DNA from: a virus
Length of the DNA: 64,000 nucleotides
Virus record (IMG/VR): IMGVR_UViG_3300033802_000277
Reading direction: 5' to 3' (one strand)
Shown here: positions 1-64,000 of the stretch, one piece after another
How positions within the stretch are numbered: position 1 is the first letter of the stretch
Layout of the letters: each line of letters starts with the position of its first letter
The notes under the pieces: generated by a model
Told to the model about the DNA's origin: nothing
The model's input: only the letters and a program-made list of their open reading frames with translations
Databases searched by the model: none
Position numbers and translations under genes: made by a program

Positions 1-3000
1 CCGTTTGTATCAGCCCAAAATACGTCAACACCATTCCTTTGAATGTAAATTCCTTTAGTTGCATTGAGAACCGTTCTAACTACTCCATCTCCTCTTGTAA
101 CAACGATCCCGTTAACAGGATCAATTGTAATTCCGTTTGTAAGCACACCATTAAGCATATTTACATCTGAACCAAAAATACGGATTCCGCGAGCTTCAAT
201 GACGCCATCGGAACTGTTTACACTAAATTGATCAACCCATGTTCCATTAACATTTTTTTGGAGTAGTATTCCATATGTTGCATTAAAAAAGCTTCGATAT
301 TTATTATCAGAGCGTTCAACAAGTATGCCATTCGTTTGATCTAATGTAACTCTATTATAAGGGACTCCAAGTAATACAGAACTATACTTCAATGCATCTG
401 TTATTTCGTTAATAATCCGTTTTGCTTGATCATAATAACTTTGAAATTTTTGTTTAAACTCTTCCCTATCGACTGGTGTTGTTTCTTCCATGTTTGCCAA
501 TAAAGGATTTACATAGTTTCCTAGATTTATGTAAGCTTGTGTGAATGGAGGAATATTGATATGACTAATAGTTCTTCCATCTCGATCAGAATATTCATAC
601 TGTTGAGCCTGATAAAGTAATTTTTGATACTCAGTTTGAATAGTTTCCCATTCTTGCTTTAATGTAAGTTTCTCAATTGGGGTAAGTTTTCCGTCAGTAA
701 TAATCGTTTCAAAACGTCCAATGTTTAAATAATTAGTTTCAGCATCGATCATAATATCGTCTAAATCGTTGACAATTCGCAATCTTTTTGCAACTAAGTC
801 TTCAACCCATAAACGACTATCAAGAATATTCACATAAAATTTTTTCACCCATTGCGAACCATTCCATTTTTCTATGGATATTCCATCAGTGGCATTTAAT
901 TTAGTTCTATACAAACCATCGCTGCGTGTGATTACAAGACCATTGGTATTATCTAAAACGATTCCATTATTTAAAGTTCCTGACATATAATCAATTTTAA
1001 CGCCACGACCATTAAAAAATCCTTCCGTATCTAACCATGCAGTAATGTCCCAATCTGTTCCGTTCTTTCTTAGGATCTTAAAACCGTCATCACGATCAAC
1101 AATTATTTGATTGATTATGTTAGTGTCTCCACAATCTGTTGAAGCATAACGGTTTAGTAAGATACCAAACTTATCAGGATCTTCTTGATACAAACCAAAC
1201 TTCATTACTTCGCGTTCGCAAAGATCAGTTATTGTCGCTTTTGGGCCAGTTATTTCAAGAATACCATCGTCATCCCCGATTACAACTCGATTAGTAAGAA
1301 GAATTTTACCGAACAAACGTTCGGCAATTATTCCATCCGGAGTAATGGCGGTTTCATATCTTAAACCACCGCTTCGGGTTAGCGCGAGTGCTCCATGCGT
1401 AGCACGTAAAAATCGATTTTGGTCATTAGGATCAATTATTGTAATGCCTTTTCTGTCTATTGTCACAAATTCGTTATTTGCCATATTAATTTCATTAGTG
1501 ACTTTATTCCAAAAATTTTCTAATATTTTACTTATTTCACCTAAATCTACGCCATTCTGATCCCATTTGTATTTACCCATATCTACTTTAGTGGAAGTAT
1601 TTCTGCTTTGCTTCAAATAATCAGCTAGTTTTTTATTATCATCATCAATTTCAGTAACATTGGCAATAATTAAATTAATATTACTGTCCTCAAAATTGTA
1701 TTCTATTTCTATTATTTTAGCTTTTACTTTAATTCCGAGTTTTTCATATTCAATTATTACTTCATCTCCAAGATAAAGTTTATTCCAATTATGTTGCTCT
1801 TCTATTATTGCAAAGAAATTTACAATGTCGATATTGAAAGATGTTTGTGGTTTTCTTAATTCTTCAAATTTTTCTTGGGCAGCTTTATATAAATCTTTAT
1901 CATCAATATAATTTTCATCAATAAATTCACGTTCGATAATATATGTATTTAATTCTTGAATCTGTTCTGGTGTGAAGTTATTTTCTACTGATAATAAATT
2001 CTTTAACGATTGAATATTACCATTTACTATTGATATTTGTTGTTTTATTTGATTTATTTCATTTTGTTTTGCCGCGATCTGCATTTGTTTATTGTCTAGG
2101 CTATATTTTTCAATTAAAGAGTTTTCATTAGAAAATGTATTATACTCTTCATCGGTTATATTTGCTATTTGAATAAATACTTCTGTATTTGTTGCAGATC
2201 CAATAACTTCGTGTGTGATAAAATTTGAAAATTTAATTTTTTCTAAGACAACCCACTGACCAGCGGCAAGATTTTGTTGTATTCCATCTATTTTAATCAC
2301 AATGTTATTTGTGTCTGAAACTTTGCACAATACGACATACGCATTATTAGGGTTAACTTTTGTAGTTTCTAAAACTGTACTTCCGTTGAATGTAAATTTA
2401 TAGAACCACATATTATTATCATATTGTTGTAACAATACGATATCATTTATAATTGATTCTTGCCTTTTTAAATTATCCATCTCAATTTCCTTTTGGGATA
2501 GCTGCGCTTGCAAACCTTCTAATTGTGTCAAATAGTTATTAAATACATTCCTATTGTTCTCAATTAAGGCATGATAATCAAGAATAGCATGACAAAGGCT
2601 GTCGCTCATATAATAACTAGATTGAATCACATTTCTATTCTCGTCGCGTTCAAAAGGAAACATAAAATAACTAAAGTCTTCAATATAATTCTGTCCTGTA
2701 GGGTTTACTCGCTCAATGGATAAATTGTCTTTGCCAAAAGCTTTAAGTCTTGTAACCATTTCATCTGCATTTGATTCTTTTCCTAAAGTTTTTAAGTAAT
2801 GTCCGTATGAAAATTTAATACCTCGGTTAATTCCGGTATATTCAGGTTTTATTAGACTGATTTTTCGTTGAATCGTATCCCATTTAACAATTGCATTAAA
2901 GGTTTCTGCGATACTAAAAACAGCATCCAGAACCGTTGTACTCATAAAGTCAAAATCACGATATGTTAATTCGAAATCCGCATCTAGAACATCAATCGAC

Positions 3001-3437
3001 CACAAAGTTTCAGATAATACTTCATTTAATGCTTGTCGTGCATTTTTTGATTCTAAAACTACTCCACGCAATAATTTATCTCGAAGTTCATATCCAAGAG
3101 AAAAAGATTCTACGGTCATATAATCTTTATCTTCGTCCATGTTATTGTTAATTTTATTGATTATATATCTTTCTTTTTGAGTTCCAAATCTGACTTCAAG
3201 AATATAACGTTCACGAATTAGATCAACATTATGATTCCTCTGTAAAGTATGATTTATCTCAATTTCATAAGGCAAATGAAACGAAAACTCATTTAATGCA
3301 GCAAGTTTAACTTTTAATATTTTATTATAAGCCTCACTTAATTTACTTATAATTGTCCCATTAGGTTTTAATAAAAATATTTGTGGTTCAATTGGTTTTT
3401 TATTTTTATCAATTTCACCCAGTAAAATACTACTCAC
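1..3437 (-). CDS. Phage tail endopeptidase / tail-spike protein, partial (3' end beyond window)
   Basis: Absent from the ORF track because no stop lies in the window. Translated by hand from GTG at 3437 (SSILLGEIDKNKKPIEPQIFLLKPNG...) and still in the same frame at base 2 (...TKGIYIQRNGVDVFWADTNG). Follows Dit and contains MVTRLKAFGKD, typical of prophage tail proteins. Start codon uncertain. Confidence 0.85.
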   Translation of the reverse strand, partial: MSSILLGEIDKNKKPIEPQIFLLKPNGTIISKLSEAYNKILKVKLAALNEFSFHLPYEIEINHTLQRNHNVDLIRERYILEVRFGTQKERYIINKINNNMDEDKDYMTVESFSLGYELRDKLLRGVVLESKNARQALNEVLSETLWSIDVLDADFELTYRDFDFMSTTVLDAVFSIAETFNAIVKWDTIQRKISLIKPEYTGINRGIKFSYGHYLKTLGKESNADEMVTRLKAFGKDNLSIERVNPTGQNYIEDFSYFMFPFERDENRNVIQSSYYMSDSLCHAILDYHALIENNRNVFNNYLTQLEGLQAQLSQKEIEMDNLKRQESIINDIVLLQQYDNNMWFYKFTFNGSTVLETTKVNPNNAYVVLCKVSDTNNIVIKIDGIQQNLAAGQWVVLEKIKFSNFITHEVIGSATNTEVFIQIANITDEEYNTFSNENSLIEKYSLDNKQMQIAAKQNEINQIKQQISIVNGNIQSLKNLLSVENNFTPEQIQELNTYIIEREFIDENYIDDKDLYKAAQEKFEELRKPQTSFNIDIVNFFAIIEEQHNWNKLYLGDEVIIEYEKLGIKVKAKIIEIEYNFEDSNINLIIANVTEIDDDNKKLADYLKQSRNTSTKVDMGKYKWDQNGVDLGEISKILENFWNKVTNEINMANNEFVTIDRKGITIIDPNDQNRFLRATHGALALTRSGGLRYETAITPDGIIAERLFGKILLTNRVVIGDDDGILEITGPKATITDLCEREVMKFGLYQEDPDKFGILLNRYASTDCGDTNIINQIIVDRDDGFKILRKNGTDWDITAWLDTEGFFNGRGVKIDYMSGTLNNGIVLDNTNGLVITRSDGLYRTKLNATDGISIEKWNGSQWVKKFYVNILDSRLWVEDLVAKRLRIVNDLDDIMIDAETNYLNIGRFETIITDGKLTPIEKLTLKQEWETIQTEYQKLLYQAQQYEYSDRDGRTISHINIPPFTQAYINLGNYVNPLLANMEETTPVDREEFKQKFQSYYDQAKRIINEITDALKYSSVLLGVPYNRVTLDQTNGILVERSDNKYRSFFNATYGILLQKNVNGTWVDQFSVNSSDGVIEARGIRIFGSDVNMLNGVLTNGITIDPVNGIVVTRGDGVVRTVLNATKGIYIQRNGVDVFWADTN

Positions 3438-3440
3438 CTC

Positions 3441-4085
3441 CTATCCTTGTAAAAGTTTAAATTGATGTCTGAATTTAATATTTGCGTTTCCAATAACTCT
3501 AAGAACATTAACTCCGGGTAGTAACTCAAGATAATTATCATTAAAATTTTCATAGCGATATGTTGCTGCCAAACTCGTCTCAATTTGTTCACGATCTCCA
3601 TTAACATAAACTGTTTCTTGATCTAATAATCCAGTAAATTTAAATTCTTCGTTTCCCTTTGTCGTGTTAATTATTGATAAATCACCATTACCTATTTTGG
3701 TAATCCAAATTTCTGGACGAAGATTAATGTCTCCTTTATTATCATAATGAATAATTGGTTCAAAATAAAAATAAACACTTTGCAATGTCGGAGTAATATT
3801 TTTATCAATTGTTTTTTCTGTAACTCGATATTTAAGAACTGCATTTTTCATTGAAGTGTTTGACTTTATATCTGGAATAGAACCACCATTTGAAGCTACT
3901 TTCCAACCATTCCAGTCATATCCGCCATTAAAAGAAATATTTGTTTCAACTTTGATTGATGTTCCTTGAGGTAAGAGAGAATCCCAACTAATAGTTGAAA
4001 TTGCTCCATCTCCATCAAGTGATATTGCGAAATCAGGCGAAATGTAGTATCCACTTAATTTAGAAAAATGTTCCCATGTAGCCAT
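3441..4085 (-). CDS. Distal tail protein (Dit), C-terminal half
   Basis: C-terminus DNKGDINLRPEIWITKIGNGDLSIIN...RYENFNDNYLELLPGVNVLRVIG resembles the C-terminal domain of SPbeta-type Dit; has its own RBS (AAGGATGA) and ATG. Confidence 0.7.
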   Translation of the reverse strand: MATWEHFSKLSGYYISPDFAISLDGDGAISTISWDSLLPQGTSIKVETNISFNGGYDWNGWKVASNGGSIPDIKSNTSMKNAVLKYRVTEKTIDKNITPTLQSVYFYFEPIIHYDNKGDINLRPEIWITKIGNGDLSIINTTKGNEEFKFTGLLDQETVYVNGDREQIETSLAATYRYENFNDNYLELLPGVNVLRVIGNANIKFRHQFKLLQG

Positions 4086-4097
4086 ATAAAATCATCC

Positions 4098-4733
4098 TTA
4101 TTCTATTTTACCAAACGGTCTAAAAAGCGCAGAAATTCCAGATTCCTTCCATGTACAAATACGATATCCAGTCCAAACAACCATACCATCTGAAACAGTT
4201 CCACCGTCAACTAATGACCATACTGGTTCATTAGTTCCAGATACACCAGCAACAGTACAAACATAAAATCTATTATTGGACATAGAAGGAATGACAATTT
4301 CGTTTAATTGATAACTTTTTGAGGGTTGCCATATCGTTGCTCCTTGGATATCTTGTACGGTGCTTTCTGAGGAAACAGGAAAAATCGGCTCCACCGTTCC
4401 GCTTCTACCTGATTGTACACAAGTATAAAAATGCCCATTGTCTATCGTTGGAACAATCACATCGCCAACATTATAATTTGTTAACACAGACCATTTTGGC
4501 GCGGCAGTACCGCTTCTAACATTTACCCAACCTATATATGATCCGGATACTGGATTGACATTGTATACTTTTTTTGATATCTCCCATGTTCCGCTTGTTG
4601 GCGGATTACTCATATATATTTCAGCAACATCGTCAAGTTTTTTAAAATTATCACTTAAATCTATAATTGTTTGATGAATTTCATCGGTTAACGAAGGTCG
4701 AATTAATCCTAAATTTGGAGTAATAGTAGACAT
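4098..4733 (-). CDS. Tail-associated protein with two CBM5/12-like (W-x4-Y-x2-G/N-D/E-x-V) repeats
   Basis: WSVLTNYNVGDVIVP...FYTCVQSGRSGTVEP and WQPSKSYQLNEIVIP...FYVCTVAGVSGTNEP. The RBS GGGGTGGTGAG favours ATG 4733. Confidence 0.65.
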   Translation of the reverse strand: MSTITPNLGLIRPSLTDEIHQTIIDLSDNFKKLDDVAEIYMSNPPTSGTWEISKKVYNVNPVSGSYIGWVNVRSGTAAPKWSVLTNYNVGDVIVPTIDNGHFYTCVQSGRSGTVEPIFPVSSESTVQDIQGATIWQPSKSYQLNEIVIPSMSNNRFYVCTVAGVSGTNEPVWSLVDGGTVSDGMVVWTGYRICTWKESGISALFRPFGKIE

Positions 4734-4749
4734 CTCACCACCCCTTTTG

Positions 4750-5331
4750 TTATAAATCATTCCAAATCATTGTTGGAGATAAATTTATCCATTTTGTTTT
4801 ATTTGGATCTATTATTAAATCACCGTTAATATCTGTAATAAGATTATTAAATTCTCCTTGAGTAAAAGAATCTACTCCGAAATTAATAGGAGATTCATCC
4901 CACTGATATTCTTTTGTAAAATAAGGAGAATATGAATAAGGAGAATCACATCTCATTTGTATATTTACATATCCTTGTTTTAATCCGTTATGTAATAATT
5001 GAGAATCGGAAAATAACATACAATAAAAAATTCTTTCAGGATTATCCGATGTATAAAATGGACAATAATAATCTTTGTCTAACCATCTAGCAACTTCTCT
5101 AATTTTTAAATCATCATAATAGTCCTCGAATGCAAATGTTAAAGAAAAAACAAGGGGTGATCTTTTCACCCCTTGAAAATATGGTTTGTCTCTGCCCCTT
5201 ATTGATACTTCAATGATTTCTTTTTCAGCAACAAATGGCTCTTCAAAAAATCCAGAATCAATTTTGCAATTTATAACACCCATGTTTACTGAATAAATTC
5301 CGTCATAATAAAAATCTATTCCCTCTTTCAT
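4750..5331 (-). CDS. Distal tail protein (Dit), N-terminal half
   Basis: FYYDGIYSVNMGVIN...EEPF...PYFQGVKRSPLVFSL...IREVARWL...LLHNGLKQGY...MRCDSPYSYS; lies immediately after the tape measure gene. Confidence 0.8.
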   Translation of the reverse strand: MKEGIDFYYDGIYSVNMGVINCKIDSGFFEEPFVAEKEIIEVSIRGRDKPYFQGVKRSPLVFSLTFAFEDYYDDLKIREVARWLDKDYYCPFYTSDNPERIFYCMLFSDSQLLHNGLKQGYVNIQMRCDSPYSYSPYFTKEYQWDESPINFGVDSFTQGEFNNLITDINGDLIIDPNKTKWINLSPTMIWNDL

Positions 5332-5334
5332 ATG

Positions 5335-8300
5335 TTATATGACTCCCTTTCCCTTTAGGCGTTTTATAATAGTATTAGATACGTCTTCTGCTCCTTTTCT
5401 GTCGCCTATCACATTATCAATATTAATTACAATTTGATTTACAGCATTCTGATTCCCATTAGAATTCGTAAGCGGAGAAATTAATTTTGAAAAATCCATT
5501 AATCTTATTCCGTTTGCAATATTTCCGACAATATTATTAATTGGATTATTTTTTACAACAAGTTCTCCCAATTTTAAAATTGATAAACGTTCATCAGAAC
5601 CAAGATTAAGCATTTTATGTAATTTTTCAATTACAGGAGAACCTTTACCACCAACAATCCCACCGTTATGATATAATGGTAAATTATTTTTATACCAAAC
5701 ACCCTCAGCAGCATTATAAGTGGCTCCAATTTGTGATCCTAATTCTTGATTAGAACGTTCATAAGCGCTTCTCATGCTTGGATATTTGTGCCAAAGTTCG
5801 CTATTCATTTTCATTGATGCAATAATATTTCTTTCCTGATCATTCATTGGAATATAATAATTATTATTACTATTTCCAGTGTTTGAAGTTGTAACATTAA
5901 ACTTTAAATTACCAAGTTCTTTAAATTTCCTTATTAGTTCATCTACTTTTTTTATCAACGTATCGTTCAAGTTGTTAGCTATGTTTATGAATTCATTATT
6001 TAAAGACTGAGTAGCACTTACAAGTCCATTAGATAACCTGTTCATATTATCTAATAAATTATTTGAAATACTTTGACCAATTTCTCCACTATTCCTTAAT
6101 ATAAAGTTTTTAAATTCTTCAAATTTGGCTAATACATTTGATATATTTCCCTTCATTATTTCTTCGCGTATTTGATTGAATTCTCGTTCATTATTTATTA
6201 AATCATCGTAATATTGGTTGGTAATTTTTTTTAATTGATCCAATCTTTCTTTTTCTTTTTCAAAAGCCTGATCCTCTAATTCTTTTTGTTTATCCATATT
6301 TTTCTTTTTATCCTCTAATTGTTGTTGTAGATTTTTCTTTAATTGTTCCCTAGTTCTATTATTTTGAAATTCACTTATTTCTTCATTCTTTTCAGCTAAA
6401 CTTTTTTCTAATTCTGCTAATTCTGCTCTAGCCTCTTTGGAATTATTTAATCTTTTAACATCAATCTTTCTTTGAATCTCATCTCTTTCTTTAATTAATT
6501 CATTCAACCTTTTATTGTAATCTTCTTCGCTGGCCTGTTCATCAATAGCTTTTAATCTAGCATTGACAATTTCCTCATATTTACTTATTTCATCATCGAG
6601 CAATTTTATTTTTTCTTTATGTGCTTTATTAAGCGCATCCAGTTCATCTTCAATACCCTTAATTGCTATATCTCTTTGCTTTTCATACATTTCTTTATAA
6701 AAATCAATTACTTCATCTGCTAACTTTTTCGTTTGATCTTGCAATGATTTATTTGTATTTTTTATAGATGTAGCAATTTCAATTTGAGATAAAATAGATT
6801 GTCTCAATTGATCATTAAGTTTGCTCCATTCAGCCTCAGTAAGATTAACAGACTGCATTTGTTTACGAATAATTTGTTCGTGATTCTCTTCTGCTTTTAA
6901 TTTATTCTCTAATATTCTTACCTGATTTTGTAATTCATCAGAATATTCTTTTGAATTTTCTTCTAAAATTTTAAGTCGATCATTAGATATCGATAATTCG
7001 TCGTCATATTTCTTTACAACATCAGCAGCTTCATTAATTTGTGAATTTATTATTTCAAAATTTGTTTGAGAAATAACTTCATGAAAATCCCACCAAGAAT
7101 TTGACAACTCTCTAATTCGATCATTTAAAATTTTTGTTTGTTCTATTGTGAGATTACCATTTGCTAACTGCTCTCTAAGTGCTTCAGCTTCGTTATGAAC
7201 TATATCTTGCTTTTGTTTTAATAAGTCAATTTGTTTTTGTAATTCGTTTCTGTATTCTTGAGAAGTTTCATTGAATTTTTTGGTTTCTCGGTTTAATTCT
7301 TCAATTTGCTCATCTATATCTTCTAATTTCCTTTGAGTTTCATCCTTCAACAATTTATTAGTTTCTTCGAAAATACTATTAACATTTCTTAAAGATTCTT
7401 TAAAGTCATCAATCCAACTCGCTGATTTTTCATTTATTGCTTTATCTAAGTCTTCAAACAATTGAATATAGTAGTTAAATAACTCTTTTCTATTTTCAAG
7501 CCCTTGTTTTTGTTGTTCAAGTTGTGCTTTTATGGAATCAGATGTTTCACGACCAATTCTGTTATTCAAATTGTTTAATTGTTTTTCTAAATTATTTGCA
7601 TAATTAGCTATTTCTTCTTTTGATATATCTTCTATATTCCTACCTTGTCTAAAATCGGAAAAGTATTTGTCAAATTCAGGAATGATTTCGTTTTCACGTA
7701 TTGATCGAAGTTGTTCTGCAACTTCGTGATATTTATTCATTCGTTCTTCGAGAAGAGCGTTTAGTTGTTTTTCAAGTTCTATTCTTTTTGGAAGATCGCC
7801 TTCTAAATCAGCGATATCCATTTGATTTTTAGTGTCTAAAATTTGCTCATTTAGTGATTTTAATTGGTTTTCTGCGTCTTGAATTTGCTCTTTGAAAGTG
7901 GGTAACAAATTAAGGATTCTATCTATAAAAGTTCGTTCTTTAGAGGAACTAGAACCACTAGAAGTTCCGGCTTCCCTAAGACCAATACTCGATGCTTGTT
8001 TTAATGCCTCTATAGTTTTTAAATATTCATCTAACTTATCAACATTAGCCAAAGTTCTTAATCTTTTATCTCTTTCTACCATGTAGGCAGCAAAATCAGC
8101 GCCGAAACCAGTTCCACTTTCATCTATCATGGAATTGATTTGAGTATTCAAATCATCTAATTGTAGTAATAATTCTGCCTTTGCTTTTCCTACTTCTTTA
8201 ATACTTTGTATTTGAATACCATACATTTCAAGTTCTGCATTCAAAGCGTTCCTCATTTTTTCAAGTTCTTGTTCTCTCATGTTTAAACTATCTTGGAACG

Positions 8301-11300
8301 CTTTAATTTTTGCGTCTCGTAACGCTTCTACTGCCTCAATGTTTATTTTTATCTGACCATTTTCAACACTTATAGCATTTACAAGTTCTTTTTCTTGTAT
8401 AATCATTTTGGCTATAGAGTCTGCACTTAATTCTCTTCCGTTTTTAACGTCTTCAATAAGTTTATTTAATGATTTTACTTCTTCGGAAGCATTATCATAT
8501 GATTTGGATAAATCTTCTAATTGTTTTTCAAAATTATAAATAACATTACTTACTTGAGGAACTACTTTAAGAAGTTCTATAAATTGATTTGTGAAATTTT
8601 CTAATGATTTTGTAGCAATTCCTGATAAATTTACATTTGAAAATAGTTTTTCAATCCCACTTTTAATTTCCGAAACAACATAATCAATTTGATTTTTTAT
8701 ATTTTTATCAAAAGGATTTTCATTTAATTTCCTTTTTAATTCATCATATTGTTTAAATAAGTCATTTAATCCGCCACTTGAAAGCATATTTCGAATTGCA
8801 TTGTTAAATATCCTAATTCCTTCTGACGGATCAATATTCGACATTGATAAAGATTTAGCAAGTTCCTCTGATACCCTTCTTGCTTGATCGGTTAAAGATT
8901 TACCATTATCTTCAAGTTCATTTTGTAATACTTTGAAATAAGATGAAGAAGTTTCTGAAATATTTTTGCTTGCTTCTTGTGCTTTTTCTTGATAGTATGA
9001 TAAATTTTTATAGTATCCTTCTAAAACCCTATTTAAATATGCTAGATCATTTGTCTTAATTCCAGTCAATAACGTTACCGGGCCAGTTATATTACCAGAT
9101 AATCTATTATTTATATTATCAATAACCCTTTGAACTTCTTCTGCTTTTTTTACATAATAATCATAATCTTTATTATATTCCTTTAAGTTTTTATTTATTT
9201 CGTTACTATTTCCTATAACCTTATTCTTGAGAAGTTCTTTTTCTAATCTATTTTGTTCTTCTAACTGTTTAATCCTTATTTTTATTTGTTCAGTATTGTC
9301 AGCATACGCTTCCCCTTGTGCATTAATTCCAGTTGCAGAAACACCGTACAATCGAACCAAATCTTTTTCAATCTGGCTCATTTTATTAAGTTCTTCTTGT
9401 ATTTTATTAGTTTTATTCCTTAGTGTATCATATTCCTCTGATAATTTCCTTAACCCTTCTAATTGGTCAGTTATTTTTGTTGTATTTTCATTATATGTAT
9501 CTACTATTTTAGACAAATTGTTTTTTGCTTGATTCGAAGAAGAAGTTAGTCTTGTTATTAATTCTATCAAACCAGCAACCGCAACAGATATACCAAACGT
9601 AATAGTTGCTTGAAAAGCCGCCGCTGCAATTCTTGCAACATTAATAGAGGTTGCCAATGTTCTAAAAGATGTTGACAAAGTGTTTATTGAAATATTTCCT
9701 GCAACAATAGCACTTGTCATCTTTGCTGTTGTTCCAGTAAAAGTTAAAATTGCAGCAGTTGCAATTCCTGCAATCGTCGGTAAAAAGCCAAAGGTATCAA
9801 AAAATTTGGTTAGTAAACCAAGTGCCTGAGTTAATAAACTGATAATACCAGCAAATAAATCTTTTAATCCAGATTCGCCTAATGTATATGCAAATTCTTG
9901 CCATGCAGATGTAAGAAGATTAATTTTCGCTTGTAATGATTGCATATAACGCTCATTTTCTCTCATTGCAGAACCTTGAGAATTCATAGCGGTTTCGGTT
10001 GCTTTTACTGCTGTGTCCCAGTTGTTAAGTAGAGCGAGGAACCGGGTCAACTGGTATCTTCCAGCAATTACCACCGCTAAATCTTGTTTTTGAGCATTTG
10101 TTAATGTATTCCACTTTGCCGCAAGATCAGAAAGAACATCTGAAACCTTTCTGCTTTCACCAGCAATATCTCTTGTCTGAACACCTATTTCTGCTAAAGC
10201 TTCCGCTGCTTCATCTGCATAAATCCTAGAAAATGTTGACTTTAACATATTGCCAATTACAGAACCAGACTCACGGGTAACTTCAGCAATAGCAGTCGTA
10301 TACCCTGTTAATTGCTCAAGTGAGGCTCCATAAGTTTCCGCAGCCGATGAAGCATGAGACAAACTATCTGCTAACTGTCTAACAGTAACCGCATAGTTAT
10401 TGTCAGTTTCATTTAAAACGTCAACAATTCGAATAGAATCTTTTGCTTCTATGTTGAATGCGGTCATTGCGCCTATTAAATCGTTCATCGCTTCTTCTGG
10501 TTTTAAATCAGAAACGTTGGCCGCCAATACACTTGTGCGTGTTAGATCCAATGCTTCCTGAGCGCTATAACCAGCTTGCTTTGCCATAATTAGAGCGTCA
10601 TTAACGTCCGTTATCTTTTGCCCTAATTCTGTAGCAGTATTTATTGCTCCTCTAAACATTTCTTCGATGTTTGTTCCTTCATCGGCAACACGAGCCAATT
10701 GGGTTAACTGTGAATCAATTTCAATAATAACGCCCAACGCTTGCTCTAATGCGCGTTTGGTTCCATATATTGCTGTTGTTGCTAATGCCCACGTAATAGT
10801 TCTGGAAATTGCTATTTTTAATTGTTCATTCCATCCTAATTGTCTCGCACTAACATCGCTTAAGCCTTTGTCAACTTTGTATAATTGACCAGTAGTTTCA
10901 TCAAGTATGGCAGTATAATTATGCCAATACTTTCCACCCTCTAAAACACGCACATGCATTTCTTTCATTCGATTTCCAAACTGGTCAACTTTTGGAATTA
11001 CTTTAGTAAATTCTGCATTGGCTCCGGCAACTGCCTTTGCGTAATTTAATAATTCTTCTTGTGAAGCATTAAAATTTAAAGGAACATCAAGATTAACAAC
11101 TTGAGCATTTTGAAATCTGGTAGCTGCATATTCAGCATATTTTTGTTTAGCTTTTTCTTGATTTTCATTAATTTTACGTTCTTCTTGCGCTCTTTTTGCA
11201 ATAGTCTCTAAGCGCTTTTGTTCTATCTTCTCTAAATCTCTTTCTAATTGTAATTGTTTTTTTAGTTCATCCTTCTCTTGTTGTGCGTAATCAATTAATT

Positions 11301-11853
11301 GTTTTCTACTAGTTAATTCTTTTCCCGAATCAAAATTTAAAGTTGTGGTTATATATCCATCTTTATAAATTTCAGTTGATTTAAATGGTTTACCTTCTGG
11401 ATCTTGAAATTCGATTTCTTTTTGTAACTTCCCAAATTCATTTAATTCTTCTTTTGTTAATTTAATTGTTTTTCTATAATTATCAGTTGCTTTTTCTTGT
11501 TCTTTTAATGTTTTCTTTGCTTCGTCATGTACATTTTTTGTTACTTTTTTAATTTGTTCTCCGCTTTCATTAATGCTGGTTGTTACCGTTGTTACCGTTC
11601 CATCGAGTCTTTTATAAACATCGATTACTTCTTCAACTACTTTATTTTGCTGACGAACTGCTTCTTTTACTTTGTCTAAATTGTTAACAATGTTTTTTAA
11701 GTTAGTTAGCGTACTGTCATCAATTTTAATTTGCAAATTTAATTTTTCGACTTTTTTCTCTAATTCTCTTATCGCTTCGTTTATCTCTTTTGTCGATTGT
11801 TGCTCGTTAATATTGGCTACTATTAGAATCCTTAAATCATTAGGATTTGCCAT
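5335..11853 (-). CDS. Tail tape measure protein (~2170 aa)
   Basis: Very long coiled-coil ORF with TP901-type TMP core (LNETDNNYAVTVRQLADSL, IAGRYQLTRFLALL) and C-terminal YHNGGIVGG; RBS GGGGTGA before ATG 11853. Confidence 0.93.
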   Translation of the reverse strand: MANPNDLRILIVANINEQQSTKEINEAIRELEKKVEKLNLQIKIDDSTLTNLKNIVNNLDKVKEAVRQQNKVVEEVIDVYKRLDGTVTTVTTSINESGEQIKKVTKNVHDEAKKTLKEQEKATDNYRKTIKLTKEELNEFGKLQKEIEFQDPEGKPFKSTEIYKDGYITTTLNFDSGKELTSRKQLIDYAQQEKDELKKQLQLERDLEKIEQKRLETIAKRAQEERKINENQEKAKQKYAEYAATRFQNAQVVNLDVPLNFNASQEELLNYAKAVAGANAEFTKVIPKVDQFGNRMKEMHVRVLEGGKYWHNYTAILDETTGQLYKVDKGLSDVSARQLGWNEQLKIAISRTITWALATTAIYGTKRALEQALGVIIEIDSQLTQLARVADEGTNIEEMFRGAINTATELGQKITDVNDALIMAKQAGYSAQEALDLTRTSVLAANVSDLKPEEAMNDLIGAMTAFNIEAKDSIRIVDVLNETDNNYAVTVRQLADSLSHASSAAETYGASLEQLTGYTTAIAEVTRESGSVIGNMLKSTFSRIYADEAAEALAEIGVQTRDIAGESRKVSDVLSDLAAKWNTLTNAQKQDLAVVIAGRYQLTRFLALLNNWDTAVKATETAMNSQGSAMRENERYMQSLQAKINLLTSAWQEFAYTLGESGLKDLFAGIISLLTQALGLLTKFFDTFGFLPTIAGIATAAILTFTGTTAKMTSAIVAGNISINTLSTSFRTLATSINVARIAAAAFQATITFGISVAVAGLIELITRLTSSSNQAKNNLSKIVDTYNENTTKITDQLEGLRKLSEEYDTLRNKTNKIQEELNKMSQIEKDLVRLYGVSATGINAQGEAYADNTEQIKIRIKQLEEQNRLEKELLKNKVIGNSNEINKNLKEYNKDYDYYVKKAEEVQRVIDNINNRLSGNITGPVTLLTGIKTNDLAYLNRVLEGYYKNLSYYQEKAQEASKNISETSSSYFKVLQNELEDNGKSLTDQARRVSEELAKSLSMSNIDPSEGIRIFNNAIRNMLSSGGLNDLFKQYDELKRKLNENPFDKNIKNQIDYVVSEIKSGIEKLFSNVNLSGIATKSLENFTNQFIELLKVVPQVSNVIYNFEKQLEDLSKSYDNASEEVKSLNKLIEDVKNGRELSADSIAKMIIQEKELVNAISVENGQIKINIEAVEALRDAKIKAFQDSLNMREQELEKMRNALNAELEMYGIQIQSIKEVGKAKAELLLQLDDLNTQINSMIDESGTGFGADFAAYMVERDKRLRTLANVDKLDEYLKTIEALKQASSIGLREAGTSSGSSSSKERTFIDRILNLLPTFKEQIQDAENQLKSLNEQILDTKNQMDIADLEGDLPKRIELEKQLNALLEERMNKYHEVAEQLRSIRENEIIPEFDKYFSDFRQGRNIEDISKEEIANYANNLEKQLNNLNNRIGRETSDSIKAQLEQQKQGLENRKELFNYYIQLFEDLDKAINEKSASWIDDFKESLRNVNSIFEETNKLLKDETQRKLEDIDEQIEELNRETKKFNETSQEYRNELQKQIDLLKQKQDIVHNEAEALREQLANGNLTIEQTKILNDRIRELSNSWWDFHEVISQTNFEIINSQINEAADVVKKYDDELSISNDRLKILEENSKEYSDELQNQVRILENKLKAEENHEQIIRKQMQSVNLTEAEWSKLNDQLRQSILSQIEIATSIKNTNKSLQDQTKKLADEVIDFYKEMYEKQRDIAIKGIEDELDALNKAHKEKIKLLDDEISKYEEIVNARLKAIDEQASEEDYNKRLNELIKERDEIQRKIDVKRLNNSKEARAELAELEKSLAEKNEEISEFQNNRTREQLKKNLQQQLEDKKKNMDKQKELEDQAFEKEKERLDQLKKITNQYYDDLINNEREFNQIREEIMKGNISNVLAKFEEFKNFILRNSGEIGQSISNNLLDNMNRLSNGLVSATQSLNNEFINIANNLNDTLIKKVDELIRKFKELGNLKFNVTTSNTGNSNNNYYIPMNDQERNIIASMKMNSELWHKYPSMRSAYERSNQELGSQIGATYNAAEGVWYKNNLPLYHNGGIVGGKGSPVIEKLHKMLNLGSDERLSILKLGELVVKNNPINNIVGNIANGIRLMDFSKLISPLTNSNGNQNAVNQIVINIDNVIGDRKGAEDVSNTIIKRLKGKGVI

Positions 11854-11879
11854 TTGATCACCCCTTTCTTTGAACAAAA

Positions 11880-11904
11880 AAGAAGCGACTCCCAATCGCT
11901 TCTT
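11880..11904 (-). terminator. Intrinsic terminator-like hairpin upstream of TMP
   Basis: AAGAAGCGA-7nt-TCGCTTCTT, followed by a U-run on the minus strand. Confidence 0.5.
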
Positions 11905-11972
11905 AAGATAAAATTACGATTTCATTTGACAATTGCACAAAAAAGAAAAAACCCTAAAATACTTAGGGTTCT

Positions 11973-12167
11973 TTATTTCTTCTGCAATTCCGATTGAACT
12001 TCTTTATTTTGAAAATTTTCTTGTTTTTCATCTTTTACAGGAAAAGAAAGGGCTACAACTATCTCCGTAAGAGCCTGAGCTTCCTTAATTCCTTGTAATT
12101 GTATTCTATCTAAAAAAACTAAAATATTATTTCTCATATTATCTGAAATTTCATATAGCGCCACCAA
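11973..12167 (-). CDS. Small hypothetical protein
   Basis: 64 aa with RBS GGAGG; co-oriented in the tail operon. Confidence 0.6.
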   Translation of the reverse strand: MVALYEISDNMRNNILVFLDRIQLQGIKEAQALTEIVVALSFPVKDEKQENFQNKEVQSELQKK

Positions 12168-12179
12168 TAAAACCTCCCA

Positions 12180-12398
12180 TTAATTCCAAACAACATAACC
12201 TTTAAAGGGATTGTTGCCTGTTCCTGAACTGTCTGACCATTTAATATCTGACCATTTAATATTGGGATAATCATAAGTGTATTTGTACACATGTTCATGC
12301 TTAATAATAATTTGAGTTTTTCCTAATTCCTTTATTATTTTTATAAATTCTTCAACAGAACATTCGATTTCCAAATTATCAATTTTAGCTTTAACCAT
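12180..12398 (-). CDS. Small hypothetical protein
   Basis: 72 aa with RBS GGAGGG; contains an internal IKWSD duplication. Confidence 0.6.
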   Translation of the reverse strand: MVKAKIDNLEIECSVEEFIKIIKELGKTQIIIKHEHVYKYTYDYPNIKWSDIKWSDSSGTGNNPFKGYVVWN

Positions 12399-12411
12399 TA
12401 GTTACCCTCCA

Positions 12412-13422
12412 TTAAAAATTATCAAAAATTTTCTTCTTTTCTTCTTCAAAATCTCTAAGATCGTATATTGAAGTCGTTTCAATAGATTCATGATGAGCAA
12501 CATACTTGCTAACTAATTTAATATCGACCCCTGATTCTAAAAGATAAGTAATACAAGAATTTTTAAAAATATGCACATTAATTCTTCTCTCTAATATCCC
12601 AGAAAGCACTTCCGAACAAAAATAATCGGCCCACGTTGGAGCCATCTGTCTAACTTCTCCTAAATGTTGTGTAGTGAAAATATATTCTGATTCATAGCCT
12701 CTGCTATCGACCCATTTTTTCCAATAAGGCAAAACGTCTAATGGAATCATATATTGTAATGGCTTCCCATCTTCAGATTTACCTTTACCACGAACAACAT
12801 GAGAAAGAATATAATTTTGCCCTTCTGGAATTGGATAATTAAGAATTTCTGTTCTAAATTGAATTATCTCACTACGCCTTGCACCAACCCTAAATGCCGT
12901 TGCAAGCCAAGCCATTCCTAACCAGTTCTCATCTTCTTCTAAAACTTTCATCATGTAGTCATATTCTTCTTTTGTTACTTTGATTTTTTCATACACACGA
13001 TTCTTTGGCATTGGCGGAAGACCGCGAGTGAAATTTCGGAAATTTTTGTAATTTTCATCTTCATCAGCAACAACATTTTCGATATAATTACAAAAACTTG
13101 ATACACTTGCTTTTTTGAGATTTAGCGCACTTGAAGAAAGCTTACGTTCATCACGAAGAAAACTTATATATCTAAGAAAATCACGTTTTGTTATTTTGTA
13201 TAAGGGCTTATTATTCAGCGATCTATAAATAAACCACCCGAATTGCCGTAGAGAACTGGAGTATTGTTTTTTAGATTGTGGAGAATGATTTTGCACATTA
13301 ATAAATTCTTCAACCAATTGACGATATTCCTCGTTTACCATTTCCCACATTTCATCTGTGACTGGCGGGAGTTTTTCTGCTGGTTGACGAAGTGTATTTT
13401 TGTTTATTTGCTTTTTACTCAA
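12412..13422 (-). CDS. Tyrosine recombinase/integrase family protein embedded in the tail operon (SPbeta YomM-like position)
   Basis: GARRSE (catalytic R), RGKGK, HIFK (HxxR box with R>K), AHHESIETTSIY (H...Y). Confidence 0.88.
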   Translation of the reverse strand: MSKKQINKNTLRQPAEKLPPVTDEMWEMVNEEYRQLVEEFINVQNHSPQSKKQYSSSLRQFGWFIYRSLNNKPLYKITKRDFLRYISFLRDERKLSSSALNLKKASVSSFCNYIENVVADEDENYKNFRNFTRGLPPMPKNRVYEKIKVTKEEYDYMMKVLEEDENWLGMAWLATAFRVGARRSEIIQFRTEILNYPIPEGQNYILSHVVRGKGKSEDGKPLQYMIPLDVLPYWKKWVDSRGYESEYIFTTQHLGEVRQMAPTWADYFCSEVLSGILERRINVHIFKNSCITYLLESGVDIKLVSKYVAHHESIETTSIYDLRDFEEEKKKIFDNF

Positions 13423-13433
13423 CGAATCACCCC

Positions 13434-13919
13434 TTATCTTACATCAAATCCTCTTTTTTCAAGACCTTCTTTTAAAGCCTGAATATGGACACCTGATCTT
13501 TGTAATGCTTTAATGGTTTCTTGTGTAAACGGTCTACTTTGTAGATATTTCCAAGATGTATGATCTCTATTGTATTTAAATTGATATTCTCCATATCCAG
13601 CATTGTCACCATATTCAATCAATGGGGCAATATATAAATCTTCTTGATCTGCCCCTTTAGCCATGTTAATCACAGAAAGAACAACGGAATTTCCTTGTTT
13701 TTCTACAACAGCTACCATCATCTCAGTATCTTGTAAGCCACCATTATTAAATTTCCTACGTTCGTAAACATATGGTTGTTCGTATGCTTCGTAAACTACT
13801 TTTTCAATTTGTTTTTGTTCTTCAAACCTTACTGCGTCTGCAACTTCATCTTTCATTGTTTCAACAACTTTATCTTGAATATATTTATAAAGCTCATTCC
13901 GCCCCTTGAACGTCGGCAT
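13434..13919 (-). CDS. Putative neck/tail-completion protein
   Basis: 161 aa, ends RPFTQETIKAL...LKEGLEKRGFDVR as in HK97 gp10-like neck proteins; position in the operon fits. Confidence 0.5.
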   Translation of the reverse strand: MPTFKGRNELYKYIQDKVVETMKDEVADAVRFEEQKQIEKVVYEAYEQPYVYERRKFNNGGLQDTEMMVAVVEKQGNSVVLSVINMAKGADQEDLYIAPLIEYGDNAGYGEYQFKYNRDHTSWKYLQSRPFTQETIKALQRSGVHIQALKEGLEKRGFDVR

Positions 13920-14412
13920 TTTCAAGTTCCTCCATATTCTCAACCTCTTTCATAACTCCAACAACGCCAATCTCTGCCAATCGTTCACCAATTACTTTTG
14001 CATTTTTATCTATTTCAGAAAAAACAAATTCAATTTGTTCTTTATCAAAACCATCATTTATTAGTTTTTCTGTAATCCCAAGATCATAAAGTGAGTTTGA
14101 AGCATAAATTAAATCGTCAACATTGTCTAAATCAGGTAGCGGTACATCAGAAAAATATTTGATAATCATTGTATTTATTAAAGCCGTTGAATCTGTGATG
14201 GTATCCACATTTAAATCTTTTTTATTCCTTATTTCATATAAAATTTGCAAATAATGAATTAGCATTTTGAAGATTTTTGATCTTCGGAACTTCTTATCAA
14301 CGACAACCTCATAATCTTCGTTATCAATTGAAATATATACTTTCTTTTTTTCGTTAAACTGTGAAGCAAGTTTATTTAATTTTGTTGGTGTAAGTTTTTT
14401 TGCTTTTGCCAT
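13894..14412 (-). CDS. Putative tail assembly chaperone
   Basis: 172 aa ORF directly after the major tail protein; assignment by position. Confidence 0.5.
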   Translation of the reverse strand: MAKAKKLTPTKLNKLASQFNEKKKVYISIDNEDYEVVVDKKFRRSKIFKMLIHYLQILYEIRNKKDLNVDTITDSTALINTMIIKYFSDVPLPDLDNVDDLIYASNSLYDLGITEKLINDGFDKEQIEFVFSEIDKNAKVIGERLAEIGVVGVMKEVENMEELENADVQGAE

Positions 14413-14458
14413 TTCCTAACTCTCCCTTTAAAAATACAATTAAATTCAATAACAAAAA

Positions 14459-14489
14459 AATAAAGGAGAGAATTTATCTCTCCTTTATT
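14459..14489 (-). terminator. Terminator after major tail gene
   Basis: AATAAAGGAGAGA-5nt-TCTCTCCTTTATT, followed by a U-tract on the minus strand. Confidence 0.65.
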
Positions 14490-15267
14490 CAACATCTTCA
14501 TAAATAATCATATCATACAACGTATCAACACCATTAACATTTACTGGGAATACATCCAGTACAAGACTCAAGGTGCTCGGATCTCCTGTGGGTGCATTAG
14601 TAATTGTAAAGTTTTGCTGTAGTTTTGCTTTATAATATTTTATTTGTGCCGAAACCATTTCGCCAGAAGTTTCATCGGCATATACAGTATCTCCAACAAT
14701 AAATATGTATGGAGGAAATCCTTTTGCAGTAAATGAAAGTTTATGAGCATTAGCAGCATTCCACCTATAATAAACTACTACTTCATCTCCGATATTAACA
14801 GTAGCAGTAGTAGCCAATTCTACCTCTTTATTATTAATCGCTTGAACATTTTGTTGTGCGCCCAAAATTCCATTTACATAAGCAAATACAGCTATATCAT
14901 CCACAGTTCCAATAGGTGTTTTTGAAAGATTAATAACTTTTTCTCCAGCCCCACCATCTTGAACAACTAAAATTTCGCTTTTAAAAATTTCAGCATTTCC
15001 AGAAACAATATTTTCACCTGCAAGTAATGCCAAATGTTGCATAGTAAATATTTGCGTTTCAACTGTTATAGTCGTCTCCTTATCACCGTGCCAAGCTATC
15101 CTCCTCGGGTTACCACGCCCCCCGCGCGCATATACTGTACTAGAGGTGTTTTCTAACTGTGAACTAGTTGCATAATCAAATGTCATAATAGGTTTTTTTG
15201 TCTTAAAATCAAAGATTTGAAAATCCATAATCTCTCTAGAACCATAACGTCCCAAATTTAATGCCAT
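14485..15267 (-). CDS. Major tail (tube) protein
   Basis: 260 aa; YGSREIMDF...VYARGGRGNPRRIAWHGDKE...GDPSTLSLVLD; strong RBS and followed by a terminator. Confidence 0.75.
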   Translation of the reverse strand: MALNLGRYGSREIMDFQIFDFKTKKPIMTFDYATSSQLENTSSTVYARGGRGNPRRIAWHGDKETTITVETQIFTMQHLALLAGENIVSGNAEIFKSEILVVQDGGAGEKVINLSKTPIGTVDDIAVFAYVNGILGAQQNVQAINNKEVELATTATVNIGDEVVVYYRWNAANAHKLSFTAKGFPPYIFIVGDTVYADETSGEMVSAQIKYYKAKLQQNFTITNAPTGDPSTLSLVLDVFPVNVNGVDTLYDMIIYEDVE

Positions 15268-15301
15268 TTAGTTATTCCTCCTTAATCAAATAAAGTTAAA
15301 A

Positions 15302-15321
15302 AATCTCCTTTCGGAGATTTG
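15302..15321 (-). terminator. Terminator hairpin with GAAA loop
   Basis: Minus strand AAATCTCC-GAAA-GGAGATTT then a T-run. Confidence 0.6.
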
Positions 15322-15327
15322 AAAATA

Positions 15328-16047
15328 CTAAAATTTACTTTTTATAATCCATTCAGGCAATTTATGATTTTCGCCAAGATATCCGTTTGCCCAAACTCTG
15401 AGCAAACGAGTATGTTGCTCTTTTAAATTCAATCTTTCAAACAAGGCATACACTTGATAAATTGTCAATTGCCCAACATTAAAAACGTTTATACCATTTC
15501 CCTCAGCATTGCAAAGAATTGACAATATATCCTTTAATGATAATGTATCTGCTGAACCACTTTTCTTATATTTATTTCGAAAACTTTGCAACTTTTCATA
15601 CATTTGTTTCGCTTTTTCGTTTTTAAACCTTATAACCCTATCTTCTTCAATTATTCCATTTAACTCTTTTATCTTTTCAGATATTTCAATATAATTATCT
15701 TTGTTCATGAAAATTTTATTTTCTACCAAAAATGCATATTGAGATTCCGAATAATTAATTTCTTTTTTTGTAAAAAACCGCAATGCATTTATTAATTCAT
15801 CTCTAATTACTGAAACTGATATAAATAAATCATATGTGTCTATGTTTTCAATTTCTTTGTATTTATCATCTGATAAATTTAACAAATTTATAAATACTAC
15901 TTCTTTGTTGAATGTCGCAAGACTTAAGTAAACATTGTATTGTATCTCGCCAATATCTGCTATTTCATTAATTGTTGGAGAAAAAATATCTACATTGTTT
16001 ACTTTAATAGGTTTTCCAAGAAAGTATTTAAGGCGATCATCACCCAT
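15328..16047 (-). CDS. Conserved phage morphogenesis protein
   Basis: 239 aa in the head-tail block; ...FNVGQLTIYQVYALFERL. Confidence 0.7.
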   Translation of the reverse strand: MGDDRLKYFLGKPIKVNNVDIFSPTINEIADIGEIQYNVYLSLATFNKEVVFINLLNLSDDKYKEIENIDTYDLFISVSVIRDELINALRFFTKKEINYSESQYAFLVENKIFMNKDNYIEISEKIKELNGIIEEDRVIRFKNEKAKQMYEKLQSFRNKYKKSGSADTLSLKDILSILCNAEGNGINVFNVGQLTIYQVYALFERLNLKEQHTRLLRVWANGYLGENHKLPEWIIKSKF

Positions 16048-16055
16048 AGTTTCAC

Positions 16056-16529
16056 CTAATTAAAATCAACTGGTTTATACGACAAATATGCGCCAGAATA
16101 ACTATTATTAACGAAAAACTCATCCATTTCATATAATTCAAGTTTTCCCAATCCGAATCCACGTTGTTTGTTCATTATTTCATCAATCTTATTTAAAAGA
16201 AAATCAACCCTTGTAACTCCGTAATCTGTTTTGAACAAGGATTTATGTGTAAATATAGAAATAAATATTAATCCTTGTTTAAAAACATTGCTTATCGGCC
16301 TAAATCGTTTAAAGTGAATTGACAAATAAGTTTTGGCAGTATCGTCTACATTAGGAACAAAAAAGTGAGGATAAATATTGTCATACACAAGGATTGAAGT
16401 ATCTTCTATGTCATCTTTATTTAAAAAATTTGTTTCGTTATAAAACAACGCTTTGCAAATATTCTGAGATTCTAATAATTTTAACATTATTGTATTTTTA
16501 TATTTGCTTAATTCTTCAAACTTTGCCAA
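16056..16529 (-). CDS. Putative tail terminator / head-tail joining protein
   Basis: 157 aa; IFTHKSL...RVDFLLNKIDEIMN...GLGKLEL. Confidence 0.55.
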   Translation of the reverse strand: MAKFEELSKYKNTIMLKLLESQNICKALFYNETNFLNKDDIEDTSILVYDNIYPHFFVPNVDDTAKTYLSIHFKRFRPISNVFKQGLIFISIFTHKSLFKTDYGVTRVDFLLNKIDEIMNKQRGFGLGKLELYEMDEFFVNNSYSGAYLSYKPVDFN

Positions 16530-16545
16530 TCAATCACCTTCTTAA

Positions 16546-17766
16546 TTAGAACAACGGTTTCATATTAATTTGTTTCCATACAGAAACATTCGAATCTTTT
16601 TGCAACGTTGCTTTTAAATATACACTTCCAAAATTTGAATTATTGTTTTTAATCGTACAACTAGATCCACTATAATTTGTTATTATAGCTAACGTTGTAT
16701 TAGAAACTTTATCATTTGAAAACAATTGCCAAACTACGCTTTCATTAGTTTGTATTCCGTTATTATAAACAACTGCCTCAAATGTTTTTGATTGTCCATT
16801 TTTTATTTCGTTAACCCCAACAATTTCAATTGAAAAATTATCTACAATGACTGTTTCAACTGTTACAGATATTGTATCTGATACAGTATTATCATCAACC
16901 AAACTAACAGTAATCAATGCAGAACCATCATTCACACCAGTAACTAAACCATTTTCATCTACTGTAGCAATAGATTCATCTGAAGACGAATAAGACACTT
17001 GGGCCTCTTCTTCAACTCCGTTATTTTTTACAACAACATTCAATTGCACAGAATTTCCTGATTGAATTGAAATGCTGTCGCCATTTAAAATCTCTATAGT
17101 ATAATTTGCAATGTTGTTGTAATAATCAGCAATTCCTAATTCGATATTATCAACATTGTCTTTCAATACATCCTGTTTAAGAATTAGATTGACCAAACCA
17201 GCATCACTAACTAAATCAAAATCAATTACCTTATAAGCAGTTCCGCCAAATAGAAACCTTTTTTCTAAGCGGATTTTCCGAGTGTGTTCATTATTTTGTA
17301 CAACCACTTGTCTCCGTCCGTCAGGTAAACCCATAACTTTATCTTCGTCTACGCCAGAATTAGAACGATTATTAAAATAAAACACACAAGGGAATGAACG
17401 AACAATTCCTTTTTCGTCGATCCATTTTAAGTCGCTATTGCATTCTTCCATTTGACCTCTGTAATAAATATTTCCTTGTTTATCAACTATTGTGATAATC
17501 CAAATTTCATTTTCCCAGTTTATGTAATCACCGCGACTCAACGTAAATTCTGGAGCTAAAGCAATGGTTTTTATATCTTGATTTTTTGAGTCATCAATAA
17601 TTAATGCAGGAGTAAGCGATTCACTACCATTTATTGAAACTTCATAATAAGATGGACTATTTTTCATTGATGTTATTACATTTCGAGAAAAGCTATTCAC
17701 AAATGAATTTTTAATGTTTCCACCACGATTATTTAAATAATTTCGATAAGAGTCCAGAAATGGCAT
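16546..17766 (-). CDS. Head-tail connector protein with Ig-like (Big_2) domain
   Basis: 406 aa; VSYSSSDESIATVDENGLVTGVNDGSALITV is a Big_2 signature. Confidence 0.7.
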   Translation of the reverse strand: MPFLDSYRNYLNNRGGNIKNSFVNSFSRNVITSMKNSPSYYEVSINGSESLTPALIIDDSKNQDIKTIALAPEFTLSRGDYINWENEIWIITIVDKQGNIYYRGQMEECNSDLKWIDEKGIVRSFPCVFYFNNRSNSGVDEDKVMGLPDGRRQVVVQNNEHTRKIRLEKRFLFGGTAYKVIDFDLVSDAGLVNLILKQDVLKDNVDNIELGIADYYNNIANYTIEILNGDSISIQSGNSVQLNVVVKNNGVEEEAQVSYSSSDESIATVDENGLVTGVNDGSALITVSLVDDNTVSDTISVTVETVIVDNFSIEIVGVNEIKNGQSKTFEAVVYNNGIQTNESVVWQLFSNDKVSNTTLAIITNYSGSSCTIKNNNSNFGSVYLKATLQKDSNVSVWKQINMKPLF

Positions 17767-18200
17767 TAATCAGATACACCTACTTCCGAACTCTTAATAT
17801 CAAAAAGATAATAATTCATTTGTGAATCAACTTTGTTTTCTAATTCCTTTTTTGTTGATCTTATCTCTTTAAGATGATTAGCTGGACTAAAAATATTAAA
17901 ATCTTTTGTTGACAAATGATTTCTAAATTCTTCGATATTGTTAATTTGTGTTTCCATCCATTGAATTACACATAAAGTTGAAAGAATATCTTTTTCCGTA
18001 TCACTCAAAGCTTCATTGAAAACTCTTGTCATATTATCTCTGTCGTATAAATTTTTCCTACAATAACGAAACTTTGGTATTGCACTAATCAAATATTTAT
18101 CGAAGATACTGTTTATATCAGTTTCATCTAAAGACGCAAAATCATAATCAATAATTTTACTTAAAAACAAGTCTCGAATCTCATCAAAAGATGTGGACAT
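17766..18200 (-). CDS. Putative head-tail adaptor
   Basis: 144 aa, MSTSFDEIRDLFLSKIIDY; overlaps the next gene by 1 nt. Confidence 0.6.
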   Translation of the reverse strand: MSTSFDEIRDLFLSKIIDYDFASLDETDINSIFDKYLISAIPKFRYCRKNLYDRDNMTRVFNEALSDTEKDILSTLCVIQWMETQINNIEEFRNHLSTKDFNIFSPANHLKEIRSTKKELENKVDSQMNYYLFDIKSSEVGVSD

Positions 18201-18215
18201 TCACCTCACCACACT

Positions 18216-18650
18216 TTATTTTTTGTCTCCTTCTTCCAAAGACTTAAAATCATATCCAGACCATTCTTCTAAGAATTTCACTTTATTCAGATTTAAGTCA
18301 TCGAATTCTTTAGCAATTGCAATAACTCTATCAATTACATGTTTTTCTTTTTCATTACTAAGTACAGATTTCATTTTATTAATATTTCCTTTAATAAGTT
18401 CCCTAATTTCATCGTCTGTATAGTTAGCGATAGTTCTTACGTCGTATCCAAATTCAATATTTTTTTCAATATCATCAATTATTAACATTTTCCTTCTGAA
18501 CATATTGCTCGTACTATTAATATAATCAACTTCTTCTTCATCGATTAAACGATATCCCTTAGAAGGAATTATTGTACTTTTGACACCATCCATAAAATTT
18601 ATACCAACTTCAAAAGCATTGGGATTAATAATTTTTATTTTTTTAGCCAC
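18216..18650 (-). CDS. Hypothetical virion protein downstream of capsid
   Basis: 144 aa with RBS GGGAGTG. Confidence 0.65.
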   Translation of the reverse strand: MAKKIKIINPNAFEVGINFMDGVKSTIIPSKGYRLIDEEEVDYINSTSNMFRRKMLIIDDIEKNIEFGYDVRTIANYTDDEIRELIKGNINKMKSVLSNEKEKHVIDRVIAIAKEFDDLNLNKVKFLEEWSGYDFKSLEEGDKK

Positions 18651-18692
18651 AAAATGACACTCCCTTAAATTTTTTTGTAAATTTAAAAATCA

Positions 18693-18725
18693 AATTTGGG
18701 AGGAAGTTTATTTTCCTCCCAAATT
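18693..18725 (-). terminator. Terminator after major capsid gene
   Basis: AATTTGGGAGGA-9nt-TCCTCCCAAATT. Confidence 0.65.
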
Positions 18726-18743
18726 AAATATTTTATTTTTTTA

Positions 18744-19745
18744 TTAGCTTAAAGTGGTATCTTCATAAATAGCAATTGGTTGACGAATTTGATTAACCCC
18801 AACAACACCTGCGCCCATGAGTTGATCGAAGCGCATTTGATATGATCTGTCATTGATATTTTGTTGTTGCATGCTCATTACTCCGCCGGGGAACCAAATT
18901 TTCAATGTTTTCAATTCGGGTCTAACATTTGGAACTATGTAAATATAGCCTTTATTTAATGCAGTTTCAAAACCATTTAACCCAACATACGGATTAACCA
19001 GCTTAACAACGGTTGCACCCTTGTATACACCAATAATACCACTTCTATTATATTCATCAATAATTCCATCGCTTACCTTTCCTGCAACTGCGGTAAGTCC
19101 CGGAAGTTTTTGAAGTGCTTCATAGTCACCAACGATTGCACATCCACCTAAACGCTGCATCGCATTTAGTAATTTATCAAATGTTGCTTGAACAATGCCG
19201 TTTCCAGCACCATAAGTCGGTTCAGCAAGACCATTCAATGCGGCATTGAGTGTATCTTGGACTTTCTGAGCAATTTTAATATCAAATTGATTAAATACAT
19301 CTTCGATTAACTGTTGAAAATCATATCGACCATCGGCAATCTCAATCCATTCGGCCACAGGCATTGCAGAAAGAGATTCATATTTCAAAGTGCCATAAGA
19401 AAATCCAATTCTTGATGCGTCAGGAGTACCATTAGGCGTTTGCCAATAAGCTTCTACTTGTTGGGTACGATATTTGAAAATCGGTCTTTCCCTGAGATCC
19501 GTGCGCTGGACATCGCCTACAATATCAAGATAATTGGTGTAAAAACGAACCATATTATCCACAACATATGCAACAATTTCATTTAATTCATATAGATTCA
19601 TTGGATTAGGATTGGATGCTAATTCTTTAATAAGAGCTAAAGATTCTTTATAATCTTCTTTAAATGTATCAAGTTCTAGCTTTTTCTTGTCGGTAAAAAC
19701 TTCTGAAAGCACTTTTACAATTCTAGAATTTTTAGTTACAGTCAT
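18744..19745 (-). CDS. Major capsid protein
   Basis: 333 aa after the scaffold and decoration genes; strong RBS AAGGAGGA, terminator downstream, high-expression codon style. Confidence 0.8.
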   Translation of the reverse strand: MTVTKNSRIVKVLSEVFTDKKKLELDTFKEDYKESLALIKELASNPNPMNLYELNEIVAYVVDNMVRFYTNYLDIVGDVQRTDLRERPIFKYRTQQVEAYWQTPNGTPDASRIGFSYGTLKYESLSAMPVAEWIEIADGRYDFQQLIEDVFNQFDIKIAQKVQDTLNAALNGLAEPTYGAGNGIVQATFDKLLNAMQRLGGCAIVGDYEALQKLPGLTAVAGKVSDGIIDEYNRSGIIGVYKGATVVKLVNPYVGLNGFETALNKGYIYIVPNVRPELKTLKIWFPGGVMSMQQQNINDRSYQMRFDQLMGAGVVGVNQIRQPIAIYEDTTLS

Positions 19746-19781
19746 TTTATTTCCTCCTTGAAATTAATATTTTAAATTTAA

Positions 19782-20237
19782 TTAATGAGTAACAACTTCT
19801 AATTTAAGCGCATTATTTCCAAATAAGGTGTTCTTCTCTTTAACGACAAAACTTAGTTCAGGAGTACGAGCACCAATTGCTTCAACTTTTCCGTTTGCAC
19901 CCACAGCAAATTTTGAACCAACTGCTACTGCACTATAATCAGCCACAGTAAATTGATCAGTGGTAATTACATCGCCAACTTGAAGAGAACGCAATGGTAC
20001 ATATTCACCAGCTTTATAGACAACATCTGCGTCTGCTACTGCTTGCTCGTCAATTGTATTGTTTTGTTGTAAAACAAGTTTAATACCAGAACCGTCTCCA
20101 GCCGTAGCATCTGCTACAGGAGAAACAGTTTTATTAGAATAATCAACAACAACAAATTGACCAGGTTTAAGATCAACAGCAGCTTTAAAACCACCTTCAA
20201 CTACATTACCGACTTGTTTGTTAACCAATACAGCCAT
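19782..20237 (-). CDS. Head decoration/cement protein
   Basis: 151 aa rich in Ala/Val/Gly, between scaffold and capsid genes. Confidence 0.6.
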   Translation of the reverse strand: MAVLVNKQVGNVVEGGFKAAVDLKPGQFVVVDYSNKTVSPVADATAGDGSGIKLVLQQNNTIDEQAVADADVVYKAGEYVPLRSLQVGDVITTDQFTVADYSAVAVGSKFAVGANGKVEAIGARTPELSFVVKEKNTLFGNNALKLEVVTH

Positions 20238-20272
20238 TAATTTATCCTCCTTAATTTATTATTTTATTTTTA

Positions 20273-22069
20273 TTATTCTTCGACTTCAGCTAAGAGATAA
20301 TCTTTTTTATTGACAGGAACAAAATCACTTGAGGCTGAAGCGAATGTTAAAATTTCATCTTTTTTATTAGTTTGTGTTTGTTTTTCAATTTGTGAAACAA
20401 CAAAATTATTCAATTTGTTAACATCGCAATCTTCAATTGCCTGTTTAACTTCATTAGATTCATAAATTTCTTTTGGCAAAAGTTTCTTATATCTTTCAGC
20501 CAATTCCTTCTTTTGCGCTTCTTTCTTTTCAGCTTCTACAGTTTCTTTGAATTTCTTCAATTCTTCATTTTCAGATAAAACTGCTTGCTTTTCTTCTTTT
20601 AATTGAAGAATTTCTTCTTGTTGGGAAACAACCATTGCTTTAGAATCGTTAAGTTCTTTCTCCAGTTTTTCAACTTTTTCTTTCAGTTCTTTGTTTTCTT
20701 TTTCAAATGCTTCTAATTTTTCCTTTAATTCTTTGATTTCTTGTTCATTCATTGCTTTGTCCTCCTTGTTATTATTGTTGTTGCCTGAAGTTTCTTCAGG
20801 CCATTCTAATCCTAATTCATTGTAGTGTCTTTTGAGATGATTTAAGGCGTCCTGATTTTCAGGATCGTTTCTCATCAAAAAAGACAGAGCAGTTTGTACT
20901 CCGTCTTTGCTTACAACCAATACTCCATTTTTAATAACATGATGTGGATATTTTAAGTGTTCTGATGGGGCATCTTCCCATCCATCTTCAACAATCAGAT
21001 AAGCTTCTTTCACAAGAGTTTCCGCATTACTAGCAGATGTCAATTGTTTTCTTAATTTACTCTTGTTTACACTTCCCCAACTTCCTGTCATATCCGCAGC
21101 ATCTTTAGAATTGTCAATTTCAATTTTTTCACCTTTGTTTTTATCAGCATTCAATGCAATACTTACCTCATCTGCGGAATCAGGAATAAAACCTCGTCTT
21201 CCTTTCACCCACTCATTTTCGGGGCTTAATACAACACTTTCTCCTTCAACTTTGTAAGGAATTTTGTATAAAACATCGTAATTATACCAGTCTTCAACAA
21301 TGACAAAATCATTGAAAAATTTTAAAATGCAATATTTATATGTCCTATTCCCTTTTGAATCTACAGGGTTTAAAAGATTGTATACTTGACCAGTAATTTC
21401 GTCAAAACTTAATGAAAATGCTTCAATATCTGCAAATACTTCAATTTCAATTCCTTTATTATATTTATCCTGATTCACTTGTTCACCCCCTTTCAAGTCC
21501 TTGTCAATAGCTTCAGCAATTAATAATTCTGCTTTAGCGCGAACTTCGGCAGGAGAATCAACAATACAATCACCAAATAATTTTCCACCACGATAACTAA
21601 TTATTCTTACTCCATCTTCAATGTTTTCATATTCACTAACCAATACCTCACAAGAAGTTTCGAGTTCTCCATTTTCATATAACTCTATTAATGCTTTGCA
21701 AACATTCGGAAAACGTTTTGGAACTCTTGCGCTGCCAATCAATAATAAAGCACCATCATCGGATTCTTTTTCCCAAAAATCAACAAATGAACCTATAATA
21801 TCTGTTCGAAGTTCGCCTGTTCTTCGATCATATTCATGAGATAACTTATGATACAAACCATTTTCAAGATTTTTTCTATTTACGACAAGTGGAATCCCTA
21901 TGTATTCAGATTTATTGATTACTACGCCCTTAATGAAATCATCTGTAAATCTTACATTGTTTAAATTTGTTTGGTTGCTTAAAATACATACATTTAATGT
22001 CATATAAATATCGCTTGATTCGTTATTTAATTCTAATATTTTTGATTTTAAAGAGATTTTTTCTTCCAA
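20273..22069 (-). CDS. Prohead protease/scaffold protein (SPbeta YonD-like)
   Basis: N-terminal protease-like region (LIGSARVPKRF...LETSCEV...FGDCIV...PA) and C-terminal acidic coiled coil; between portal and capsid. Confidence 0.75.
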   Translation of the reverse strand: MEEKISLKSKILELNNESSDIYMTLNVCILSNQTNLNNVRFTDDFIKGVVINKSEYIGIPLVVNRKNLENGLYHKLSHEYDRRTGELRTDIIGSFVDFWEKESDDGALLLIGSARVPKRFPNVCKALIELYENGELETSCEVLVSEYENIEDGVRIISYRGGKLFGDCIVDSPAEVRAKAELLIAEAIDKDLKGGEQVNQDKYNKGIEIEVFADIEAFSLSFDEITGQVYNLLNPVDSKGNRTYKYCILKFFNDFVIVEDWYNYDVLYKIPYKVEGESVVLSPENEWVKGRRGFIPDSADEVSIALNADKNKGEKIEIDNSKDAADMTGSWGSVNKSKLRKQLTSASNAETLVKEAYLIVEDGWEDAPSEHLKYPHHVIKNGVLVVSKDGVQTALSFLMRNDPENQDALNHLKRHYNELGLEWPEETSGNNNNNKEDKAMNEQEIKELKEKLEAFEKENKELKEKVEKLEKELNDSKAMVVSQQEEILQLKEEKQAVLSENEELKKFKETVEAEKKEAQKKELAERYKKLLPKEIYESNEVKQAIEDCDVNKLNNFVVSQIEKQTQTNKKDEILTFASASSDFVPVNKKDYLLAEVEE

Positions 22070-22096
22070 ATTTTCTCACCCCCATAAAACAAAAAC

Positions 22097-23635
22097 CTAG
22101 CCATCTGAAGGACTAGGAATCATATTTCCGCCATTTCCTTTTGATTTGTCTGTGTTATCATTTTTTGAATTAGGATCTTTTGGTCTTCCACCTTGATTAT
22201 CTCCGCTGCTTGTGAAACTTGTATTATGAACAGGCAATATTTCATCTAATTTGAGAACTTCGTTTTCATACCTTGCCTGTGAAATAAAGTAATCAAAATC
22301 TCGACCACTTGCTTCAACATAATCTTTGAGTGACCCTCTACCCTTAAGATACAATGCTTCAGCCCGTTCAAATTCCTTATCCTGATTGAGATACGTAACT
22401 CTACTAAATCTTATTTTTGGATTAAATGTACCGCTTGGTACAAGATAACTCATATACTCATTTAATCCATCTTCTACTTGTTCGATAATTGCAAAAATAA
22501 ATGAACTTACCTTTTCAGAGTTAATAGTAGCAGAACCATAACTTTGACCTGTCCCACCACCAGAACCCAAACTTTGAGAATATCCTAATTTATTGAATAT
22601 TGCTCTATCGATGCGTTCATATACATCTTTATTAAATATATTTACATTTACTTTAAGTTCTTCCAGAGTAACAAAATCAGGAATTGTTAATGGAGCTACA
22701 GAAGAATTTTCGCCTGATTGACCATTGTATTTTTTCATTAATAAATTTTTTAAATTATTATGTAATTCTGTTCTCAATTCAGGTGGTGCTGGCATTGTTC
22801 CTTTTCCTGTGGAATCTGGGATATTTCCTACTTTTTGAACAATAATTTGATTTATAATTCTATCTGCAACTGCTCGCTCTGTACGTTCTAATAAATCCTT
22901 GTGAATAATGCTTGGTAACGCAGGAATACAATATGGTAATGCATAAGGATTATTTCTTGATCCGCGAAACTTAATTACTTGTGTCTTTTTTATATCTAAT
23001 GGAACGTATTGATATTCTTTTGTTTTTTTATTACGATACCTAACATATTTATCCAAAGTTACTTCATCAGGCGCAGCTTCAATTACTTGTTCTATTTGAA
23101 GCATTGATGATTTTCCATAATATTCATATATGTAATTTAAATCATAATACACTTGCCATTTTCCGTTTCTCATAAATTCAATTACATATTGTTCTGGTTC
23201 TAAAAATTGAATAAATTTATTATCACGATTGTACCAAACACACGTTCCTTCATTCATTACTTGAAATATAGTATCTCTTGCTAATTTAACTACGTTTATA
23301 CGTCTGATAAAATCATCTATAATTTTTTTCTTTGATTGAAATGATTTTTGTTGCATGTTATCCCACAAAATGGAATAACTTAAAATCGGCAAAGATTTAA
23401 AAGTGTCGTAACAATCTGTAACAATACCATCTCGATGATAAAAATATGAACTCATTTTAATTAGTTCTTTTCTGTAGTGGTAAGGATTACATAACCATTT
23501 GTAAAATTTATTTATATCAAAATAATATACCCAAGCCCCCGGAAATATACTTTTTACCACATCATAGAATGACGCTAGTTCATAAAATGAATTATCTACT
23601 AATTGGACTTCATTTTGTGCATTGATGGAAATCAC
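22097..23635 (-). CDS. Portal protein
   Basis: 512 aa directly after TerL; C-terminal GGRPKD tail. GTG start uncertain. Confidence 0.8.
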   Translation of the reverse strand: MISINAQNEVQLVDNSFYELASFYDVVKSIFPGAWVYYFDINKFYKWLCNPYHYRKELIKMSSYFYHRDGIVTDCYDTFKSLPILSYSILWDNMQQKSFQSKKKIIDDFIRRINVVKLARDTIFQVMNEGTCVWYNRDNKFIQFLEPEQYVIEFMRNGKWQVYYDLNYIYEYYGKSSMLQIEQVIEAAPDEVTLDKYVRYRNKKTKEYQYVPLDIKKTQVIKFRGSRNNPYALPYCIPALPSIIHKDLLERTERAVADRIINQIIVQKVGNIPDSTGKGTMPAPPELRTELHNNLKNLLMKKYNGQSGENSSVAPLTIPDFVTLEELKVNVNIFNKDVYERIDRAIFNKLGYSQSLGSGGGTGQSYGSATINSEKVSSFIFAIIEQVEDGLNEYMSYLVPSGTFNPKIRFSRVTYLNQDKEFERAEALYLKGRGSLKDYVEASGRDFDYFISQARYENEVLKLDEILPVHNTSFTSSGDNQGGRPKDPNSKNDNTDKSKGNGGNMIPSPSDG

Positions 23636-23665
23636 CTACTTTCTTTACTAACTTTACTTTTCTAA

Positions 23666-25408
23666 TTAGTTATAGATAAAAAATAAGTAATCATTTATAT
23701 TTAATTTGTTTTTATTGATATTTTTATCTTCAAGTTCTTTAATATACCACAATCCATATTCAAGACTTGAGAATTTATCTTTGCCAATACGTTTATTTAT
23801 TTGTTCTAATTCAACGTTGTTACCATGATATTTTGCTCTTAAATTCATCATTTCTTCTTTCATAATGCTTGTCATTATGAAAGGGGTTAAATATTCGGCC
23901 ATTTCTTCTGATGACATTTTTTTATTAGATATTTTTGATTTTGCTGTCATTTCATCTATTAAAAACTTGACTTTTCCAGAACTAATTTGAGACAAACAAT
24001 TTACATGTATCTCACTTGCAATACCTTGAGATTTAATGTTATATAGCAACGGTAAAGAGTTTGGTTTTTTATATTCATCATATGAATTATCATTTACAAC
24101 CGAAAAAGGCGCATAAATATCACCTGTGTTCTCATCTATATTTTCTTTAACCAAAAAATCAACAAGACCACTTCCTAATCCATTTGAGTCAACAACTAAC
24201 ATAGTTGCATCGAATTGAAATACAAGTTTTTTTAATTTTATACTTTGCTCTAAGAAATGCACACCATCGAATACAAATGTATTTACAATATGTTTAATAT
24301 AAGTTCCATTATCTTTTGGAATGCATTTAATTACATGTGCCACAGTATCAGCATTTTGTGGCCCTTTAGACCTTGCAACGTCAGCAGAAATAACATAAAA
24401 TACATCTTTCTTTTTATCAGGTTCAAATTCAGGTTGCATTAATTTTCGATGTTTATCAAATATTTCTGCGTCAAAAAACGAATCTTCTGAAGTTCCAGTC
24501 CATTTTGATTCATATTCTCTTGCGAACGATAATGGATTATAGGTTCCATCTTCTTTTAATTCTTCGACAAAATTTTCACTTAATAGTTGGTGCATTACTG
24601 GAATTCGCCAGTCTCCACCAAAAACAAACGCATTTTCTTTGACGACCATCCAAACAAGAAGTTGTATCATTTTTTGATAAGCAAAAGTATTTTTATAGCC
24701 AGCCGTTGTGACGTAGACTTGGGATTTATGCGGTTCGTTCGGATCAACTTCGCCATTTCTTGCTCTTCTGTCAACGTTCATTAAAGGAATAATAACTTCA
24801 CTTAATTTTTGACCATCGACAAGTATTGTTTCTTCAATAAGTCCTCCATGACGACGACCGCCACGTGTGCTGTTTTGTACTGCAACAATATCTAATTTGC
24901 TTCCGTTTTGAAAGACTAGTTTTACATAATCTTTTTGAAAAGAAAAATATTTAACTTCTCTTTGTAAAACTGGAAATAGCTCCCATATTTCATCAATCTT
25001 CTCTTTTGCAATATTTGCAGCCTGTTCTTTACCTCCCGAACAGATGAATAACTTGATACCGGGATAAAATATGCATTTTAAATAAAGTGCCAATATGGAC
25101 AAAAAGGACTTTGAAAAAGCCCTTGTGAATGTTGCATATACATATCTATACCTTAAACAAACCCTCAAAAATAATCTTTGATAAAAGAATAGTTTAAATT
25201 TACTATCTGAAGGTGTAATCATATCAATAAAAATATCAGGATACGCTCTCCAAAAACTTAAATATTGAATAAATATAGGTAAAATTTTTTGCATTCTATT
25301 TAATTTATCAGCATTTTCTTTTTGGAAACTATTTCCTTCAGGATTATAAATATCAACTATCCCATTTTTATATTTAGCTGCATCGGTTTGAAATTTTTTA
25401 ACTTTCAT
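23666..25408 (-). CDS. terL: Terminase large subunit
   Basis: TFTRAFSKSF (Walker A variant), STRGGRRHGGLIEE (Walker B), YVTTAG, nuclease ISADVAR, KDKFSSLEYG; start overlaps the terS stop. Confidence 0.92.
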   Translation of the reverse strand: MKVKKFQTDAAKYKNGIVDIYNPEGNSFQKENADKLNRMQKILPIFIQYLSFWRAYPDIFIDMITPSDSKFKLFFYQRLFLRVCLRYRYVYATFTRAFSKSFLSILALYLKCIFYPGIKLFICSGGKEQAANIAKEKIDEIWELFPVLQREVKYFSFQKDYVKLVFQNGSKLDIVAVQNSTRGGRRHGGLIEETILVDGQKLSEVIIPLMNVDRRARNGEVDPNEPHKSQVYVTTAGYKNTFAYQKMIQLLVWMVVKENAFVFGGDWRIPVMHQLLSENFVEELKEDGTYNPLSFAREYESKWTGTSEDSFFDAEIFDKHRKLMQPEFEPDKKKDVFYVISADVARSKGPQNADTVAHVIKCIPKDNGTYIKHIVNTFVFDGVHFLEQSIKLKKLVFQFDATMLVVDSNGLGSGLVDFLVKENIDENTGDIYAPFSVVNDNSYDEYKKPNSLPLLYNIKSQGIASEIHVNCLSQISSGKVKFLIDEMTAKSKISNKKMSSEEMAEYLTPFIMTSIMKEEMMNLRAKYHGNNVELEQINKRIGKDKFSSLEYGLWYIKELEDKNINKNKLNINDYLFFIYN

Positions 25409-26348
25409 AATAATCATCTTCTTCTATATCATACTCATCTTCATTGTCATTGTTAATAATTTCTTCTTTTTCATTCATTTTTTGTAACGCTGTTTCAACA
25501 ATATTAGCTATATTTGGATCTCCCATTATTAAATTCTTAGTAAAATTCATCAAATTTTTTTCAGTCTGATCAACTATGTCCTGCGGTATATCAATTGGAA
25601 ACTTAGGAATAAAACCATGTTTCTCAGCAAATTCACAAAACTCACTAAAAGTATTCATTCCACCTGTTCTGTCTGCTGCGCTTCTTTGTACTGCTGTAAA
25701 TTTTGCAGAGTGCATTAACTTATCATATGCATCTGATAATTTTTTAAAATGTTCAATATTATCATTTGCCAACGCTTCTTCCATTTTCAGAGAAACAATA
25801 CATATCTTTTTTAAATAATCCTTATGTGAAGCTGTTTCTATTTCGTAACTCATTTCCATGTCTTCTTTAAATTCCTGAAGTTTTTTATATTGCTCTTTTG
25901 TATATCCAGAACCCCAAAAATTTATAATATCGTTAGTTAAATTAAAATTATCATCAATAGGTTCAATAATTTTCAAATCATTTTCATCAATTTGAATAAT
26001 ATTTTCAGTTTTTTCCTTATCTACATCTCCATCGTTCCAAGTCAAATGTTTATGATTAAGCATTACATTTTTATAATAAACTCCAAACAAATCTTTCCCT
26101 TTTCTTTCTGATTCTGCGACGGAACTTTCCCATAAATGCTTCATAAAAGGGCGATTCATTTGAAATAAAATATTTTTTATCGATTCAATATTATTAATAT
26201 CTACTTCTTTTTTAATACAATCTTTACAAACTGGGAACCTTCCATCTTTATGAAATTTACTATTTGAAAGATAAAAATATTTTTCTGTATTCTTTTCAGT
26301 TTCACATGAAATACATAATTTCATTATCTCTTGCTTTTTTTTGCCCAT
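25398..26348 (-). CDS. terS: Putative terminase small subunit with N-terminal Zn finger (YonG-like)
   Basis: CISC...FYLSNSKFHKDGRFPVCKDC; directly upstream of TerL. Confidence 0.65.
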   Translation of the reverse strand: MGKKKQEIMKLCISCETEKNTEKYFYLSNSKFHKDGRFPVCKDCIKKEVDINNIESIKNILFQMNRPFMKHLWESSVAESERKGKDLFGVYYKNVMLNHKHLTWNDGDVDKEKTENIIQIDENDLKIIEPIDDNFNLTNDIINFWGSGYTKEQYKKLQEFKEDMEMSYEIETASHKDYLKKICIVSLKMEEALANDNIEHFKKLSDAYDKLMHSAKFTAVQRSAADRTGGMNTFSEFCEFAEKHGFIPKFPIDIPQDIVDQTEKNLMNFTKNLIMGDPNIANIVETALQKMNEKEEIINNDNEDEYDIEEDDYYES

Positions 26349-26534
26349 TTATTCACCTTCTTTCCTTGCTCCCTAAAGTCATTAAAGTATTTTTCTAATT
26401 TTTTAGAATTACAAAAAAGAAACGGGAGGGCGGGAGTTACCCTGTTACCCGAAACCTTAAATCAGGAATCGCCCGTTTCAAAAAATAAAACAATTAAAGC
26501 ACACCAGAACACGTCTGATGTGCTTGATATTGTT

Positions 26535-26831
26535 TTATTTTAATTCTTCCTGCATTAATTTGATTTCTAATTCCAATTCCTTCGCTTTGTTTTGAAGATC
26601 AATACATCTATCCATTATAGATGTTGCCAATCGTATTCTTGTATAAAAATCCAATAAAACTTCTTTGATTTCTTTTTTTCTTTTATATTTTTTCAAAAGA
26701 TTATAATAATATTCTATCCATTCATCTACGTTTATTTCCATTTTGGGCATTAAAATTAAATCTATATCATCAATGTATTCATATTCTTCTTCATACTCTT
26801 CAAAGTCTTCATCGTTATATCTATTTGCCAT
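26535..26831 (-). CDS. Acidic hypothetical protein
   Basis: 98 aa with RBS GAAGGGGATG. Confidence 0.65.
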   Translation of the reverse strand: MANRYNDEDFEEYEEEYEYIDDIDLILMPKMEINVDEWIEYYYNLLKKYKRKKEIKEVLLDFYTRIRLATSIMDRCIDLQNKAKELELEIKLMQEELK

Positions 26832-26870
26832 GTTGTCATCCCCTTCTTAGAGCAGAGGAATCGGCAAGAT

Positions 26871-28094
26871 TCATGCAGATCGTTTTATTTTTAAACTATG
26901 AATTGCTGACCGACCATAATTCTCTTGAATCGTAATTAAAATAGCTCCTGGGTTAGCCGTTTTCTTTATTTTTAAAGAAAAGTCATCTATTCCAATAATA
27001 CTAGGAGTTTGTATGTATTCAATATTTTTTATACCATTCATACCAATCGTTTTAATGTCTTCATGGTGTAAATGACCAGCTAACATTAGATCGACTGGAT
27101 TATTATATATCATAGGGTATTCCAAAAGACTCTCAACTAATTTTTTTTCTTCATGACCATGTACGGCTAAAACATTAGTTCCAAGAATGTTCTGGTATAC
27201 ATGGTTTTTACATTTATGTATAGTTACATTTTTATTATTTTTTAAATTGCAATAGATAATATGGGCAATTATTTTTTCCATATTTTCTTCTGGAAAATCT
27301 CCGCGCTTACCATTAAGCAATCTTAATTCAGCATGGTTTCCCATGACGGTATAATAATCAACAACTGAGTATTTCGATAATTCATTAAGCCACAAAGACA
27401 TAAACTCAGCAAATTCAATAGCGGCATCCACATTGCCCAATTTAATCCATTGAAGTTGACTCATTCTTAGAATACCATCAATGCTATCTCCAAGATTAAA
27501 TACATGAACATGATTTATTTTTTCGTTTTCGTTTATTGAAATATATTGTTCAAGTATATCCCACATTGATTTTTGGGCAATCTCAGGATTATATTTATTC
27601 AATATCTCGTCTTGCCAACCATAAAGGGTAAAGTCTGCACCATAATGAATATCGGCAATAGGCAATATATAATCTTTTTTTCTATTGTTGGGTTTTATGT
27701 ATATAAGCGGAACACTTATCGATGGCCTATTCTCAATTGCTTTTAATATTTTTTCTTCAATTAATTCTGATCTTGCGCTTTCACGCAACATCTTGCTATA
27801 TTCTAATTTTTCGGACTGAAGTTTTATTCTCTCTTTTTGAAGTTCCAATGATTTATCATTTATTTTTTGAATAATCTCATCTGAGTTAATCTTGTCCTTA
27901 AGACATAATTCATAACCTTTTTTAATCAATGTATAGTCTTTTCTCCATTTTGATTCACTATATTCCTCTTCAACTTGCGAATTCATTAAATCACGAATTT
28001 CATACCAACTTAATTCGTATTCTTCTTTATTGTCACCTAATCGTAAAAGGTAATGTTCTAACGATTCATCAGATTTTCGTAGTGTTTCATGCAA
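26871..28094 (-). CDS. Calcineurin-like metallophosphoesterase (SPbeta YonJ-like)
   Basis: ADIHYG, GDSIDG, GNHAE, HGH and GHLHH metal-binding motifs. Confidence 0.85.
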   Translation of the reverse strand: MHETLRKSDESLEHYLLRLGDNKEEYELSWYEIRDLMNSQVEEEYSESKWRKDYTLIKKGYELCLKDKINSDEIIQKINDKSLELQKERIKLQSEKLEYSKMLRESARSELIEEKILKAIENRPSISVPLIYIKPNNRKKDYILPIADIHYGADFTLYGWQDEILNKYNPEIAQKSMWDILEQYISINENEKINHVHVFNLGDSIDGILRMSQLQWIKLGNVDAAIEFAEFMSLWLNELSKYSVVDYYTVMGNHAELRLLNGKRGDFPEENMEKIIAHIIYCNLKNNKNVTIHKCKNHVYQNILGTNVLAVHGHEEKKLVESLLEYPMIYNNPVDLMLAGHLHHEDIKTIGMNGIKNIEYIQTPSIIGIDDFSLKIKKTANPGAILITIQENYGRSAIHSLKIKRSA

Positions 28095-28114
28095 TCACAT
28101 CAACTCCCTGAAAA

Positions 28115-28966
28115 TCAAAATAAATTTGAAAGTTCGGCCACCCGACTTCTCTCTGATTTATCCAAATCTACTGCACCAAATAAAGGATTTCCAGCGAGAA
28201 CATATCTTAATGCTTCAATTCCACTATCTGTTTCAAATACTTTTTTATCTGTTTGACTTGTATCGCCTTCAAAAATAATAATACTATTTTCTCCAACACG
28301 TCCAATAAGAAGTTTTACATGATCTCTGGTCAAGTTATTACTCTCACTTACAATAATCACGCTGTTTGAAAAACTTCTGCCACGAACATGACCAAGATGA
28401 ACATATTCGATTGCTCCTGATCTTTCAAGAAATTCAAGCTGTTGAGGATTTCCGCCTAGACAATCTTGAATAGGAAGAATAAAAGGCAATAATTTGTCTT
28501 TAATACCGTTCGGTAATGCTCCGAGAGCAACAGTATCTTTTACTTCGACATTGTTACGAATATAAACTATTTTCTTGAATTTGTTTTTATCGTGTTGTAT
28601 TTTATGTAAAGCATAATTAACTGCTATGTATGTTTTTCCGCTTCCCATTGTTCCAGTAACAAGTTTAATTGGGATTTCGTCATTTTGAAGCAAATCAAAT
28701 AGCATTTCTTGTTTTACATTTTTAGGTTCAATATCACCAATTTGCGCATTAGAGATTTTTTCATATTTTAGCTTTACTAATTTTTCGCCATCGAATCTAT
28801 ATTTAAACGATGAATAATTTCCTTGACAATCCTTAATCGCGACATATTCATTAATAACCAAATCATTCAAATTTATCGAATCTGTCCATACAATCCGTTT
28901 CCCTTTTAAGTGATCAATTTCTTCATTGGTCAAAACAACCTCTCGAACACCAGTAAATTTTTTCAT
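28115..28966 (-). CDS. phoH: PhoH-family ATPase
   Basis: GTMGSGKT, IVYIRN, RGRSF, LIGRVGENS, GDTSQTD. Confidence 0.9.
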   Translation of the reverse strand: MKKFTGVREVVLTNEEIDHLKGKRIVWTDSINLNDLVINEYVAIKDCQGNYSSFKYRFDGEKLVKLKYEKISNAQIGDIEPKNVKQEMLFDLLQNDEIPIKLVTGTMGSGKTYIAVNYALHKIQHDKNKFKKIVYIRNNVEVKDTVALGALPNGIKDKLLPFILPIQDCLGGNPQQLEFLERSGAIEYVHLGHVRGRSFSNSVIIVSESNNLTRDHVKLLIGRVGENSIIIFEGDTSQTDKKVFETDSGIEALRYVLAGNPLFGAVDLDKSERSRVAELSNLF

Positions 28967-29007
28967 CTGATTTTCCTCGATTCGTTAAAAATAACTGTAT
29001 CTATAAC

Positions 29008-29033
29008 AATGGAGAGAACTAAAGTCTCTCCAT
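29008..29033 (-). terminator. Hairpin after HU gene
   Basis: ATGGAGAGA-7nt-TCTCTCCAT. Confidence 0.5.
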
Positions 29034-29058
29034 CTCTCCATTGTGTTTTATATATTTA

Positions 29059-29334
29059 TTAACCACTAACCGCTGCTTTTAGCGATTGAGAGGGACGGAA
29101 TTTAGGAACGTCTCGTGCTTCAAGCGAAATTTCTTCTCCTGTTTTCGGATTACGTGCCTTGCGTGCAGAAGTTTGTTTCACTTCAAAATTACCAAATCCA
29201 TGCAGATGAATCTTCTCTCTGTTGACAAGCGCTTCTGTAATTGACTCAAAAACAGCGTCAATAGCAGCAGAAGTATCCTTCTTAGTTAGTCCAGTTTTTT
29301 CGGCAACAGCATTTACTAAATCTTGTTTATTCAT
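29059..29334 (-). CDS. hbs: HU-like DNA-binding protein
   Basis: MNKQDLVNAVAEKTGLTKKD...GFGNFEV...ARNPKTGEEI; RBS AGGGAGA favours ATG 29334. Confidence 0.95.
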   Translation of the reverse strand: MNKQDLVNAVAEKTGLTKKDTSAAIDAVFESITEALVNREKIHLHGFGNFEVKQTSARKARNPKTGEEISLEARDVPKFRPSQSLKAAVSG

Positions 29335-29455
29335 CAAAAAATCTCTCCCTTTTAAAATTTTTTTATATTTTATTATTGAGCGGCAAAAGCCGCTCAAAAA
29401 ATTTTGAATAAATATTTTTTCTATACACTTACATAATATATATAGCGTTTAAAAG

Positions 29456-31009
29456 CTAAAATCTCGGAATTTTCCTTAAACTGTCACACTGTTTACATGT
29501 GCTCTGTAATCCATCTTTTGTAAACTTGTTGTTACCAAAGTATTTTGTAAGTTTGTTCTCACCACATTTGCTACACTTTTTATAATCGCCTTTTACTTTG
29601 AAAGTGTAAATCCAATCTTCTCGATCTTTTGTGTATGTATTAACAATGATTTTTGGAATTTTATCAATGAAAATATTATATATTTTATTTTCATCTATGA
29701 AAATTTTATATTTTCTTTCTAAATATTCTCTGATTTCATAACCAAAATACCCATCAATTCTCATTATTAAAATATCGTAAAGATAACGATCCATATTAGA
29801 AATTTCAATCAATCTTTCCAGTTCGTTAAGAATTAAATACATTTCGCTATCTGGTTTATCCCAACACGATTGTTTAAGTTCACTATAAAAATACAATAAC
29901 TGTAATATATGATTTTCATTTTTAAAATCAATTTTGTTTTCAGAAACAAGAATGTAGTTACCCCGATCATCAAAATACCCAGTATCTTCTTCAAAGGTAA
30001 ACTTTGTACTTCCAGAAGAAACTCTTTTAAAATTTATGTATCCAGATAGTTTTTCTTTTATTATTTTTTGTTCTCTTTTTAGTTCTCTTAGGAGTTTTTC
30101 GTATTTCCTTACTTTGCTTGCTCCATACAACCTAATTAATTCTTTCTTTACTTCTTTTTTGTTTTTTTCTTTAACTTTTAATATATTGTTTATATAATCA
30201 ATGACAGTTTGAATTTCTTTTAATTCTTTATGTTTTTCCAAATCAATATCTGTAATTTCTATTTCTTTAACCAGACATCTATTAGATCCATTTTTGTTAA
30301 GGTCGTATAAACAACCAAACGAAATCTCTCTTTTTTTATCTTTTTTTATTCTGCTTTTAGTATGTACTTTGTAGTCATTTTCAACTTTTTTTATTTTTTC
30401 TTCTTCGTTTTTAAATTTTGGAAACACTAAATAATCTGCAATATATTCCAATCCTTTAATAGATATCTCATTCTCGTTTAAAAATGAATTTTTGTTCTTT
30501 CGTTGTTTTAAAATATAAGAAGGCGAACTAATATATTTAACTAGCCAATCTTCGTGCAGTTTAAGCACTTCTTTTAATAATTTGTTCCTGTCATCTGCAT
30601 ATTCTAAATCATAATCCAAATTATCAATAATTTGCTTTAAATTTCTACCTATACTACCATACACATTCCATCTTGGTTTATTTAGATAGTTATTTCTTTC
30701 CTCTTCCCAAGGTCTTTTGACGCTTTCTAGGTTGTATCCATATTCTAGTTCATTGCTCTTAAATTCTTGTATCCAATATTTTTTTCTGGCCGATAGATCA
30801 CTACAATCTGTTTCTAATACTATGTAATCAAAATTGTCTTGACCATACTTATTCCAAGCTTCTTGCAAGCGAATATTTTTGTATTTATTGTTATTTAACT
30901 GTTTGACAAGATGATCGTATGATGTTTCAATATTTGTTGTTGATCGAACATAAACCTTGTTGTCAATTTTGTTTACAAGTGCGAAAATTCCGTTTATTTT
31001 TATCACCAC
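29456..31009 (-). CDS. Multidomain protein: degenerate GIY-YIG N-terminus, sigma-region-4-like HTH, C-terminal C4 Zn finger
   Basis: GIFALVNKIDNKVYVRST...LQEAWNKYG...WI...GYN; LYDILIMRIDGYFGYEIREYLERKY; KKCSKCGE...KDGLQSTCKQC. Confidence 0.6.
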   Translation of the reverse strand: MVIKINGIFALVNKIDNKVYVRSTTNIETSYDHLVKQLNNNKYKNIRLQEAWNKYGQDNFDYIVLETDCSDLSARKKYWIQEFKSNELEYGYNLESVKRPWEEERNNYLNKPRWNVYGSIGRNLKQIIDNLDYDLEYADDRNKLLKEVLKLHEDWLVKYISSPSYILKQRKNKNSFLNENEISIKGLEYIADYLVFPKFKNEEEKIKKVENDYKVHTKSRIKKDKKREISFGCLYDLNKNGSNRCLVKEIEITDIDLEKHKELKEIQTVIDYINNILKVKEKNKKEVKKELIRLYGASKVRKYEKLLRELKREQKIIKEKLSGYINFKRVSSGSTKFTFEEDTGYFDDRGNYILVSENKIDFKNENHILQLLYFYSELKQSCWDKPDSEMYLILNELERLIEISNMDRYLYDILIMRIDGYFGYEIREYLERKYKIFIDENKIYNIFIDKIPKIIVNTYTKDREDWIYTFKVKGDYKKCSKCGENKLTKYFGNNKFTKDGLQSTCKQCDSLRKIPRF

Positions 31010-31040
31010 CTTTCTTATGGAAAATTTTATTTATAAGCGA

Positions 31041-31069
31041 ATTATATCACAAAAGCAAAATATTGTCAA
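31041..31069 (-). promoter_or_regulatory. Consensus SigA promoter for the leftward genes
   Basis: Minus strand TTGACA-17bp-TATAAT with a TG extension. Confidence 0.8.
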
Positions 31070-31095
31070 TTTTTTTAGTAATAAAAAACAAAATA

Positions 31096-31124
31096 TTGAA
31101 AATAAATTAGAAAAATGTTACAAT
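31096..31124 (+). promoter_or_regulatory. SigA promoter for the rightward recombinase/helicase operon
   Basis: TTGAAA-17bp-TACAAT with a TG extension. Confidence 0.65.
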
Positions 31125-31163
31125 ATCTCTATAATTCAATAGAACAAAAGGAGTTGTAAATCA

Positions 31164-32216
31164 ATGAATTTGGCGACTAACAATGTAGTCAAAATTCATG
31201 ACAACAGCGTATATGATTACATCAAAATTTTTCTGGACAACAAAAGCATTGATAGCAACCACACAGCCGAAGAATATGAGCGCGATATTAGGCTTTTCTT
31301 TAAAACGTTACGCAATAAAGATATTGAACACCTCACAACTTCCGATCTGAAAGTATCTAATGCAGAGATGTTAAAGTATCAAACTTATCTGTCCAAGCAC
31401 CATCAACATAAAGACGGAATTGGTTACAGCAATATAAGTGTAAATCGAAAAATTTATACAATTCAAAGCCTTTATGAATTTTTGAGAGCAAATGACTTTG
31501 ATGTGAATCCACACGCACTAAAAATTAAACGTCTCGTTGAGGACAGAAAAGGTATTGGTATTTTAACGAATGAAGAAATGAAAGAGATGATTCGCCTTGC
31601 CAGATATGAACTTCATGATGGGTTAGAGAAGTCGATTTATTTCAAATTAGCACAAAGAACCAGTTTACGCGTAAGTGAAATCTTGTCGATAAAATACAGT
31701 GATATTACACAAGATCCCAACAACAAAGACATGTATATTATTAAAATCAAACAAAAAGGAGGGGATTTCATCGAAAAGGAAATCCATAAATCAATTTATG
31801 AATTGCTTGAACAAATCAAAAAGCCAAATAGTGATTATGTTTTCAAAATTACTAAAAACCAAATCAACGAAACAATTAAACGTCTTTGTAAAAAAATGGG
31901 TATTCCCGAAACTAGAAAAATATCCTCTCACAGTTTTAAAAAGGGTTCTGTAGAATTTGCCAAGGAATTTTCAAATGATCTGCATACTGCTCAACATCAA
32001 GCTGGACATAAAAGTGCAACAACCACTGATAAATACTATCTTAAAAAACCGAGAAACATCCTTGGTAGTGTATTAGATTTTCAAGTCGATGAACATGTTT
32101 TCGAGAAGTTGTCACACGAAGAATGTCTAAAACTTTTAAAAACTATGTCTGGTGGGATCGGCCACAGACTAAAAATGGAGGCTCAGAAAATTGTTAACAA
32201 CAGACAAACCAATTGA
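31164..32216 (+). CDS. Tyrosine recombinase-like protein (SPbeta YopP/YopR-like, possibly regulatory)
   Basis: SLRVSE, KQKGG, SSHSFK (HxxR>HxxK), AGHKSATTTDKYY. Confidence 0.85.
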   Translation: MNLATNNVVKIHDNSVYDYIKIFLDNKSIDSNHTAEEYERDIRLFFKTLRNKDIEHLTTSDLKVSNAEMLKYQTYLSKHHQHKDGIGYSNISVNRKIYTIQSLYEFLRANDFDVNPHALKIKRLVEDRKGIGILTNEEMKEMIRLARYELHDGLEKSIYFKLAQRTSLRVSEILSIKYSDITQDPNNKDMYIIKIKQKGGDFIEKEIHKSIYELLEQIKKPNSDYVFKITKNQINETIKRLCKKMGIPETRKISSHSFKKGSVEFAKEFSNDLHTAQHQAGHKSATTTDKYYLKKPRNILGSVLDFQVDEHVFEKLSHEECLKLLKTMSGGIGHRLKMEAQKIVNNRQTN

Positions 32217-34428
32217 AGTTCAAACAAATAACGCATTTAGGATTGAAGTAATTCCAGAGAAAGAACTTTTTTATTCAGATGATTTTGGCGTATATGCTTG
32301 TAGAACTGAAGAAAATGTCCCCATTATCATGAATAAATGGGGAAATTTTGTTATTAACGGCGTAATGCAAAGGTTGAATATCAATCAAAAATACGACATG
32401 CTGCTTGAAGAGGTTACTCATAAAAAATACGGTAAGGGTTATGAGGTGAAGAAAATATTTTACCAAAACACCAACACCATTGAAGGTCAACATTCATTTT
32501 TAAGAGCAATACTAACCGATTATCAGGCAGAACTACTTATAGAAAATTTCCCCGATCAAGATATCATTGAAATGCTAAAGAATGATACATTGGATTATGA
32601 TAGCGTCAAGGGTATGGGTAAAGTCACTTATGAAAAAATCAAAGAAAAAGTTTTGGGAAATTTAGAATATATGGACGCTCTAAATGAACTTGAAGAATAT
32701 GGAATAGATTATAAAGCTTTAAAAAGAATACTAAAACAGATGAATTGTTCTCCGGGGTTATTGATTCAAAAAGTCAAAGAAAATATATATGTTTTATGTG
32801 AAGTAGATGGAATTGGTTTTATAACCGTTGACAAGTATGCCTTAAGATCAGGCATAGATCCAGAATCACCATACAGGATTGAAAGTGCCATTGAGTACGT
32901 TCTTAAAAAAGCGGAAGATGACGGACATTGTTGGTTAAGAAGAAGTGAATTGATTAGGGAAACTGCAAAAGAAACAAAACTAAAAGAAAGTGTTATTGAG
33001 AACCATGTTGATAAAATGAGCAGCAATAATAAATTTTTCATTGATAATGATCGAATTGGTTTATCGAGTAATCGTTTTTATGAAGAACAAATAGCAGATA
33101 AACTAATTAAACTCATTGAAAATAGCGGAAATTTTGTGGTTGAAAATTTGGAAAATAAAATTACAGAAATACAAGAAAAACTTGGATTTGAATTAACTGA
33201 TGAACAAAAGAATGCGATATACGAAGCAATAAAAAACAATGTATTAATCATTTCAGGTAAAGCTGGTACGGGCAAAACATCAACGTTACGTGGAGAAATA
33301 ATGGCTCTTGACCAATACAGTTATAACACATGTGCGCTATCAGGGAAGGCTGCACAAAGAATTGTTGAGGGTGCCGGGTTAATATCACAAACAATACATA
33401 GATTGTTGGCATACAACCCTGAATCTGGTTTTAAATATAACGAAAACAATAGACTTCAAGAAGACATTATTGTTCTAGACGAATGCTCAATGGTAAACAG
33501 TTATTTGTTTTATAAACTCATATCAGCAATCAAAGATAACGGAAAATTGATTATTTTGGGCGACATTGAGCAGTTACCACCAATTGGTGTAGGAAACATT
33601 CTAAGAGATATGATTGACAGTAAAGTAATACCTGTTATTGAACTAACAAAAGTACATAGACAAGCAATGAAATCAGGAATACTTCTTGCTGCAAACGCAG
33701 TAAGAGATGGAAAACAGATTAATAAAAAAGGCGATTACAAAAGAAAAATTGTTGGTGAACTAAAGGATCTAAGATTAGTTCCATTTCAAGAACGATCTGA
33801 AATCAAACAATACATAATTGATTATTGTGAAAATATTAAAAATAACATTGACATTATGGAGTTTCAAGTTATTGTTCCTATGAAAAACCGAGGGGATATT
33901 TGCACTAAAGAATTGAATAAAGAATTGCAAAAAGTATTCAATCCTAACGAAAACAGTCTTACGGTGTCCTCAATGGGTTACGAATACAGGGTTGGAGATA
34001 AGATCATAAAAAACGGAAATGATTATGATAATGGTGTTTTTAATGGGACATTAGGGATAATTGAAGAAATTGAATATATAGACAAAGAAAACAAAATAAC
34101 AGGTATACGATTTATTGGGAATGAAAATTTAGTTTGGTACACACAAAAAGAATTAAAACAAATTGATATGGCATACGCATTAACTTGCCACAGATTCCAA
34201 GGTAGTCAGTCGGAACATGTTCTTGTAGCGCTGGATTGGTCAGCATACAAGCTGCTAACAAAACAATGGGTGTACACCGCATTGACCAGAGCAAGCAAAT
34301 TTTGCACGTTTGTATTTGAAAACGACGCGCTGAGATATGCGATAAGTCAGGATGTGGCGATTGAAAGAAATACATACCTGAAAGAGTTGCTAATCGAAAA
34401 GGCTAAGAAAAACAATCGTCCAGAATAA
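32191..34428 (+). CDS. recD2: RecD2-like SF1 helicase
   Basis: HhH motifs (KGMGKVTYEKI, VDGIGFITVD), GKAGTGKT, DECSMV, HRQA, YALTCHRFQGSQ. Confidence 0.92.
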   Translation: MLTTDKPIEVQTNNAFRIEVIPEKELFYSDDFGVYACRTEENVPIIMNKWGNFVINGVMQRLNINQKYDMLLEEVTHKKYGKGYEVKKIFYQNTNTIEGQHSFLRAILTDYQAELLIENFPDQDIIEMLKNDTLDYDSVKGMGKVTYEKIKEKVLGNLEYMDALNELEEYGIDYKALKRILKQMNCSPGLLIQKVKENIYVLCEVDGIGFITVDKYALRSGIDPESPYRIESAIEYVLKKAEDDGHCWLRRSELIRETAKETKLKESVIENHVDKMSSNNKFFIDNDRIGLSSNRFYEEQIADKLIKLIENSGNFVVENLENKITEIQEKLGFELTDEQKNAIYEAIKNNVLIISGKAGTGKTSTLRGEIMALDQYSYNTCALSGKAAQRIVEGAGLISQTIHRLLAYNPESGFKYNENNRLQEDIIVLDECSMVNSYLFYKLISAIKDNGKLIILGDIEQLPPIGVGNILRDMIDSKVIPVIELTKVHRQAMKSGILLAANAVRDGKQINKKGDYKRKIVGELKDLRLVPFQERSEIKQYIIDYCENIKNNIDIMEFQVIVPMKNRGDICTKELNKELQKVFNPNENSLTVSSMGYEYRVGDKIIKNGNDYDNGVFNGTLGIIEEIEYIDKENKITGIRFIGNENLVWYTQKELKQIDMAYALTCHRFQGSQSEHVLVALDWSAYKLLTKQWVYTALTRASKFCTFVFENDALRYAISQDVAIERNTYLKELLIEKAKKNNRPE

Positions 34429-34437
34429 TGGGTTGGT

Positions 34438-34775
34438 CAAAAAGTGACAAAAAAAATGTAAAAAATTTACCACGGTCGAAAATCAATTAAAAAGGTGCAA
34501 AAAAATGTCCCAAAAAAACCAACCCCTAGTAAAAAAGTGACAAAAAAAGTGTTAAAAAGTGTCCAACCCCTAGTAAAAAAGTGACAAAAAAAGTGTCCCA
34601 AAGTGTCTAGTAATATATAAAAGTATAAACCATATAAAAGTATAAACCATTAAAAAGTATAAACCCTAATACCCCCCTACCGGGGGGTTAGGGGGTTCCG
34701 ACCAGAGAAATAACAAAAAATGGAAAAATTAAAAAATAAAAAATTAAAAATTAAAATTTAAATAAATTTATTTGA
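34438..34775. repeat. Iteron-like repeat cluster, putative phage replication origin
   Basis: 34-bp direct repeat at 34519-34552 and 34563-34596; AAAAGTATAAACC three times at a 17-bp period (34619, 34636, 34653); ACCCCCC-TACC-GGGGGGT palindrome at 34671-34688; AT-rich tract ~34700-34775. Confidence 0.65.
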
Positions 34776-34790
34776 AAGGAGAGATGGAGA

Positions 34791-35747
34791 ATGAACAACT
34801 ATCTTGTTTTGTATAACAAATTTTTTGATTTGAAATCAAAATACAAAGTTAATCAAGAAGAATTGTTTTTGTATGCTTACTTGTACAGGAACAGAGTAAA
34901 TTACAAAGATGAATGGAAAACAAAAACAAATATTTATTTGATTGATGGAACAATTCAATGTAAATTTGGGGGTAAAAAAAGAGAAAGAAAAGATTTAATA
35001 AAAAGTCTTTTGATTAGTTTGGAAAAGAAAAAAATAATTTCTTGTAATGTTGGAGATGAAACAAAGAATGGCGAGACAATAGAGATAACGTTTAATGTCT
35101 GTGATAAAGAAGGATACAATAAAAGAATAACTTATGAGCAATTTGACTTGTTTGATGATGTTGATAAATTTTACGTTTATTGTTATGTTGATTGTTTTGG
35201 AGAACAAGGAAGAAGTATTTCTGTTGCAGAATGGGCAAAATTATTGGATTGTTCAACTACATTAGCTAAAAAAATAATCAATGAAATGTGTGAAGAAAAA
35301 AATGAATTAATAAAACTATACAAAATACCGGGAGAATACATAGACGAACATGATGGTACAAGACAAGAAAAAAATAGATATTACACAAGGCCAGATTATA
35401 AAACCTTGCAGGTGTACAAAGATTTACAAAGAAAAAACAATGGGATCTTTAACACGGTAATTGGTGATCTTACTGTTGAAGAAATTGAGGATATTGCAAA
35501 GGGATCTGCTTGGGGGAAAATTGATGATTGTGAAACAAAGATTGCTGGTGTAAAAGTGTATGAACGAATTAGACAGTATGATTATGATGTGTATAGGGTT
35601 TGCAAAGATTTTAACATACTGCCGAAGTTTGTGAAAAAATGCGAAAGAATTATTCAAGCGAAAAAAGAAAGTGGAAATTATGACGGATGTTTTGATGTGT
35701 TTGAGAAAAAGTATTTAAGTGAAAAAGGAATGAGAGAAGCGGTTTGA
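34791..35747 (+). CDS. Putative replication initiator (tandem winged-helix)
   Basis: ELFLYAYLY...KDLIKSLLISLEKKKII and FYVYCYV...SISVAEWAKLLDCSTTLAKKIINEM; directly downstream of the iterons. Confidence 0.5.
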   Translation: MNNYLVLYNKFFDLKSKYKVNQEELFLYAYLYRNRVNYKDEWKTKTNIYLIDGTIQCKFGGKKRERKDLIKSLLISLEKKKIISCNVGDETKNGETIEITFNVCDKEGYNKRITYEQFDLFDDVDKFYVYCYVDCFGEQGRSISVAEWAKLLDCSTTLAKKIINEMCEEKNELIKLYKIPGEYIDEHDGTRQEKNRYYTRPDYKTLQVYKDLQRKNNGIFNTVIGDLTVEEIEDIAKGSAWGKIDDCETKIAGVKVYERIRQYDYDVYRVCKDFNILPKFVKKCERIIQAKKESGNYDGCFDVFEKKYLSEKGMREAV

Positions 35748-35799
35748 GTGTAAAAGTAGTGGGTAAGATCATAAAAAATAAAAAAACGGAGATGATAAA

Positions 35800-36150
35800 A
35801 TGGATTTTAGAGAACAATGGGAGAAAGTGGATATGGACTTTATGAAGCAACTTATTAAGATTCATAACGAAATTGTAGTGGGGGAAAGAGAAGAAAACGA
35901 TTTTGATGAGTTTGTGTTGGAGAATAAAGAGAAATTCAATAATCCTGATTATCTTCAGGTTTTTGCAAAAAGAATAGAATTAACAGATGAATATTTTGCA
36001 AAGCACTTTGAGATGTGTGAGTTTGTTTGGAAATTTATGAGAAAGAACCCTGATTGGAAAAAGTTAGATTTTAATTTGTCAGATTATCTTATTTTAGGGT
36101 TGTTTGAAGATACATTTGGGACATATTATATTTTTCATGTGAAAATTTGA
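35800..36150 (+). CDS. Hypothetical protein
   Basis: 116 aa with RBS GGAGATGA. Confidence 0.65.
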   Translation: MDFREQWEKVDMDFMKQLIKIHNEIVVGEREENDFDEFVLENKEKFNNPDYLQVFAKRIELTDEYFAKHFEMCEFVWKFMRKNPDWKKLDFNLSDYLILGLFEDTFGTYYIFHVKI

Positions 36151-36165
36151 TGGATAGCTAGATTG

Positions 36166-36193
36166 ATTCTCCGCCTGACGGCGGAGAATTTTA
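36166..36193 (+). terminator. Intrinsic terminator ending the replication operon
   Basis: ATTCTCCGCC-TGAC-GGCGGAGAAT-TTT. Confidence 0.7.
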
Positions 36194-37389
36194 CTTTGAC
36201 AGGTGGAGTGTAGATGTTAGGACGAATTTTGAGGTTAAATTTTCTGATAAAAATAATAAAAATTTGGAGGTGTAATTGATGGGGAATAGGAATATACCGG
36301 GGTGATGGGTTAGTGTAAAAAATTAATTATTTTTGTGTAGAAAAAATATAAAGATATGGTTGGGTGGGATTTTGTGTGAACAAGGCGAGTATAGGCAAGG
36401 TTACGGATACGTATTTTAAGACGCAAAATATAAATAAAAATAGTGGAAATTTGAATGGGAAATAACTTGGTAATGGTTTTATACCAGACTTGGGTTAATA
36501 CGTTTCAGAATGTCAATATGGGCGTCTGGTGAGGTGATGGATAGGGGAGTTAGAAATAAACAAGATGAAAGATGAGTGAAGTGTGAATCGTGAAAGTTTA
36601 ATTAGAAGTTGGGATTTAAGGAAAAATTAAGTAAAAGTGCAGGGAGAGAAAAACGGAGGAAAGTTGTTGGTAGATATGAGGATTGGGGAATGATTGACGA
36701 TCAATGGGTATTATAAGTTTCGTTGTTGAGATTGGGTGAACGAGTGAAAATTTATGGAGATCAAGAGGTTTTGAAAGATTTGAGAAGAAGTTTGATGGAT
36801 TGGATCGATAATGATATCGTAAAAGTTGCTGATTGGTATTGGGTTTGGGTGGGAAATTTGATGGAAAATTGAGATTTTATGAAAAAATGGGAAAATTGGC
36901 GGTGGTAAAAATCGGTTGAAAATAAGCAAGTTTAGCGAAACGCGCACGATGCGCGATGCGATGTGCGAGAAGGCGGGAGGAGGGTGAATCGGTGTAAATC
37001 CGAGTATACCTGTCGGAATAGAAGTGCTGTGGCCGTTTTAGAAAAAAATGGAAGAAATAGAAATGTAAACTATCCCCCCTCTTTTCAAAATGGGATGGCA
37101 AACATTGTAAAAATCAAGTCATATCATACGTTATGAACGGATATTGGGAAAAGATGGGAATTTAGAAAATGAGGAAAAGTTGATCTGTTAGATTGGGATA
37201 GTAACTAATTAAAATAAAGCGACTAAATAAAAATACACAAATCGAAAAATACAATGCGCTATTTTGATTAACCATAAAACCTACTAAAAACATCGGAATA
37301 GTAACAAAAACGCGCTGGCGCAACACTTATTAAAACTCATTGTAATAATTTTTCTTTAAAATTTTAAAAACAAAATATTAAAAAAACCA

Positions 37390-37418
37390 TTGACAAATAT
37401 ACAGTTTTAACTTATTAT
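37390..37418 (+). promoter_or_regulatory. SigA promoter opening the early accessory region
   Basis: TTGACA-17bp-TATTAT with an A-rich UP region. Confidence 0.75.
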
Positions 37419-37424
37419 TATATT

Positions 37425-37780
37425 AGAAATTAATACTAAGCACCTAGACCAAACACCAGTCCGTAACGCGCAGCTTGATAGCGGGCTAACTGTTGCGGCG
37501 GTCGATCCTTGACAAATAAATATCAGTCATTAGCGGTTACCCTAGCCCGCAGTATCAAAAGGGTACGCGACACAGCGCGGCAGCACGTGGCAGGAATTGG
37601 GAAGCCTGTCACGGCGACTATATGAGCAACGGCGAACGTCAAAAAAGGCGCTACGTGGCTATCTCACGTTGAAACGCTACGCCGCACGATGTATCATATA
37701 GGCACGGTAGGAGTCCGGCACAACACCCAAGACAGCAACAAGGCGATATCACGATCATCATGATTTACATCGCCTTTTGT
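37425..37780 (+). ncRNA. Unidentified structured leader RNA
   Basis: GC-rich, ORF-free island right after the promoter, with several complementary segments (see findings). Confidence 0.55.
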
Positions 37781-37860
37781 CTGTCTTTTGTGTTCCATTT
37801 GGAAATTTTAACCAAGGGAACAGAAAAGACAGACAAAAGCCTGTCTAAAAACCAAAATAT

Positions 37861-37876
37861 TGTTCCACGTGGAACA
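37861..37876. promoter_or_regulatory. parS: parS (Spo0J/ParB binding) site
   Basis: TGTTCCACGTGGAACA, a perfect palindrome close to the TGTTNCACGTGAAACA consensus. Confidence 0.85.
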
Positions 37877-37897
37877 ATTTAAAAGGAGTGTTTGTCA

Positions 37898-38119
37898 ATG
37901 CTTATGAATATCATTGCCGAAAAAGCCGCTAAACTGGCCTGCCAATTTGATCAAGATACTGGCTTTGAAATTTATAAAAATGAGTATCTTGATCAGTTGA
38001 CTGAAAAGTCACACCAATATTGGTTGCGCCAATGGATCGGAAATTTGGTCGAGGAGGGGAACAAAGAAGCAATCGAAATAATGAAGCTTATTATTCGTTT
38101 CAATTTGTCTCCCGCCTGA
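37898..38119 (+). CDS. Early hypothetical protein
   Basis: 73 aa; RBS AAAGGAG favours ATG 37898. Confidence 0.65.
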   Translation: MLMNIIAEKAAKLACQFDQDTGFEIYKNEYLDQLTEKSHQYWLRQWIGNLVEEGNKEAIEIMKLIIRFNLSPA

Positions 38120-38169
38120 TGATGGCTCGGTGGCTCCGGGCCGAATCCGGCAGCTTGCCGGTAGCGGGA
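38110..38169 (+). ncRNA. Type I hammerhead-like ribozyme with non-canonical core
   Basis: UCCCGC-CUGAUGA-U-GGCUCGG(UGGCU)CCGGGCC-GAA-U-CCGGC(AGCUU)GCCGG-UA-GCGGGA. Confidence 0.55.
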
Positions 38170-38194
38170 AGCCGCATAAAAGCAACGAGTTTAA

Positions 38195-38255
38195 TTTATT
38201 GCTTTTTAGCTCACATAACAGTTCCGTTGTGTGAGCAATAAAGGCAATAAATGCC
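38195..38255 (+). repeat. Intergenic hairpin family (CAUAAC/GUUGUG inner stem, UAAAGG outer stem), copy A
   Basis: Related copies at 38510-38570, 39098-39169 and 39821-39882; partial copies at 38742-38787, 42387-42420 and 46097-46135. Confidence 0.7.
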
Positions 38256-38280
38256 TAAATTTAATTAAGGAGGATTTTTT

Positions 38281-38505
38281 ATGTACGGAATTAAAGTAAA
38301 AACCTATTTTTATCAAGGCACTATCGGAGTGCCTCAAAAACCATTTATTGTAAAAAAGTTTCCCACTCGCGAAGAAGCTGTTCGCTGGCTGGAGGAATCC
38401 AGTCTCGAACAAACGGACAAAAACGAATGGAAGCCAGCAGGAACGTATTATCTTAGGCATGGCGAATATGCCAGACCAACATACTCTATTGTTGGTTGCC
38501 GATGA
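38281..38505 (+). CDS. Early hypothetical protein
   Basis: 74 aa with RBS AAGGAGG. Confidence 0.7.
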   Translation: MYGIKVKTYFYQGTIGVPQKPFIVKKFPTREEAVRWLEESSLEQTDKNEWKPAGTYYLRHGEYARPTYSIVGCR

Positions 38506-38591
38506 TTTATTTATTGCTTTTAAGACCGCATAACACTATGTTGTGCGGTCCATAAAGGCAATAAATTGCCATAAAAACAATATATTAATAA

Positions 38592-38607
38592 TGTTTCACG
38601 TAAAACA
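38592..38607. promoter_or_regulatory. parS: Second parS-like site
   Basis: TGTTTCACGTAAAACA, one mismatch to consensus. Confidence 0.65.
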
Positions 38608-38629
38608 TTTCTAGAAAGGAGTGAAAAAA

Positions 38630-38719
38630 ATGCGCTCTAAAATAGTCATTCTTACCTCTCGTATGGAGAGGTTGAAAAAGCTGAAAGATTCCTATCTTTA
38701 CGGTTATCTCATGTGGTAA
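38630..38719 (+). CDS. 29-aa peptide
   Basis: MRSKIVILTSRMERLKKLKDSYLYGYLMW with RBS GAAAGGAG; below the ORF-track cutoff. Confidence 0.45.
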   Translation: MRSKIVILTSRMERLKKLKDSYLYGYLMW

Positions 38720-38819
38720 CTGTGGTAGCGTAAAGCTACCACTTAAAAACAAGCCCATAACAGATAGGTTATAGGTTTGTTTTTAAGTTTTAATTACATA
38801 ACAGGAGGAATTAAAATTT

Positions 38820-39098
38820 ATGCGCATGTCGAACCGTGAAATCATCGCTAATGAGTTGCTTTTTCGTGGAATCAATTTTCCCTATGATGGGAACAATCTT
38901 CTCACTTATCAAGAGTGGAAAAAGCGCGGTTTTTACGTCCGAAAAGGCGAAAAAGCATTTTTGCAAGTTCCCTTGTGGACTCCGTGCCAAAAGGTTATCG
39001 AAAAAGATGGAAAGGAGGAAATACAAACATATTTTATCATGAAAAAAGCCAGCTTGTTCACTCATGAACAAGTAGAAAGAATAGCACAAACAGCATAA
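38820..39098 (+). CDS. ArdC N-terminal-like ssDNA-binding protein
   Basis: LLTYQEWKKRGFYVRKGEKA...LW...LFTHEQVE resembles the ArdC/DUF1738 motif pattern. Confidence 0.6.
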   Translation: MRMSNREIIANELLFRGINFPYDGNNLLTYQEWKKRGFYVRKGEKAFLQVPLWTPCQKVIEKDGKEEIQTYFIMKKASLFTHEQVERIAQTA

Positions 39099-39199
39099 AT
39101 TATAACCTTTTCGACTCCATAACAGCTTTATATAGTTGTTGTGGAGCCTATAAAGGTTATAATTTAACCTTTGATTTCTTTCACTATGGAGGGGAAAAT

Positions 39200-39529
39200 A
39201 TGCAAAAGAAGCTTATTATCAATATCCGTCCAATCATTTCCAGTTTACTTAAAGATTGGGACGGAGAAGGAAAGCAAAGTCAGTATATTAAACATAACAA
39301 AAAAATCATATTTGAATATATCGAAAATCTTATCAATGATATTTCGCTTCCGTATGATTTACAGTATAAAAATAAATACAAACTAGATATCGAAAATAGA
39401 GAAGTAATAGTCATATTCACATGGACAGAAGAAGAAAATATTTATGATTGGAGCGAAAGAATGAAGCGTAATTTGCAAGTTATTTCTGATTATATTTGGC
39501 AAAAAGGTTTAACTTGTATAATCGCTTAA
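39200..39529 (+). CDS. Early hypothetical protein
   Basis: 109 aa with RBS GGAGGGG; has a disrupted paralog at 44163. Confidence 0.7.
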   Translation: MQKKLIINIRPIISSLLKDWDGEGKQSQYIKHNKKIIFEYIENLINDISLPYDLQYKNKYKLDIENREVIVIFTWTEEENIYDWSERMKRNLQVISDYIWQKGLTCIIA

Positions 39530-39530
39530 T

Positions 39531-39601
39531 GTCGTCCCGGCGACTATAAACAGCGCATTAAGCCGGGAGCGTTAACCGCCATTTATGGCGGTTAGGTTGC
39601 G
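39531..39601 (+). ncRNA. Pistol ribozyme 1
   Basis: P1 GUCG-UCCCGG-CGAC, UAUAAACAG, P2 CGCA/UGCG, UUAAG-CCGGGA-GCG (pseudoknot to the P1 loop), P3 UUAACCGCC/GGCGGUUAG, scissile G39596-U39597. Confidence 0.9.
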
Positions 39602-39629
39602 ATATATTTATAACAGGGAGGCATTCGTA

Positions 39630-39812
39630 ATGCAAATTAAAATAACTGATTATTCCGATTCTCATTATTTAGTTATCGTTACCACTCGTAAAGGATATTC
39701 CTATGCTACAACATGGGCAAAAATGAATAACCCATTAGCAGAACAAGAAGTAAAACAAGCTTGGAAAGAGAATAGAAAAAACTTTGATCCTTGGTATGGT
39801 ATACTGCAATAA
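39630..39812 (+). CDS. Early hypothetical protein
   Basis: 60 aa from ATG 39630 (RBS GGGAGG), just 3' of pistol 1. Confidence 0.65.
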   Translation: MQIKITDYSDSHYLVIVTTRKGYSYATTWAKMNNPLAEQEVKQAWKENRKNFDPWYGILQ

Positions 39813-39909
39813 AAGTATAATTTTATAACCTTTACAGACTCCATAAATAAATGTTTGTGGAGTCGATAAAGGTTATAAAACCTAATTATATAACAGGAGG
39901 TTATTTAAA

Positions 39910-40053
39910 ATGCGAACAAAAAAGTGGTATCAAATTTATGGTACTGCGCCAGACGGAAAAGAATATTTATTGGCAAAGGTTAACAGTAAAGGAAATGCTT
40001 ACATTGTTGCGGAAGCTTTAAAAGCAAGTTATAAAAATGTATCTATAAAATAA
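39910..40053 (+). CDS. 47-aa hypothetical protein
   Basis: MRTKKWYQIYGTAPDGKEY..., RBS AGGAGG; below the ORF-track cutoff. Confidence 0.55.
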   Translation: MRTKKWYQIYGTAPDGKEYLLAKVNSKGNAYIVAEALKASYKNVSIK

Positions 40054-40107
40054 AAAAATAAGAATGATTTGATTTTATTTTTTAAAATAAATTATTAATA
40101 AAGGAGA

Positions 40108-40758
40108 ATGATAACTATGACCATGAAGAAAGTTTATGAGGAAGCAGTCCAAAAAATCCAAGCAGGAGGAAAATATACTTTATTTGGTTATAACAGTTTT
40201 GGTTTTCCGGTTATTATGCATACAACTATTCATAAGGCGTATATCGGATCATATGCACAATATAATCATACTTTAGTCATCGAACACCAACCAAAAAGAA
40301 AACGAACGGTTTACAAACAGCATTTGTTACCAGATGAAACGTTTATTTTATGGGAAGGATGGTTAAATATCGATAATAGCGATTTTTGGAAGACAGAAAG
40401 ACAAGAAGAAGTAACAGTCCGCAAAAGTCGTTTAGCGTTCGATAATCAATATATTAGGGAAAAATTGCAAAATGTCAAAGTTAAACCTATAGCAATCCTT
40501 GATCGTGATTATCACATTAATGTAAATAAAATTGAGTTTATTTATCAAGTAGTAACAGAAGATGGTTCGGAATACTATACGTTTGACGAGTTGTTTTCTA
40601 AATATAATTTTGTCGATTTGAACAAGCGCGGAAGAATTGAATTGCATAACCAACCTTGCATTGCTGGTCTTATCGGCCCAATGTGGGGAGGATACGAGGA
40701 CGGGAAAGCAGTAATTCGTTACGAAACACAAGAAATGTATCAATTAATGTCTAATTAA
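40108..40758 (+). CDS. Early hypothetical protein
   Basis: 216 aa with RBS AAAGGAG. Confidence 0.75.
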   Translation: MITMTMKKVYEEAVQKIQAGGKYTLFGYNSFGFPVIMHTTIHKAYIGSYAQYNHTLVIEHQPKRKRTVYKQHLLPDETFILWEGWLNIDNSDFWKTERQEEVTVRKSRLAFDNQYIREKLQNVKVKPIAILDRDYHINVNKIEFIYQVVTEDGSEYYTFDELFSKYNFVDLNKRGRIELHNQPCIAGLIGPMWGGYEDGKAVIRYETQEMYQLMSN

Positions 40759-40772
40759 ACATAAAATATATA

Positions 40773-40848
40773 ACACGTCTGGGCGTGTCTAAACAGCGCC
40801 TTAAGCCGGGAGCGTTTAGAGGCCGTTATATCAGCCTCTAAAGTGGTG
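40773..40848 (+). ncRNA. Pistol ribozyme 2
   Basis: P1 ACACG-UCUGGG-CGUGU, CUAAACAG, P2 CGCC/GGUG, UUAAG-CCGGGA-GCG, P3 UUUAGAGGC/GCCUCUAAA, scissile G40843-U40844; pseudoknot has one G-G mismatch. Confidence 0.82.
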
Positions 40849-40893
40849 ATAACAGCCAAAATATTACATAATGTTTAACAGGAGGTTGTAAAA

Positions 40894-41064
40894 ATGTCTC
40901 GCACAGTAAAAGCTATCGTCCGTATCAACGGACGCGAAACGCAAGTTGAATATTATCTGCCGCGCATGCACTTGTGGCAGACAATCGAAACGATTAAAAA
41001 GCAGGTGCAGCAGGACTATGACCTCATGCACTATGAGGTGTCATTTATTCGTTTTGTCGATTAG
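40894..41064 (+). CDS. 56-aa protein flanked by two pistol ribozymes
   Basis: MSRTVKAIVRINGRETQVEYYLPRMHLW..., RBS AGGAGG. Confidence 0.6.
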   Translation: MSRTVKAIVRINGRETQVEYYLPRMHLWQTIETIKKQVQQDYDLMHYEVSFIRFVD

Positions 41065-41135
41065 TCGTCCCGGCGACTCTAAACAGCGCCTTAAGCCGGG
41101 AGCGCCTAACCGCTTTAACAGCGGTTAGAGTGGCG
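41063..41135 (+). ncRNA. Pistol ribozyme 3
   Basis: P1 AGUCG-UCCCGG-CGACU, CUAAACAG, P2 CGCC/GGCG, UUAAG-CCGGGA-GCG, P3 CUAACCGCU/AGCGGUUAG, scissile G41130-U41131. Confidence 0.9.
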
Positions 41136-41169
41136 AACAAGACATAATATTTACATGGAGGAATGTTTC

Positions 41170-42369
41170 ATGCAAACAAAACAATACGTATTGAATCGCG
41201 AAACGGGAAAGGTTGAATTGCACTTTGAAAAATCAGAATACCAATCTTTAACAGAACAACAAAAAGCAGAATTAAAGCGGTTTTTTCTTTGGAGTCCGTC
41301 CCGTTCTGCTTGGGTGTCTAGAAGCACAAATAATCACTATATGGCTATTCGGATTGCTGAAAAATTGGGCTTTACTGATGGCGGAAAAATAGGCGAAAGA
41401 CTTTCTTTTGCCGAACAATTGGAAAGAAAAGCAGAAAAAGCGGAAGCACGTGCGGAACGTTACGAAAAATATGCAGAAAATGCAGAAAAACGCGCGGAAA
41501 TGTTGCAAGCAGAAATGAACGAGCATTTACGAAATCATGACATTGCTTTTTTCACTCAACCGATCATTGCAGGACATGCTGGTTCGGAACGGTTCGCGCG
41601 TCAACGGCAACGGATTTATGATCGTTATCATAAAGGTTTTGAAGAATATCGCAAAAGTGAATATTTCCGACAAAAAGCCATGACAGCGCAGCAAACGGCG
41701 AGTATGGCGCAATTAAAAGACAAGACATATCTTAATAACAGAATCGAGGAATGCAACGCAAACATTCGTAAATATGAAAAATTGATTGTAACAGCAGAAG
41801 AACAAAATAACGAGAAATGGTTAGAGAGTTTACTTGAAAAAATGGAGTATGAAATAGATAAGCTTGCATTTTTTCAAAATTGTTTGGATGAATTGGGAGG
41901 TATACAATACAACAAAGATAACATAAAACCCGGTTATCTCGTCAAAATTCGTGGTTATTGGGATGTTGTAGTAAAAGCAAATACAAAAACCGTCGAAGTA
42001 AAATCGTCTTATGTTCCGTATACATTGAAATATCCATATGCGGAAATTCAGGAAGTGAAAATTCCTGAAAACTGGACAGAACAAAAACAAATAATTGAAA
42101 ATCCATTCAATGTTGGCGATATCTTAGTGCGTCATAACGTTGCCGGAAATATTATAATAGCAGCTTTTAAGGTTGTAAAAGTAACAGAAAAAAGCGTAAC
42201 TATTCAGCAAATTGCCATTGAAGACGGAAAACCCATTAAAGATAAATTTATAAACGACAAGCAGGAAAGGAGGCAAATAAAAAAGAATACTAAAAACGAA
42301 TACGTCGTTAATTATGATAATTGGTATTTGTATCCTTACAAACAAAAAGAAAACGAACAAAGCGCATAA
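41170..42369 (+). CDS. DUF3560-like domain protein
   Basis: KAEARAERYEKYA...QPIIAGHAGSERFARQRQRI...KSEYFRQKA resembles DUF3560; RBS GGAGGA favours ATG 41170. Confidence 0.65.
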   Translation: MQTKQYVLNRETGKVELHFEKSEYQSLTEQQKAELKRFFLWSPSRSAWVSRSTNNHYMAIRIAEKLGFTDGGKIGERLSFAEQLERKAEKAEARAERYEKYAENAEKRAEMLQAEMNEHLRNHDIAFFTQPIIAGHAGSERFARQRQRIYDRYHKGFEEYRKSEYFRQKAMTAQQTASMAQLKDKTYLNNRIEECNANIRKYEKLIVTAEEQNNEKWLESLLEKMEYEIDKLAFFQNCLDELGGIQYNKDNIKPGYLVKIRGYWDVVVKANTKTVEVKSSYVPYTLKYPYAEIQEVKIPENWTEQKQIIENPFNVGDILVRHNVAGNIIIAAFKVVKVTEKSVTIQQIAIEDGKPIKDKFINDKQERRQIKKNTKNEYVVNYDNWYLYPYKQKENEQSA

Positions 42370-42496
42370 TAATTACAAGCTATTTAGTCCGCATAACAGG
42401 TTTAAGCTTGTTGTGCGGACAATACATTAAAAACAATATATTAATAATGTATCATTTAAAACATATTTAAATTAATAACAATGAGGAGGAATAAAA

Positions 42497-42847
42497 ATGA
42501 AAAAATATCCGATTAAAAGGGAAATTCTGGAAAATTTGCGATTTAATTCTCCGTATACTTGCGAAGAGGATGAAAGATATCCATCTGAATTTTATTTTGG
42601 AGGAAAAAGGATATATCTTTCTCTATACGTTAGCAGTTTTGGTGAAAGATGGTTCAAAGAAAAAGGAGTATCTTTGGCGATAACAATAAACGATTATGAT
42701 AAGGAGGTATTTATATCTATTTACACACATATGAAACTTTATAAAAAAATCATTAGAGAAGAAGGTTATTTAATCAATCTGATCGAAGATAAGAATTATA
42801 TCATTGATGAAAGAGAAGGGGAAACGGGAGAAATATTTTTGATTTAA
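42497..42847 (+). CDS. Hypothetical protein
   Basis: 116 aa with RBS GAGGAGG. Confidence 0.7.
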   Translation: MKKYPIKREILENLRFNSPYTCEEDERYPSEFYFGGKRIYLSLYVSSFGERWFKEKGVSLAITINDYDKEVFISIYTHMKLYKKIIREEGYLINLIEDKNYIIDEREGETGEIFLI

Positions 42848-42980
42848 AAAATAAATATTATCCTTTCCGCACTTGCGGAAAGGATAATAAACTTTTATCA
42901 TAAAGAGAATGATATTTTACAGTAAAATACTCATTTCATGGGATATAATAGATAATAATAAACCTATGGAGGGAGTTTAT

Positions 42981-43196
42981 ATGACTATGAGGATTTCAAT
43001 CAGAATCTCGTGTGATTGCGGAAATGACCATGTGTTTTATTTGAAAGAATACATTTTTAAAAGTGGCGAACGAGAGTTTTCTTTGTCGGATACATTCAGG
43101 AATAATTCAATGTTTGACGTAAGTAATGATCCTGGACTGGGTGGATCTATAGAGGTAGTATGTAAAAATTGCAAAAAGCATATAACCATTTCTTAA
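42981..43196 (+). CDS. Small Cys-containing (CxC...CxxC) protein
   Basis: ISCDCGN...VVCKNCK; RBS GGAGGGAG. Confidence 0.6.
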   Translation: MTMRISIRISCDCGNDHVFYLKEYIFKSGEREFSLSDTFRNNSMFDVSNDPGLGGSIEVVCKNCKKHITIS

Positions 43197-43314
43197 AAAA
43201 TTATATTGCACCCAATCAGATTGATTTAACACAAATTGAAAAAATTTTTTGAACTAAGTAATTTAAAAAACGTAGTCCCAATACATTTTCGGAAATATAA
43301 GGAGGAATGTTAAC

Positions 43315-44130
43315 ATGAACAAAGCAATTCAGTTGCTAAAAATTTACAAAAAAACTACAATGTATGAATTTGATTTTAAAAAATTTTATGAAGAGATAAA
43401 TCAAATTGGTCTAACTGTAATTCGTGATGAAGACTCTCCAAGAATTGAGCAAATGATTAGAATAAATCAAGGAGTAACGAAGAAATATAGTCATGAATTT
43501 AAAAATGAATGTACATGGTTTATTATTGAAACCATGGAAACATCGGATAAAAATAAACCAACTATCACAAAGCAAAGGAAAGTTGCAGAAATTAAATTTA
43601 ATTATTATTCAGAATATAATGCAATTTATAAACACAAATTAATTTTAATTGATTCTAATGTCTGGGAAATTATTATTGATGGAGGTGACGGCAATAATTT
43701 TAAATGCATGGAAATTGACGGTTACTATATAACAGATGATGGAATCTATACTGATATTGATTTCGAATATTATATGGACTTTGTAACTACAGACGGAGCT
43801 TTGTTTACATCCGTAAAACTTAGTAATAATTTAATGATTGATAGTATTCGTCATGCTGTGTTAGAAGGAGATGTAAAGAGGATTGAAACATTAGTCAAAG
43901 AAGGAAAAGACATTAACGAAAAAGACGAGCGCGGGAGAACATCGCTTATGATCGCCGCGCAACGTCTTGACTTTAAAATGATCAAGGTATTACTCCAGTT
44001 GGGAGCAGACAAAAACATAACAGACAATGAAGGGAAAATGGCACTTGACTATCTGAACAGTATGGAGAAATATGTTTCAGAAAAGAAAAGACCGATGTTT
44101 GAAGAAATTAAACAGTTAATTTCTCAATAA
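43315..44130 (+). CDS. Protein with C-terminal ankyrin repeats
   Basis: HAVLEGDVKRIETLVKEGKDINEKDERGRTSLMIAA...LLQLGADKNITDNEGKMALDY. Confidence 0.8.
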   Translation: MNKAIQLLKIYKKTTMYEFDFKKFYEEINQIGLTVIRDEDSPRIEQMIRINQGVTKKYSHEFKNECTWFIIETMETSDKNKPTITKQRKVAEIKFNYYSEYNAIYKHKLILIDSNVWEIIIDGGDGNNFKCMEIDGYYITDDGIYTDIDFEYYMDFVTTDGALFTSVKLSNNLMIDSIRHAVLEGDVKRIETLVKEGKDINEKDERGRTSLMIAAQRLDFKMIKVLLQLGADKNITDNEGKMALDYLNSMEKYVSEKKRPMFEEIKQLISQ

Positions 44131-44162
44131 AATATATTTTATCTTAAATGGAGGAATAAAAA

Positions 44163-44424
44163 ATGCAATACAAAGTTACTATTGATGTTAGTCCGTATGT
44201 TTCCGCACTCTATAATCGTTATGAAGGTGATTTGACCAAACCATATTGAAAATGCTACATTTGACTTTAAGCAACATGATATACTTACTTATGATATAGA
44301 AATCATTTTTACATGGCAATAAAAAGAAAATATTCATGTTTGGAGAAACGAAATCAAACAAGATATAGAAACAATATATAATGTCTTTGCTGGTCAATTT
44401 ATTGTTACGTCGAATGTTGTATAA
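44163..44424 (+). pseudogene. Disrupted paralog of the 39200-39529 protein
   Basis: RBS GGAGGA plus ATG, one frameshift, then IIFTWQ*KENIHVW versus VIFTWTEEENIYDW in the intact copy. Confidence 0.6.
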
Positions 44425-44521
44425 CAGCCAATTATGGGCAATAACAGTCAAGCAAACGCATAACAGCAGAGTGTAGCCGATGCACTCAAAATTAAAAAAT
44501 GAAAATAATAGGAGGAAAAAA

Positions 44522-44797
44522 ATGGCAAGAGTTAAATTAAATGAACCAGTAGACGTTGACGGAAAGATTACAACCATTGCACAATTGGACCAAGAGGGAA
44601 AAATAGAATATGAAAAAACCAAAACATGGTCCAAACGTGCGGCATCTGGCGAACGTGTTTTATATATTGCTAATATTAAGGGAACCGATTATTGGTTTGA
44701 AATTGGCCAAAAGGCGTATGAATCCCGCACAAGCAAACAAAAAAATGATACAATGGACCAGGCAGCAAAACAGGAGGAAAATACTTCTATGATTTGA
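44522..44797 (+). CDS. Hypothetical protein
   Basis: 91 aa from ATG 44522 (RBS AGGAGG). Confidence 0.65.
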   Translation: MARVKLNEPVDVDGKITTIAQLDQEGKIEYEKTKTWSKRAASGERVLYIANIKGTDYWFEIGQKAYESRTSKQKNDTMDQAAKQEENTSMI

Positions 44798-44922
44798 CTG
44801 GAAATATGTCCGAATCTTTGTTCCTAGTCTGCGAAAATGGGGAGCAGACGTTGTAAAAGCTGATATTGATAACAGAACGCCATATGAAAGATGGAAAGAA
44901 GAATAAGACGGAGGGAATTACT

Positions 44923-45387
44923 ATGAAAGTAAAAAATAAAAATCGTATTTTTAAATACTTTACTTTTTCTGTTTACAAGTACGCACCCGAATCTTTTCAA
45001 CTTTACTTTAATAACAAACTTGTTAAATTGTCCGAAGATGAACGCTATAACATGGGATATGCGGCGATTACTAAGAGAAAAGATGAAGTGCAGAAATTGA
45101 TCAAGAAATGGGTGCGTCAAAAATCAAATCTTTCTCAAGAACAAATTAAACCGATTATGGCAATTGCTTCAGATGACAATAAAGAATACTATCGTATTAA
45201 TTGTGTAGTTAATCGTTATGATATCAACGAAAAATTGAGAATTTATAAATTGATTAAAGAAGCATTCAATGCTGGACGATTTAACACAAAAATAACAAGC
45301 GCAAAATTGGACGCAAATTTTAATCCGTATGATGTTAAAGAAGTAAAACAAGAAAAGAAACTAGGAAAACGTATAGTATTTATTTAG
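44923..45387 (+). CDS. Hypothetical basic protein
   Basis: 154 aa from ATG 44923 (RBS GGAGGG). Confidence 0.65.
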   Translation: MKVKNKNRIFKYFTFSVYKYAPESFQLYFNNKLVKLSEDERYNMGYAAITKRKDEVQKLIKKWVRQKSNLSQEQIKPIMAIASDDNKEYYRINCVVNRYDINEKLRIYKLIKEAFNAGRFNTKITSAKLDANFNPYDVKEVKQEKKLGKRIVFI

Positions 45388-45400
45388 GAGGTTTTTCACT

Positions 45401-45694
45401 ATGTCAAAAACGATTATTCTACCTAACGGCGTACTGGTTCATTCCTTCCGCATTATTAGTACGCCTATAACGGTATATGAAGCTTATGAACCATCTTCTT
45501 ATACTGGTAACCATTCACGCATTCAGCGTTTCAACAATCGCGTATATGGAGCCATTAGTAGCAGACGGACAGGAAAACGGGAACATAATGCGAACGAATC
45601 TATCCAGTACATTCTAGATGCTTTTCCGCACTTAGAACAACTGGAATATGGAATAGATTTATTTATGGGCACGATTGAGACAATTAACGAATAG
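45401..45694 (+). CDS. Hypothetical protein
   Basis: 97 aa with RBS AGGAGG. Confidence 0.7.
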   Translation: MSKTIILPNGVLVHSFRIISTPITVYEAYEPSSYTGNHSRIQRFNNRVYGAISSRRTGKREHNANESIQYILDAFPHLEQLEYGIDLFMGTIETINE

Positions 45695-45697
45695 GAG

Positions 45698-46069
45698 ATG
45701 ATAAAAATGAAAATAACAGTTGAAACAAATAAAAACACATTCGGCAAGAAAGTCGGATATGTCGCTTCCTTCGGACAATTTCAGGAAACTGGAATAACTA
45801 AAGAAGAAGCAAAGCAGAACCTTATAACAGCGCTTGAATGGTATTTCAATGAGTTTGATTATCCGCATAACATAACATTTAAAGTCATTCCTGAATCTGG
45901 TGTAACTCTCTATATGCTTCGCACGTTTGAAGGATACGAAATTAGAACAGTCTGCCATGATGGACGTTATTCGATAGGAACAAGTCTGTACGGACGTTTA
46001 AGCCATAGGGAAGCGCTGGAACGTCTTAACAGTCATGTAGAAGGATATCAAACGGAAAAGACTGTATAA
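45698..46069 (+). CDS. Hypothetical protein
   Basis: ~120 aa with RBS AGGAG. Confidence 0.7.
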   Translation: MIKMKITVETNKNTFGKKVGYVASFGQFQETGITKEEAKQNLITALEWYFNEFDYPHNITFKVIPESGVTLYMLRTFEGYEIRTVCHDGRYSIGTSLYGRLSHREALERLNSHVEGYQTEKTV

Positions 46070-46155
46070 CAGCGATATATAAACAACCAATAACAGCACA
46101 CTCCCATAATATCATATGGTATTATGGGAGTGTGTAACAAAGGAGATATGATCGA

Positions 46156-46350
46156 ATGTTTATAACAGTTTATAATGATAATATCAAAGTCTTCGAAGGT
46201 ACCTTGTCGGATTTTTTATCTGACAATGACAATGATGAATGGTTAACAGACGAATGTCGTAAACTGGCAAGTGTTAATCAAATTGAATTTAATGAAATAT
46301 CCGGTCATTGGAAAATTGTAAAAACAGCAAATAACAAAAGGAGCGAATAA
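46156..46350 (+). CDS. Hypothetical protein
   Basis: 64 aa with RBS AAAGGAG. Confidence 0.6.
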   Translation: MFITVYNDNIKVFEGTLSDFLSDNDNDEWLTDECRKLASVNQIEFNEISGHWKIVKTANNKRSE

Positions 46351-46387
46351 ACATGTATAGACTTGTAACCAAAATAATAAATTAAAA

Positions 46388-46762
46388 ATGATTTATAACA
46401 GCCAACCAATGGGAGAAATGGACTATGCTACATATAGAGCATGTAAGCAACACTTAAAAGATATTTTGCGAACGGAAACGGATGAAAAAGGCGTTCCTTT
46501 ATATTATGATAGACTCATAACAGAAACGTTTCCGTCACTTGATATTCAATTTCCAAACGAATCATCATCTTGTGTAAAGTTGTCACTCCTTTTTAGGTTA
46601 CAAAAAAGCATGCATGATATTAATAAAATTGTACTAATGGCGCAACGAATTGAAAGATTTACAAGGGAAGAAGCAGCATATTGGTTGTCCAAAACTCTTT
46701 ATGATACAGAAGAACATAACAGATGGGCAGTAAAAGGGCTAAGGATTGTATTGGCTGGATAA
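46388..46762 (+). CDS. Conserved phage hypothetical protein
   Basis: 124 aa; REEAAYWLSK...NRWAVKGLRIVL. Confidence 0.65.
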   Translation: MIYNSQPMGEMDYATYRACKQHLKDILRTETDEKGVPLYYDRLITETFPSLDIQFPNESSSCVKLSLLFRLQKSMHDINKIVLMAQRIERFTREEAAYWLSKTLYDTEEHNRWAVKGLRIVLAG

Positions 46763-46875
46763 TAACATATTTAAGATCAAACGATTCTATAATAAAATGT
46801 CCATTTTACTAGAGTAATAAACAAAATATTATATATTGATATAAACATTTCCGACTATAGAAAGGAGCAAAAATA

Positions 46876-47166
46876 ATGACAGATAATCAAGTTTATAGTA
46901 TTGTACGTCAAGCATTATTTGAAACTGGTTCATGTTATTATAATACATGGTATACTATTGTCGTTAATAACAGACCAGTATTTGAAGCAGCCATAAACAA
47001 TAAAGGATTTATACATATTAGAAAACCAATCCGTAAAGTTGAGTACAAAGAGAATACATTTTTATATCAAAAATGGCGATTTAATAGCAAAAAAGAGTTA
47101 ATTGATGATGGCTTATGGGAAGGAACTAAGCCAGAAAAAGAGAATATAAAGAAAGTAAAGCTTTGA
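46876..47166 (+). CDS. Hypothetical protein
   Basis: 96 aa with RBS AAAGGAG. Confidence 0.65.
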   Translation: MTDNQVYSIVRQALFETGSCYYNTWYTIVVNNRPVFEAAINNKGFIHIRKPIRKVEYKENTFLYQKWRFNSKKELIDDGLWEGTKPEKENIKKVKL

Positions 47167-47379
47167 CACTCTTTGAATTTTATGATTTGTTTTCAAAAAG
47201 GAGATGATATCAATGAGACTTAGTTATTGGGGAGCTTATCAATTTCTTTTGGGAAAAGGTGATAACTTTGAACAACTCGACAAGATGACTAAAGACGAAT
47301 TAAAACGTTTGGCGGAAAGCTTAAGATAACAGCTAATAAAAATTTTTATTATAACCAATAACAGGAGGATTGATTTATT

Positions 47380-47586
47380 ATGAAGATTCATGAACTTATT
47401 CAATAAGCGCAAAAACGATGATTTACAAAAGTGGACGACGGTGCAGACACTTGGGATTTGGAAAACTTTGCAGAAGCTATGCAAGAAGATGAAAACGATT
47501 ATGCTTTGCATTATAACGGAAATGTGTATCGTTATAAAAGCAATGGATATGAAGAGTCGGTTCATTGTTTCCAGTTCATAAAATAA
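47380..47586 (+). pseudogene. Small gene with two in-frame stops
   Basis: RBS AGGAGG; MKIHELIQ*AQKR*FTKVDDGADTWDL...FIK* in a single frame (TAA 47404, TGA 47419). Confidence 0.6.
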
Positions 47587-47638
47587 CAGTCTAAGCGGAG
47601 CCGATCCGCTTCATTTTGTTAATTCGGGAGATAAATAA

Positions 47639-47820
47639 ATGAATCAATTATTCGGATATTATTGGGATAAAAAACAAACAATGTGACTGTATACAACAAA
47701 GAAATAGCAAAACAATTAGAATCAACCAGAAAAATAATTTGGGTTATTAGTCCAAGTATTGAAGTAGTTGCAGAAGAACTACAAAAACAAGGAGTTACAG
47801 TAACAGTTTTCAATTTCTAA
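47639..47820 (+). pseudogene. Small gene with a -1 frameshift in an A-run
   Basis: RBS GGGAG; MNQLFGYYWDKK / TNNVTVYNKEIAKQL...FNF*. Confidence 0.5.
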
Positions 47821-47904
47821 TGTGGGTGCATAACCCGCATTTTTTATGATCAATTTGTGCGATAAAAGCAGAATTTTATTATATGAACAAATGGAGTGAT
47901 AACA

Positions 47905-48078
47905 TTGGATATTAAAGAAGTTGGAAAAGCTATGTAGGATATAGAGTTTGTCCTGTTTATGCTGAAAAATGGAGATGTTTATAAACTTGATAAAGAAGAA
48001 GTAATAAATGCACATAAAAAAGCGAATCAAATTATGAAAGAATACTTATTGCCATTGGGAGCTTTTGAGGATGAGTAA
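47905..48078 (+). pseudogene. Small gene with in-frame TAG
   Basis: RBS GGAG; (M)DIKEVGKAM*DIEFVLFMLKNG...AFEDE* (TAG 47935). Confidence 0.55.
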
Positions 48079-48095
48079 TTTTTAAAAGTAAAGTA

Positions 48096-48125
48096 TTGAC
48101 ATCACATTTTTAGAAATGTTATTAT
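48096..48125 (+). promoter_or_regulatory. SigA promoter
   Basis: TTGACA-18bp-TATTAT with a TG extension. Confidence 0.6.
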
Positions 48126-48168
48126 AATAACAAATAAAAGCAAAATATTAATAACGGAGGTAATTACA

Positions 48169-49233
48169 ATGAGCAAAAATCTTGGAGAAAAATTTAAAGA
48201 AGCTTTGGCGCGTATCGAAGAAATTGAAAAGTCAAAGCGCGACGTGCTTATTAAGCCCAGTAACTTACATATGGATAACAGAGGATCGCTTCATATCGAC
48301 GGACTTGGGCCAATCGATTTCACAAAAACAGGATTTCAACATTTTTGCATGAAAGCAGATTTGCCATCCAGCTATATGATGAAATTATTGGACACTGATG
48401 GAAAATCTGCTTCAGAAATTGAAGAGGATTTAGAAACGTTCAAAATCAACATGAGGCGCGGTTTGAATCGCCTCAAAGAAGACAAAGAGTATTTCTTCCG
48501 CACAATTCAACATGGTAACAGCAATAAGTTTAGAGTGCGGGCAATCTTTTCGGACAACTACAAAGTGTATGACAATCTGCCAATTTTAAAACAATTGCAA
48601 AATTTTGACGGAGAAAGACTTGAAACACAAGGATTTTCGGTTACAAGTGATTTCATGGATATCCGCTTTACGTTACCTGATTTAAAAACTTCAATTGGAA
48701 AATTGCCACAACATGAAGTACGTTTTGGTGTAACAGACGATATCATCTTTCCCGGTATTCACTTACGAAACAGTGAGACGGGAGGAAGTAAGATTAAGGG
48801 CAGATTTATTATCTATCGCCTTGTTTGCACAAATGGTTTATCCAATCCAAGACATGAATTCACGATAATTGATCAAAAGCACATGGGGGATTTCGACGTA
48901 ACAGAAATTAATGATCGTTTAGGAAGCATAACAGTAGAAGCCAAAAGTCTGTTCAATAATTATGTTGATAGAATACAAGACGCAAAAACAAGAACGGCAG
49001 AACCAGATGAAATATTTAATTTTATCCAAAATAGAAAAAGTATCACTAAGAAAATGACTGAAGTAGTCCGAAAAAATTGGGAAACTGAGCAACGAATGGG
49101 GAGAACAAAATTCGACTATATTAATGCAGTAACAGCAGGTGCTAGAGATTGGGAAAATGAAACTAAAGATTACACTGGAAGGCTTAATTTAGAGGATGTT
49201 GCAGGAGAGTTGTTATTTAGTAAGGCAATTTAA
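48169..49233 (+). CDS. DUF932-like protein
   Basis: GIHLRNSETGGSK...YRLVCTNGL...KHMG resembles the DUF932 motif. Confidence 0.65.
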   Translation: MSKNLGEKFKEALARIEEIEKSKRDVLIKPSNLHMDNRGSLHIDGLGPIDFTKTGFQHFCMKADLPSSYMMKLLDTDGKSASEIEEDLETFKINMRRGLNRLKEDKEYFFRTIQHGNSNKFRVRAIFSDNYKVYDNLPILKQLQNFDGERLETQGFSVTSDFMDIRFTLPDLKTSIGKLPQHEVRFGVTDDIIFPGIHLRNSETGGSKIKGRFIIYRLVCTNGLSNPRHEFTIIDQKHMGDFDVTEINDRLGSITVEAKSLFNNYVDRIQDAKTRTAEPDEIFNFIQNRKSITKKMTEVVRKNWETEQRMGRTKFDYINAVTAGARDWENETKDYTGRLNLEDVAGELLFSKAI

Positions 49234-49295
49234 TATATTGGGCTAGGGCAACCTAGCCATAATTAAAACAAGTAAGAAGATAGGGGGAGTCAAAA

Positions 49296-49454
49296 ATGGA
49301 CTTGGTAACAGTGATTGAAAAATACAATGGGAAAATTTATAAAACTACATACGGATTTAAGGATGAAAATCAAATGAAGTAATTTAAAAAGATGTGCGAG
49401 GATGCAAATTGTATTGTGATTGTGCATAAAAATCAAAATAATATAACTGCATAA
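49296..49454 (+). pseudogene. Small gene with in-frame TAA
   Basis: RBS GGGGGAG; MDLVTVIEK...ENQMK*FKKMCEDANC...TA* (TAA 49380). Confidence 0.5.
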
Positions 49455-49613
49455 AGGAGGCATTGCTATGTATAGAACAGGTTTTAGAGAAAATGGAAAA
49501 TTTTATGTGAAAACAAGAGATGGTAACAAAATTAGTTTGCTTTTAGCTGCTATGGCGCAAGAGAAAAATATATGTTAAAATGAGTTAATAATGATAAAGG
49601 AGACAATAAATAC

Positions 49614-49955
49614 ATGAAAATTATATGGTTTTCTCGTCATGAACCGATACAAAAACAAATAACAGAATTAAAGCGAATATTTGGATCTGATGTTGAAATT
49701 ATATTAGATTCAAATCCATTTTCAAATGCAGACGATGTAGCAAATCGGTTTAAACGATCTGGTGCAGAAGAAATGGTAGTTGTTGCGCCGTTATCTGTTA
49801 TTATCGAACTTATTAAAAGAGGCATTCGGCCTCTTTATGCAGAAATGAAACTTGTTCAAGGTAACGAATACGACGTAACTGTAAATGGTCGAAAATTTGT
49901 ATTTGACCGGTTTGTACGAATAACAGCAATTGAAGTAAAAAAAGAAGAGTTATAG
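49614..49955 (+). CDS. Conserved viral hypothetical protein
   Basis: 113 aa; MKIIWFSRHEP...VVAPLSV; followed by a terminator at 49953-49980. Confidence 0.75.
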   Translation: MKIIWFSRHEPIQKQITELKRIFGSDVEIILDSNPFSNADDVANRFKRSGAEEMVVVAPLSVIIELIKRGIRPLYAEMKLVQGNEYDVTVNGRKFVFDRFVRITAIEVKKEEL

Positions 49956-50003
49956 CAAGCAAAAATGCTTGCTATTTTTTCTGATTTAAGTTATTATTTA
50001 ATT

Positions 50004-50188
50004 GTACCTCATAGGACTTGAAATTGAGCTTGTTTAACCCTATTTTATATTGTTATGAGTTTGTTGTTACGTACCTATAAGGATTTGAAAAATATGAGGT
50101 TTGATTCACTATCCTACCTATAAGGAATTGTCGCAAAAATATTTTTATCATTTTAACTTTATTACATCTTTATCGTACCTAGCGAGGA
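50004..50188. repeat. Array of TACCT-N3-AGGA palindromic boxes
   Basis: Copies at 50004, 50071 and 50114, with a variant at 50175; ORF-free and bracketed by terminator hairpins. Confidence 0.55.
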
Positions 50189-50243
50189 GAAAAGAGCTAC
50201 CGATATGGTAGCTTTTTTCGTTTAAAATATTTTAATTTAATAA

Positions 50244-50690
50244 ATGGAAGTTTTAATTATGAATGATGTTATTTTTAAAAGAACAAATGAAGGGTTTGGG
50301 AAGTATGTGTTAATTTATCCCAAGGATGGCATTGATGGTTTAGATGGAAGTATTGATTTTAAATCGTTTAGCATTTTTTCAGGAAAGCCGGAAATTGAAT
50401 TTGGTTTATTTTCAATTGAAACGGATAATGAGATTGAACCATCAGAAAAAATTAAAGATTATAGGCGCTATTTGCTTATTGAACAACTAACACAAGATGT
50501 ATGTTTGATTAGAACATTTAATTATGGAATTTACTTTAGATATTTTGGTGTATGTAACTCAGAAGTAATTGACGATGAAAACAATTATATGTGTACTATG
50601 TCTGTTTATGATGAACACATGAAACTTATTGATCGTAAAGAAATATTGACAAAAAAAGCACAAGGAAGAATACCAGATGATGAACTTTAA
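50244..50690 (+). CDS. Hypothetical protein
   Basis: ~145 aa ORF. Confidence 0.65.
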   Translation: MEVLIMNDVIFKRTNEGFGKYVLIYPKDGIDGLDGSIDFKSFSIFSGKPEIEFGLFSIETDNEIEPSEKIKDYRRYLLIEQLTQDVCLIRTFNYGIYFRYFGVCNSEVIDDENNYMCTMSVYDEHMKLIDRKEILTKKAQGRIPDDEL

Positions 50691-51206
50691 CTGGTAATAT
50701 TAAACAAAAACCTAAAGGATGGAAGGTGGTTAAGGAAATTCAACCTAATACTAAGTTTACCGGATTAGTATAAAGCAAATGAAATGACTGTTTGATTGGA
50801 AAGTGTAGGTGAATATTATTTGACTAATCAACAGTGGGAAGAGTTTTATGGATTACATTGCCTTTGGGTTGGTAGAGGTAAATGGCTTATTTATCGCAAT
50901 AAAAATGATAAGGAAGCTATAGAAATGCATTGTGGAACTAAACAATCTCTAAAGAAAAGATGTAAACAATTACAATAAAATGGTATTTTAATCTAATTTA
51001 GAAAGGACGGATCTACGTTGCAACAAATCAATGACAAAGAATGGATTTCAGATGATGGCGAATGGATTGTCTTTACTGATGGGAAAGTCAAGGTTTATCA
51101 TCTAGAGGAACGCATTGATTTAGATCATGCTGATATACCAAAAGAAGTCCAAATATTTTTGGATTCGTTAGAGTAACTACAATTTTAACAGCGAGGTAAT
51201 GAAATA

Positions 51207-51401
51207 ATGGCAAAATTGATTTACCAAAAATTTGATGGAACTGACGCTATAACTGAAGTTGAGTATCCTACTTTAGAAAAGGCATTGTATGAAGCACATT
51301 TCATTCATACAACAGTAACAGGGCAACCGATAAAAATTATTGATGGAGATAAAATATATGGACATGACACGCTAATTAATTTATGGAGATCAATAAAATA
51401 G
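51207..51401 (+). CDS. Hypothetical protein
   Basis: 64 aa with RBS GAGGT. Confidence 0.6.
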   Translation: MAKLIYQKFDGTDAITEVEYPTLEKALYEAHFIHTTVTGQPIKIIDGDKIYGHDTLINLWRSIK

Positions 51402-51415
51402 CGGAGGTAATTAAA

Positions 51416-51593
51416 ATGAAGCGCCATCCAATGAGCAGAAAAAAATTGTATTGTTTGTCATGGCGAAGGATATTTGCCTGATGAAGAATTTTGTACGCCA
51501 GAATATAATTATGGTCTATGTCCTAGTTGTAGCTTTGACTATACACGATTAAATGATGATGATATAAGAATGCTTAATGGAAGGCAATATTAA
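51416..51593 (+). pseudogene. Zn-finger mini-gene with a +1 frameshift in an A7 run
   Basis: MKRHPMSRK / NCIVCHGEG...LCPSCSF...QY*. Confidence 0.5.
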
Positions 51594-51620
51594 ATACGAA
51601 GAAATATTAATAAGTTTTGG

Positions 51621-51649
51621 TTGATTTTAAAAAGCAAAATATATATAAT
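51621..51649 (+). promoter_or_regulatory. SigA promoter with repeated operator-like motif in the spacer
   Basis: TTGATT-17bp-TATAAT; the spacer contains AAAAGCAAAATAT. Confidence 0.6.
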
Positions 51650-51681
51650 AAATTTAAAATGATGAAAGGAAGAAGATATTT

Positions 51682-52794
51682 ATGGAACAAGTATTGGCGT
51701 TAGAAGAAAATGTTAGCGTAAAGGAAGGAAATCAGGTTGCTTATGACGAAAATATGTTTGAAAAAGAAGGGAGTGTTACTCAGGTGGGAACTGTTGAAAA
51801 TATGTCTTTGAGAGAACGGATTGAAAAAGAAAGAATCGCTAAACAGCCAGCGATTCAAATTGGATTGCGGTCGTTAGTTAAAAATCCTTCAAAGTTAAAT
51901 TTCAATCTTGTGATTCAGCGTAATCTTCGTTGGACACGCGAACAGAAAAGTTCTCTTATTGAATCTGTTATTTTGGGATATCCGATTCCAGCAATATATT
52001 CGATCAAAAGCGAAGATAATAGCTTGTGGGTGTTGGATGGAAAACAAAGATTGACTACGCTTATTAGCTTTTGCAAAGACGAATGGGAATTAAGTGAATT
52101 ACCAAACGCTTTTGGTGTTGATATTACTGGAAAAAAATTCTCAGAACTTCCTGAGGAGTTTCAAGAGTTTTTTGATGAACTAACATTGACGTTTTATCAA
52201 TTTGAGCGACTTACCATAGATCAACGAGATCAATTGTTTAAGCGACTTAACAGTGGAACACCGCTTTCAGCAATAGAACTAACACGTTCTATTCTTGGTT
52301 CTGAGTGGTTAGAATATATTGATAGCATAGCGCAAAAACCATTTTTTGAAATGGCGGCATTAACTGATAACCAGCGTGACAAATTTGTTGATCAGGAATT
52401 AATTTTACAGGTAATTGGTTTGGTTACTGGAAGACTAAATGATATGAGTAGCAAACACGTAAGAGAATTTTCAATCGATTTACGTGTTAATGGGATGTCG
52501 GATGATGACAAGAAGAAAGTTTCTGATGTATTCGATTATTTAACAGACGCATTCGGAAATCTGGAAGAAAAACACAGAAAGAAAATACTTAAGAAAAATG
52601 ACATTATTGGATTGGCTGGTGCTGCTGCTGAATTGATGAACGATATCGATGCAGACACATTTGGCAGAAGAACCGCTTCATTGATTGTGAAAAATACTGG
52701 ATCGTATAGAGATACAAAAACGAGCGGTAGCGCCAAGGAATCTAATGTTAAGAAGCGTATTCAACTTTTGATTCAAGCAGTAAAAGAAGAATAA
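51682..52794 (+). CDS. DUF262 (ParB-like/GmrSD N-terminal) protein
   Basis: IQRNLRW...SSLIESVILGYPIP...VLDGKQRLTTL...LFKRLNSGTPLS. Confidence 0.8.
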   Translation: MEQVLALEENVSVKEGNQVAYDENMFEKEGSVTQVGTVENMSLRERIEKERIAKQPAIQIGLRSLVKNPSKLNFNLVIQRNLRWTREQKSSLIESVILGYPIPAIYSIKSEDNSLWVLDGKQRLTTLISFCKDEWELSELPNAFGVDITGKKFSELPEEFQEFFDELTLTFYQFERLTIDQRDQLFKRLNSGTPLSAIELTRSILGSEWLEYIDSIAQKPFFEMAALTDNQRDKFVDQELILQVIGLVTGRLNDMSSKHVREFSIDLRVNGMSDDDKKKVSDVFDYLTDAFGNLEEKHRKKILKKNDIIGLAGAAAELMNDIDADTFGRRTASLIVKNTGSYRDTKTSGSAKESNVKKRIQLLIQAVKEE

Positions 52795-52843
52795 CAGCGG
52801 CGGGATCGTATTCCCGCCTTAGTATTAAAAGGAGTGATGATAA

Positions 52844-53218
52844 ATGAAAGAAGTGCTTACAAAAGACATTTATGTTCCGGTCGGCAGATTTTCAAAAAAA
52901 ACGATTCTTGGTGGTATGTATCGCGTGAAAGTAATGTATTATCCAGAGAATCCAACAGATAGTTTGTTTCGATTCGATAGTACCTACCAGTTAGGTGATA
53001 TCGGAGAGATTGACGACGAAATTGTGCGTACTGGCGCAGTTTCAGATGAACCAGTGCCAACTGTTGAGGATTTGTTTGATAGGGAAATGATAAAAGCCAC
53101 TTTTGAAAATGGTGTAGTTGAGGATATTCCTGTTCGTGATTTGATTGTTCTTCGTTCTATTCGTGATGTTGTCCCTAATTTAGATTATCATGCATATATT
53201 GCGGAGAAGGAGAAATAA
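52844..53218 (+). CDS. Hypothetical protein
   Basis: 124 aa with RBS AAGGAG. Confidence 0.7.
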   Translation: MKEVLTKDIYVPVGRFSKKTILGGMYRVKVMYYPENPTDSLFRFDSTYQLGDIGEIDDEIVRTGAVSDEPVPTVEDLFDREMIKATFENGVVEDIPVRDLIVLRSIRDVVPNLDYHAYIAEKEK

Positions 53219-53288
53219 AGAAAAAGTCAATTATCTAATCAAACTATATTTTTATCGGGAGATTGATTCGAAGGAGTGAATTTGAAAA

Positions 53289-53603
53289 GTGGATATTATA
53301 TCAAGTAAAATAGTAAAAACACGAAAAGATCATTATTGCTTTGGGTGTGCCAGAAAAATTCTAAAAGGTAATAAAATGCAACGTGTAAAAAGTGTAGACA
53401 TGGGGAGTGTTTCGACAGCTTATTGGTGTGATGTATGCCAAAAGTATTGGAACAAATATATGTATTATGATGATGAAATTGGGTACGGAGATTTGCGGTC
53501 TAGCGATCCTAATGGTTGGGAAGAGATTAAAAAGTCTATCGAAAATGAGGAGTTGATAGTTAATGTTGATAAAAGAAATCAGATCGAAGACACTTGGTTT
53601 TGA
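53289..53603 (+). CDS. Zn-finger hypothetical protein
   Basis: HYCFGC...YWCDVC. Confidence 0.65.
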   Translation: MDIISSKIVKTRKDHYCFGCARKILKGNKMQRVKSVDMGSVSTAYWCDVCQKYWNKYMYYDDEIGYGDLRSSDPNGWEEIKKSIENEELIVNVDKRNQIEDTWF

Positions 53604-53766
53604 CAAGGGGAGTTATATAGAGGTTGAACATATTGACGGTAAAATTCAAAAAATTTCTCTTAAAAGGGATAAAAAGAGGTTTAATGACAGAAATCTTGAT
53701 AATCAGTTTTATTTTATTGAAAAAGGTAATAGAGTTTATGTTAATGAAATAAAGACGATGAAATGA
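53563..53766 (+). CDS. Hypothetical protein
   Basis: 67 aa with RBS GAGGAG. Confidence 0.55.
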   Translation: MLIKEIRSKTLGFDKGSYIEVEHIDGKIQKISLKRDKKRFNDRNLDNQFYFIEKGNRVYVNEIKTMK

Positions 53767-53992
53767 TCCTTTTATTGGAGGTTGGTAACATTGGCTGGTG
53801 ACAGAGGTAATTGGATTAAAATACGCAAAGAAATAAAACAAAGGGCAGTTGAGCGAGAAAAGAATAAGGATAGATGTATATGTGGCAAAAAGGATAGGTA
53901 TGGTTTGATTGACGGATTGTGCGCAGATTGCTTTGATAAGAAACTAGATAACAACTGATAAAAGAATGTATTTTAAGGGGAGATGATAAAAA

Positions 53993-54177
53993 ATGTTTCA
54001 AGTTGGGCAATTGGTAAATCTTAAAAATCCTCAAGACTTTCCGTACATTGGGCGGGTGTCTGGAGAAGTGGAAATTTTAGAAGTAAATAACCAATTGTGT
54101 GCAGGGTTAAAGTTGCAAATGGAATGTTAAAGGGATTTTCTTTTGATGTTGAACTTTCTGAATTAGAAAGCAAATAA
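53993..54177 (+). pseudogene. Small gene with a +2 frameshift in a TG microrepeat
   Basis: MFQVGQLVNLKNP...NNQL / CRVKVANGMLKGFSFDVELSELESK*. Confidence 0.5.
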
Positions 54178-54207
54178 AACGATCTTTTTATGAGGGAGGG
54201 ATAAAAA

Positions 54208-54420
54208 ATGGCGAGAAAAGCAGTTTGCAAGGTGTGTAATCGAGAAATTAATACACAAAAACAGTCGCATTATAAATTTGGTAAGGATATTGTTTGCTAC
54301 GTTGAAGGGACAGAAGATTGTGTTATAACATATGTTGGCTGGCATTTAATAGAAAAGGGAGATGGATCGGGAAGATATAACGGCGGTTATGAAATGATTG
54401 GTATGTACGGAAATGATTGA
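54208..54420 (+). CDS. Hypothetical protein
   Basis: 70 aa with RBS GAGGGAGG. Confidence 0.6.
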   Translation: MARKAVCKVCNREINTQKQSHYKFGKDIVCYVEGTEDCVITYVGWHLIEKGDGSGRYNGGYEMIGMYGND

Positions 54421-54440
54421 TGATAAAATGAATATTTTAT

Positions 54441-54629
54441 GTGGAGTTGATTGGTGTGGAAACTGGAATTTACATGAAAGACGGAAATGAGATATATGTT
54501 TATCAAATCCTATACCACTTAGGCAAAGCGTATTACAAGGCAAGATCAAGGGTAAAAACAAAGTGGACAAGAGAATCATATGTTATGACTATTGAAGAAC
54601 TAAAGGAATGGGCGTTTGTATCCAAATGA
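54441..54629 (+). CDS. Hypothetical protein
   Basis: ~60 aa; start uncertain. Confidence 0.55.
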   Translation: MELIGVETGIYMKDGNEIYVYQILYHLGKAYYKARSRVKTKWTRESYVMTIEELKEWAFVSK

Positions 54630-54659
54630 AAGGATTCTTTTAATGGGAGATGATTAAAC

Positions 54660-54836
54660 ATGGACAAGGAAAAAGCATGGGATGAATTAAAGCAATGGTT
54701 AATCAGGGCAGTTCCGAAAAAATATGAAGAGTCTCAGTCGTTAGGACTGTGTAAATCTGACAGCGATTATATTGCGGCAATAGCGAGAGGAATGGATCAA
54801 GTGCTAATGAAAATGGAAGACATGGAAAGACAATAA
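54660..54836 (+). CDS. 58-aa hypothetical protein
   Basis: MDKEKAWDELKQWL..., RBS GGGAG. Confidence 0.55.
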   Translation: MDKEKAWDELKQWLIRAVPKKYEESQSLGLCKSDSDYIAAIARGMDQVLMKMEDMERQ

Positions 54837-54845
54837 GAGAAGTAT

Positions 54846-55112
54846 TTGATAGTAAAGAGGGTGATTAGTATTAAAATAAATGATTTAAAGATAATTATAA
54901 ATCAACATAAAAGAGATAAAGAATATTATAAAAGTTATATACAATATTGTAGTTTAGTTTATAAATTAGATATTGATGAAGCATATGAATTGACTTTAAC
55001 TGATTTGAGTAGGTATGATTATGCACTTGAAGATGTTGATATAGTTTTTAGTGCATATCAAGAGTTAATTCAAAATATAGGAGATGATAATATAAATGTT
55101 CAAACCGAATGA
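54846..55112 (+). CDS. Hypothetical protein
   Basis: ~88 aa ORF; start uncertain. Confidence 0.5.
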   Translation: MIVKRVISIKINDLKIIINQHKRDKEYYKSYIQYCSLVYKLDIDEAYELTLTDLSRYDYALEDVDIVFSAYQELIQNIGDDNINVQTE

Positions 55113-55275
55113 TGAAGTAATAAGTAAAATAACAGGAGAAAGAGCAATTGTCAGTTACATAAATGATGAGGAATTAATGACAGTACGTTTTAAAACAAAA
55201 AAATTTAATAAAGGAAATCTTGAATCACATGGAACACAAGTATTAATTAAGAATTTTGAATTGGCTATAAAATAA
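55096..55275 (+). CDS. 59-aa hypothetical protein
   Basis: MFKPNDEVISKITGERAIV..., RBS GGAGATGA. Confidence 0.55.
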   Translation: MFKPNDEVISKITGERAIVSYINDEELMTVRFKTKKFNKGNLESHGTQVLIKNFELAIK

Positions 55276-55293
55276 GTCTTTTTGAGGATGTGA

Positions 55294-55458
55294 ATGAGTT
55301 TGATTAAAAAAATTTTACGATACTTTGGATATTATAAGATTAGTGATCTTGATACTGGTGGTTGGTGCGGTATTTGTGGGAAATGGATGGAAAAGGAAAT
55401 TTTCCCCAAAGATGAAGACAAATTTTGGAGAATATCAATATGTGAAGAATGTAAATAA
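55294..55458 (+). CDS. 54-aa Zn-finger protein
   Basis: WCGICGK...ICEECK, RBS GAGGATG; preferred over the overlapping track ORF 55325-55546. Confidence 0.55.
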   Translation: MSLIKKILRYFGYYKISDLDTGGWCGICGKWMEKEIFPKDEDKFWRISICEECK

Positions 55459-55530
55459 AAAATTTTTCTTAAGGGGTTTGGTGAATGACTCAAAAGAAAT
55501 GATAATAAATACAATTTTTGATTATGAGTA

Positions 55531-55788
55531 TTGCAAATTGCGATAAAAAAGCAATTTGATTGGGAAGGGGAAACTGACTTGAAAAAGGGAAATCGGATAA
55601 CAGCAATACACAATAAGTCTGGATTAATATTAAATTATTTGATAGTGGAAGATCAAGATACCCATAAATACAGACTTGTTAACACTGGCAGCGGTAACAT
55701 TATGGGAAATTTTCAAACAGATAGTTTAGATGATGTTTATACTTATCTTGAAAAAACAGTTAAGTGTGAAATATTAGAAATACGATAA
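55531..55788 (+). CDS. Hypothetical protein
   Basis: ~85 aa; start uncertain. Confidence 0.55.
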   Translation: MQIAIKKQFDWEGETDLKKGNRITAIHNKSGLILNYLIVEDQDTHKYRLVNTGSGNIMGNFQTDSLDDVYTYLEKTVKCEILEIR

Positions 55789-55826
55789 AAAGTGAATTTC
55801 ATCATCATAAAGGAGTAAATTAAAAA

Positions 55827-56043
55827 ATGAATAATACAAAACTTACATAAAAAAATTGATAAACAATATTTTATCTTTTCTGAATGGTGTGTGTTGCCGT
55901 TAGAATCGTTTTTCTTCGAACAGGATGCAAAGGACTACATTAATGGATTTAAGCATGAACCAATCGGAGAACAGACCGGCGCATATTTGAAGGGTATGGA
56001 ATATCGAAATTATATTGATAAAGCATTCGCCGCACACTCGTGA
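55827..56043 (+). pseudogene. Small gene with an early frameshift
   Basis: RBS AAAGGAG; MNNTK / LHKKIDKQYFIFSEWC...AAHS*. Confidence 0.5.
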
Positions 56044-56244
56044 ATTTAGTCATGAGTAAGGCGAATACATATGTTAATGAAGACATAAAAATAGGATGGG
56101 AATTTAAACGCTATAACGAATTGGATGAGGTGTGCTAAAAATAAATCAGATTGAACATATTAAAAATAAATTATTGTAAATTTCATAAAATATAACGGAA
56201 GTGATAAACTATGACCAAGATTGAAGAAGAAGGGGCGGCATAAC

Positions 56245-56514
56245 ATGCACACAGCAAAAGATATAAAGTATAAAAACATGGAGCGAATGATCAAGACAAT
56301 AACAGATCGGTTTAGTTTGATGTTTGATAATGTGGAGAAGTCGGATAAAAGTTTTTCACCGTTTGAAAAAGAAAACCTTTATAACTGGCTTTACGTACAG
56401 TTGGCTAAAGATGCCTTGATGAAGTGGATGTCATTACAGCAATATCAAATAGTAATGCAACATTTAGATTCAGTCTATAACAGCTATGTCGAGAAATTAC
56501 ATGATAAAAATTGA
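56245..56514 (+). CDS. Hypothetical protein
   Basis: 89 aa from ATG 56245. Confidence 0.6.
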
Positions 56515-56551
56515 TCCAAGGAAATCGGTATTTTATAGGAGGAAAGTATTT

Positions 56552-56782
56552 ATGTTAGATGAAAAAACTCTATATTCTATCTTTGAGAAAGCTAAAAAAT
56601 ACGATGAGTTAATTAAGTTCCCAATTACCATAAAGGAAGTATCTTGTTCATTCTGCGGGAAGTCTCAAAGTTCTGTCTCAAAACTTGTCGCTGGTAATGG
56701 GGTGTATATTTGTGATGAATGTATAAATTTGTGTGTTGAATTATTAAATAAAGAAGACAGTAAGAAAGAATCAGATGATTAA
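56552..56782 (+). CDS. Small protein with a ClpX-type C4 zinc-binding domain
   Basis: [34 protein letters not shown]; RBS AGGAGG before ATG 56552. Confidence 0.85.
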
Positions 56783-56828
56783 ATGTGATGGTAAATAAAA
56801 TTTGTGTTTTATTGGGAGGCTAATTAAG

Positions 56829-57056
56829 ATGTTAGATGTTAAAGAGAGAACTGGGAAAGATTTGCATGAATTAAGTATTTACGAACTTATCAATGAATAT
56901 AAAAAATCAAATGAGGAGATTTCGAATATTGTACGTAACGCAATTCAATTTAAATTAGATGACGATCAAAGAGCAATGTTAAACGATAAATGCAAAGAGT
57001 ATAAACAGTATGGTTATGAGTTGGCGGAAGAATTAATGAAACGAATGAGTAAATGA
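56829..57056 (+). CDS. Hypothetical protein
   Basis: 75 aa with RBS GGGAGG. Confidence 0.6.
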   Translation: MLDVKERTGKDLHELSIYELINEYKKSNEEISNIVRNAIQFKLDDDQRAMLNDKCKEYKQYGYELAEELMKRMSK

Positions 57057-57506
57057 AATTGTATTTATAGAGAGGAAAAATAATTTGAAGATTTTTTGAG
57101 TAGATCGATGAGGAATGAATATTTATCAGAATATGAATGGGTAAAATGTAACAGAAATTTGTTAAAGATACTATAAAAAAAGATGAAGAGAAATGGATAT
57201 TGGTAAAAGTAAATGACTACCATCATAAAGTTTGCATTTAATTATCAGGGGAGGTTTTTAAAATTTTAGAAATATTAAATAAAATATTTCCAACCATTGC
57301 TCTAGTCTATACTATTGTTATCATATGGTATGGATATTTTTCAGGTGAATTAGGTATAGATATATGGTTTCCAATTACAATATCATCTATTTTTCTAATA
57401 TTGATAGGAAATGAAATAAAGTACATGAAGCGATAAACCCGTATTTGATGATGTAAATCAATACTGAATTACAACAAAATCCGCATTTTATTAGGAGGAT
57501 AAAAAT

Positions 57507-57929
57507 ATGAGTGTTTGGACGCATGTGAATGGAAGCGTTAGAGTTGACGGGTTTTTGTATAGCAGAGAAAATGAAATTAAAAAAGCATTGGGCAAGATTG
57601 TAAATTATGATGATGACGATTGGGATACAGATTTACCTTGTGGAAGTGAAGGCAGTCTAAAATATACTGTTTGGACGAATCCAGATGAAAGTCATATTGC
57701 AAAACATACGATAAATATATTTGGTGATTTGAGAGATTATAATGATTCTGAATCGATAAAAGAATGGTTTGAATCGGTGATTAAAAAACTCAACCCTTTT
57801 TCTATTCGGGACGCCGTATTAACTGTTGATGTTGAATTCGGAGAAATGTTTGTTTATGTTTTAAAAAAGAAAGAACTTAACAATGAAGATGAATTAGATT
57901 GGGAAATTATTGCTTTTAATTACAAATAA
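57507..57929 (+). CDS. Hypothetical protein
   Basis: 140 aa with RBS AGGAGG; MSVWTHVNGSVRVD...PCGSEGSL. Confidence 0.75.
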   Translation: MSVWTHVNGSVRVDGFLYSRENEIKKALGKIVNYDDDDWDTDLPCGSEGSLKYTVWTNPDESHIAKHTINIFGDLRDYNDSESIKEWFESVIKKLNPFSIRDAVLTVDVEFGEMFVYVLKKKELNNEDELDWEIIAFNYK

Positions 57930-58027
57930 AATATAACAAAAAAGAAACACTATTCTTAACTATAACGAGAAAATGGATCTTATACTGAGATAAATGTTGA
58001 AGATGAAAAAGTATTAAAGACGGAAAA

Positions 58028-58054
58028 ATAGCCTATCCGAATAGGATAGGCTAT
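58028..58054. terminator. Bidirectional terminator
   Basis: ATAGCCTATCC-GAATA-GGATAGGCTAT between convergent genes. Confidence 0.65.
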
Positions 58055-58323
58055 AACAATTCATAACCACACTTAATATCTATATCACCAAGATGATTTA
58101 TGTATTCGGTTTCAATCCATTTGCAGCAACCTTCTTTAATTGTCACAACACCATTAAATACTTCACCCGTTGCTGCAACCCAATCATGCAAATCATCAAT
58201 GGTTGCTAAACTATAATTCCGATCTATCTGGTTGGCATATTTTTCATTGGTAGTTAACAGCCATTCACAAATGTTACTGTTTTTGCTACTATTAACAATG
58301 CAGATAAATACTTTAACTTCCAT
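58051..58323 (-). CDS. Hypothetical protein divergent from the repressor
   Basis: 90 aa, RBS GAGAGGAG; promoter TTGCAA-17bp-TACTAT at 58391-58363. Confidence 0.6.
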   Translation of the reverse strand: MEVKVFICIVNSSKNSNICEWLLTTNEKYANQIDRNYSLATIDDLHDWVAATGEVFNGVVTIKEGCCKWIETEYINHLGDIDIKCGYELL

Positions 58324-58455
58324 TGCCGATTCTCCTCTCGTTTCTAAACCTTTGGTAGTTTTATAGTAGCACATACGTTCGTAAGTTGCAACACTTTTTT
58401 ATTATGTTGCGTGCAAGCAACACAAATGATATTATTATATATTGGGTGGTTTAAA

Positions 58456-59202
58456 ATGAATTTAAAGGAGTTTGGTGAATTCTTCGCAGAAATAAGAAAA
58501 AGAGAAGGATATAATTCGCAACGTGAACTAGCTGAGAAGTCAGGAGTTAACCATGCGACAATTAGTAGACTTGAATCTGGAACTACAAGAACCAGTCCTG
58601 AAATATTAGAGCAATTGTCAAAATGTTTTAAATACATCACGTATGAAGAATTGTTACGAAGAGCAGGATACTTAAATGAAGATGACTTGACGCATAAAAT
58701 AGAACAAATAAAAAAGAAAAGTGATTCTGTTATATCAAAAATTATGGAAGCATATAGAAAATCACAAGTTAAAAACAATTCGCTTCAACAAGACATTATT
58801 AATATTTATGATTCTAATATTGTTGAGATACCAATTTATGGAACAATCAAGGCTGGATATGATTTGATAGCCGAACAGAATATTATAGGATATGAGGTTG
58901 TTTCAAAAAAATTAGTTTCAGATGGTGAATATTTTTATTTAATAGTCAAAGGAGACAGTATGATCGGAGATGGTATAACAGATGGATGCAAAGTGCTTAT
59001 TCGTCGTCAAAATTATGTAGAGAATGGAAAAATAGGAGTGGTATTAATTGACGGAGAAGAAGCAACGCTTAAAAGAATTTACTACGAAGGGAACAATGTG
59101 ATACTGCAAGCGTCCAACCCTAAAGTTGAACCAAGGATTTTATCCTTAAATGATGTTATGATTCAAGGTCAAGTAAAAAGTTACATTGTGGATGTGGATT
59201 AG
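58456..59202 (+). CDS. CI/LexA-type repressor (XRE HTH plus S24 peptidase)
   Basis: SQRELAEKSGVNHATISRLESG; autocleavage site KAG; catalytic GDSM and TLKR. Confidence 0.9.
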   Translation: MNLKEFGEFFAEIRKREGYNSQRELAEKSGVNHATISRLESGTTRTSPEILEQLSKCFKYITYEELLRRAGYLNEDDLTHKIEQIKKKSDSVISKIMEAYRKSQVKNNSLQQDIINIYDSNIVEIPIYGTIKAGYDLIAEQNIIGYEVVSKKLVSDGEYFYLIVKGDSMIGDGITDGCKVLIRRQNYVENGKIGVVLIDGEEATLKRIYYEGNNVILQASNPKVEPRILSLNDVMIQGQVKSYIVDVD

Positions 59203-59587
59203 GGTGGCAAAGATATCTGTATATTATGATTATTTCAATGATAAATTATGTCCTATGTGGATGATAATTTGGTTTGGAAAAGGAAAAATACCGTGGGATA
59301 AAAATTATATTTATGTGCCAATAAATTGTCCTTTTAAAAGAAAAATGGCAGAAGAATTTGTAGACAATATGCTTAGTATTTCAATTGCAGCGGAAGAATT
59401 AACAGTAAATCCGCAAAGAGAAGGTTGTTTTGGAATACATCTTCCAACAGTTCTAAAAAGATTAAGTAAAACGAGGGGAGATATGGGGCCATACGATTTT
59501 AATGATATTGAACAGTTTATTATTCAAATTGGAGATATTGAGGAGATCCTTGCGATGGATAGATATTCAATATTCGCATGGAGATAA
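59186..59587 (+). CDS. Hypothetical protein co-transcribed with the repressor
   Basis: ~125-133 aa; start uncertain. Confidence 0.6.
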   Translation: MWMWIRVAKISVYYDYFNDKLCPMWMIIWFGKGKIPWDKNYIYVPINCPFKRKMAEEFVDNMLSISIAAEELTVNPQREGCFGIHLPTVLKRLSKTRGDMGPYDFNDIEQFIIQIGDIEEILAMDRYSIFAWR

Positions 59588-59612
59588 ACAAAAAACCTCC
59601 AATAAAGGAGGT

Positions 59613-60131
59613 TTAACTTATTTTTTCGATGTTACCATCCGCATCGACTTTATAAATTTTTTTATCTGGTTGTAATAAACCAAGTTTTCTGGCATTTTCA
59701 AAAATTTTGAGAAGCATTTTATAATCTTCGCTTAATTGTTGTTCAGGGTTCCTGAGAGCACTAATTTCCTTTTGAAGTTCCTTTATAATGTTGTCTTTTT
59801 CCGTTAATTCTGATCTTAATCTGGATATTTCTTCAATTAAATCTGATTCGATTATTGTAGAAAGAGATTTTTCGGGTTTAGATTTTTTATTTTTAGGCAA
59901 TTTGTTTTTAAGTTGTTTCTTTAAATTTTTTGCTTCAACAATTTCATTGGTGTATCTTTTTCTGACTTCAGCATTCCATCGGAATCTGCAAGCAGATGGT
60001 GTGCGGTTTAGTTTTTCACCTGCTATTTGAAATGCTTTCAATTGTGTTGAACCAGTTTTAATACATTCTAAGACCGTAGAAGCCAGTAATTCATCTTCTG
60101 CTGGATTCCAAGCGTCTGATCTATTTTTCAT
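59613..60131 (-). CDS. rsfA: RsfA/YlbO-family sporulation transcription regulator
   Basis: RSDAWNPAEDELLASTVL...GSTQLKAF...KLNRTPSACRFRWNAEVRKRY matches the RsfA N-terminal Myb-like domain; start could be 60140. Confidence 0.8.
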   Translation of the reverse strand: MKNRSDAWNPAEDELLASTVLECIKTGSTQLKAFQIAGEKLNRTPSACRFRWNAEVRKRYTNEIVEAKNLKKQLKNKLPKNKKSKPEKSLSTIIESDLIEEISRLRSELTEKDNIIKELQKEISALRNPEQQLSEDYKMLLKIFENARKLGLLQPDKKIYKVDADGNIEKIS

Positions 60132-60208
60132 ATTCCTCATTCACCTCAGTATCATTTTAATCCAATATGAGAAAAAATATTCAAAACAATTGAAAATATC
60201 TTGAAAAT

Positions 60209-60222
60209 CGAACGCCTGTTCC
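60209..60222. promoter_or_regulatory. LexA (SOS/Cheo) box next to the mazF promoter
   Basis: CGAACGCCTGTTCC (GAAC-N4-GTTC core intact); TTGTTA-17bp-TATAAT at 60224-60252. Confidence 0.6.
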
Positions 60223-60299
60223 CTTGTTAAATATACCAACATAAACTATAATCATAGTAGTAAATATTTTGTTTCTAAAAATAGAGGGAGAGGATATAG

Positions 60300-60719
60300 A
60301 TGATTGCAGTTGCAGAAAGGATGAGGCCAACTCGGAGTTATGAAATTCAAAAATTATACATTAAAAAATTAGATGTAAGACAATGGGATATTTGGATGGC
60401 TGATCTGTCAGGGGGTACAGTCGGTTCCGAACAATCAGGAAAAAGACCTGTGCTTGTACTTCAAAATGATATTGGTAACAAATTTAGCACAACAATTATT
60501 GTTGCAGCGATAACATCTCAAAATAAAACTAAACTTCCTACCCATGTTGAACTGAAAGCTGAAAGATATAATTTAGAAAAAGATTCAGTTATCATGTTAG
60601 AACAATTAAGAACGATTGACAAACTTAGACTGGAAGAGAAAATAACAACGCTTGATAATGAAGCAATAAATAAAGTATTGAATGCTCTCGATGTGTCGTT
60701 AGGAAGAAAAAGAGCATAA
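60300..60719 (+). CDS. mazF: MazF/PemK (NdoA-like) endoribonuclease, orphan
   Basis: ADLSGGTVGSEQSGKRPVLVLQNDIGNKFS...VAAIT...LPTHV...DSVIMLEQLRTIDK. Confidence 0.9.
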   Translation: MIAVAERMRPTRSYEIQKLYIKKLDVRQWDIWMADLSGGTVGSEQSGKRPVLVLQNDIGNKFSTTIIVAAITSQNKTKLPTHVELKAERYNLEKDSVIMLEQLRTIDKLRLEEKITTLDNEAINKVLNALDVSLGRKRA

Positions 60720-60840
60720 AATATTAATTTGAACTCGTATTTTGATACGGGTTTTTATTTTTTAAAAAGCAAATTATATAAATTAATTTAAAAATATTTG
60801 TGGAAAAAGTTAGTGGACGGTGGTATAATATTGCCAAAGG

Positions 60841-61326
60841 ATGAAATCGTTTGTGGGGCGATCTATTTTGAGGGAAAATTTAAACGTCAAACTGTTTGAA
60901 CGATATATCAAAGAACATTTTGGCGAAACACTCGCTATTTCTCCTGTTAACAGCATGACACCTTTTGTTGTAAGAATGCCTGACGGGACAGAGGAGTATA
61001 TCTTTGTTGTAAAAGCAGAAAGTTGGCTTTATGAACCGCTAAAAGGAAAGAGTATTAATGATGTAGTTCCGATGAGTGCAAAAGCATATTTGGAAAATGG
61101 TAATTTGATTTTTGGTTTTGATGTTCAACCTGATATCAGTCTTGAGTCTGAAATACCTAAAGAGAAAATTAAAGGATTCTTGCAGAGATTATATAAACAA
61201 GAAGTATTGACAGTTGTTATAGTGGATCATATAACAACCAATATTGTATGGTTGACGAATAATTTTCCATTTTGGCGAGTGAAAAGTCAATTTCGACCAT
61301 TATTTGATTATTTTGGAGTTAAGTAA
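60841..61326 (+). CDS. Hypothetical protein
   Basis: 161 aa ORF. Confidence 0.65.
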   Translation: MKSFVGRSILRENLNVKLFERYIKEHFGETLAISPVNSMTPFVVRMPDGTEEYIFVVKAESWLYEPLKGKSINDVVPMSAKAYLENGNLIFGFDVQPDISLESEIPKEKIKGFLQRLYKQEVLTVVIVDHITTNIVWLTNNFPFWRVKSQFRPLFDYFGVK

Positions 61327-61357
61327 AAAGAAATAATAGGAAAAAGAGGCAATTTCA

Positions 61358-61780
61358 ATGCTTACTAAGACTCAGAAAAATTTTAAAAAGAGAATGAAAC
61401 AGATTGAAAGAAAGTATAAAAATAAGGAAAAATTTTATAGCTATATACATGACAGATATATATCTAGTTATTATGAAAGATCGAAAGAAAATCGTAGTAT
61501 AATTAGGTGGTTAAACATTGCAAAATACTTTTTTATTGTTGTTGCGTTAATATTTGGATCAATTTTTTACTTTTTTGCTCCATATAGTAACATTACAGCA
61601 ATTCCGTTCACTTTAATGATTATTTCTATAATTCTTTTATTATTTGGTTTGATACATCCTTCGTTGGCTTTTTTTGATGGCAGATCACGAATAAGAGTGG
61701 TTATAGTTTATGGGTTTTCAATTTTCGTTTGGTTTTTTGTGTGTGCCATTACATTATTACAATATACGATAAAATCCTGA
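61358..61780 (+). CDS. Membrane protein (three hydrophobic segments)
   Basis: YFFIVVALIFGSIFYFF; IPFTLMIISIILLLFGLI; VVIVYGFSIFVWFFVCAITLL. Confidence 0.7.
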   Translation: MLTKTQKNFKKRMKQIERKYKNKEKFYSYIHDRYISSYYERSKENRSIIRWLNIAKYFFIVVALIFGSIFYFFAPYSNITAIPFTLMIISIILLLFGLIHPSLAFFDGRSRIRVVIVYGFSIFVWFFVCAITLLQYTIKS

Positions 61781-61799
61781 TTTTATGAGGGTGAAACTT

Positions 61800-61961
61800 A
61801 TGGGAAGATGGCAAGGTAATCATTTTAGTTGTCGTCAATGCGGAATATCTATAGGTACCTTTAGAAAGGATCAAGAAACAGGCAAGAAGATTCCTGTATA
61901 TAATGAAAAACATTGTGGTGATGGTCAATATTGCAAATCATGTAAACCAATAAAAAACTGA
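61800..61961 (+). CDS. 53-aa Zn-finger protein
   Basis: FSCRQCG...YCKSCK, RBS GAGGGTGA. Confidence 0.5.
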   Translation: MGRWQGNHFSCRQCGISIGTFRKDQETGKKIPVYNEKHCGDGQYCKSCKPIKN

Positions 61962-61990
61962 TTTTATTGAATAATAAGGAGGAGAATTTT

Positions 61991-62158
61991 ATGAGTGGAC
62001 TAAGAGAAATTTATGATAAGAAAGCTGAAGAAGAGGCTTATTGGAGACAACAAGCAAAGAATGAAACAATTAAAAGAATGATGGAAAAACTTAATAAATA
62101 TGATGACGATACAAGAAGATTATTAGAGGTAATATACGATGAATTCAAGCGATATTAA
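61991..62158 (+). CDS. Hypothetical protein
   Basis: 55 aa with RBS AAGGAGG. Confidence 0.55.
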   Translation: MSGLREIYDKKAEEEAYWRQQAKNETIKRMMEKLNKYDDDTRRLLEVIYDEFKRY

Positions 62159-62399
62159 TGGTAAGATATTGAAGTTAAATCATACTTATTTACAGCTTTC
62201 TATTTTAGGTTCGGGTAAAGAGATTAAACTTGATCCTTTAGAGATTAGATCAATTGATTTTTATTTCGATGTAATGCGAATAGAAATTTTTTATCAAAAT
62301 CTTGACACGCTAATTTTACAAGATAATCATCCTTCAACTTTAGAACTAATGAAAAAATGGGCAGAACTAGAAGGAGTTAAGTATAGAATTAACCATTAA
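62139..62399 (+). CDS. Hypothetical protein
   Basis: 86 aa overlapping the upstream gene. Confidence 0.55.
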   Translation: MNSSDINGKILKLNHTYLQLSILGSGKEIKLDPLEIRSIDFYFDVMRIEIFYQNLDTLILQDNHPSTLELMKKWAELEGVKYRINH

Positions 62400-62438
62400 A
62401 AGACTGGTTTTATCAGGATATGAAACGGAGGTTATGAT

Positions 62439-62729
62439 TTGAAAGTTAAACAATCAGATTTGAACAAATTAGCAAGAAAAATCGCAAAAGCAAATGAAGC
62501 ATTATGGGATGCAATTGGATATATTGGGGAAGTTTTAAATGATGACTTGTATATAGAAATTTCAAGTGATTACAAAGAACATAATGATTTATTAAAAAAG
62601 TTGGCAGTATCTTATGATAGATTAAATAAAAAATTTGATGGTTTTGCTGATGCCAGTTTGCATAATAGAGATTTTGACGATTTTGATGAATTAGCAAGAC
62701 GAATAGATGAAGTTCTTGAAAATGAATAA
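62439..62729 (+). CDS. Hypothetical protein
   Basis: 96 aa with RBS GGAGG. Confidence 0.65.
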   Translation: MKVKQSDLNKLARKIAKANEALWDAIGYIGEVLNDDLYIEISSDYKEHNDLLKKLAVSYDRLNKKFDGFADASLHNRDFDDFDELARRIDEVLENE

Positions 62730-62762
62730 AACCTGAATTTCATATGAAATGGAGGTTATTAA

Positions 62763-63182
62763 ATGTTAAAGGATTTGGATATTGAAGAAATTCAAGCGTT
62801 CTTTCGTGACTTGCTTTCAAAAGATACTGGAAAATTTCAATTAGCACAAATTTATGGAATGGCAAAAGCATGGCAAGAACAGAGAGAAAGAGAAGAATCA
62901 ATAGAAAAACAGATCGAAAGAAGAACTCGTAGAGTTATTAAAACAACAATAATTTCGGATGATTTAGCAATTGTTGAAGCAGAAGTTACAATCAATAATT
63001 CAAAAGAAACATCGTATTACCCTGTTGTTAATGGTAAATTTCATAACGAATCAAGAATGACTTTTGACGAAGCATTACTTCTTGGTTTTTGCAGAAAATA
63101 TAACAATGAACATTTTGATTTAGCAATTTATAATATGCTGAGAATGGATTTGAAACAACGGGAGAATTCCAATAAAAACTGA
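62763..63182 (+). CDS. Hypothetical protein
   Basis: 139 aa with RBS GGAGG. Confidence 0.7.
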   Translation: MLKDLDIEEIQAFFRDLLSKDTGKFQLAQIYGMAKAWQEQREREESIEKQIERRTRRVIKTTIISDDLAIVEAEVTINNSKETSYYPVVNGKFHNESRMTFDEALLLGFCRKYNNEHFDLAIYNMLRMDLKQRENSNKN

Positions 63183-63217
63183 CTTTTATTATTCGAGAAG
63201 GTGTGGATTAATATAAT

Positions 63218-63658
63218 ATGGAATATATCAATCACATTACGCTCAATACAGGACATAAAAGAAAATCGTATCCTCAAGAAATAGATAAAAGAATATATTT
63301 TGTATTAAACAGAATTTACAAAGATATGTTTAAAAGTAAGGTAGAGATTTTTAAAGGATATACAGCAAAAGCTACTAATGATCCAAGTAATGGAATATTA
63401 ATAACAATTTTTAGTCCAAAAGATGAACCGATCCTTACAACTGGAATAACAAAACTAAAAAATAGTGTAATTTGGGAACTTTTACATACTTCGAGCGCAC
63501 TTCCTTTGCAAACTAATCCAAAATTTCCTCCAGAAGTTCCCTATATTGCTGATCGAATAGAAATTGGTGCTGCGCTGAATATGGACGCTATGCGCTGGAC
63601 TGGTGATTTTTCTAGGTGTATGGGATGGATTTATCTTGCTCCAGAAAAAATAAGGTAA
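63218..63658 (+). CDS. Hypothetical protein
   Basis: 146 aa ORF. Confidence 0.7.
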   Translation: MEYINHITLNTGHKRKSYPQEIDKRIYFVLNRIYKDMFKSKVEIFKGYTAKATNDPSNGILITIFSPKDEPILTTGITKLKNSVIWELLHTSSALPLQTNPKFPPEVPYIADRIEIGAALNMDAMRWTGDFSRCMGWIYLAPEKIR

Positions 63659-63686
63659 TGTAGGTGATAATAAGGAAGATGTATCT

Positions 63687-63865
63687 ATGTATTGTCCTAA
63701 TTGTAAAATTTATACTACACTAGTACAGGAGAGCATAAGGATTGCGGCACAAAAATTATAACTGGTTGTCATGATAATGTAGACATAAATTTTGAGGGAT
63801 ATATAGAAAAACAAAAGAATGGGACATATAGATATGTTAAAATTGAATATGTTAAAATTGAATAA
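63687..63865 (+). pseudogene. Frameshifted Cys-rich mini-gene
   Basis: MYCPNCKIYTTL / STGEHKDCGTKIITGCH...VKIE*. Confidence 0.45.
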
Positions 63866-63904
63866 TAAAGGTTTTATTTTTATTATATGAAAGGAGTGCA
63901 ATTG

Positions 63905-64000
63905 ATGCCAGAAGTAACGGTTGAATGGTTAGAAAAACAAGCAAAACAACTTGTTAAAAAATATTGGAACATTAAACATATTCCAAATATAGTAATCGAT
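63905..64000 (+). CDS. Partial gene running off the window
   Basis: RBS AAAGGAG; MPEVTVEWLEKQAKQL... Confidence 0.5.
   Translation, partial: MPEVTVEWLEKQAKQLVKKYWNIKHIPNIVID

Follow-up and report, generated by a model that had tools for sequence, protein, structure and literature searches.

What do the compact RNA structures that lie between the genes of this phage operon do? The window is a 64,000-nt stretch of viral DNA (IMG/VR record IMGVR_UViG_3300033802_000277), the sequence of which was matched in DNA metagenome runs only, and the operon is carried by a large (~130–180 kb), temperate, SPbeta-like tailed phage. We hold, with slightly better than even confidence, that the operon is split or insulated by interchangeable ribozyme and hairpin punctuation, which also provides recombination joints.

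The strong promoter claimed in a preliminary description of the locus was confirmed as the sole 11/12 promoter match on the + strand between 36.5 and 48 kb. The earliest convincing terminator on the + strand after it is the hairpin at 42856–42889, the likely end of the unit. Together they frame eleven genes in ~5.4 kb, and the stretch from 37390 to 42889 is plausibly a single transcription unit. An AT-rich repeat next to the promoter, found by repeat search, is possibly an operator or UP-like element. Weak internal promoters near 42427, where a candidate scores 9/12, and near 38571 are conceivable.

37364..37384, +: AT-rich repeat just 5' of the −35 (other copies 38571–38591 and 42427–42447)
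37390..37418, +: strong sigma-A-type promoter, TTGACA-17-TATTAT, 11/12 consensus positions
37562..37729, +: conserved structured leader core (identity 81% to L003, 74% to L004)
37764..37849, +: long imperfect hairpin at the leader 3' end, 36-nt arms, 83% complementary
37898..38119, +: gene 1, 73 aa, without family match
38281..38505, +: gene 2, 74 aa, between hp1 and hp2
38572..38613, +: 42-nt repeat (second copy 42428–42469, 88% identical)
38592–38607, +: parS-like palindrome inside the 42-nt repeat, parS pattern with 1 mismatch
38630..38719, +: possible 29-aa ORF with an AAAGGAG Shine-Dalgarno read off the sequence
38820..39098, +: gene 4, 92 aa, ArdC N-terminal-like domain (PF08401, 28.8 bits, E 1.5e-6; phrog_7245, anti-restriction)
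39200..39529, +: gene 5, 109 aa
39630..39812, +: gene 6, 60 aa
39910..40053, +: gene 7, 47 aa
40108..40758, +: gene 8, 216 aa
40894..41064, +: gene 9, 56 aa, between pistols 2 and 3, a cassette missing in L003
41170..42369, +: gene 10, DUF3560 protein, 399 aa from the Shine-Dalgarno-bearing start (PF12083, 49.5 bits)
42497..42847, +: gene 11, 116 aa
42856..42889, strand unassigned: perfect 15-bp terminator-like hairpin

Two proposals about the operon as a whole, that it is injected first and that it encodes anti-defence proteins, found no support. The single hint of anti-defence proteins is the ArdC-N-like gene 4 product. Only one relative is complete and has terminal repeats, and there the distance from the operon to an end is 17–30 kb. 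The claim of a structured leader was upheld by the ~170-nt core, which matched no Rfam family and shows compensatory changes at 16 of 52 predicted pairs against two relatives. The hairpin downstream of the core is specific to the window, with no homology to L003.

A compact RNA element is present at nine of the ten internal gene junctions, next to the upstream stop codon. The statement that nearly every gap carries one is thus correct, except for 40054–40107, before gene 8, the sole internal gap without an element. Elements start from 3 nt inside to 20 nt past the upstream stop codon, apart from hp1 (74 nt), which is placed after the hammerhead, and mostly end 19–45 nt before the next start (exceptions, hp2 at 64 nt and hp6 at 76 nt). 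Ribozymes and hairpins occupy equivalent positions relative to stops and starts.

Self-cleaving ribozyme genes at four of these junctions proved real, as judged by Rfam matches and by hammerhead homologues. The three pistols reported at 39531, 40773 and 41063 all exceed the Rfam gathering score of RF02679 (34.5).

38110..38169, +: type I hammerhead homologue (descriptor search; homologues with covarying stem III), predicted cleavage after 38163
39530..39601, +: pistol 1, canonical, RF02679 66.2 bits, with P1, pseudoknot and P2 all paired; predicted cleavage between 39596 and 39597
40773..40848, +: pistol 2, chimeric, RF02679 59.7 bits; predicted cleavage between 40843 and 40844
41063..41135, +: pistol 3, RF02679 38.4 bits to 41129, P2 extended by hand to 41135; predicted cleavage between 41130 and 41131

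The pistol pseudoknots covary, with four variants across the copies. Pistol 3 begins within the upstream stop codon and has minor deviations, with C.A at the base of P3. The pseudoknot of pistol 2 contains one wobble and one G.G mismatch; disruption of the pistol pseudoknot causes substantial loss of activity (PMC4604425), and the mismatch probably weakens this copy.

The hammerhead-like element at 38110 is a true type I homologue with a probably weakened core. It has no Rfam match even at E<=10. However, the type I descriptor, run over all sequences compared, gave matches only here, at the homologues of L003 and L004, and at one canonical but unrelated copy in L048, so a chance match can be dismissed. 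Among the four homologous hammerheads stem III covaries and the loop II/3'-tail complement GGCU:AGCC is invariant; the cores are fully canonical in two relatives' copies, and that of L004b has an extra hairpin. The UGA of the window core doubles as the TGA stop of gene 1. This core has an additional U following A9 and a U.U at 15.1/16.1, and because of the U.U the ribozyme is probably weak. Cleavage is less efficient in a natural U15.1-A16.1 variant, and mutants at 15.1/16.1 are reduced at least 10-fold (PMC3088659). Activity-lowering defects are therefore predicted in two of the four operon ribozymes, the hammerhead and pistol 2.

The remaining elements are hairpins.

38194..38252, +: hp1, two-tier hairpin, R1 85 bits, dG −29.7, z −7.8
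38509..38566, +: hp2, two-tier hairpin, R1 81 bits, z −8.0
38741..38788, +: hp3, outlier hairpin, dG −22.1, z −7.0, sharing CAUAACAG alone
39096..39166, +: hp4, two-tier hairpin overlapping a stop codon, R1 71 bits, z −9.4
39821..39880, +: hp5, two-tier hairpin, R1 79 bits, z −10.6
42387..42420, +: hp6, upper tier only, R1 27.3 bits over model positions 16–50, z −7.8

Six hairpins had been described as one family. Four of them (38195, 38510, 39098 and 39821; hp1, hp2, hp4 and hp5) do form a single family, with fold energies of −30 to −35 kcal/mol and z of −7.8 to −10.6. The one at 42387 retains the upper tier only, and the one at 38742 (hp3) is an outlier, to which the family model R1 gives no match at E<=1. 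The family has no Rfam counterpart. Its defining sequence pattern has four matches versus 0.00 expected, and in relatives its members are confined to the matching operon region. Across 12 non-redundant members, 96.9% of cells are paired and 17 of 24 pairs have changed on both sides; none of 500 shuffles reaches this score, and ~45% are paired when the alignment is slid. U.G wobbles are conserved, and R1 scores higher on the sense strand in relatives outside model building, indicating that the sense strand folds. Because the hairpins lack a U-tract, they are not intrinsic terminators.

The two-tier hairpin is a nearly continuous helix of 24–27 bp with a 3x3 internal loop, and from this shape it is most likely an RNase III substrate. 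A new class of self-cleaving ribozyme, alongside pistols, hammerheads and twisters, would also account for hairpins at the same positions as known ribozymes, for their conserved stems and for the conserved N-A-U on the 3' side of the internal loop; moreover, ribozyme classes cluster in phage neighbourhoods, and pistol was found that way (PMC4604425). We regard this as very improbable, as the helix offers no junction or pseudoknot for an active site and the internal loop varies in sequence (UUA/AAU, UAA/CAU, UCG/CUAU, ACA/GAU). Lacking catalytic features, the hairpins would be cut by a host enzyme, RNase III for example, or not at all. The proposal of a largely protein-independent system is not supported: only four of the nine elements are ribozymes, two of them with the predicted defects.

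The elements, their covariation and placement, and the class swaps and breakpoints described below are observed; from these we infer co-transcription, in vivo cleavage, RNase III involvement and an insulation effect as follows. One operon transcript would start at the 37390 promoter and end at hairpin 42856–42889, and interchangeable RNA punctuation between its genes would give each next gene a short leader of ~20–45 nt with a free ribosome-binding site. At four junctions (one type I hammerhead, three pistols) the ribozyme would cut its own transcript during or soon after transcription, leaving an upstream piece with a folded ribozyme and cyclic phosphate and a downstream piece with a 5'-OH start. 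At the remaining punctuated junctions the two-tier hairpin would play an equivalent role, as a host RNase III substrate or, alternatively, as an uncut exonuclease block. Cut or block would uncouple the stability and translation of each cistron from those of its neighbours, and the elements would double as homologous joints for cassette exchange between related phages.

Comparison with relatives bears on both roles. At the junction preceding the DUF3560 gene, the window and L003 carry a pistol, L011 a type-P5 twister, L008 a two-tier hairpin, and L004 and L006 nothing, which fits selection for a junction function, cutting or insulation being the simplest. In Paenibacillus and Brevibacillus, DUF3560 loci have none of these elements, so the elements are not required for expressing such genes. 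Blocks common to the window and L003 start or stop at element edges, and window-L004 homology is often confined to the element itself. The elements are conserved and the genes are not, suggesting that the elements serve as exchange joints. The lone pistol of L003 consists of the 5' half of pistol 2 and the 3' half of pistol 3, and near-identical pairs (hp1/hp2, hp4/hp5, pistols 2/3) flank single cassettes.

It is possible, though unlikely, that the elements are chiefly recombination joints or selfish portable intergenic modules, with RNA cleavage or stabilisation incidental or decaying. Such a role would explain the breaks at element edges, the element-only homology to L004, the near-identical pairs, the pseudoknot scar of chimeric pistol 2, the 56-aa cassette missing in L003 and the two defective ribozymes, and it has a precedent in PeSL (PMC2839356, PMC4122927). 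However, compensatory changes preserve the pseudoknots, stem III and both hairpin tiers, indicating selection on the RNA fold and not on DNA homology alone; differing ribozyme classes at one junction cannot be mutual recombination substrates; and the conserved U.G wobbles point to a folded sense strand. Insertion of a cassette between pistol halves, absent from the closest relative, also accounts for pistols 2 and 3 on either side of gene 9. There is only a slight chance that these two instead excise the 56-aa gene (40844–41130) for ligation into a circular mRNA. Ligatable ends would be expected, and spliced or circular products were raised as a possibility by Perreault et al. (PMC3088659), but RtcB was not found in five related phage records and pistol 2 is probably weakened.

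The upper stem CAUAAC/GUUGUG and AUAAAGG are strongly conserved in the hairpin family, and since RNase III does not explain this, it hints at a sequence-specific partner. The hairpins could accordingly be binding sites for a phage or host factor reading the word TAACAG (CAUAAC paired to GUUGUG), for clade-specific regulation or cutting of early transcripts, possibly with the dispersed TAACAG copies, and not generic RNase III sites; we consider this doubtful. Outside the upper-stem sequence and the U.G wobble, which are conserved, the hairpins covary. TAACAG is found 60:3 sense to antisense within 21 kb and 33 times inside genes versus 10.0 ± 2.6; among relatives the bias is restricted to those with hairpins or ribozymes, including L020, which lacks a pistol. 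Of 140 TAA stops in the clade, 16 continue as TAA-CAG, and the density of the word outside genes is 3.3 per kb versus 0.14 in controls. However, no candidate factor was found. MazF of the phage is closely homologous to EndoA of B. subtilis (E 1e-37), the site of which is UACAU, and UACAU is unbiased. The accessibility of TAACAG also does not exceed that of composition-matched hexamers (p = 0.56), and the word is largely base-paired within the hairpins.

Punctuation by cutting has precedents. The RNase III sites of T7 early mRNA are intercistronic hairpins with a small internal loop between upper and lower stem. In B. subtilis, the classic RNase III targets are stem-loops that are stable and contain small internal bulges (PMC4838370), and RNase III signals in Bacillus phage SP82 early mRNA are credited there to Panganiban & Whiteley 1983 and Mitra & Bechhofer 1994. 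Like the T7 and SP82 signals, the window hairpins are intercistronic, at least about two helical turns long, have an internal loop between stems, lie in an early operon and, if cut, would give the upstream mRNA a hairpin at its 3' end. Unlike them, the window hairpins, putative RNase III sites, conserve an upper stem and U.G wobble unexplained by RNase III and share the operon with ribozymes.

T4-type phages carry mobile regulatory cassettes termed PeSL (PMC2839356, PMC4122927). Like PeSL, the window elements are repeated intergenic stem-loops amid small novel genes and lie at the borders of segments that were inserted, deleted or replaced between close relatives; PeSL combine an early promoter with a terminator-like stem-loop, whereas the window elements have neither promoter hexamers nor U-tract and some are ribozymes. 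RiboJ is a synthetic ribozyme insulator. The hammerhead followed by a hairpin just 5' of a ribosome-binding site (38110–38252) resembles it and would free expression from upstream context, although this arrangement is natural and its hammerhead copy probably weak.

Clustered ribozymes have been proposed to process long phage transcripts, also around ardA (Perreault et al. 2011, PMC3088659); in prophages they flank single genes and, placed within 2-kb transcripts, they cleave in vitro (PMC3088659). Such clusters are also attributed to Weinberg et al. 2015 in PMC4604425 and reviewed in PMC6765202. The operon in the window likewise has small genes separated by several ribozymes of more than one class, with an anti-restriction-type gene among them (ardA there, ArdC-N-like here), and the same proposed conversion of a long transcript into gene-length mRNAs. 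It differs in that covarying non-catalytic hairpins replace the ribozyme at more than half of the junctions. Ribozyme cutting of phage operons is an idea dating from 2011, of which this operon is a dense, hairpin-rich example; new here are a single junction with pistol, twister, hairpin or nothing across relatives, cassette breakpoints at element edges, one chimeric pistol included, and a sense-strand TAACAG word that co-occurs with the element system.

The window (G+C ~31%) belongs to a large tailed phage or prophage. Structural genes, including a 2186-aa tape-measure gene, lie on the minus strand of 1–31 kb, and the plus strand from 31 kb carries an integrase-family gene, a RecD2-like helicase, and then a long series of small genes. 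Because a CI/LexA-like repressor and a MazF toxin are encoded farther along the plus strand, the phage is temperate. A GmrSD_N (DUF262) protein (51682–52794) and a DUF932 protein (48169–49233), types frequent in mobile-element accessory regions, are encoded on the same strand. Public phage and plasmid collections contain neither DNA nor protein matches to the window; the phage is known from metagenomes only, and the runs that contain its sequence are exclusively DNA metagenomes (phyllosphere, bioreactor, soil), with no RNA run among them. Viral contigs of relatives reach 149–178 kb, one of them with terminal repeats. More distant relatives of the DUF3560 gene occur in Paenibacillus, Brevibacillus, Neobacillus, and Bacillus genomes, and one of those loci adjoins a BsrG RNA, a hallmark of SPbeta-like prophages. 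One related sequence, L020, is a provirus in the genome of an isolate, which makes it a possible experimental system.

Between 36.5 and 48 kb, a near-consensus plus-strand promoter (TTGACA-17-TATTAT) is found at 37390 alone, and the first convincing plus-strand terminator is a perfect 15-bp hairpin at 42856–42889. They enclose eleven genes (29–399 aa), every one preceded by a Shine-Dalgarno sequence of its own. Weak internal transcription could start at 42427, where a promoter-like site matches 9/12 positions, and at the related sequence at 38571. From this layout, qualified by these possible starts, we infer that co-transcription of the eleven-gene unit is plausible. No Pfam family was matched by the ORFs divergent from the 37390 promoter.

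Two further sequence motifs recur in this region. An AT-rich repeat of ~20 nt (AAAAACAAnATATTAAnAA) is located at 37364–37384, where it abuts the −35 element of the strong promoter, and at 38571–38591 and 42427–42447; an operator or an UP-like element is a possible identity for it, and since a recombinase-fold gene is present at 31164–32216, a counterpart of SPbeta's SPBRE/MrpR operator is conceivable. Palindromes at 37861–37876 and 38592–38607, each differing at a single position from the parS consensus of B. subtilis (TGTTNCACGTGAAACA), lie just 5′ of a ribosome-binding site (four strand-matches versus 0.12 expected), and a decayed copy of the second is inside the repeat at 42428–42469.

The leader core (37562–37729, ~170 nt) is 81% identical to that of L003, the closest relative, and 74% identical to that of the related sequence L004. 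It folds as a multi-helix structure, with both-side changes in 16/52 predicted pairs among three sequences only. The core matches no Rfam family, and in a viral-contig scan its invariant 21-mer is absent beyond two contigs already found as relatives. One idea is that the leader RNA acts in read-through of the many downstream hairpins.

RNA elements occupy nine of the ten internal gaps, the exception being 40054–40107. The RNA-element-punctuated operon of the preliminary description is borne out.

RNA elements of the operon and two genes they flank (single coordinates are starts)
38110–38169, plus strand, hammerhead element
38194, plus strand, two-tier hairpin hp1
38509, plus strand, two-tier hairpin hp2
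38741, plus strand, hairpin hp3, with only CAUAACAG in common with the two-tier family
39096, plus strand, two-tier hairpin hp4
39530, plus strand, pistol 1, predicted cut between 39596 and 39597
39821, plus strand, two-tier hairpin hp5
40773, plus strand, pistol 2, predicted cut between 40843 and 40844
40894–41064, plus strand, gene 9 (56 aa)
41063, plus strand, pistol 3, complete to 41135, predicted cut between 41130 and 41131
41170–42369, plus strand, gene 10 (DUF3560)
42387, plus strand, hairpin hp6, upper tier only

The elements start between 3 nt inside and 20 nt past the upstream stop codon, except for hp1, which shares a gap with the hammerhead, lies behind it, and begins 74 nt past that stop. 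Most end 19–45 nt 5′ of the next start codon (64 nt for hp2 and 76 nt for hp6). Specifically, the hairpins leave 28–33 nt to the next start, and the predicted pistol cuts are in the same range, at 33, 50, and 39 nt 5′ of the starts for pistols 1, 2, and 3 (24 nt for pistol 3 with a DUF3560 start at 41155). The matching spacing to stops and starts indicates that ribozymes and hairpins are positionally equivalent. Directly 5′ of the DUF3560 gene, a pistol is present in the window and L003, a two-tier hairpin in L008, a type P5 twister in L011 (5917–5981; 53.5 bits, RF02684 gathering score 37.6 bits), and nothing structured in L004 and L006. DUF3560 loci in Paenibacillus, Brevibacillus, and other genomes have no ribozymes, hairpins, or TAACAG bias. 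A hatchet search of the relatives gave no match, but as the control search was equally empty everywhere, this negative carries no information.

All three window pistols exceed the RF02679 gathering score of 34.5 bits (66.2, 59.7, and 38.4 bits). When the copies of the window and its relatives were parsed individually, the P1, P2, and P3 stems and the G-U at the cleavage site (P3/3′ strand of P2) were found in each of the three. Pistol 1 is canonical, and pistol 3 has a C·A at the base of P3. The six-pair pseudoknot joining the P1 loop to the P2–P3 junction is perfect in pistols 1 and 3 and covaries perfectly in the relatives, with four versions across copies (UCCCGG/CCGGGA, UCUGGG/CCCAGA, UUCCGG/CCGGAA, and UCUGAG/CUCAGA), which argues that the pistol fold is under selection. 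Pistol 2 is the exception: its UCUGGG loop faces CCGGGA, with one wobble and one G·G mismatch among six pairs. Disruption of the pistol pseudoknot leads to substantial loss of activity in vitro (PMC4604425).

The single pistol of L003 (5908–5980) resembles pistol 2 over the 5′ flank, P1, and loop, and pistol 3 over P3, the 3′ flank, and the ribosome-binding site. Because it thus joins the 5′ half of pistol 2 to the 3′ half of pistol 3, the cassette that holds the 56-aa gene has its boundaries within pistol cores. The alignment indicates that this cassette was inserted (or lost) by recombination within the conserved cores, and the pseudoknot mismatch of pistol 2 is the scar of that recombination. 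Over the operon, the blocks common to the window and L003 (38111–38577, 38768–39603, 39821–39895, 40748–40865, and 41066–42943) have their borders at the 5′ edge of the hammerhead, the 3′ edge of hp2, inside hp3, at the 3′ edge of pistol 1, at both edges of hp5, and at pistols 2 and 3; between the blocks, genes are unrelated or replaced. Homology between the window and L004 is often limited to the hammerhead or pistol alone.

The hammerhead element has a CUGAUGA core, GAA, stems of 6, 7, and 6 bp, A at position 17, and an open stem I. Rfam hammerhead models gave no match at E ≤ 10 in the window and none at E ≤ 0.5 in the relatives; as even the canonical copies of the relatives are unmatched, the models evidently miss this variant. 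A covariance model was dropped because MAFFT put stem III in inconsistent registers, and a type I descriptor search was used instead. Over all sequences collected, the strict descriptor found only the copies of the window, L003, and L004 and, independent of these, a single canonical copy in a Clostridia genome. The homologues (one in L003, two in L004) are at the same kind of junction, and in three of these four copies the UGA of the core also terminates the preceding gene. Stem III covaries (CUCCC/GGGAG, CGCCC/GGGCG, CCGGG/CCCGG, and CCGGCA/UGCCGG, the last in the window). In each of the four copies, GGCU of loop II could pair with an AGCC immediately 3′ of stem I, a complementarity in which no copy varies and which therefore has no covariation to support it. 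An extra U after A9 is common to the window, L003, and one L004 copy (L004a).

Relatives' hammerheads carry the canonical GAAAC...GUC, and the window alone deviates, with U·U at 15.1/16.1 where L003, L004a, and L004b have A-U. Cleavage is less efficient in a natural U15.1-A16.1 hammerhead variant, and mutation of 15.1/16.1 lowers activity at least 10-fold (PMC3088659). The descriptor-specific homologues mark 38110–38169, as judged from sequence, as a genuine hammerhead gene, and the U·U indicates that the window's copy is probably weak.

Three further observations concern hammerheads. The independent copy, at ~1622–1683 of an uncultured Clostridia sequence (L048), is a fully canonical type I hammerhead 4.4 kb 5′ of a DUF3560 gene. 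The homologue at 3202–3283 of L004 has an extra hairpin (GCGC-GAAG-GCGC + CUUU) between its CUGACGA core and stem II and is otherwise canonical (GAAAC...GUC). The predicted post-cleavage downstream RNA of the window would begin GCGG-GAAG-CCGC (38164–38175), which could refold into a small 5′-terminal hairpin, competing both with stem I and with the pseudoknot of loop II; this segment is nearly invariant in the four copies, with one G-to-A change in L003.

The hairpins hp1, hp2, hp4, and hp5 share a two-tier design, namely a 13-bp lower stem, a 3×3 or 3×4 internal loop, and an 11–13-bp upper stem. The conserved parts are CUUU/AAAGG, which tops the lower stem, AU in the 3′ strand of the internal loop, and, within the upper stem, CAUAAC/GUUGUG. 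With a covariance model built from these four, further members were found only in the equivalent operon region of the relatives and in L020. Among twelve non-redundant members, 96.9% of cells are paired and 17/24 pairs have both-side changes; none of 500 shuffles was as high, and slid registers are ~45% paired. Two conserved U·G wobbles identify the sense strand as the folding strand. A viral-contig scan with the hairpin sequence pattern returned 18 stretches, of which only those of the window's clade and L020 are real, the others being chance matches.

The window hairpins have no U-tract, promoter, or Rfam match. A role as intrinsic terminators was rejected: family members are not called on the plus strand, and their flanks lack a U-run. 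The single terminator call overlapping the hairpins (38242–38256) is a 5-bp side helix within hp1. Unlike PeSLs, in which an early promoter is fused to the stem-loop, the hairpins have no promoter-like hexamer pair inside or abutting them. As for an integron attC, CAUAAC and GUUGUG are each one base off the RYYYAAC/GTTRRRY consensus, they lie in the upper stem beside the loop and not at the hairpin base, and the recombinase-like gene is 5 kb away and not adjacent. A MITE with target duplication and a single-stranded-DNA promoter were also rejected, and the SPBRE of SPbeta is a 15-bp repressor operator on DNA, not the two-tier hairpin. The hairpins do have the shape of RNase III-type sites (T7 R1.1/SP82), with a helix of at least ~20 bp, a small internal loop, and a position between cistrons. 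Five relatives encode no RNase III, so any such cutting would need the host enzyme; no RtcB is encoded in the relatives.

TAACAG, which forms the conserved 5′ strand in the upper stem of the hairpins, occurs 60 times in the sense versus 3 times in the antisense orientation in 38.1–59.3 kb of the window, mostly with A or G just before it. Within genes, it occurs 33 times versus 10.0 ± 2.6 after synonymous shuffling (~3-fold). Its density outside genes, taken over the clade, is 3.3 per kb versus 0.14 in control loci (~20-fold). The structural arm shows no enrichment. The bias is present in each relative with ribozymes or hairpins (L003, L004, L006, L008, L011, and, despite having no pistol, L020) and in no others. 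Of the 140 TAA stops in the clade, 16 have the form TAA-CAG. The hexamer often abuts the Shine-Dalgarno sequence (AUAACAGGAGG) or brackets hairpins, including the intergenic hairpins of L020. It is no more accessible than matched hexamers and was not found in the literature.

None of the readings considered accounts for TAACAG. The MazF/PemK toxin at 60300–60719 has homologues in all six related phage records examined, and this co-occurrence is its one link to the hexamer. It is close to B. subtilis EndoA/YdcE (E ~1e-37 to solved structures), EndoA cleaves at UACAU, and UACAU usage is unbiased. Complementarity to the tRNA-Asn anticodon loop was judged coincidental. A Chi/KOPS-like word is inconsistent with the other replication arm, from which the complement is missing.

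Transcript processing, as proposed in the preliminary description, is a reasonable interpretation of these elements, but the idea is not new, having been put forward in 2011 (PMC3088659). That the system is largely protein-independent is unsupported, because most junction elements are not ribozymes, two of the ribozymes are probably compromised, and no phage RNase III or RtcB was found in the relatives. Almost no evidence points to a first-injected operon or to anti-defence products. What the analysis adds is the hairpin family, the finding that different elements can take each other's place at one junction, the match between element positions and cassette breakpoints, the new leader RNA, and the TAACAG signal.

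The role of self-cleaving ribozymes in bacteria and phages is still called largely elusive (PMC6765202). The locus provides a natural experiment on this role, as in the operon and its relatives the same junctions carry a pistol, twister, hammerhead, or non-catalytic hairpin, or are empty, and weakening is visible in some of the ribozyme copies. With this variety, one can ask directly whether selection acts on cutting, stabilising, insulating, or recombining. The hairpin family, leader RNA, and TAACAG are all specific to a single clade within the large temperate phages of low-GC Firmicutes. Ribozymes, two-tier hairpins, and sense-strand TAACAG might together form a clade-specific "plug-and-play" cassette grammar, a speculative reading that we consider rather improbable as a whole. 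Any of several RNA elements would mark the end of a cassette and shield its expression from the neighbours, these conserved elements would also be crossover points for cassette exchange, and TAACAG, in bracketing intergenic elements, in the TAA-CAG stop context, and in the hairpin arm, would be read by a dedicated putative factor. In having cassette borders at the elements, the operon resembles the PeSL joints of T4-type phages; it differs from them in that the window elements carry no promoter.

Follow-up and report, generated by a model that had tools for sequence, protein, structure and literature searches.

Why would a phage carry three self-cleaving ribozymes within 1.6 kb, in the gaps between small genes, and would all of them cut? 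For nearly all self-cleaving ribozymes of bacteria and phages, the biological role has yet to be established (PMC6765202), and the locus described here bears on it. The window, the whole 64-kb (64,000-nucleotide) stretch analysed, is IMG/VR virus record IMGVR_UViG_3300033802_000277, of roughly 31% GC. With a terminase sharing 73% identity with the one of Geobacillus virus E3 and a structural module at 1-31 kb, the phage is, as judged from sequence, a large uncultured E3/SPbeta-like siphophage of Bacillales. A megablast search with 38500-42500 matched nothing among cultured phages. We consider it likely that genuine pistol ribozymes sit here between the genes of a single rightward early transcript and process it by self-cleavage.

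Identity and anatomy of the three elements

A cmscan search of the 64-kb window against Rfam 15 returned three matches to the pistol family (RF02679), all on the + strand and exceeding the gathering score of 34.5 bits, and matched no further ribozyme family, which bears out the three pistols proposed in a preliminary description of this DNA. Copies 1 and 2 have E-values of 7.5e-10 and 2.3e-8. Copy 3 was aligned over 41063-41129 at 38.4 bits and E 1.8e-3, a low score that is an alignment artefact, because its P3-closing pair is C.A rather than U.G and the model left off the last 6 nt. With a subfamily model, which was trained on these copies so that their own scores are circular, copy 3 is aligned end to end like the other two, and all three reach 70-74 bits. 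The same model, run with filters off, found neither a fourth copy nor a relic anywhere in the 64 kb, a negative result that is not circular (next best, 9.7 bits). Chance look-alikes or ordinary hairpins or terminators are effectively refuted as an explanation by the E-values of copies 1 and 2, by the separation of the copies from everything else in the 64 kb, and by the joint presence of pseudoknot, P1, P2 and P3 beside invariant catalytic nucleotides.

Table 1. Features of the ribozyme locus (positions in the window).
Feature	Position	Strand	Details
Candidate early promoter	37390..37418	+	TTGACA-17-TATTAT, 11/12 matches, consensus match only
ArdC-N	38820-39098		Near ribozymes, anti-restriction type
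109-aa gene	39200..39529	+	ORF list; no Pfam or PHROG family
Pistol 1	39530..39601	+	RF02679 66.2 bits; P1 39531-34/39541-44; loop 39535-40; P2 39554-57/39598-601; UUAAG 39558-62; pseudoknot strand 39563-68; GCG 39569-71; P3 39572-95; predicted cut G39596/U39597
60-aa ORF	39630..39812	+	First gene between pistols 1 and 2; SD AGGGAGG 39615-21
Long intergenic hairpin	39821..39880	+	27-nt arms; inverted-repeat search
47-aa ORF	39910..40053	+	ORF list; no family (Pfam, PHROG)
216-aa ORF	40108..40758	+	ORF list; start perhaps 40118; no family (Pfam, PHROG)
Pistol 2 (apparent hybrid copy)	40773..40848	+	RF02679 59.7 bits; P1 40773-77/40784-88; loop 40778-83; P2 40797-800/40845-48 (one G.U); pseudoknot strand 40806-11; GCG 40812-14; P3 40815-42; predicted cut G40843/U40844
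56-aa orphan ORF	40894..41064	+	Between pistols 2 and 3; SD AGGAGG 40880-85
Pistol 3	41063..41135	+	RF02679 38.4 bits; subfamily model 74.1 bits; P1 41063-67/41074-78; loop 41068-73; P2 41087-90/41132-35; pseudoknot strand 41096-101; GCG 41102-04; P3 41105-29; predicted cut G41130/U41131
DUF3560-domain gene, 399 aa	41170..42369	+	PF12083 49.5 bits; SD GGAGG 41157-61

The architecture listed earlier for each copy (a 6-nt P1 loop, linker, P2, UUAAG, CCGGGA, GCG, P3 and GU) is present in the sequence in every detail and matches the published class, and the predicted cut positions (Table 1) are those expected in the preliminary description. P1 is GUCG/CGAC in copy 1 (4 bp), ACACG/CGUGU in copy 2 (5 bp) and AGUCG/CGACU in copy 3 (5 bp), with two pairs altered on both sides among the copies; the loop is UCCCGG in copies 1 and 3 and UCUGGG in copy 2. 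The linker reads A/CUAAACAG, and one extra G, relative to the Rfam consensus, separates it from P2 in all three copies. P2 is CGCA/UGCG, CGCC/GGUG (with one G.U) and CGCC/GGCG in copies 1 to 3, P3 is formed by three differing stems of 9-10 bp, and the scissile G-U follows P3 and precedes the 3' strand of P2. Each of the three copies has UUAAG, CCGGGA as its pseudoknot strand, and GCG; copies 1 and 3 form the pseudoknot as a fully paired 6-bp helix, UCCCGG x CCGGGA. P3 is closed in copy 3 by C41105.A41129, a C.A also seen in 2 other phage pistols of 32, and in copy 2 by U-A in place of the U.G found in 25/32.

The alignment of 32 phage pistols, which includes the three copies, shows what is held constant and what varies. 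A32, G33-C41, G40, G42 and the G-U site are invariant, as are the core nucleotides of the linker AAA, UUAAG and GCG, which are present in 3/3 copies; roles have been described for A32 and G33 and, within GCG, for G40 (the general base), C41 and G42 (PMC6795133). Paired cells amount to 95.4%, against 67.9% in shuffles, with 16/20 pairs altered on both sides, and the observed covariation score was reached by 0/500 shuffles; sliding the partners by 1-3 columns left 35-45% paired. P1 is 96.3% paired, with 4/5 of its pairs altered on both sides, as are 4/4 pairs of P2 and 3/4 counted pairs of P3. In a pattern-matched set, 35/37 pistols have a Watson-Crick match at the central dinucleotide of the pseudoknot, through 10 pair combinations. 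The compensatory changes first noticed among the three copies are therefore real, and extend across the 32 phage pistols. By sequence and structure the three elements are confirmed as genuine pistol-class ribozymes with predicted catalysis, a classification supported by the presence in all three of every sequence and structure feature of the class that can be checked in silico, although copy 2 has the 6-bp pseudoknot only in part.

The second copy as an apparent hybrid

The pseudoknot of copy 2, described earlier as weakened, is indeed so. Its loop faces CCGGGA with a U40780.G40809 wobble and a G40781xG40808 mismatch, leaving 4 Watson-Crick pairs and a duplex energy of -5.8 kcal/mol, compared with -10.1 kcal/mol for copies 1 and 3. 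The G-G mismatch is the only unpaired cell among the 192 pseudoknot cells of the 32 phage pistols and the only true pseudoknot mismatch among the 37 pattern-matched ones. The minimum-energy fold misses the pseudoknot helix in copy 2 (z-score -1.19) but recovers it in copies 1 and 3.

Two exact 27-nt runs account for much of this copy: one, covering P1, loop and linker, is held in common with pistol B of the related genome G001, and the other, from the linker to GCG, with copy 3; the two overlap by 12 nt. Copy 2 thus looks like a recombination hybrid with damaged pseudoknot pairing, as read from its sequence. A donor for its 3' half was not found, as a search of metagenome contigs with the P3-stem pattern gave 22 loci, all plain hairpins and 0 pistols. 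The protein of the adjacent 56-aa gene has no homologue but itself among 5.8 billion proteins, and none in IMG/VR. With neither a donor locus nor relatives of this protein, the double-crossover donor model for copy 2 is unconfirmed.

Published pistols cleave at ~10 per min and lose substantial activity when the pseudoknot is broken by mutation (PMC4604425). By their sequences, copies 1 and 3 should be fast cleavers, and copy 2 should be slow or inactive because its P1 loop has lost its match to the pseudoknot strand. It is quite possible, though short of probable, that only pistols 1 and 3 are active and that copy 2 is a recombination relic with little or no activity left, in which case the 56-aa gene would stay joined to the three preceding genes and the transcript would yield three pieces, not four. 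The unmatched G-G and the U.G in mid-pseudoknot, the loss of duplex energy and the missed helix all point this way, as do the substantial activity that pseudoknot-disrupting mutations cost the L. sphaericus pistol (PMC4604425) and the further departures of copy 2, a G.U in P2 and the U-A at the P3 closure. However, its catalytic nucleotides, P1, P2 and P3 are intact and its Rfam score is high (Table 1), and the remaining four Watson-Crick pairs and wobble can be lengthened by a flanking G-C, which brings the pseudoknot to -8.8 kcal/mol. By analogy with natural twisters, which tolerate many helix imperfections, though least in pseudoknots (PMC11662667), copy 2 may still be active.

Gene context, predicted processing and exchange between relatives

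All three pistols are on the coding strand, in the gaps of a same-strand (+) gene array, and the array they fill is, by its sequence, an apparently early, anti-restriction-like one. The promoter-like site at 37390-37418 is the best on the + strand in 35.5-44.5 kb, and no convincing + strand terminator was found from there to 42856. The TAA stop of the 109-aa gene (39527-39529) directly adjoins pistol 1, the 216-aa ORF ends 14 nt ahead of pistol 2, and the TAG stop of the 56-aa ORF runs 2 nt into pistol 3. On the other side, the post-cleavage leaders would be 33 nt for the 60-aa ORF, which has a weak, below cut-off DUF4028 match, 50 nt for the 56-aa ORF and 39 nt for the DUF3560 gene, the first past pistol 3, with its ATG at 41170. 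The layout is common among phage pistols: 38/52 start -10 to +20 nt from a same-strand stop codon, and for the 30 of the 52 with a Shine-Dalgarno site and start codon <=200 nt downstream the median distance from pistol 3' end to start codon is 33 nt. Arrays are readily found in IMG/VR phage contigs, with 2-6 copies and up to six in 4 kb. Searches for RF02679 in 151 sampled Bacilli genomes and in 4 genomes with DUF3560 relatives found none, at ~31 candidates scored per genome and with the controls also undetected, so that this absence carries little weight; the pattern AAACAGCGCNTTAAGCC gave mostly chance matches in genome contigs. Separately, a hammerhead-like element at 38110-38170 was not matched by the Rfam hammerhead models at E<=10, whether in the window or in G001.

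We infer transcription as one RNA, cleavage in vivo and an effect on expression; of the public sequencing runs that contain this DNA, none is recorded as RNA. The single rightward transcript would probably begin at the promoter-like site, and each ribozyme, starting at or just past the preceding gene's stop codon, would cut at G/U 33-50 nt before the next start. Four pieces would result: the RNA up to G39596, a 1247-nt piece with three small genes, a 287-nt piece with the 56-aa gene, and the DUF3560 mRNA onward. Upstream pieces would end in the compact, pseudoknotted ribozyme, closed off by a 2',3'-cyclic phosphate, and downstream pieces would begin with a 5'-OH and have a strong Shine-Dalgarno site close behind it. 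The probable gain is processing independent of host RNases, through which neighbouring early or anti-restriction-type genes would be uncoupled in stability and translation, as RNase III sites achieve for the early mRNA of T7. A 5'-OH end in Bacillus can attract RNase J1, as is known for glmS, so cleavage might leave the downstream RNA less stable instead of more.

Comparison with relatives shows how readily the genes around the ribozymes change. The 109-aa gene and pistol 1 are common to G001 (79% DNA identity) and to a second genome, L010 (81%); an IMG/VR search with the 109-aa gene gave only G001 again. Pistol 1 is 71/72 identical to the G001 copy, whereas identity in the adjoining 109-aa gene is just 79%. 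In L010 the orthologous site behind this gene shows compensated changes in the pseudoknot (UUCCGG x CCGGAA) and in P3. The 216-aa ORF has no counterpart in G001, and the hairpin at 39821-39880, which also fills a gap in this operon, is kept there as an isolated island. G001 lacks the 56-aa gene and has just one pistol at that place. DNA contigs reproduce the G001-type joints 39603/39821 and 39879/40771, and are probably not independent of G001.

Relatives of the DUF3560 gene were found at 9 IMG/VR loci and in 4 Firmicutes genomes. The slot upstream of it holds a pistol (window, G001), a twister-P5 (the distant relative L017, 53.5 bits, where the window has pistol 3), a hairpin (L014) or nothing; several relatives have the gene with no upstream ribozyme, and pistols are absent altogether from the cultured relatives E3, Sundance, KKP_3916 and FADO. 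The slot can thus do without a ribozyme, which counts against the processing reading. That pistol and twister hold the same slot before orthologous genes argues that the cut itself is selected, and the sequences suggest selection on cleavage rather than on sequence.

A broader and more tentative reading, which we find somewhat doubtful, is that pistols, twisters and long hairpins are interchangeable intercistronic punctuation moving with the gene cassettes of these phages' early regions, that the ribozyme cores act as crossover points where cassettes are gained, lost and exchanged, and that copy 2 is a fresh scar of such an event. The ~25-nt conserved core (linker-P2-UUAAG-pseudoknot strand-GCG) would then be a ribozyme counterpart of the T4-type PeSL; in copy 2 a crossover between the P1 loop and its pseudoknot partner would have uncoupled them, and selection would not yet have repaired or removed the result.

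It is unlikely that the ribozymes persist mainly as repeated, PeSL-like homology patches for phage cassette exchange, with cleavage adding little or nothing. The homology of the window with G001 and with L010 ends at 39602/39603, 1-2 nt past pistol 1, and 1.2-2.2 kb of unrelated genes lie between the outer pistols in the window and G001. Pistol B of G001 aligns both to copy 2 with its flanks and to copy 3 with the downstream gene, the orphan 56-aa gene sitting between these two matching regions, and the two runs of copy 2 differ in origin. Internal ends of HSPs (>=200 bp) fall <=15 nt from a pistol in 15/61 cases, such zones making up 1.2% of the sequence, but these ends are not independent (reciprocal pairs, three related genomes), phage mosaic joints are intergenic anyway, and the enrichment is about two-fold against an intergenic-only null; as proof of a recombination role it was set aside as only suggestive. 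Against this reading, invariant catalytic nucleotides and four covarying helices would be needless in a mere DNA patch, and a relative has a non-homologous twister in the same slot. Recombination and cleavage roles are, besides, not exclusive.

Very improbable is a circular mRNA for the 56-aa protein, made from the 287-nt RNA (U40844-G41130) by an RtcB-type ligase. RtcB uses 5'-OH and 2',3'-cyclic phosphate ends, which the cleavage products would bear, and the 56-aa gene is flanked exactly by two pistols. However, its upstream pistol is the impaired copy 2, and spliced or circular products of hammerhead arrays have been sought and not found (Perreault et al., PMC3088659).

Processing by self-cleavage remains our preferred reading. 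The locus would offer a natural matched set of intact and pseudoknot-mismatched pistols on one transcript, and sequence-level evidence that ribozyme cores are recombination places of phage gene cassettes. A single unannotated pistol, laid out in the same way, is present in each of two cultured Bacillus phages, PBC4 (NC_070843, 64969-65039) and Chotacabras (MN153503, 155940-156008), so function is genetically testable there.

Comparison with known systems

The arrangement is of a known, functionally unsolved kind, clustered ribozymes in phage operons having been described since 2011, and no new class. With several coding-strand ribozymes in one same-strand phage gene block, the locus is a candidate ribozyme-punctuated phage operon; pistols near phage genes and gene-flanking ribozyme clusters in phage operons have already been published (PMC4604425, PMC3088659, PMC6765202). 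New here are the G-G mismatch and hybrid make-up of copy 2, the junction after pistol 1, the twister in the pistol 3 slot and the frequency of arrays.

The pistol class was described by Weinberg et al. 2015 and Harris et al. 2015 (PMC4604425), and the env25 crystal structures are discussed in PMC6795133. Like the RF02679 pistol, the elements have a P1 whose 6-nt loop forms a 6-bp pseudoknot with the P2-P3 junction, a linker that contains AAA, a P2 of 4 bp, UUAAG...GCG (A32, G33-C41, G40, G42), a P3 hairpin and a G-U site, and like published pistols they are tied to Firmicutes and phages. They do not differ from it in kind, the departures being the mismatched pseudoknot of copy 2, the C.A of copy 3 and the extra G in all three.

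Triple hammerhead arrays that flank genes in prophage transcripts have been shown to cleave both in vitro and in vivo, and the array surrounding ardA in Agrobacterium tumefaciens is one of them (Perreault et al. 2011, PMC3088659). The present locus resembles them in having several ribozymes within ~2 kb on what we infer to be one polycistronic phage RNA, in flanking single genes or short blocks of varying identity, and in the anti-restriction-type genes nearby (ArdC-N, DUF3560). The class is pistol rather than hammerhead, and cleavage, demonstrated for those arrays, is here predicted from sequence alone.

In phage T7, intercistronic RNase III cuts turn the early mRNA into gene-length mRNAs ending in stable 3' structure. 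Long hairpins and ribozymes fill equivalent gaps in the present operon and its relatives, but here the RNA would cut itself without a host enzyme, leaving 5'-OH and 2',3'-cyclic phosphate ends where RNase III leaves 5'-phosphate and 3'-OH.

The PeSL cassettes of T4-type phages consist of a promoter and a terminator stem-loop (Arbiol et al. 2010, PMC2839356), and recombination at them, mini-circles included, has been shown experimentally (PMC2839356). As with PeSLs, short repeated elements lie between small non-essential early genes and mark sites of indel or replacement of orphan genes; the elements here are ribozymes, and their recombination is read from a single hybrid ribozyme and from comparing a few genomes.

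Identity and conservation of the three pistols

Scanning of the whole 64-kb window with Rfam 15 gave three matches over a family threshold, each to the pistol model RF02679 (threshold 34.5 bits) and each on the + strand, in agreement with the preliminary description, which had claimed three pistols and asked for this search. A permissive scan (E up to 1) revealed no further ribozyme families in the window. The low score of pistol 3 arises because RF02679 left its final six bases unaligned, C41105.A41129 closing P3 in place of the usual U.G; this copy has P2 = CGCC/GGCG and a G-U at 41130/1, and extends to 41135. A subfamily covariance model built on 32 phage pistols, including the three copies, aligned all of them end to end with 74.1, 71.8 and 70.7 bits; these scores are circular, since the copies are in the training set, but the lack of a fourth copy or relic in the 64 kb is not (nothing else above 9.7 bits, filters off).

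Positions of the pistols and associated features
Record	Feature	Position	Strand	Detail
Window	Pistol 1	39530-39601	+	RF02679, 66.2 bits
Window	Pistol 2	40773-40848	+	RF02679, 59.7 bits
Window	Pistol 3	41063-41129 by RF02679; true end 41135	+	38.4 bits
Window	ArdC-N	38820-39098	+	Domain match
Window	DUF3560	41170-42369	+	Domain match
Window	DUF932 and GmrSD-N, in this order (+ strand domains)	48169-49233, 51682-52794		
Window	Long hairpins (16-27-nt arms)	38202-38243, 38517-38557, 39821-39880, 42387-42420, 42856-42889, 46097-46134		Gaps of + strand operon
L017 (IMGVR_UViG_3300024999_000035)	Type-P5 twister	3902-3966		RF02684, 53.5 bits
L184 (IMGVR_UViG_3300027043_000028)	Six pistols	306-4313		In 4 kb
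L171	Three pistols	4856-6535		In 1.7 kb
L190	Two pistols and twister-P5	8424-11606		
L174, L175, L186, L188, L191, L194, G001	Two pistols apiece			
Bacillus phage PBC4 (L225, NC_070843.1)	One pistol	64969-65039		
Bacillus phage Chotacabras (L226, MN153503.1)	One pistol	155940-156008		

Among the three copies, P1 shows two-sided changes at two pairs (G-C to C-G and U-A to A-U), P2 shows one two-sided (A-U to C-G) and one one-sided change (G-C to G.U), and the P3 of copy 2 is a helix unlike those of the others. Related pistols were collected from IMG/VR by pattern search, and 32 distinct ones were aligned on the published architecture with its pseudoknot. Standard pairs make up 95.4% of cells versus 67.9% in column shuffles, a level reached by 0 of 500 shuffles; two-sided changes occur at 16 of 20 pairs, and sliding the partners by 1-3 columns gave pairing of only 35-45%. 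The claim that P1, P2 and P3 vary yet stay paired is thus borne out among the copies and across the family. The structural details described for each copy are all correct in the sequence, and a scissile G-U is found at each predicted cut position (39596/7, 40843/4 and 41130/1). A32, G33, G40, C41, G42 and the scissile G-U, for which catalytic roles have been described (PMC6795133), show no variation across the 32 pistols. The observation is confirmed, and its first interpretation is supported.

Hybrid make-up of copy 2 and exchange at ribozyme slots

The nearest relative record is the IMG/VR phage contig 3300025534_000182 (G001; 73 kb, estimated 49% complete), in which pistol A comes after the 109-aa gene's homologue and pistol B immediately precedes the DUF3560 gene. 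Copy 1 is identical to pistol A at 71/72 positions, while the neighbouring gene is just 79% identical. Copy 2 matches pistol B exactly over 27 nt (P1, loop and linker) and copy 3 exactly over another 27 nt (linker, the P2 strand, UUAAG, the pseudoknot strand and GCG), the two runs overlapping by 12 nt. Copy 3 agrees with pistol A in P1 and loop (16/16) and with pistol B in P3 and the downstream flank. Pistol B aligns to copy 2 with its flanks (window 40748-40865) and also to copy 3 and the DUF3560 gene (41066-42943, 94%). One G001 pistol therefore corresponds to two paralogous hybrids in the window, with the orphan 56-aa gene in between. The simplest reading would be that this gene was inserted, or deleted in the other lineage, by recombination inside the conserved ribozyme core; one crossover would have split the P1 loop from its pseudoknot partner. 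Since no donor for the hybrid was found, either with the P3-stem pattern in metagenome contigs or with the 56-aa protein against IMG/VR and against 5.8 billion proteins, the recombination origin is one that we infer.

The pseudoknot of copy 2 had been described as weakened, and it is: loop UCUGGG facing strand CCGGGA places U40780.G40809 and the mismatch G40781xG40808 at the centre of the six-pair pseudoknot, with a predicted duplex energy of -5.8 kcal/mol. Copies 1 and 3 reach -10.1, and the matched UCUGGG/CCCAGA version of the nearest relative -8.6. The mismatch is the sole unpaired cell among the 192 pseudoknot cells of the 32-pistol alignment. A pattern with the two central pseudoknot positions free on both strands yielded 37 distinct pistols, whose central pairs are Watson-Crick in 35 (ten pair combinations) and G.U in one; only copy 2 has a true central mismatch. 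A CCCAGA partner for its loop is absent from the + strand between 39.0 and 42.5 kb. Harris et al. found that mutations breaking the pseudoknot cause substantial loss of activity, which compensatory mutations restore (PMC4604425), and natural twisters tolerate many imperfections, least so in pseudoknots (PMC11662667); copy 2 is therefore expected, though not certain, to be slow or dead. A dead copy 2, which would leave two working ribozymes, is an alternative that this mismatch would favour, while the invariant catalytic positions are retained in copy 2.

Homology of the window to G001 and to a second phage locus, L010, ends in both cases at 39602/39603, 1-2 nt beyond pistol 1, and G001 and L010 diverge from each other right behind their own copies of pistol 1. 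The genes after pistol 1 differ between the window and G001. Between its pistols (stretch L009, about 1760-2400), G001 has other small genes in place of those of the window; among them are two consecutive ORFs, the first DUF4258-like and the second a zinc-finger ORF, that by eye resemble a toxin-antitoxin pair. In the L010 orthologue of pistol 1, both the pseudoknot (UUCCGG/CCGGAA) and P3 have changed with compensation; here selection acts on structure while the site stays fixed.

What occupies the slot ahead of the DUF3560 gene varies among the phages: the window and G001 have a pistol there, L017 a type-P5 twister and L014 a long hairpin, and nothing is detectable in the other relatives compared (L010-L013, L015, L016 and L018-L021). 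The twister begins right behind a stop codon, and about 35 nt separate its end from the start of the DUF3560 orthologue, matching the slot of pistol 3. Because an unrelated ribozyme class replaces the pistol at the same place, the comparison argues for the cut itself as the selected property; the slot is dispensable, since other relatives have no ribozyme there. Three features are of interest to specialists: the hybrid copy 2 with its pseudoknot mismatch, the swap between pistol and twister at one slot, and the sharp mosaic junctions at ribozymes. Jointly they suggest, without proving it, that ribozyme cores also serve as sites where gene cassettes cross over. That the ribozymes are mere recombination patches, a less likely reading, would be consistent with these junctions; the compensated changes and the exchange for another ribozyme class argue against it.

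Gene setting and predicted processing

The window is phage DNA (GC about 31%) with structural genes on the - strand (1-31 kb) and with an integrase, a RecD2-like helicase and numerous small genes on the + strand, starting at 31.2 kb. Its large terminase shares 73% identity with the counterpart in Geobacillus virus E3 (141 kb) and 43-46% with those in phages including Brevibacillus phage Sundance and Bacillus phage FADO; the DUF3560 protein has relatives in Brevibacillus, Paenibacillus and a Bacillus species. Window DNA is present in phyllosphere metagenome runs, and DNA of a relative in a bioreactor run. Near the pistols are an ArdC-N anti-restriction domain, DUF3560, an ankyrin-repeat protein, DUF932 and GmrSD-N, and the pistol-bearing block is early and anti-defence-flavoured. 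The set of ArdC-N, DUF3560, DUF932 and GmrSD-N on one strand, which belongs here to the early region of a phage, recalls the anti-restriction 'leading regions' found in conjugative elements.

Upstream of the pistols is a strong promoter-like site (TTGACA-17-TATTAT, 37390-37418), with no convincing + strand terminator between it and 42856. Structured elements, either the three pistols or long hairpins, occupy nearly all gaps in the block. The hairpins may be equivalents of the ribozymes, acting as RNase III-type processing sites or as 3'-end elements. Several have a CAUAACA...UGUUGUG core in common, and the one at 39821-39880 is kept in G001 as an island amid unrelated genes. The promoter-like site falls in a stretch of about 1.7 kb (36150-37880) with every ORF <=78 aa and GC raised to 0.37, which may be a structured leader or origin-like region; a near-perfect hairpin of roughly 85 nt at 37763-37850 gives weak microRNA-precursor-like matches. 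At 38110-38170 (+) there is a hammerhead-like element (CCCGC, CUGAUGA with an extra U, a 7-bp stem II, GAA, then U at the expected A15.1, stem III, UA and GCGGG), whose TGA is the stop of gene 37892-38119. Its G001 orthologue (stretch L001, - strand, about 2870-2790) reads CUGACGA-U ... GAAAC ... GGGAGUC, with canonical A15.1/U16.1 and a GUC site; neither had an Rfam hammerhead match, even at E<=10, in searches of 2-3 kb.

Pistol 1 begins one base past the 109-aa gene's TAA, pistol 2 begins 14 nt past a stop codon, and the first 2 nt of pistol 3 lie within the TAG of the 56-aa gene; the predicted post-cut leaders are 33, 50 and 39 nt before start codons with strong Shine-Dalgarno sites. Across phage pistols, 38/52 start -10 to +20 nt from a same-strand ORF stop (median 4.5 nt), and the ribozyme 3' end lies a median of 33 nt from the start codon (30/52 with a callable ribosome-binding site and start). 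This spacing may be plain packing of compact genomes, not a switch.

We consider it probable that the three RNAs self-cleave during or shortly after early-operon transcription. The products would be an upstream RNA with 3' end G39596, a 1247-nt RNA that carries three small genes, a 287-nt RNA for the 56-aa gene (provided copy 2 works) and the DUF3560 mRNA. Each upstream product would end in a folded ribozyme with a cyclic phosphate, and each downstream product would begin with a 5'-OH near a strong ribosome-binding site. The stability and translation of neighbouring genes could be uncoupled in this way without host RNases, by analogy with the cutting of T7 early mRNA by RNase III. RNase J1 breaks down the glmS cleavage product; in a Bacillus-type host, the 5'-OH end might leave the downstream RNA either stabilised or destabilised. 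Circularisation of the 287-nt RNA is very unlikely; the pistol at its upstream end is the impaired copy 2. A chance likeness to pistols is hard to reconcile with pairing that no shuffle reached.

Comparison with other ribozyme arrays

Three pistols in 1.6 kb are not very unusual among the IMG/VR loci fetched in this analysis (see table); the arrays in the uncultured phages L184, L171 and L190 are much denser. The pistols of the cultured phages PBC4 and Chotacabras (73-74 bits) occupy an unannotated gap among small same-strand hypothetical genes and begin 3-14 nt past the upstream stop codon, a layout as in the window. These phages are usable experimental systems; no pistols were found in the cultured phages E3, Sundance, KKP_3916 and FADO. 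The pistol class was discovered close to phage genes and other ribozymes (PMC4604425), and a 2019 review regarded the purpose of these ribozymes as still unknown (PMC6765202). In 2011, prophage transcripts were reported in which multiple hammerheads flank individual genes or short gene blocks, in one case as a triple array around the anti-restriction gene ardA, and the authors likewise proposed processing into gene-length mRNAs (PMC3088659). Those published arrays were shown to cleave, whereas cleavage in the window is predicted from sequence. As proposed crossover points for gene cassettes, the pistols would resemble the PeSL elements of T4-type phages (PMC2839356).

Follow-up and report, generated by a model that had tools for sequence, protein, structure and literature searches.

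The palindromic motif TAAAA-N6-TTTTA is real and is present throughout the SPbeta-like phage group examined, and the six letters of its centre are asymmetric and unique within each genome, a property that is new here. Each site might be a dif/lox-type core used for gene exchange by an Xer-like recombinase of the phage itself, a reading to which comparison of the genomes lends slightly less than an even chance. A literature search found no paper that describes the motif, SPbeta included.

Distribution of the motif

The window (the whole 64,000-nucleotide stretch of viral DNA that was analysed, IMG/VR record IMGVR_UViG_3300033802_000277) is from an SPbeta-like siphovirus. It contains 14 perfect copies of the motif versus 2.19 +/- 1.36 expected from dinucleotide-preserving shuffles of the whole window, and none of 100 shuffles reached 14; this is the scan against shuffled controls that a sequence-only reading had proposed. 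Between 39 and 64 kb, ten perfect copies are found at the 6-bp spacing, versus 0-3 at any other spacing from 0 to 24. The ten sites that the reading had listed are all present, and their centres, which it had called nearly all different, are different without exception; its nine near-matches also exist, six with one mismatch and three with two. The relative G001 carries 26 motif sites, again specific to the 6-bp spacing, the model phage SPbeta 34 (versus 0-4 for other spacings), Geobacillus virus E3 30, and ten more IMG/VR genomes 12-45 apiece, the last two with the same spacing specificity. The perfect sites at gene junctions of the window are as follows.

15329..15344, junction of minus-strand genes in the structural module, beyond the span of the earlier reading
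39810..39825, centre GTATAA, stop codon of gene 39630-39812 provided by the left arm
46793..46808, centre TGTCCA, intergenic, kept in G001
47863..47878, centre GCAGAA, directly after a terminator-like hairpin (47819-47841)
54175..54190, centre CGATCT, left edge marks the start of a homology block with G001 and run X2
54424..54439, centre TGAATA, identical in G001
56796..56811, centre TTTGTG, homology block of G001 and run X2 stops at its right edge
61770..61785, centre TCCTGA, upstream stop codon inside the centre
61951..61966, centre AACTGA, upstream stop codon inside the centre
62397..62412, centre GACTGG, left arm forms the stop codon
63173..63188, centre ACTGAC, stop codon inside the centre, identical in G001

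The perfect copies at 14968, 25065 and 38297, also outside that span, are intragenic, which fits a chance background of about two. The imperfect sites include five one-mismatch junction sites (42923, 53239, 53759, 55268 and 60717) beyond those listed in the sequence-only reading.

42923..42938, one mismatch (TAAAATACTCATTTCA), perfect in G001, with a right flank that differs between the window and G001
50976..50991, one mismatch, left arm forms the stop codon of gene 50820-50978
53239..53254, one mismatch (TCAAA...TTTTA), junction
53759..53774, one mismatch (TGAAA...TTTTA), junction, next start codon 16 nt on
53959, 54834 and 56520, two mismatches, among the near-matches of the earlier reading
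54627..54642, one mismatch (TGAAA GGATTC TTTTA), same centre in G001
55268..55283, one mismatch, junction
55544..55559, one mismatch, junction, 40 nt spanning the site (55537-55576) missing from run X2
55786..55801, one mismatch, junction, left arm forms the stop codon
57475..57490, one mismatch, centre TCCGCA, common to G001
60717..60732, one mismatch, stop codon of a MazF-like gene, followed by a terminator-like hairpin
62727..62742, one mismatch, junction

The small genes form two arrays.

52844..57929, plus strand, main array, an operon of about 25 small ORFan genes with no internal terminator-like or strong promoter-like sites
60841..63658, plus strand, second small-gene array, preceded by a promoter-like site (60801-60829)

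A junction table and a promoter and terminator scan bear out the proposal of promoterless one-gene units, in that the sites mostly bound single genes and the bounded units are parts of long operons in which no internal promoter or terminator is seen. The left arm had been said usually to supply, overlap or follow the upstream stop codon: the stop lies within the left arm at 39810 and 62397, within the centre at 61770, 61951 and 63173, and 3-44 nt before the site at 54424, 56796, 46793 and 54175. At 47863 the stop is far upstream. The right arm, expected shortly before the next ribosome binding site, directly abuts the Shine-Dalgarno sequence at 7 of the 10 perfect sites and ends there 14-29 nt from the start codon.

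Anatomy and centres of the sites

The inverted arms and the exclusive 6-bp spacing agree with the core-site geometry of tyrosine recombinases that had been suggested. The inner arm A-TAAAA is invariant across phages of Bacillus, Geobacillus and metagenomic Firmicutes, the outer arm is weaker and the centre is variable. In SPbeta, the symmetry extends to 28 bp (11+6+11) with conserved positions reaching -5 and +22, T/Y/T at -5 to -3 being mirrored by A/R/A at +20 to +22. Conserved positions in the lineage of the window reach about -4 and +21, the right side overlapping the Shine-Dalgarno sequence, and outside SPbeta-type genomes the outer-arm symmetry is modest. The left and right arms are mirror images, so a homodimer seems more likely than a XerC/XerD pair. 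An RNA hairpin had been named as a finding that would speak against recombination; no covariation of mirrored positions was seen among 305 motif instances, and the RNA folding z-scores of the sites are near 0 (-1.9 to +0.6). The motif behaves as a site for a putative protein on double-stranded DNA and not as an RNA hairpin.

The centres were compared over 403 sites in 14 genomes. Among 6,187 within-genome pairs, no two centres are identical, where the rate of coincidence between genomes would give 7.5 such pairs (P=0.0005), and none of the 403 is palindromic, where genome-wide hexamer rates would give 6.8-7.4 (P about 0.001). Both properties, an asymmetric overlap and avoidance of identical overlaps on one replicon, are hallmarks of lox/FRT sites and are predicted for the overlap region of a recombinase, whereas the spacer of an operator predicts neither. 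Among close relatives, the centres diverge by 3.0%, versus 2.8-3.5% for the flanks; centres are thus not specially conserved, which counts against a role as recombination sites.

Exchange boundaries between relatives

Homology blocks between the window and G001 end at motif edges at 39821, 42943, 54172, 54450, 54626, 56818, 57449 and 63170. At 39810 the homology begins at the right arm, at 63173 it resumes at the left edge after 1.8 kb of unrelated genes, and left of 54175 the relative has 334 nt in place of a stretch of 1.3 kb with five small genes. In G001 and run X2 an unrelated gene stands in the place of gene 54456-54629, exactly between the conserved sites 54424 on its left and 54627 on its right, and the left arm of 54627 travels with the replaced gene. 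To the right of 57475, gene 57507-57929 is absent from G001.

For the SPbeta group (seven genomes), 233 unique block ends were collected, of which starts cluster at -12 to +3 and ends at +16 to +26, with almost none inside the motif. A given centre can stand next to 2-5 unrelated left or right flanks, and at four sites three of the four possible combinations of left and right flanks occur. Breakpoints in this group fall at 33 of 57 junctions with the motif versus 34 of 118 without it (odds ratio 3.4, p=3e-4). Between the window and G001 they are no more frequent at motif junctions (about 9 of 24) than at others (14 of 34), and many lie at junctions without the motif. It had been asked whether breakpoints in relatives fall in the spacer: replacements do begin and end at the site edges, but the breakpoints can be placed only at the edges of the 16-bp core and not in the spacer itself. 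Ordinary homologous recombination within long stretches of identity accounts for laboratory hybrids of phi3Ts and SPbeta.

Candidate recombinases

Two tyrosine recombinase genes had been pointed out in the window, and both proteins are real family members, with a Phage_integrase catalytic domain and a SAM-like N-terminal domain above the Pfam cut-offs.

12412..13422, minus strand, Xer-like tyrosine recombinase, orthologous to YomM of SPbeta (63% identity), adjoining the tape-measure gene
31164..32216, plus strand, Xer-like tyrosine recombinase, orthologous to YopP of SPbeta (29% identity, E 5e-36), where the late and early arms diverge

Tyr, Arg-I, Lys, His-II and His-III are kept in all members of both families. 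The Arg-II position is Lys in both proteins of the window and of SPbeta and Arg in other family members, which may mean weak or no catalysis. MrpR of SPbeta is a non-catalytic relative of tyrosine recombinases (PMC10516654), in contrast to YomM and YopP, which keep catalytic residues. Since SPbeta integrates via the serine recombinase SprA, YomM and YopP are left without a known substrate, and they are candidate enzymes for the sites. Each of the seven complete genomes that carry a YopP-like gene has seven or more strict sites, versus 3 of 16 without it, an association of the motif with YomM/YopP that is confounded by phylogeny; two genomes (G041 and G039) have many sites and yet no clear YomM.

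Alternative explanations

The sites might instead be regulatory operators, at each of which a dimeric phage DNA-binding protein, either an MrpR-like non-catalytic tyrosine-recombinase fold or an HTH protein, blocks or times transcription of the early operon. Mosaic boundaries would then be a by-product, because divergent regions have nothing identical but the 16-bp islands, and exchanges elsewhere than at gene borders are lost. The sites are indeed DNA palindromes inside operons and directly before Shine-Dalgarno sequences. Cluster A mycobacteriophages likewise have dozens of short protein sites, the stoperators, in short gaps of long operons. A stoperator is an asymmetric site of 13 bp that follows the direction of transcription and is recognised by the immunity repressor (gp71 in L5), whereas the arms described here are symmetric, the centre is constrained, and MrpR, the master repressor of SPbeta, does not bind. 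The location of YopP in the lysogeny operon, the Lys at Arg-II in both candidate recombinases, the breakpoints at junctions without the motif and a Sak4-like annealase annotated in SPbeta, which could use short homologies, all favour operators, as does the use of the recombinase-fold protein MrpR purely as a repressor in SPbeta (PMC10516654). The MrpR (YopR) operator SPBRE, ACAAAWAATATGTATA, which overlaps the -10 regions of promoters, is likewise a repeated palindrome of these phages, and the protein that binds it has the tyrosine-recombinase fold, but it differs in sequence and occurs in about ten copies at promoters, compared with 34 motif sites at gene junctions, and the ChAP-seq peaks of MrpR are only the ten SPBRE, none at motif sites (PMC10516654). 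Moreover, nothing in an operator would call for a spacer that is asymmetric or unique in its genome, YomM and YopP of distant phages retain the catalytic Tyr, His and Arg-I, and several sites must have seen two or more independent exchanges with an end exactly at the 16-bp core. Operators are unlikely, although they keep an appreciable share of the probability. A role at the RNA level, as an mRNA hairpin or a protein site for processing, stability or translational coupling, has in its favour the tight placement between stop codon and Shine-Dalgarno sequence, 14-19 nt before the start in most array junctions, and the self-cleaving Pistol ribozymes at other junctions of the same phage, which mean that intercistronic RNA processing does occur there. 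This is hardly probable at all, for the 305 instances hold no compensatory changes, the stem would consist of A-U pairs only, the SPbeta site lies 10-20 nt from the Shine-Dalgarno sequence with its symmetry to 28 bp, minus-strand and terminator-flanked junctions also carry sites, and the constraints on the centre are left unexplained.

Other recombination systems deserve comparison. Integron attC sites are imperfect palindromes of 57-141 nt that are recombined as folded single strands. In a literal integron-like system, the phage integrase would insert circular promoterless cassettes singly at a site, and both kinds of element have arrays of mostly promoterless single-gene units, recombination-type sites and an element-encoded tyrosine recombinase; the presence or absence of a gene beside site 57475 also agrees with it. 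The analogy, which the sequence-only reading had drawn, is not supported: no recombinase, attI or Pc platform adjoins the arrays and the sites, symmetric and 16-28 bp long, are not attC and have no long hairpins. Measured from the start of the span, the recombinase genes are about 8 kb (31164) and 26 kb (12412) away, in other transcription units. Circular insertion at one site should leave the same centre on both sides of a gene, and none is repeated; the right boundary of the extra gene 57507-57929 is only a two-mismatch look-alike with a different centre. Insertion of this kind is very improbable, and exchange between equivalent sites of two genomes would fit the data better. A slightly less remote proposal, itself improbable, is that host XerC/XerD-type recombinases (CodV/RipX in Bacillus) use the sites, as they do for pdif modules and IMEX elements; these proteins are always at hand in the host, and the 11-6-11 anatomy and the conserved inner ATAA/TTAT-like positions resemble dif. 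However, the arms, of which presumably only about one position in two agrees with dif of B. subtilis, are symmetric and suggest a homodimer; dif and pdif have two different arms for a XerC/XerD heterodimer, and here the arms are mirror images. The inner arm is invariant across very different hosts, and the phages themselves conserve two Xer-like genes. The pdif sites of Acinetobacter plasmids are alike in their 28-bp 11+6+11 form, with conserved palindromic inner parts and variable outer parts and centre, and in their number, many per replicon, bounding accessory modules in varied contexts (PMC6449649). They differ from the phage sites, which have symmetric arms, candidate phage-encoded enzymes in place of host XerC/D, centres unique and asymmetric per genome, and single small genes in operons, with no alternation of XerC/D and XerD/C pairs.

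Proposed mechanism and implications

In the proposed recombination by phage enzymes, the core of each site would consist of two inverted protein-binding arms around a 6-bp overlap on double-stranded DNA, bound by a dimer of the YomM family (12412) and/or the YopP family (31164) recombinase. From sequence comparison we infer the identity of this protein, the cutting and a crossover in the centre. Strand exchange would take place only with a site of the same centre, namely the equivalent junction in another genome copy, a related phage or a prophage, and the different centres within a genome would make its sites mutually incompatible, so that no deletions arise. Cre/loxP and the heterospecific lox/FRT sites likewise have inverted arms, and their asymmetric overlap sets polarity and partner specificity; lox or FRT sites with different overlaps do not recombine, and two different flanking sites allow clean replacement. 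Phage P1 has one lox site, with arms of 13 bp and a centre of 8. The likeness to Cre/loxP includes inverted arms around an asymmetric centre, a candidate phage-encoded tyrosine recombinase and a headful-packaging phage, whereas the phages described here have 30-45 sites per genome with arms of 10-11 bp and a centre of 6 bp, and exchange is deduced from comparative genomics. A pair of sites on either side of a gene would work as heterospecific lox sites do in recombinase-mediated cassette exchange, and single accessory genes would be swapped with no change in gene order or operon structure. The same system may also circularise or resolve headful-packaged genomes (for the packaging mode of the phage, see bioRxiv 10.1101/2021.11.22.469490).

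In its fullest form, which is put forward tentatively and with somewhat less confidence than the role of the single site, the proposal is one of natural cassette exchange, in which Xer-like recombinases of the YomM/YopP families would use 30-45 heterospecific sites per genome, each with an asymmetric 6-bp address, to swap genes between co-infecting phages and prophages. If this is true, related phages would swap single genes without scrambling their gene order.

A palindrome at gene junctions

The window holds 14 copies of the palindrome TAAAA-N6-TTTTA, where dinucleotide-preserving shuffles yield 2.19 ± 1.36, and when spacings of 0-24 are scanned, the 6-bp spacing alone is enriched, with 10 sites in 39-64 kb and 0-3 at any other spacing. 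These shuffle counts and the spacing scan rule out chance or composition as the source of the motif. The sequence-only reading had described an integron-like cassette array at 39810-63188; its ten perfect sites are all correctly placed, the excess over shuffled controls that it expected is confirmed, and its near-matches are present: six differ from the motif at one position and three at two. Beyond these, five additional one-mismatch junction sites have been found in the window. Four perfect sites lie outside that span, and three of these are within genes, consistent with a chance background.

There are two arrays of sites, at about 53.2-57.5 kb and 61.7-63.2 kb, both made up of small ORFan genes organised as operons. 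In both, 14-19 nt separate the end of the right arm from the next start codon and the arm abuts the Shine-Dalgarno sequence, while the upstream stop codon lies within the left arm, within the 6-bp centre or a few bases 5' of the site. A promoter and terminator scan of the array operons detected no internal terminator-like or strong promoter-like sites. The motif has been rejected as a sigma-A promoter, since promoter-like sites occur at chance level and the right arm lies too near the Shine-Dalgarno sequence. Besides an ankyrin-repeat protein gene, the recognisable neighbours lying between or beside the arrays are as follows.

Recognisable genes between or beside the arrays
51682-52794, plus strand: GmrSD-like nuclease with a GmrSD-N domain
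58411-59202, plus strand: CI/LexA-type repressor (HTH and S24 peptidase)
60300-60719, plus strand: MazF-like toxin of the MazF/PemK family

The window belongs to a large SPbeta-like siphovirus, with a terminase that shares 73% identity with that of Geobacillus virus E3 (relatives are annotated YonF) and a gene order from tape-measure to tyrosine recombinase that mirrors yomI-yomM of SPbeta. Structural genes occupy the minus-strand half, and early and accessory genes the plus-strand half. The CI/LexA repressor type is unlike MrpR of SPbeta. A 517-aa ORF (29456-31009, minus strand), which matches a PHROG 'sigma factor' family as well as GIY-YIG and HNH endonuclease pieces, takes the position of the RNA polymerase gene yonO in SPbeta. 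Neither the window nor motif-rich loci had a close match in nucleotide searches of GenBank phages, and scans of viral contigs with single proteins matched solely G001, the nearest IMG/VR relative. Metagenome contigs represent two haplotypes only, the window type (runs X1, X3 and X4) and the G001 type (X2), and no RNA runs contained the phage.

The motif characterises the SPbeta-like group as a whole. There are 26 perfect sites in G001 and 34 in SPbeta, each against 0-4 at other spacings, 30 in Geobacillus virus E3, and 12-45 in each of ten more large viral contigs. The system appears to be undescribed in the searchable literature: the motif is not mentioned in a review of SPbeta or in work on YonO, MrpR, arbitrium and comparative genomics, though the 1999 SPbeta genome paper may hold an early mention.

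Other elements are also located at junctions. In the left part of the 39810-63188 span, three Pistol self-cleaving ribozymes (Rfam RF02679, gathering score 34.5 bits) occupy gene junctions, so that some junctions of this phage have a ribozyme and others the palindrome.

Junction elements other than the palindrome
39530-39601, plus strand: Pistol ribozyme, 66 bits
40773-40848, plus strand: Pistol ribozyme, 60 bits
41063-41129, plus strand: Pistol ribozyme, 38 bits
38191-38256, 38506-38566, 42369-42398 and other junctions in 38-47 kb: second junction-repeat family, hairpins on ...GCATAACA...TGTTGTGC...
38572-38613 and 42428-42469: 42-nt direct repeat, 88% identical, opening with the one-mismatch palindrome look-alike TAAAAACAATATATTA

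The second junction-repeat family, in which ribosome-binding sites stand in the context ATAACAGGAGG, matched no Rfam family, and the 42-nt direct repeat is an element separate from the palindrome.

A DNA site

The possibility raised earlier that the motif is an RNA hairpin is ruled out by absent covariation and the lack of a stable fold. In a set of 305 junction instances drawn from 33 sources, pairing between mirrored positions is not above expectation and compensated changes occur at chance level; the stem consists of A-U pairs only, with folding z-scores of about 0. In SPbeta the symmetry reaches outward, T, Y and T at -5 to -3 mirroring A, R and A at +20 to +22, which gives a site of 28 bp (11+6+11). 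T-rich outer arms resembling those of SPbeta occur in several other genomes. The window lineage shows a weaker outer symmetry (T-C-C-R-A / T-Y-G-G-A), the right side of which falls where the Shine-Dalgarno sequence begins. The correlation between left and mirrored right outer-arm profiles is 0.69 within genomes and 0.58 between them, an effect so modest that the idea of strong lineage-specific outer arms has been dropped. The published anatomy of pdif sites, with conserved inner arms and variable outer arms and centre, is the same as that of the motif (PMC6449649).

The motif is not the SPBRE/MrpR operator, from which it differs in both sequence and distribution. Despite their unlike sequences the two are sometimes neighbours in SPbeta (NC_001884), where the sites at 76171, 99498 and 129297 lie within about 150 bp of the SPBRE-controlled promoters of aimR, yorE and yosX. 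According to published work YonO uses a single late promoter, upstream of yonK; the motif has been rejected as this element because there is only one such promoter and the sites are mostly in early clusters.

Exchange boundaries

Over 32-64 kb, G001 and the window are collinear yet mosaic. Base-by-base inspection places block ends at motif edges (39821, 42943, 54172, 54450, 54626, 56818, 57449 and 63170), and in G001 an unrelated gene stands in place of the gene at 54456-54629, the replacement being bounded exactly by two sites that keep their centres TGAATA and GGATTC. Joints in the X2 contigs, from a bioreactor metagenome, are identical to those of G001. Breakpoints are found at motif-free junctions too, and between the window and G001 there is no enrichment at motif junctions (about 9/24 against 14/34 other junctions). 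Two further differences in G001 were observed: an insert of about 1.7 kb at 50525|50526, within the homolog of gene 50244-50690, has clean flanks and looks like an intron or homing-endonuclease insertion, and a 470-nt deletion (46238-46708), also present in X2, fuses two adjacent genes at a short shared sequence other than the motif.

A test of higher power compared seven SPbeta-group phages over their early region and gave 233 unique block ends. Block starts cluster at motif positions -12 to +3 and ends at +16 to +26, with almost none inside the motif. Breakpoints are found at 58% of motif junctions and 29% of others (odds ratio 3.4, p=3e-4), figures to be read with shared ancestry and longer junctions in mind. 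The piece shared at exchanged junctions is the 16-bp core, and the outer arms go with the flank. Among 31 centres shared by at least two genomes, alternative, unrelated left flanks occur at 12 and alternative right flanks at 14; four centres show three of the four possible left/right pairings, and for centres such as GATCAA and TCGGTC, 3-5 different genes adjoin on the left. For centres shared within the window lineage (the window, G001 and G005), both flanks are conserved in 38, the left differs in five and the right in four. Laboratory-evolved phi3Ts x SPbeta hybrids are uninformative because their crossovers cannot be placed within the identical blocks of 1.4-18 kb that contain them.

Constraints on the centre and candidate recombinases

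The most discriminating result is the constraint on the centre. Across 403 perfect sites in 14 genomes, no centre recurs within one genome in either orientation, where 6.5 repeats are expected from a position-specific composition model or 7.5 from the between-genome coincidence rate (91/74,816 pairs; P=0.0005). None of the 403 is palindromic, against 6.8-7.4 expected from the palindromic-hexamer frequency of the same genomes (P about 0.001). The overlap region of a tyrosine recombinase requires asymmetry for polarity, and the same overlap present twice in one replicon would lead to deletions or inversions. The spacer of an operator is not known to be under either constraint. Special conservation of the centre is not borne out among close relatives, where, in a comparison of low power, it diverges like its flanks (3%).

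Both proteins proposed earlier as tyrosine recombinases exceed Pfam thresholds for Phage_integrase and a SAM-like N-terminal domain. The 12412 protein (12412-13422, minus strand) is a YomM ortholog with 63% identity to SPbeta, and the 31164 protein (31164-32216, plus strand) is a YopP ortholog, its assignment as MrpR/YopR having been rejected. In alignments to the Xer-type structure 4a8e, to E. coli XerD (YomM-like only) and within families, Tyr, Arg-I, the hairpin Lys, His-II and His-III are retained in all members of both families, and Arg-II varies between Arg and Lys, being Lys in the window and SPbeta proteins. The non-catalytic relative MrpR has lost four of the seven residues (PMC10516654). 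SPbeta integrates via the serine recombinase SprA, and no published function was found for YomM or YopP. Motif presence tracks both genes over 50 viral contigs, YopP-like somewhat better. At least seven strict sites are found in 7/7 complete genomes with a YopP-like gene and 3/16 without, a comparison confounded by phylogeny and subject to exceptions. This profiling is suggestive of YopP-like and YomM-like proteins as those that may bind the motif; with the confounding and two exceptions to co-occurrence (viral genomes G041 and G039), it does not pin the binding protein down.

Mechanism and alternatives

We tentatively read the motif as a heterospecific set of dif/lox-like sites for exchange between equivalent junctions of related genomes, a possibility that falls somewhat short of an even chance. 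Of known systems, pdif modules and heterospecific lox sites come closest. Exchange would amount to a natural recombinase-mediated cassette exchange, for which we infer the steps from binding to catalysis. The main rival, a genome-wide operator whose conserved core merely draws short-homology recombination, accounts for the position of the sites and for the Arg-II change but leaves the constraints on the centre unexplained, and we consider it unlikely. Less likely are use of the sites by host Xer proteins, integron-type insertion in the literal sense and an RNA role. The earlier intuition of cassettes shuffled by a phage tyrosine recombinase is partly supported; the integron label is wrong.

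Clean gene-by-gene mosaicism of phages is a long-standing question, usually answered by 'illegitimate recombination plus selection' or 'relaxed homologous recombination'. A crossover site at gene junctions that is dedicated and addressable would, if true, add a third mechanism. The system lends itself to direct testing in SPbeta, a model phage amenable to genetics that carries two conserved recombinase-like genes, yomM and yopP. If confirmed, it would explain the fast turnover of accessory genes (defence, counter-defence and toxin) in one widespread group of large Firmicute phages and would supply genome engineering with dozens of natural recombination sites that are mutually incompatible. If the sites are operators instead, they would still constitute a new genome-wide regulatory layer in the SPbeta-like phage group.
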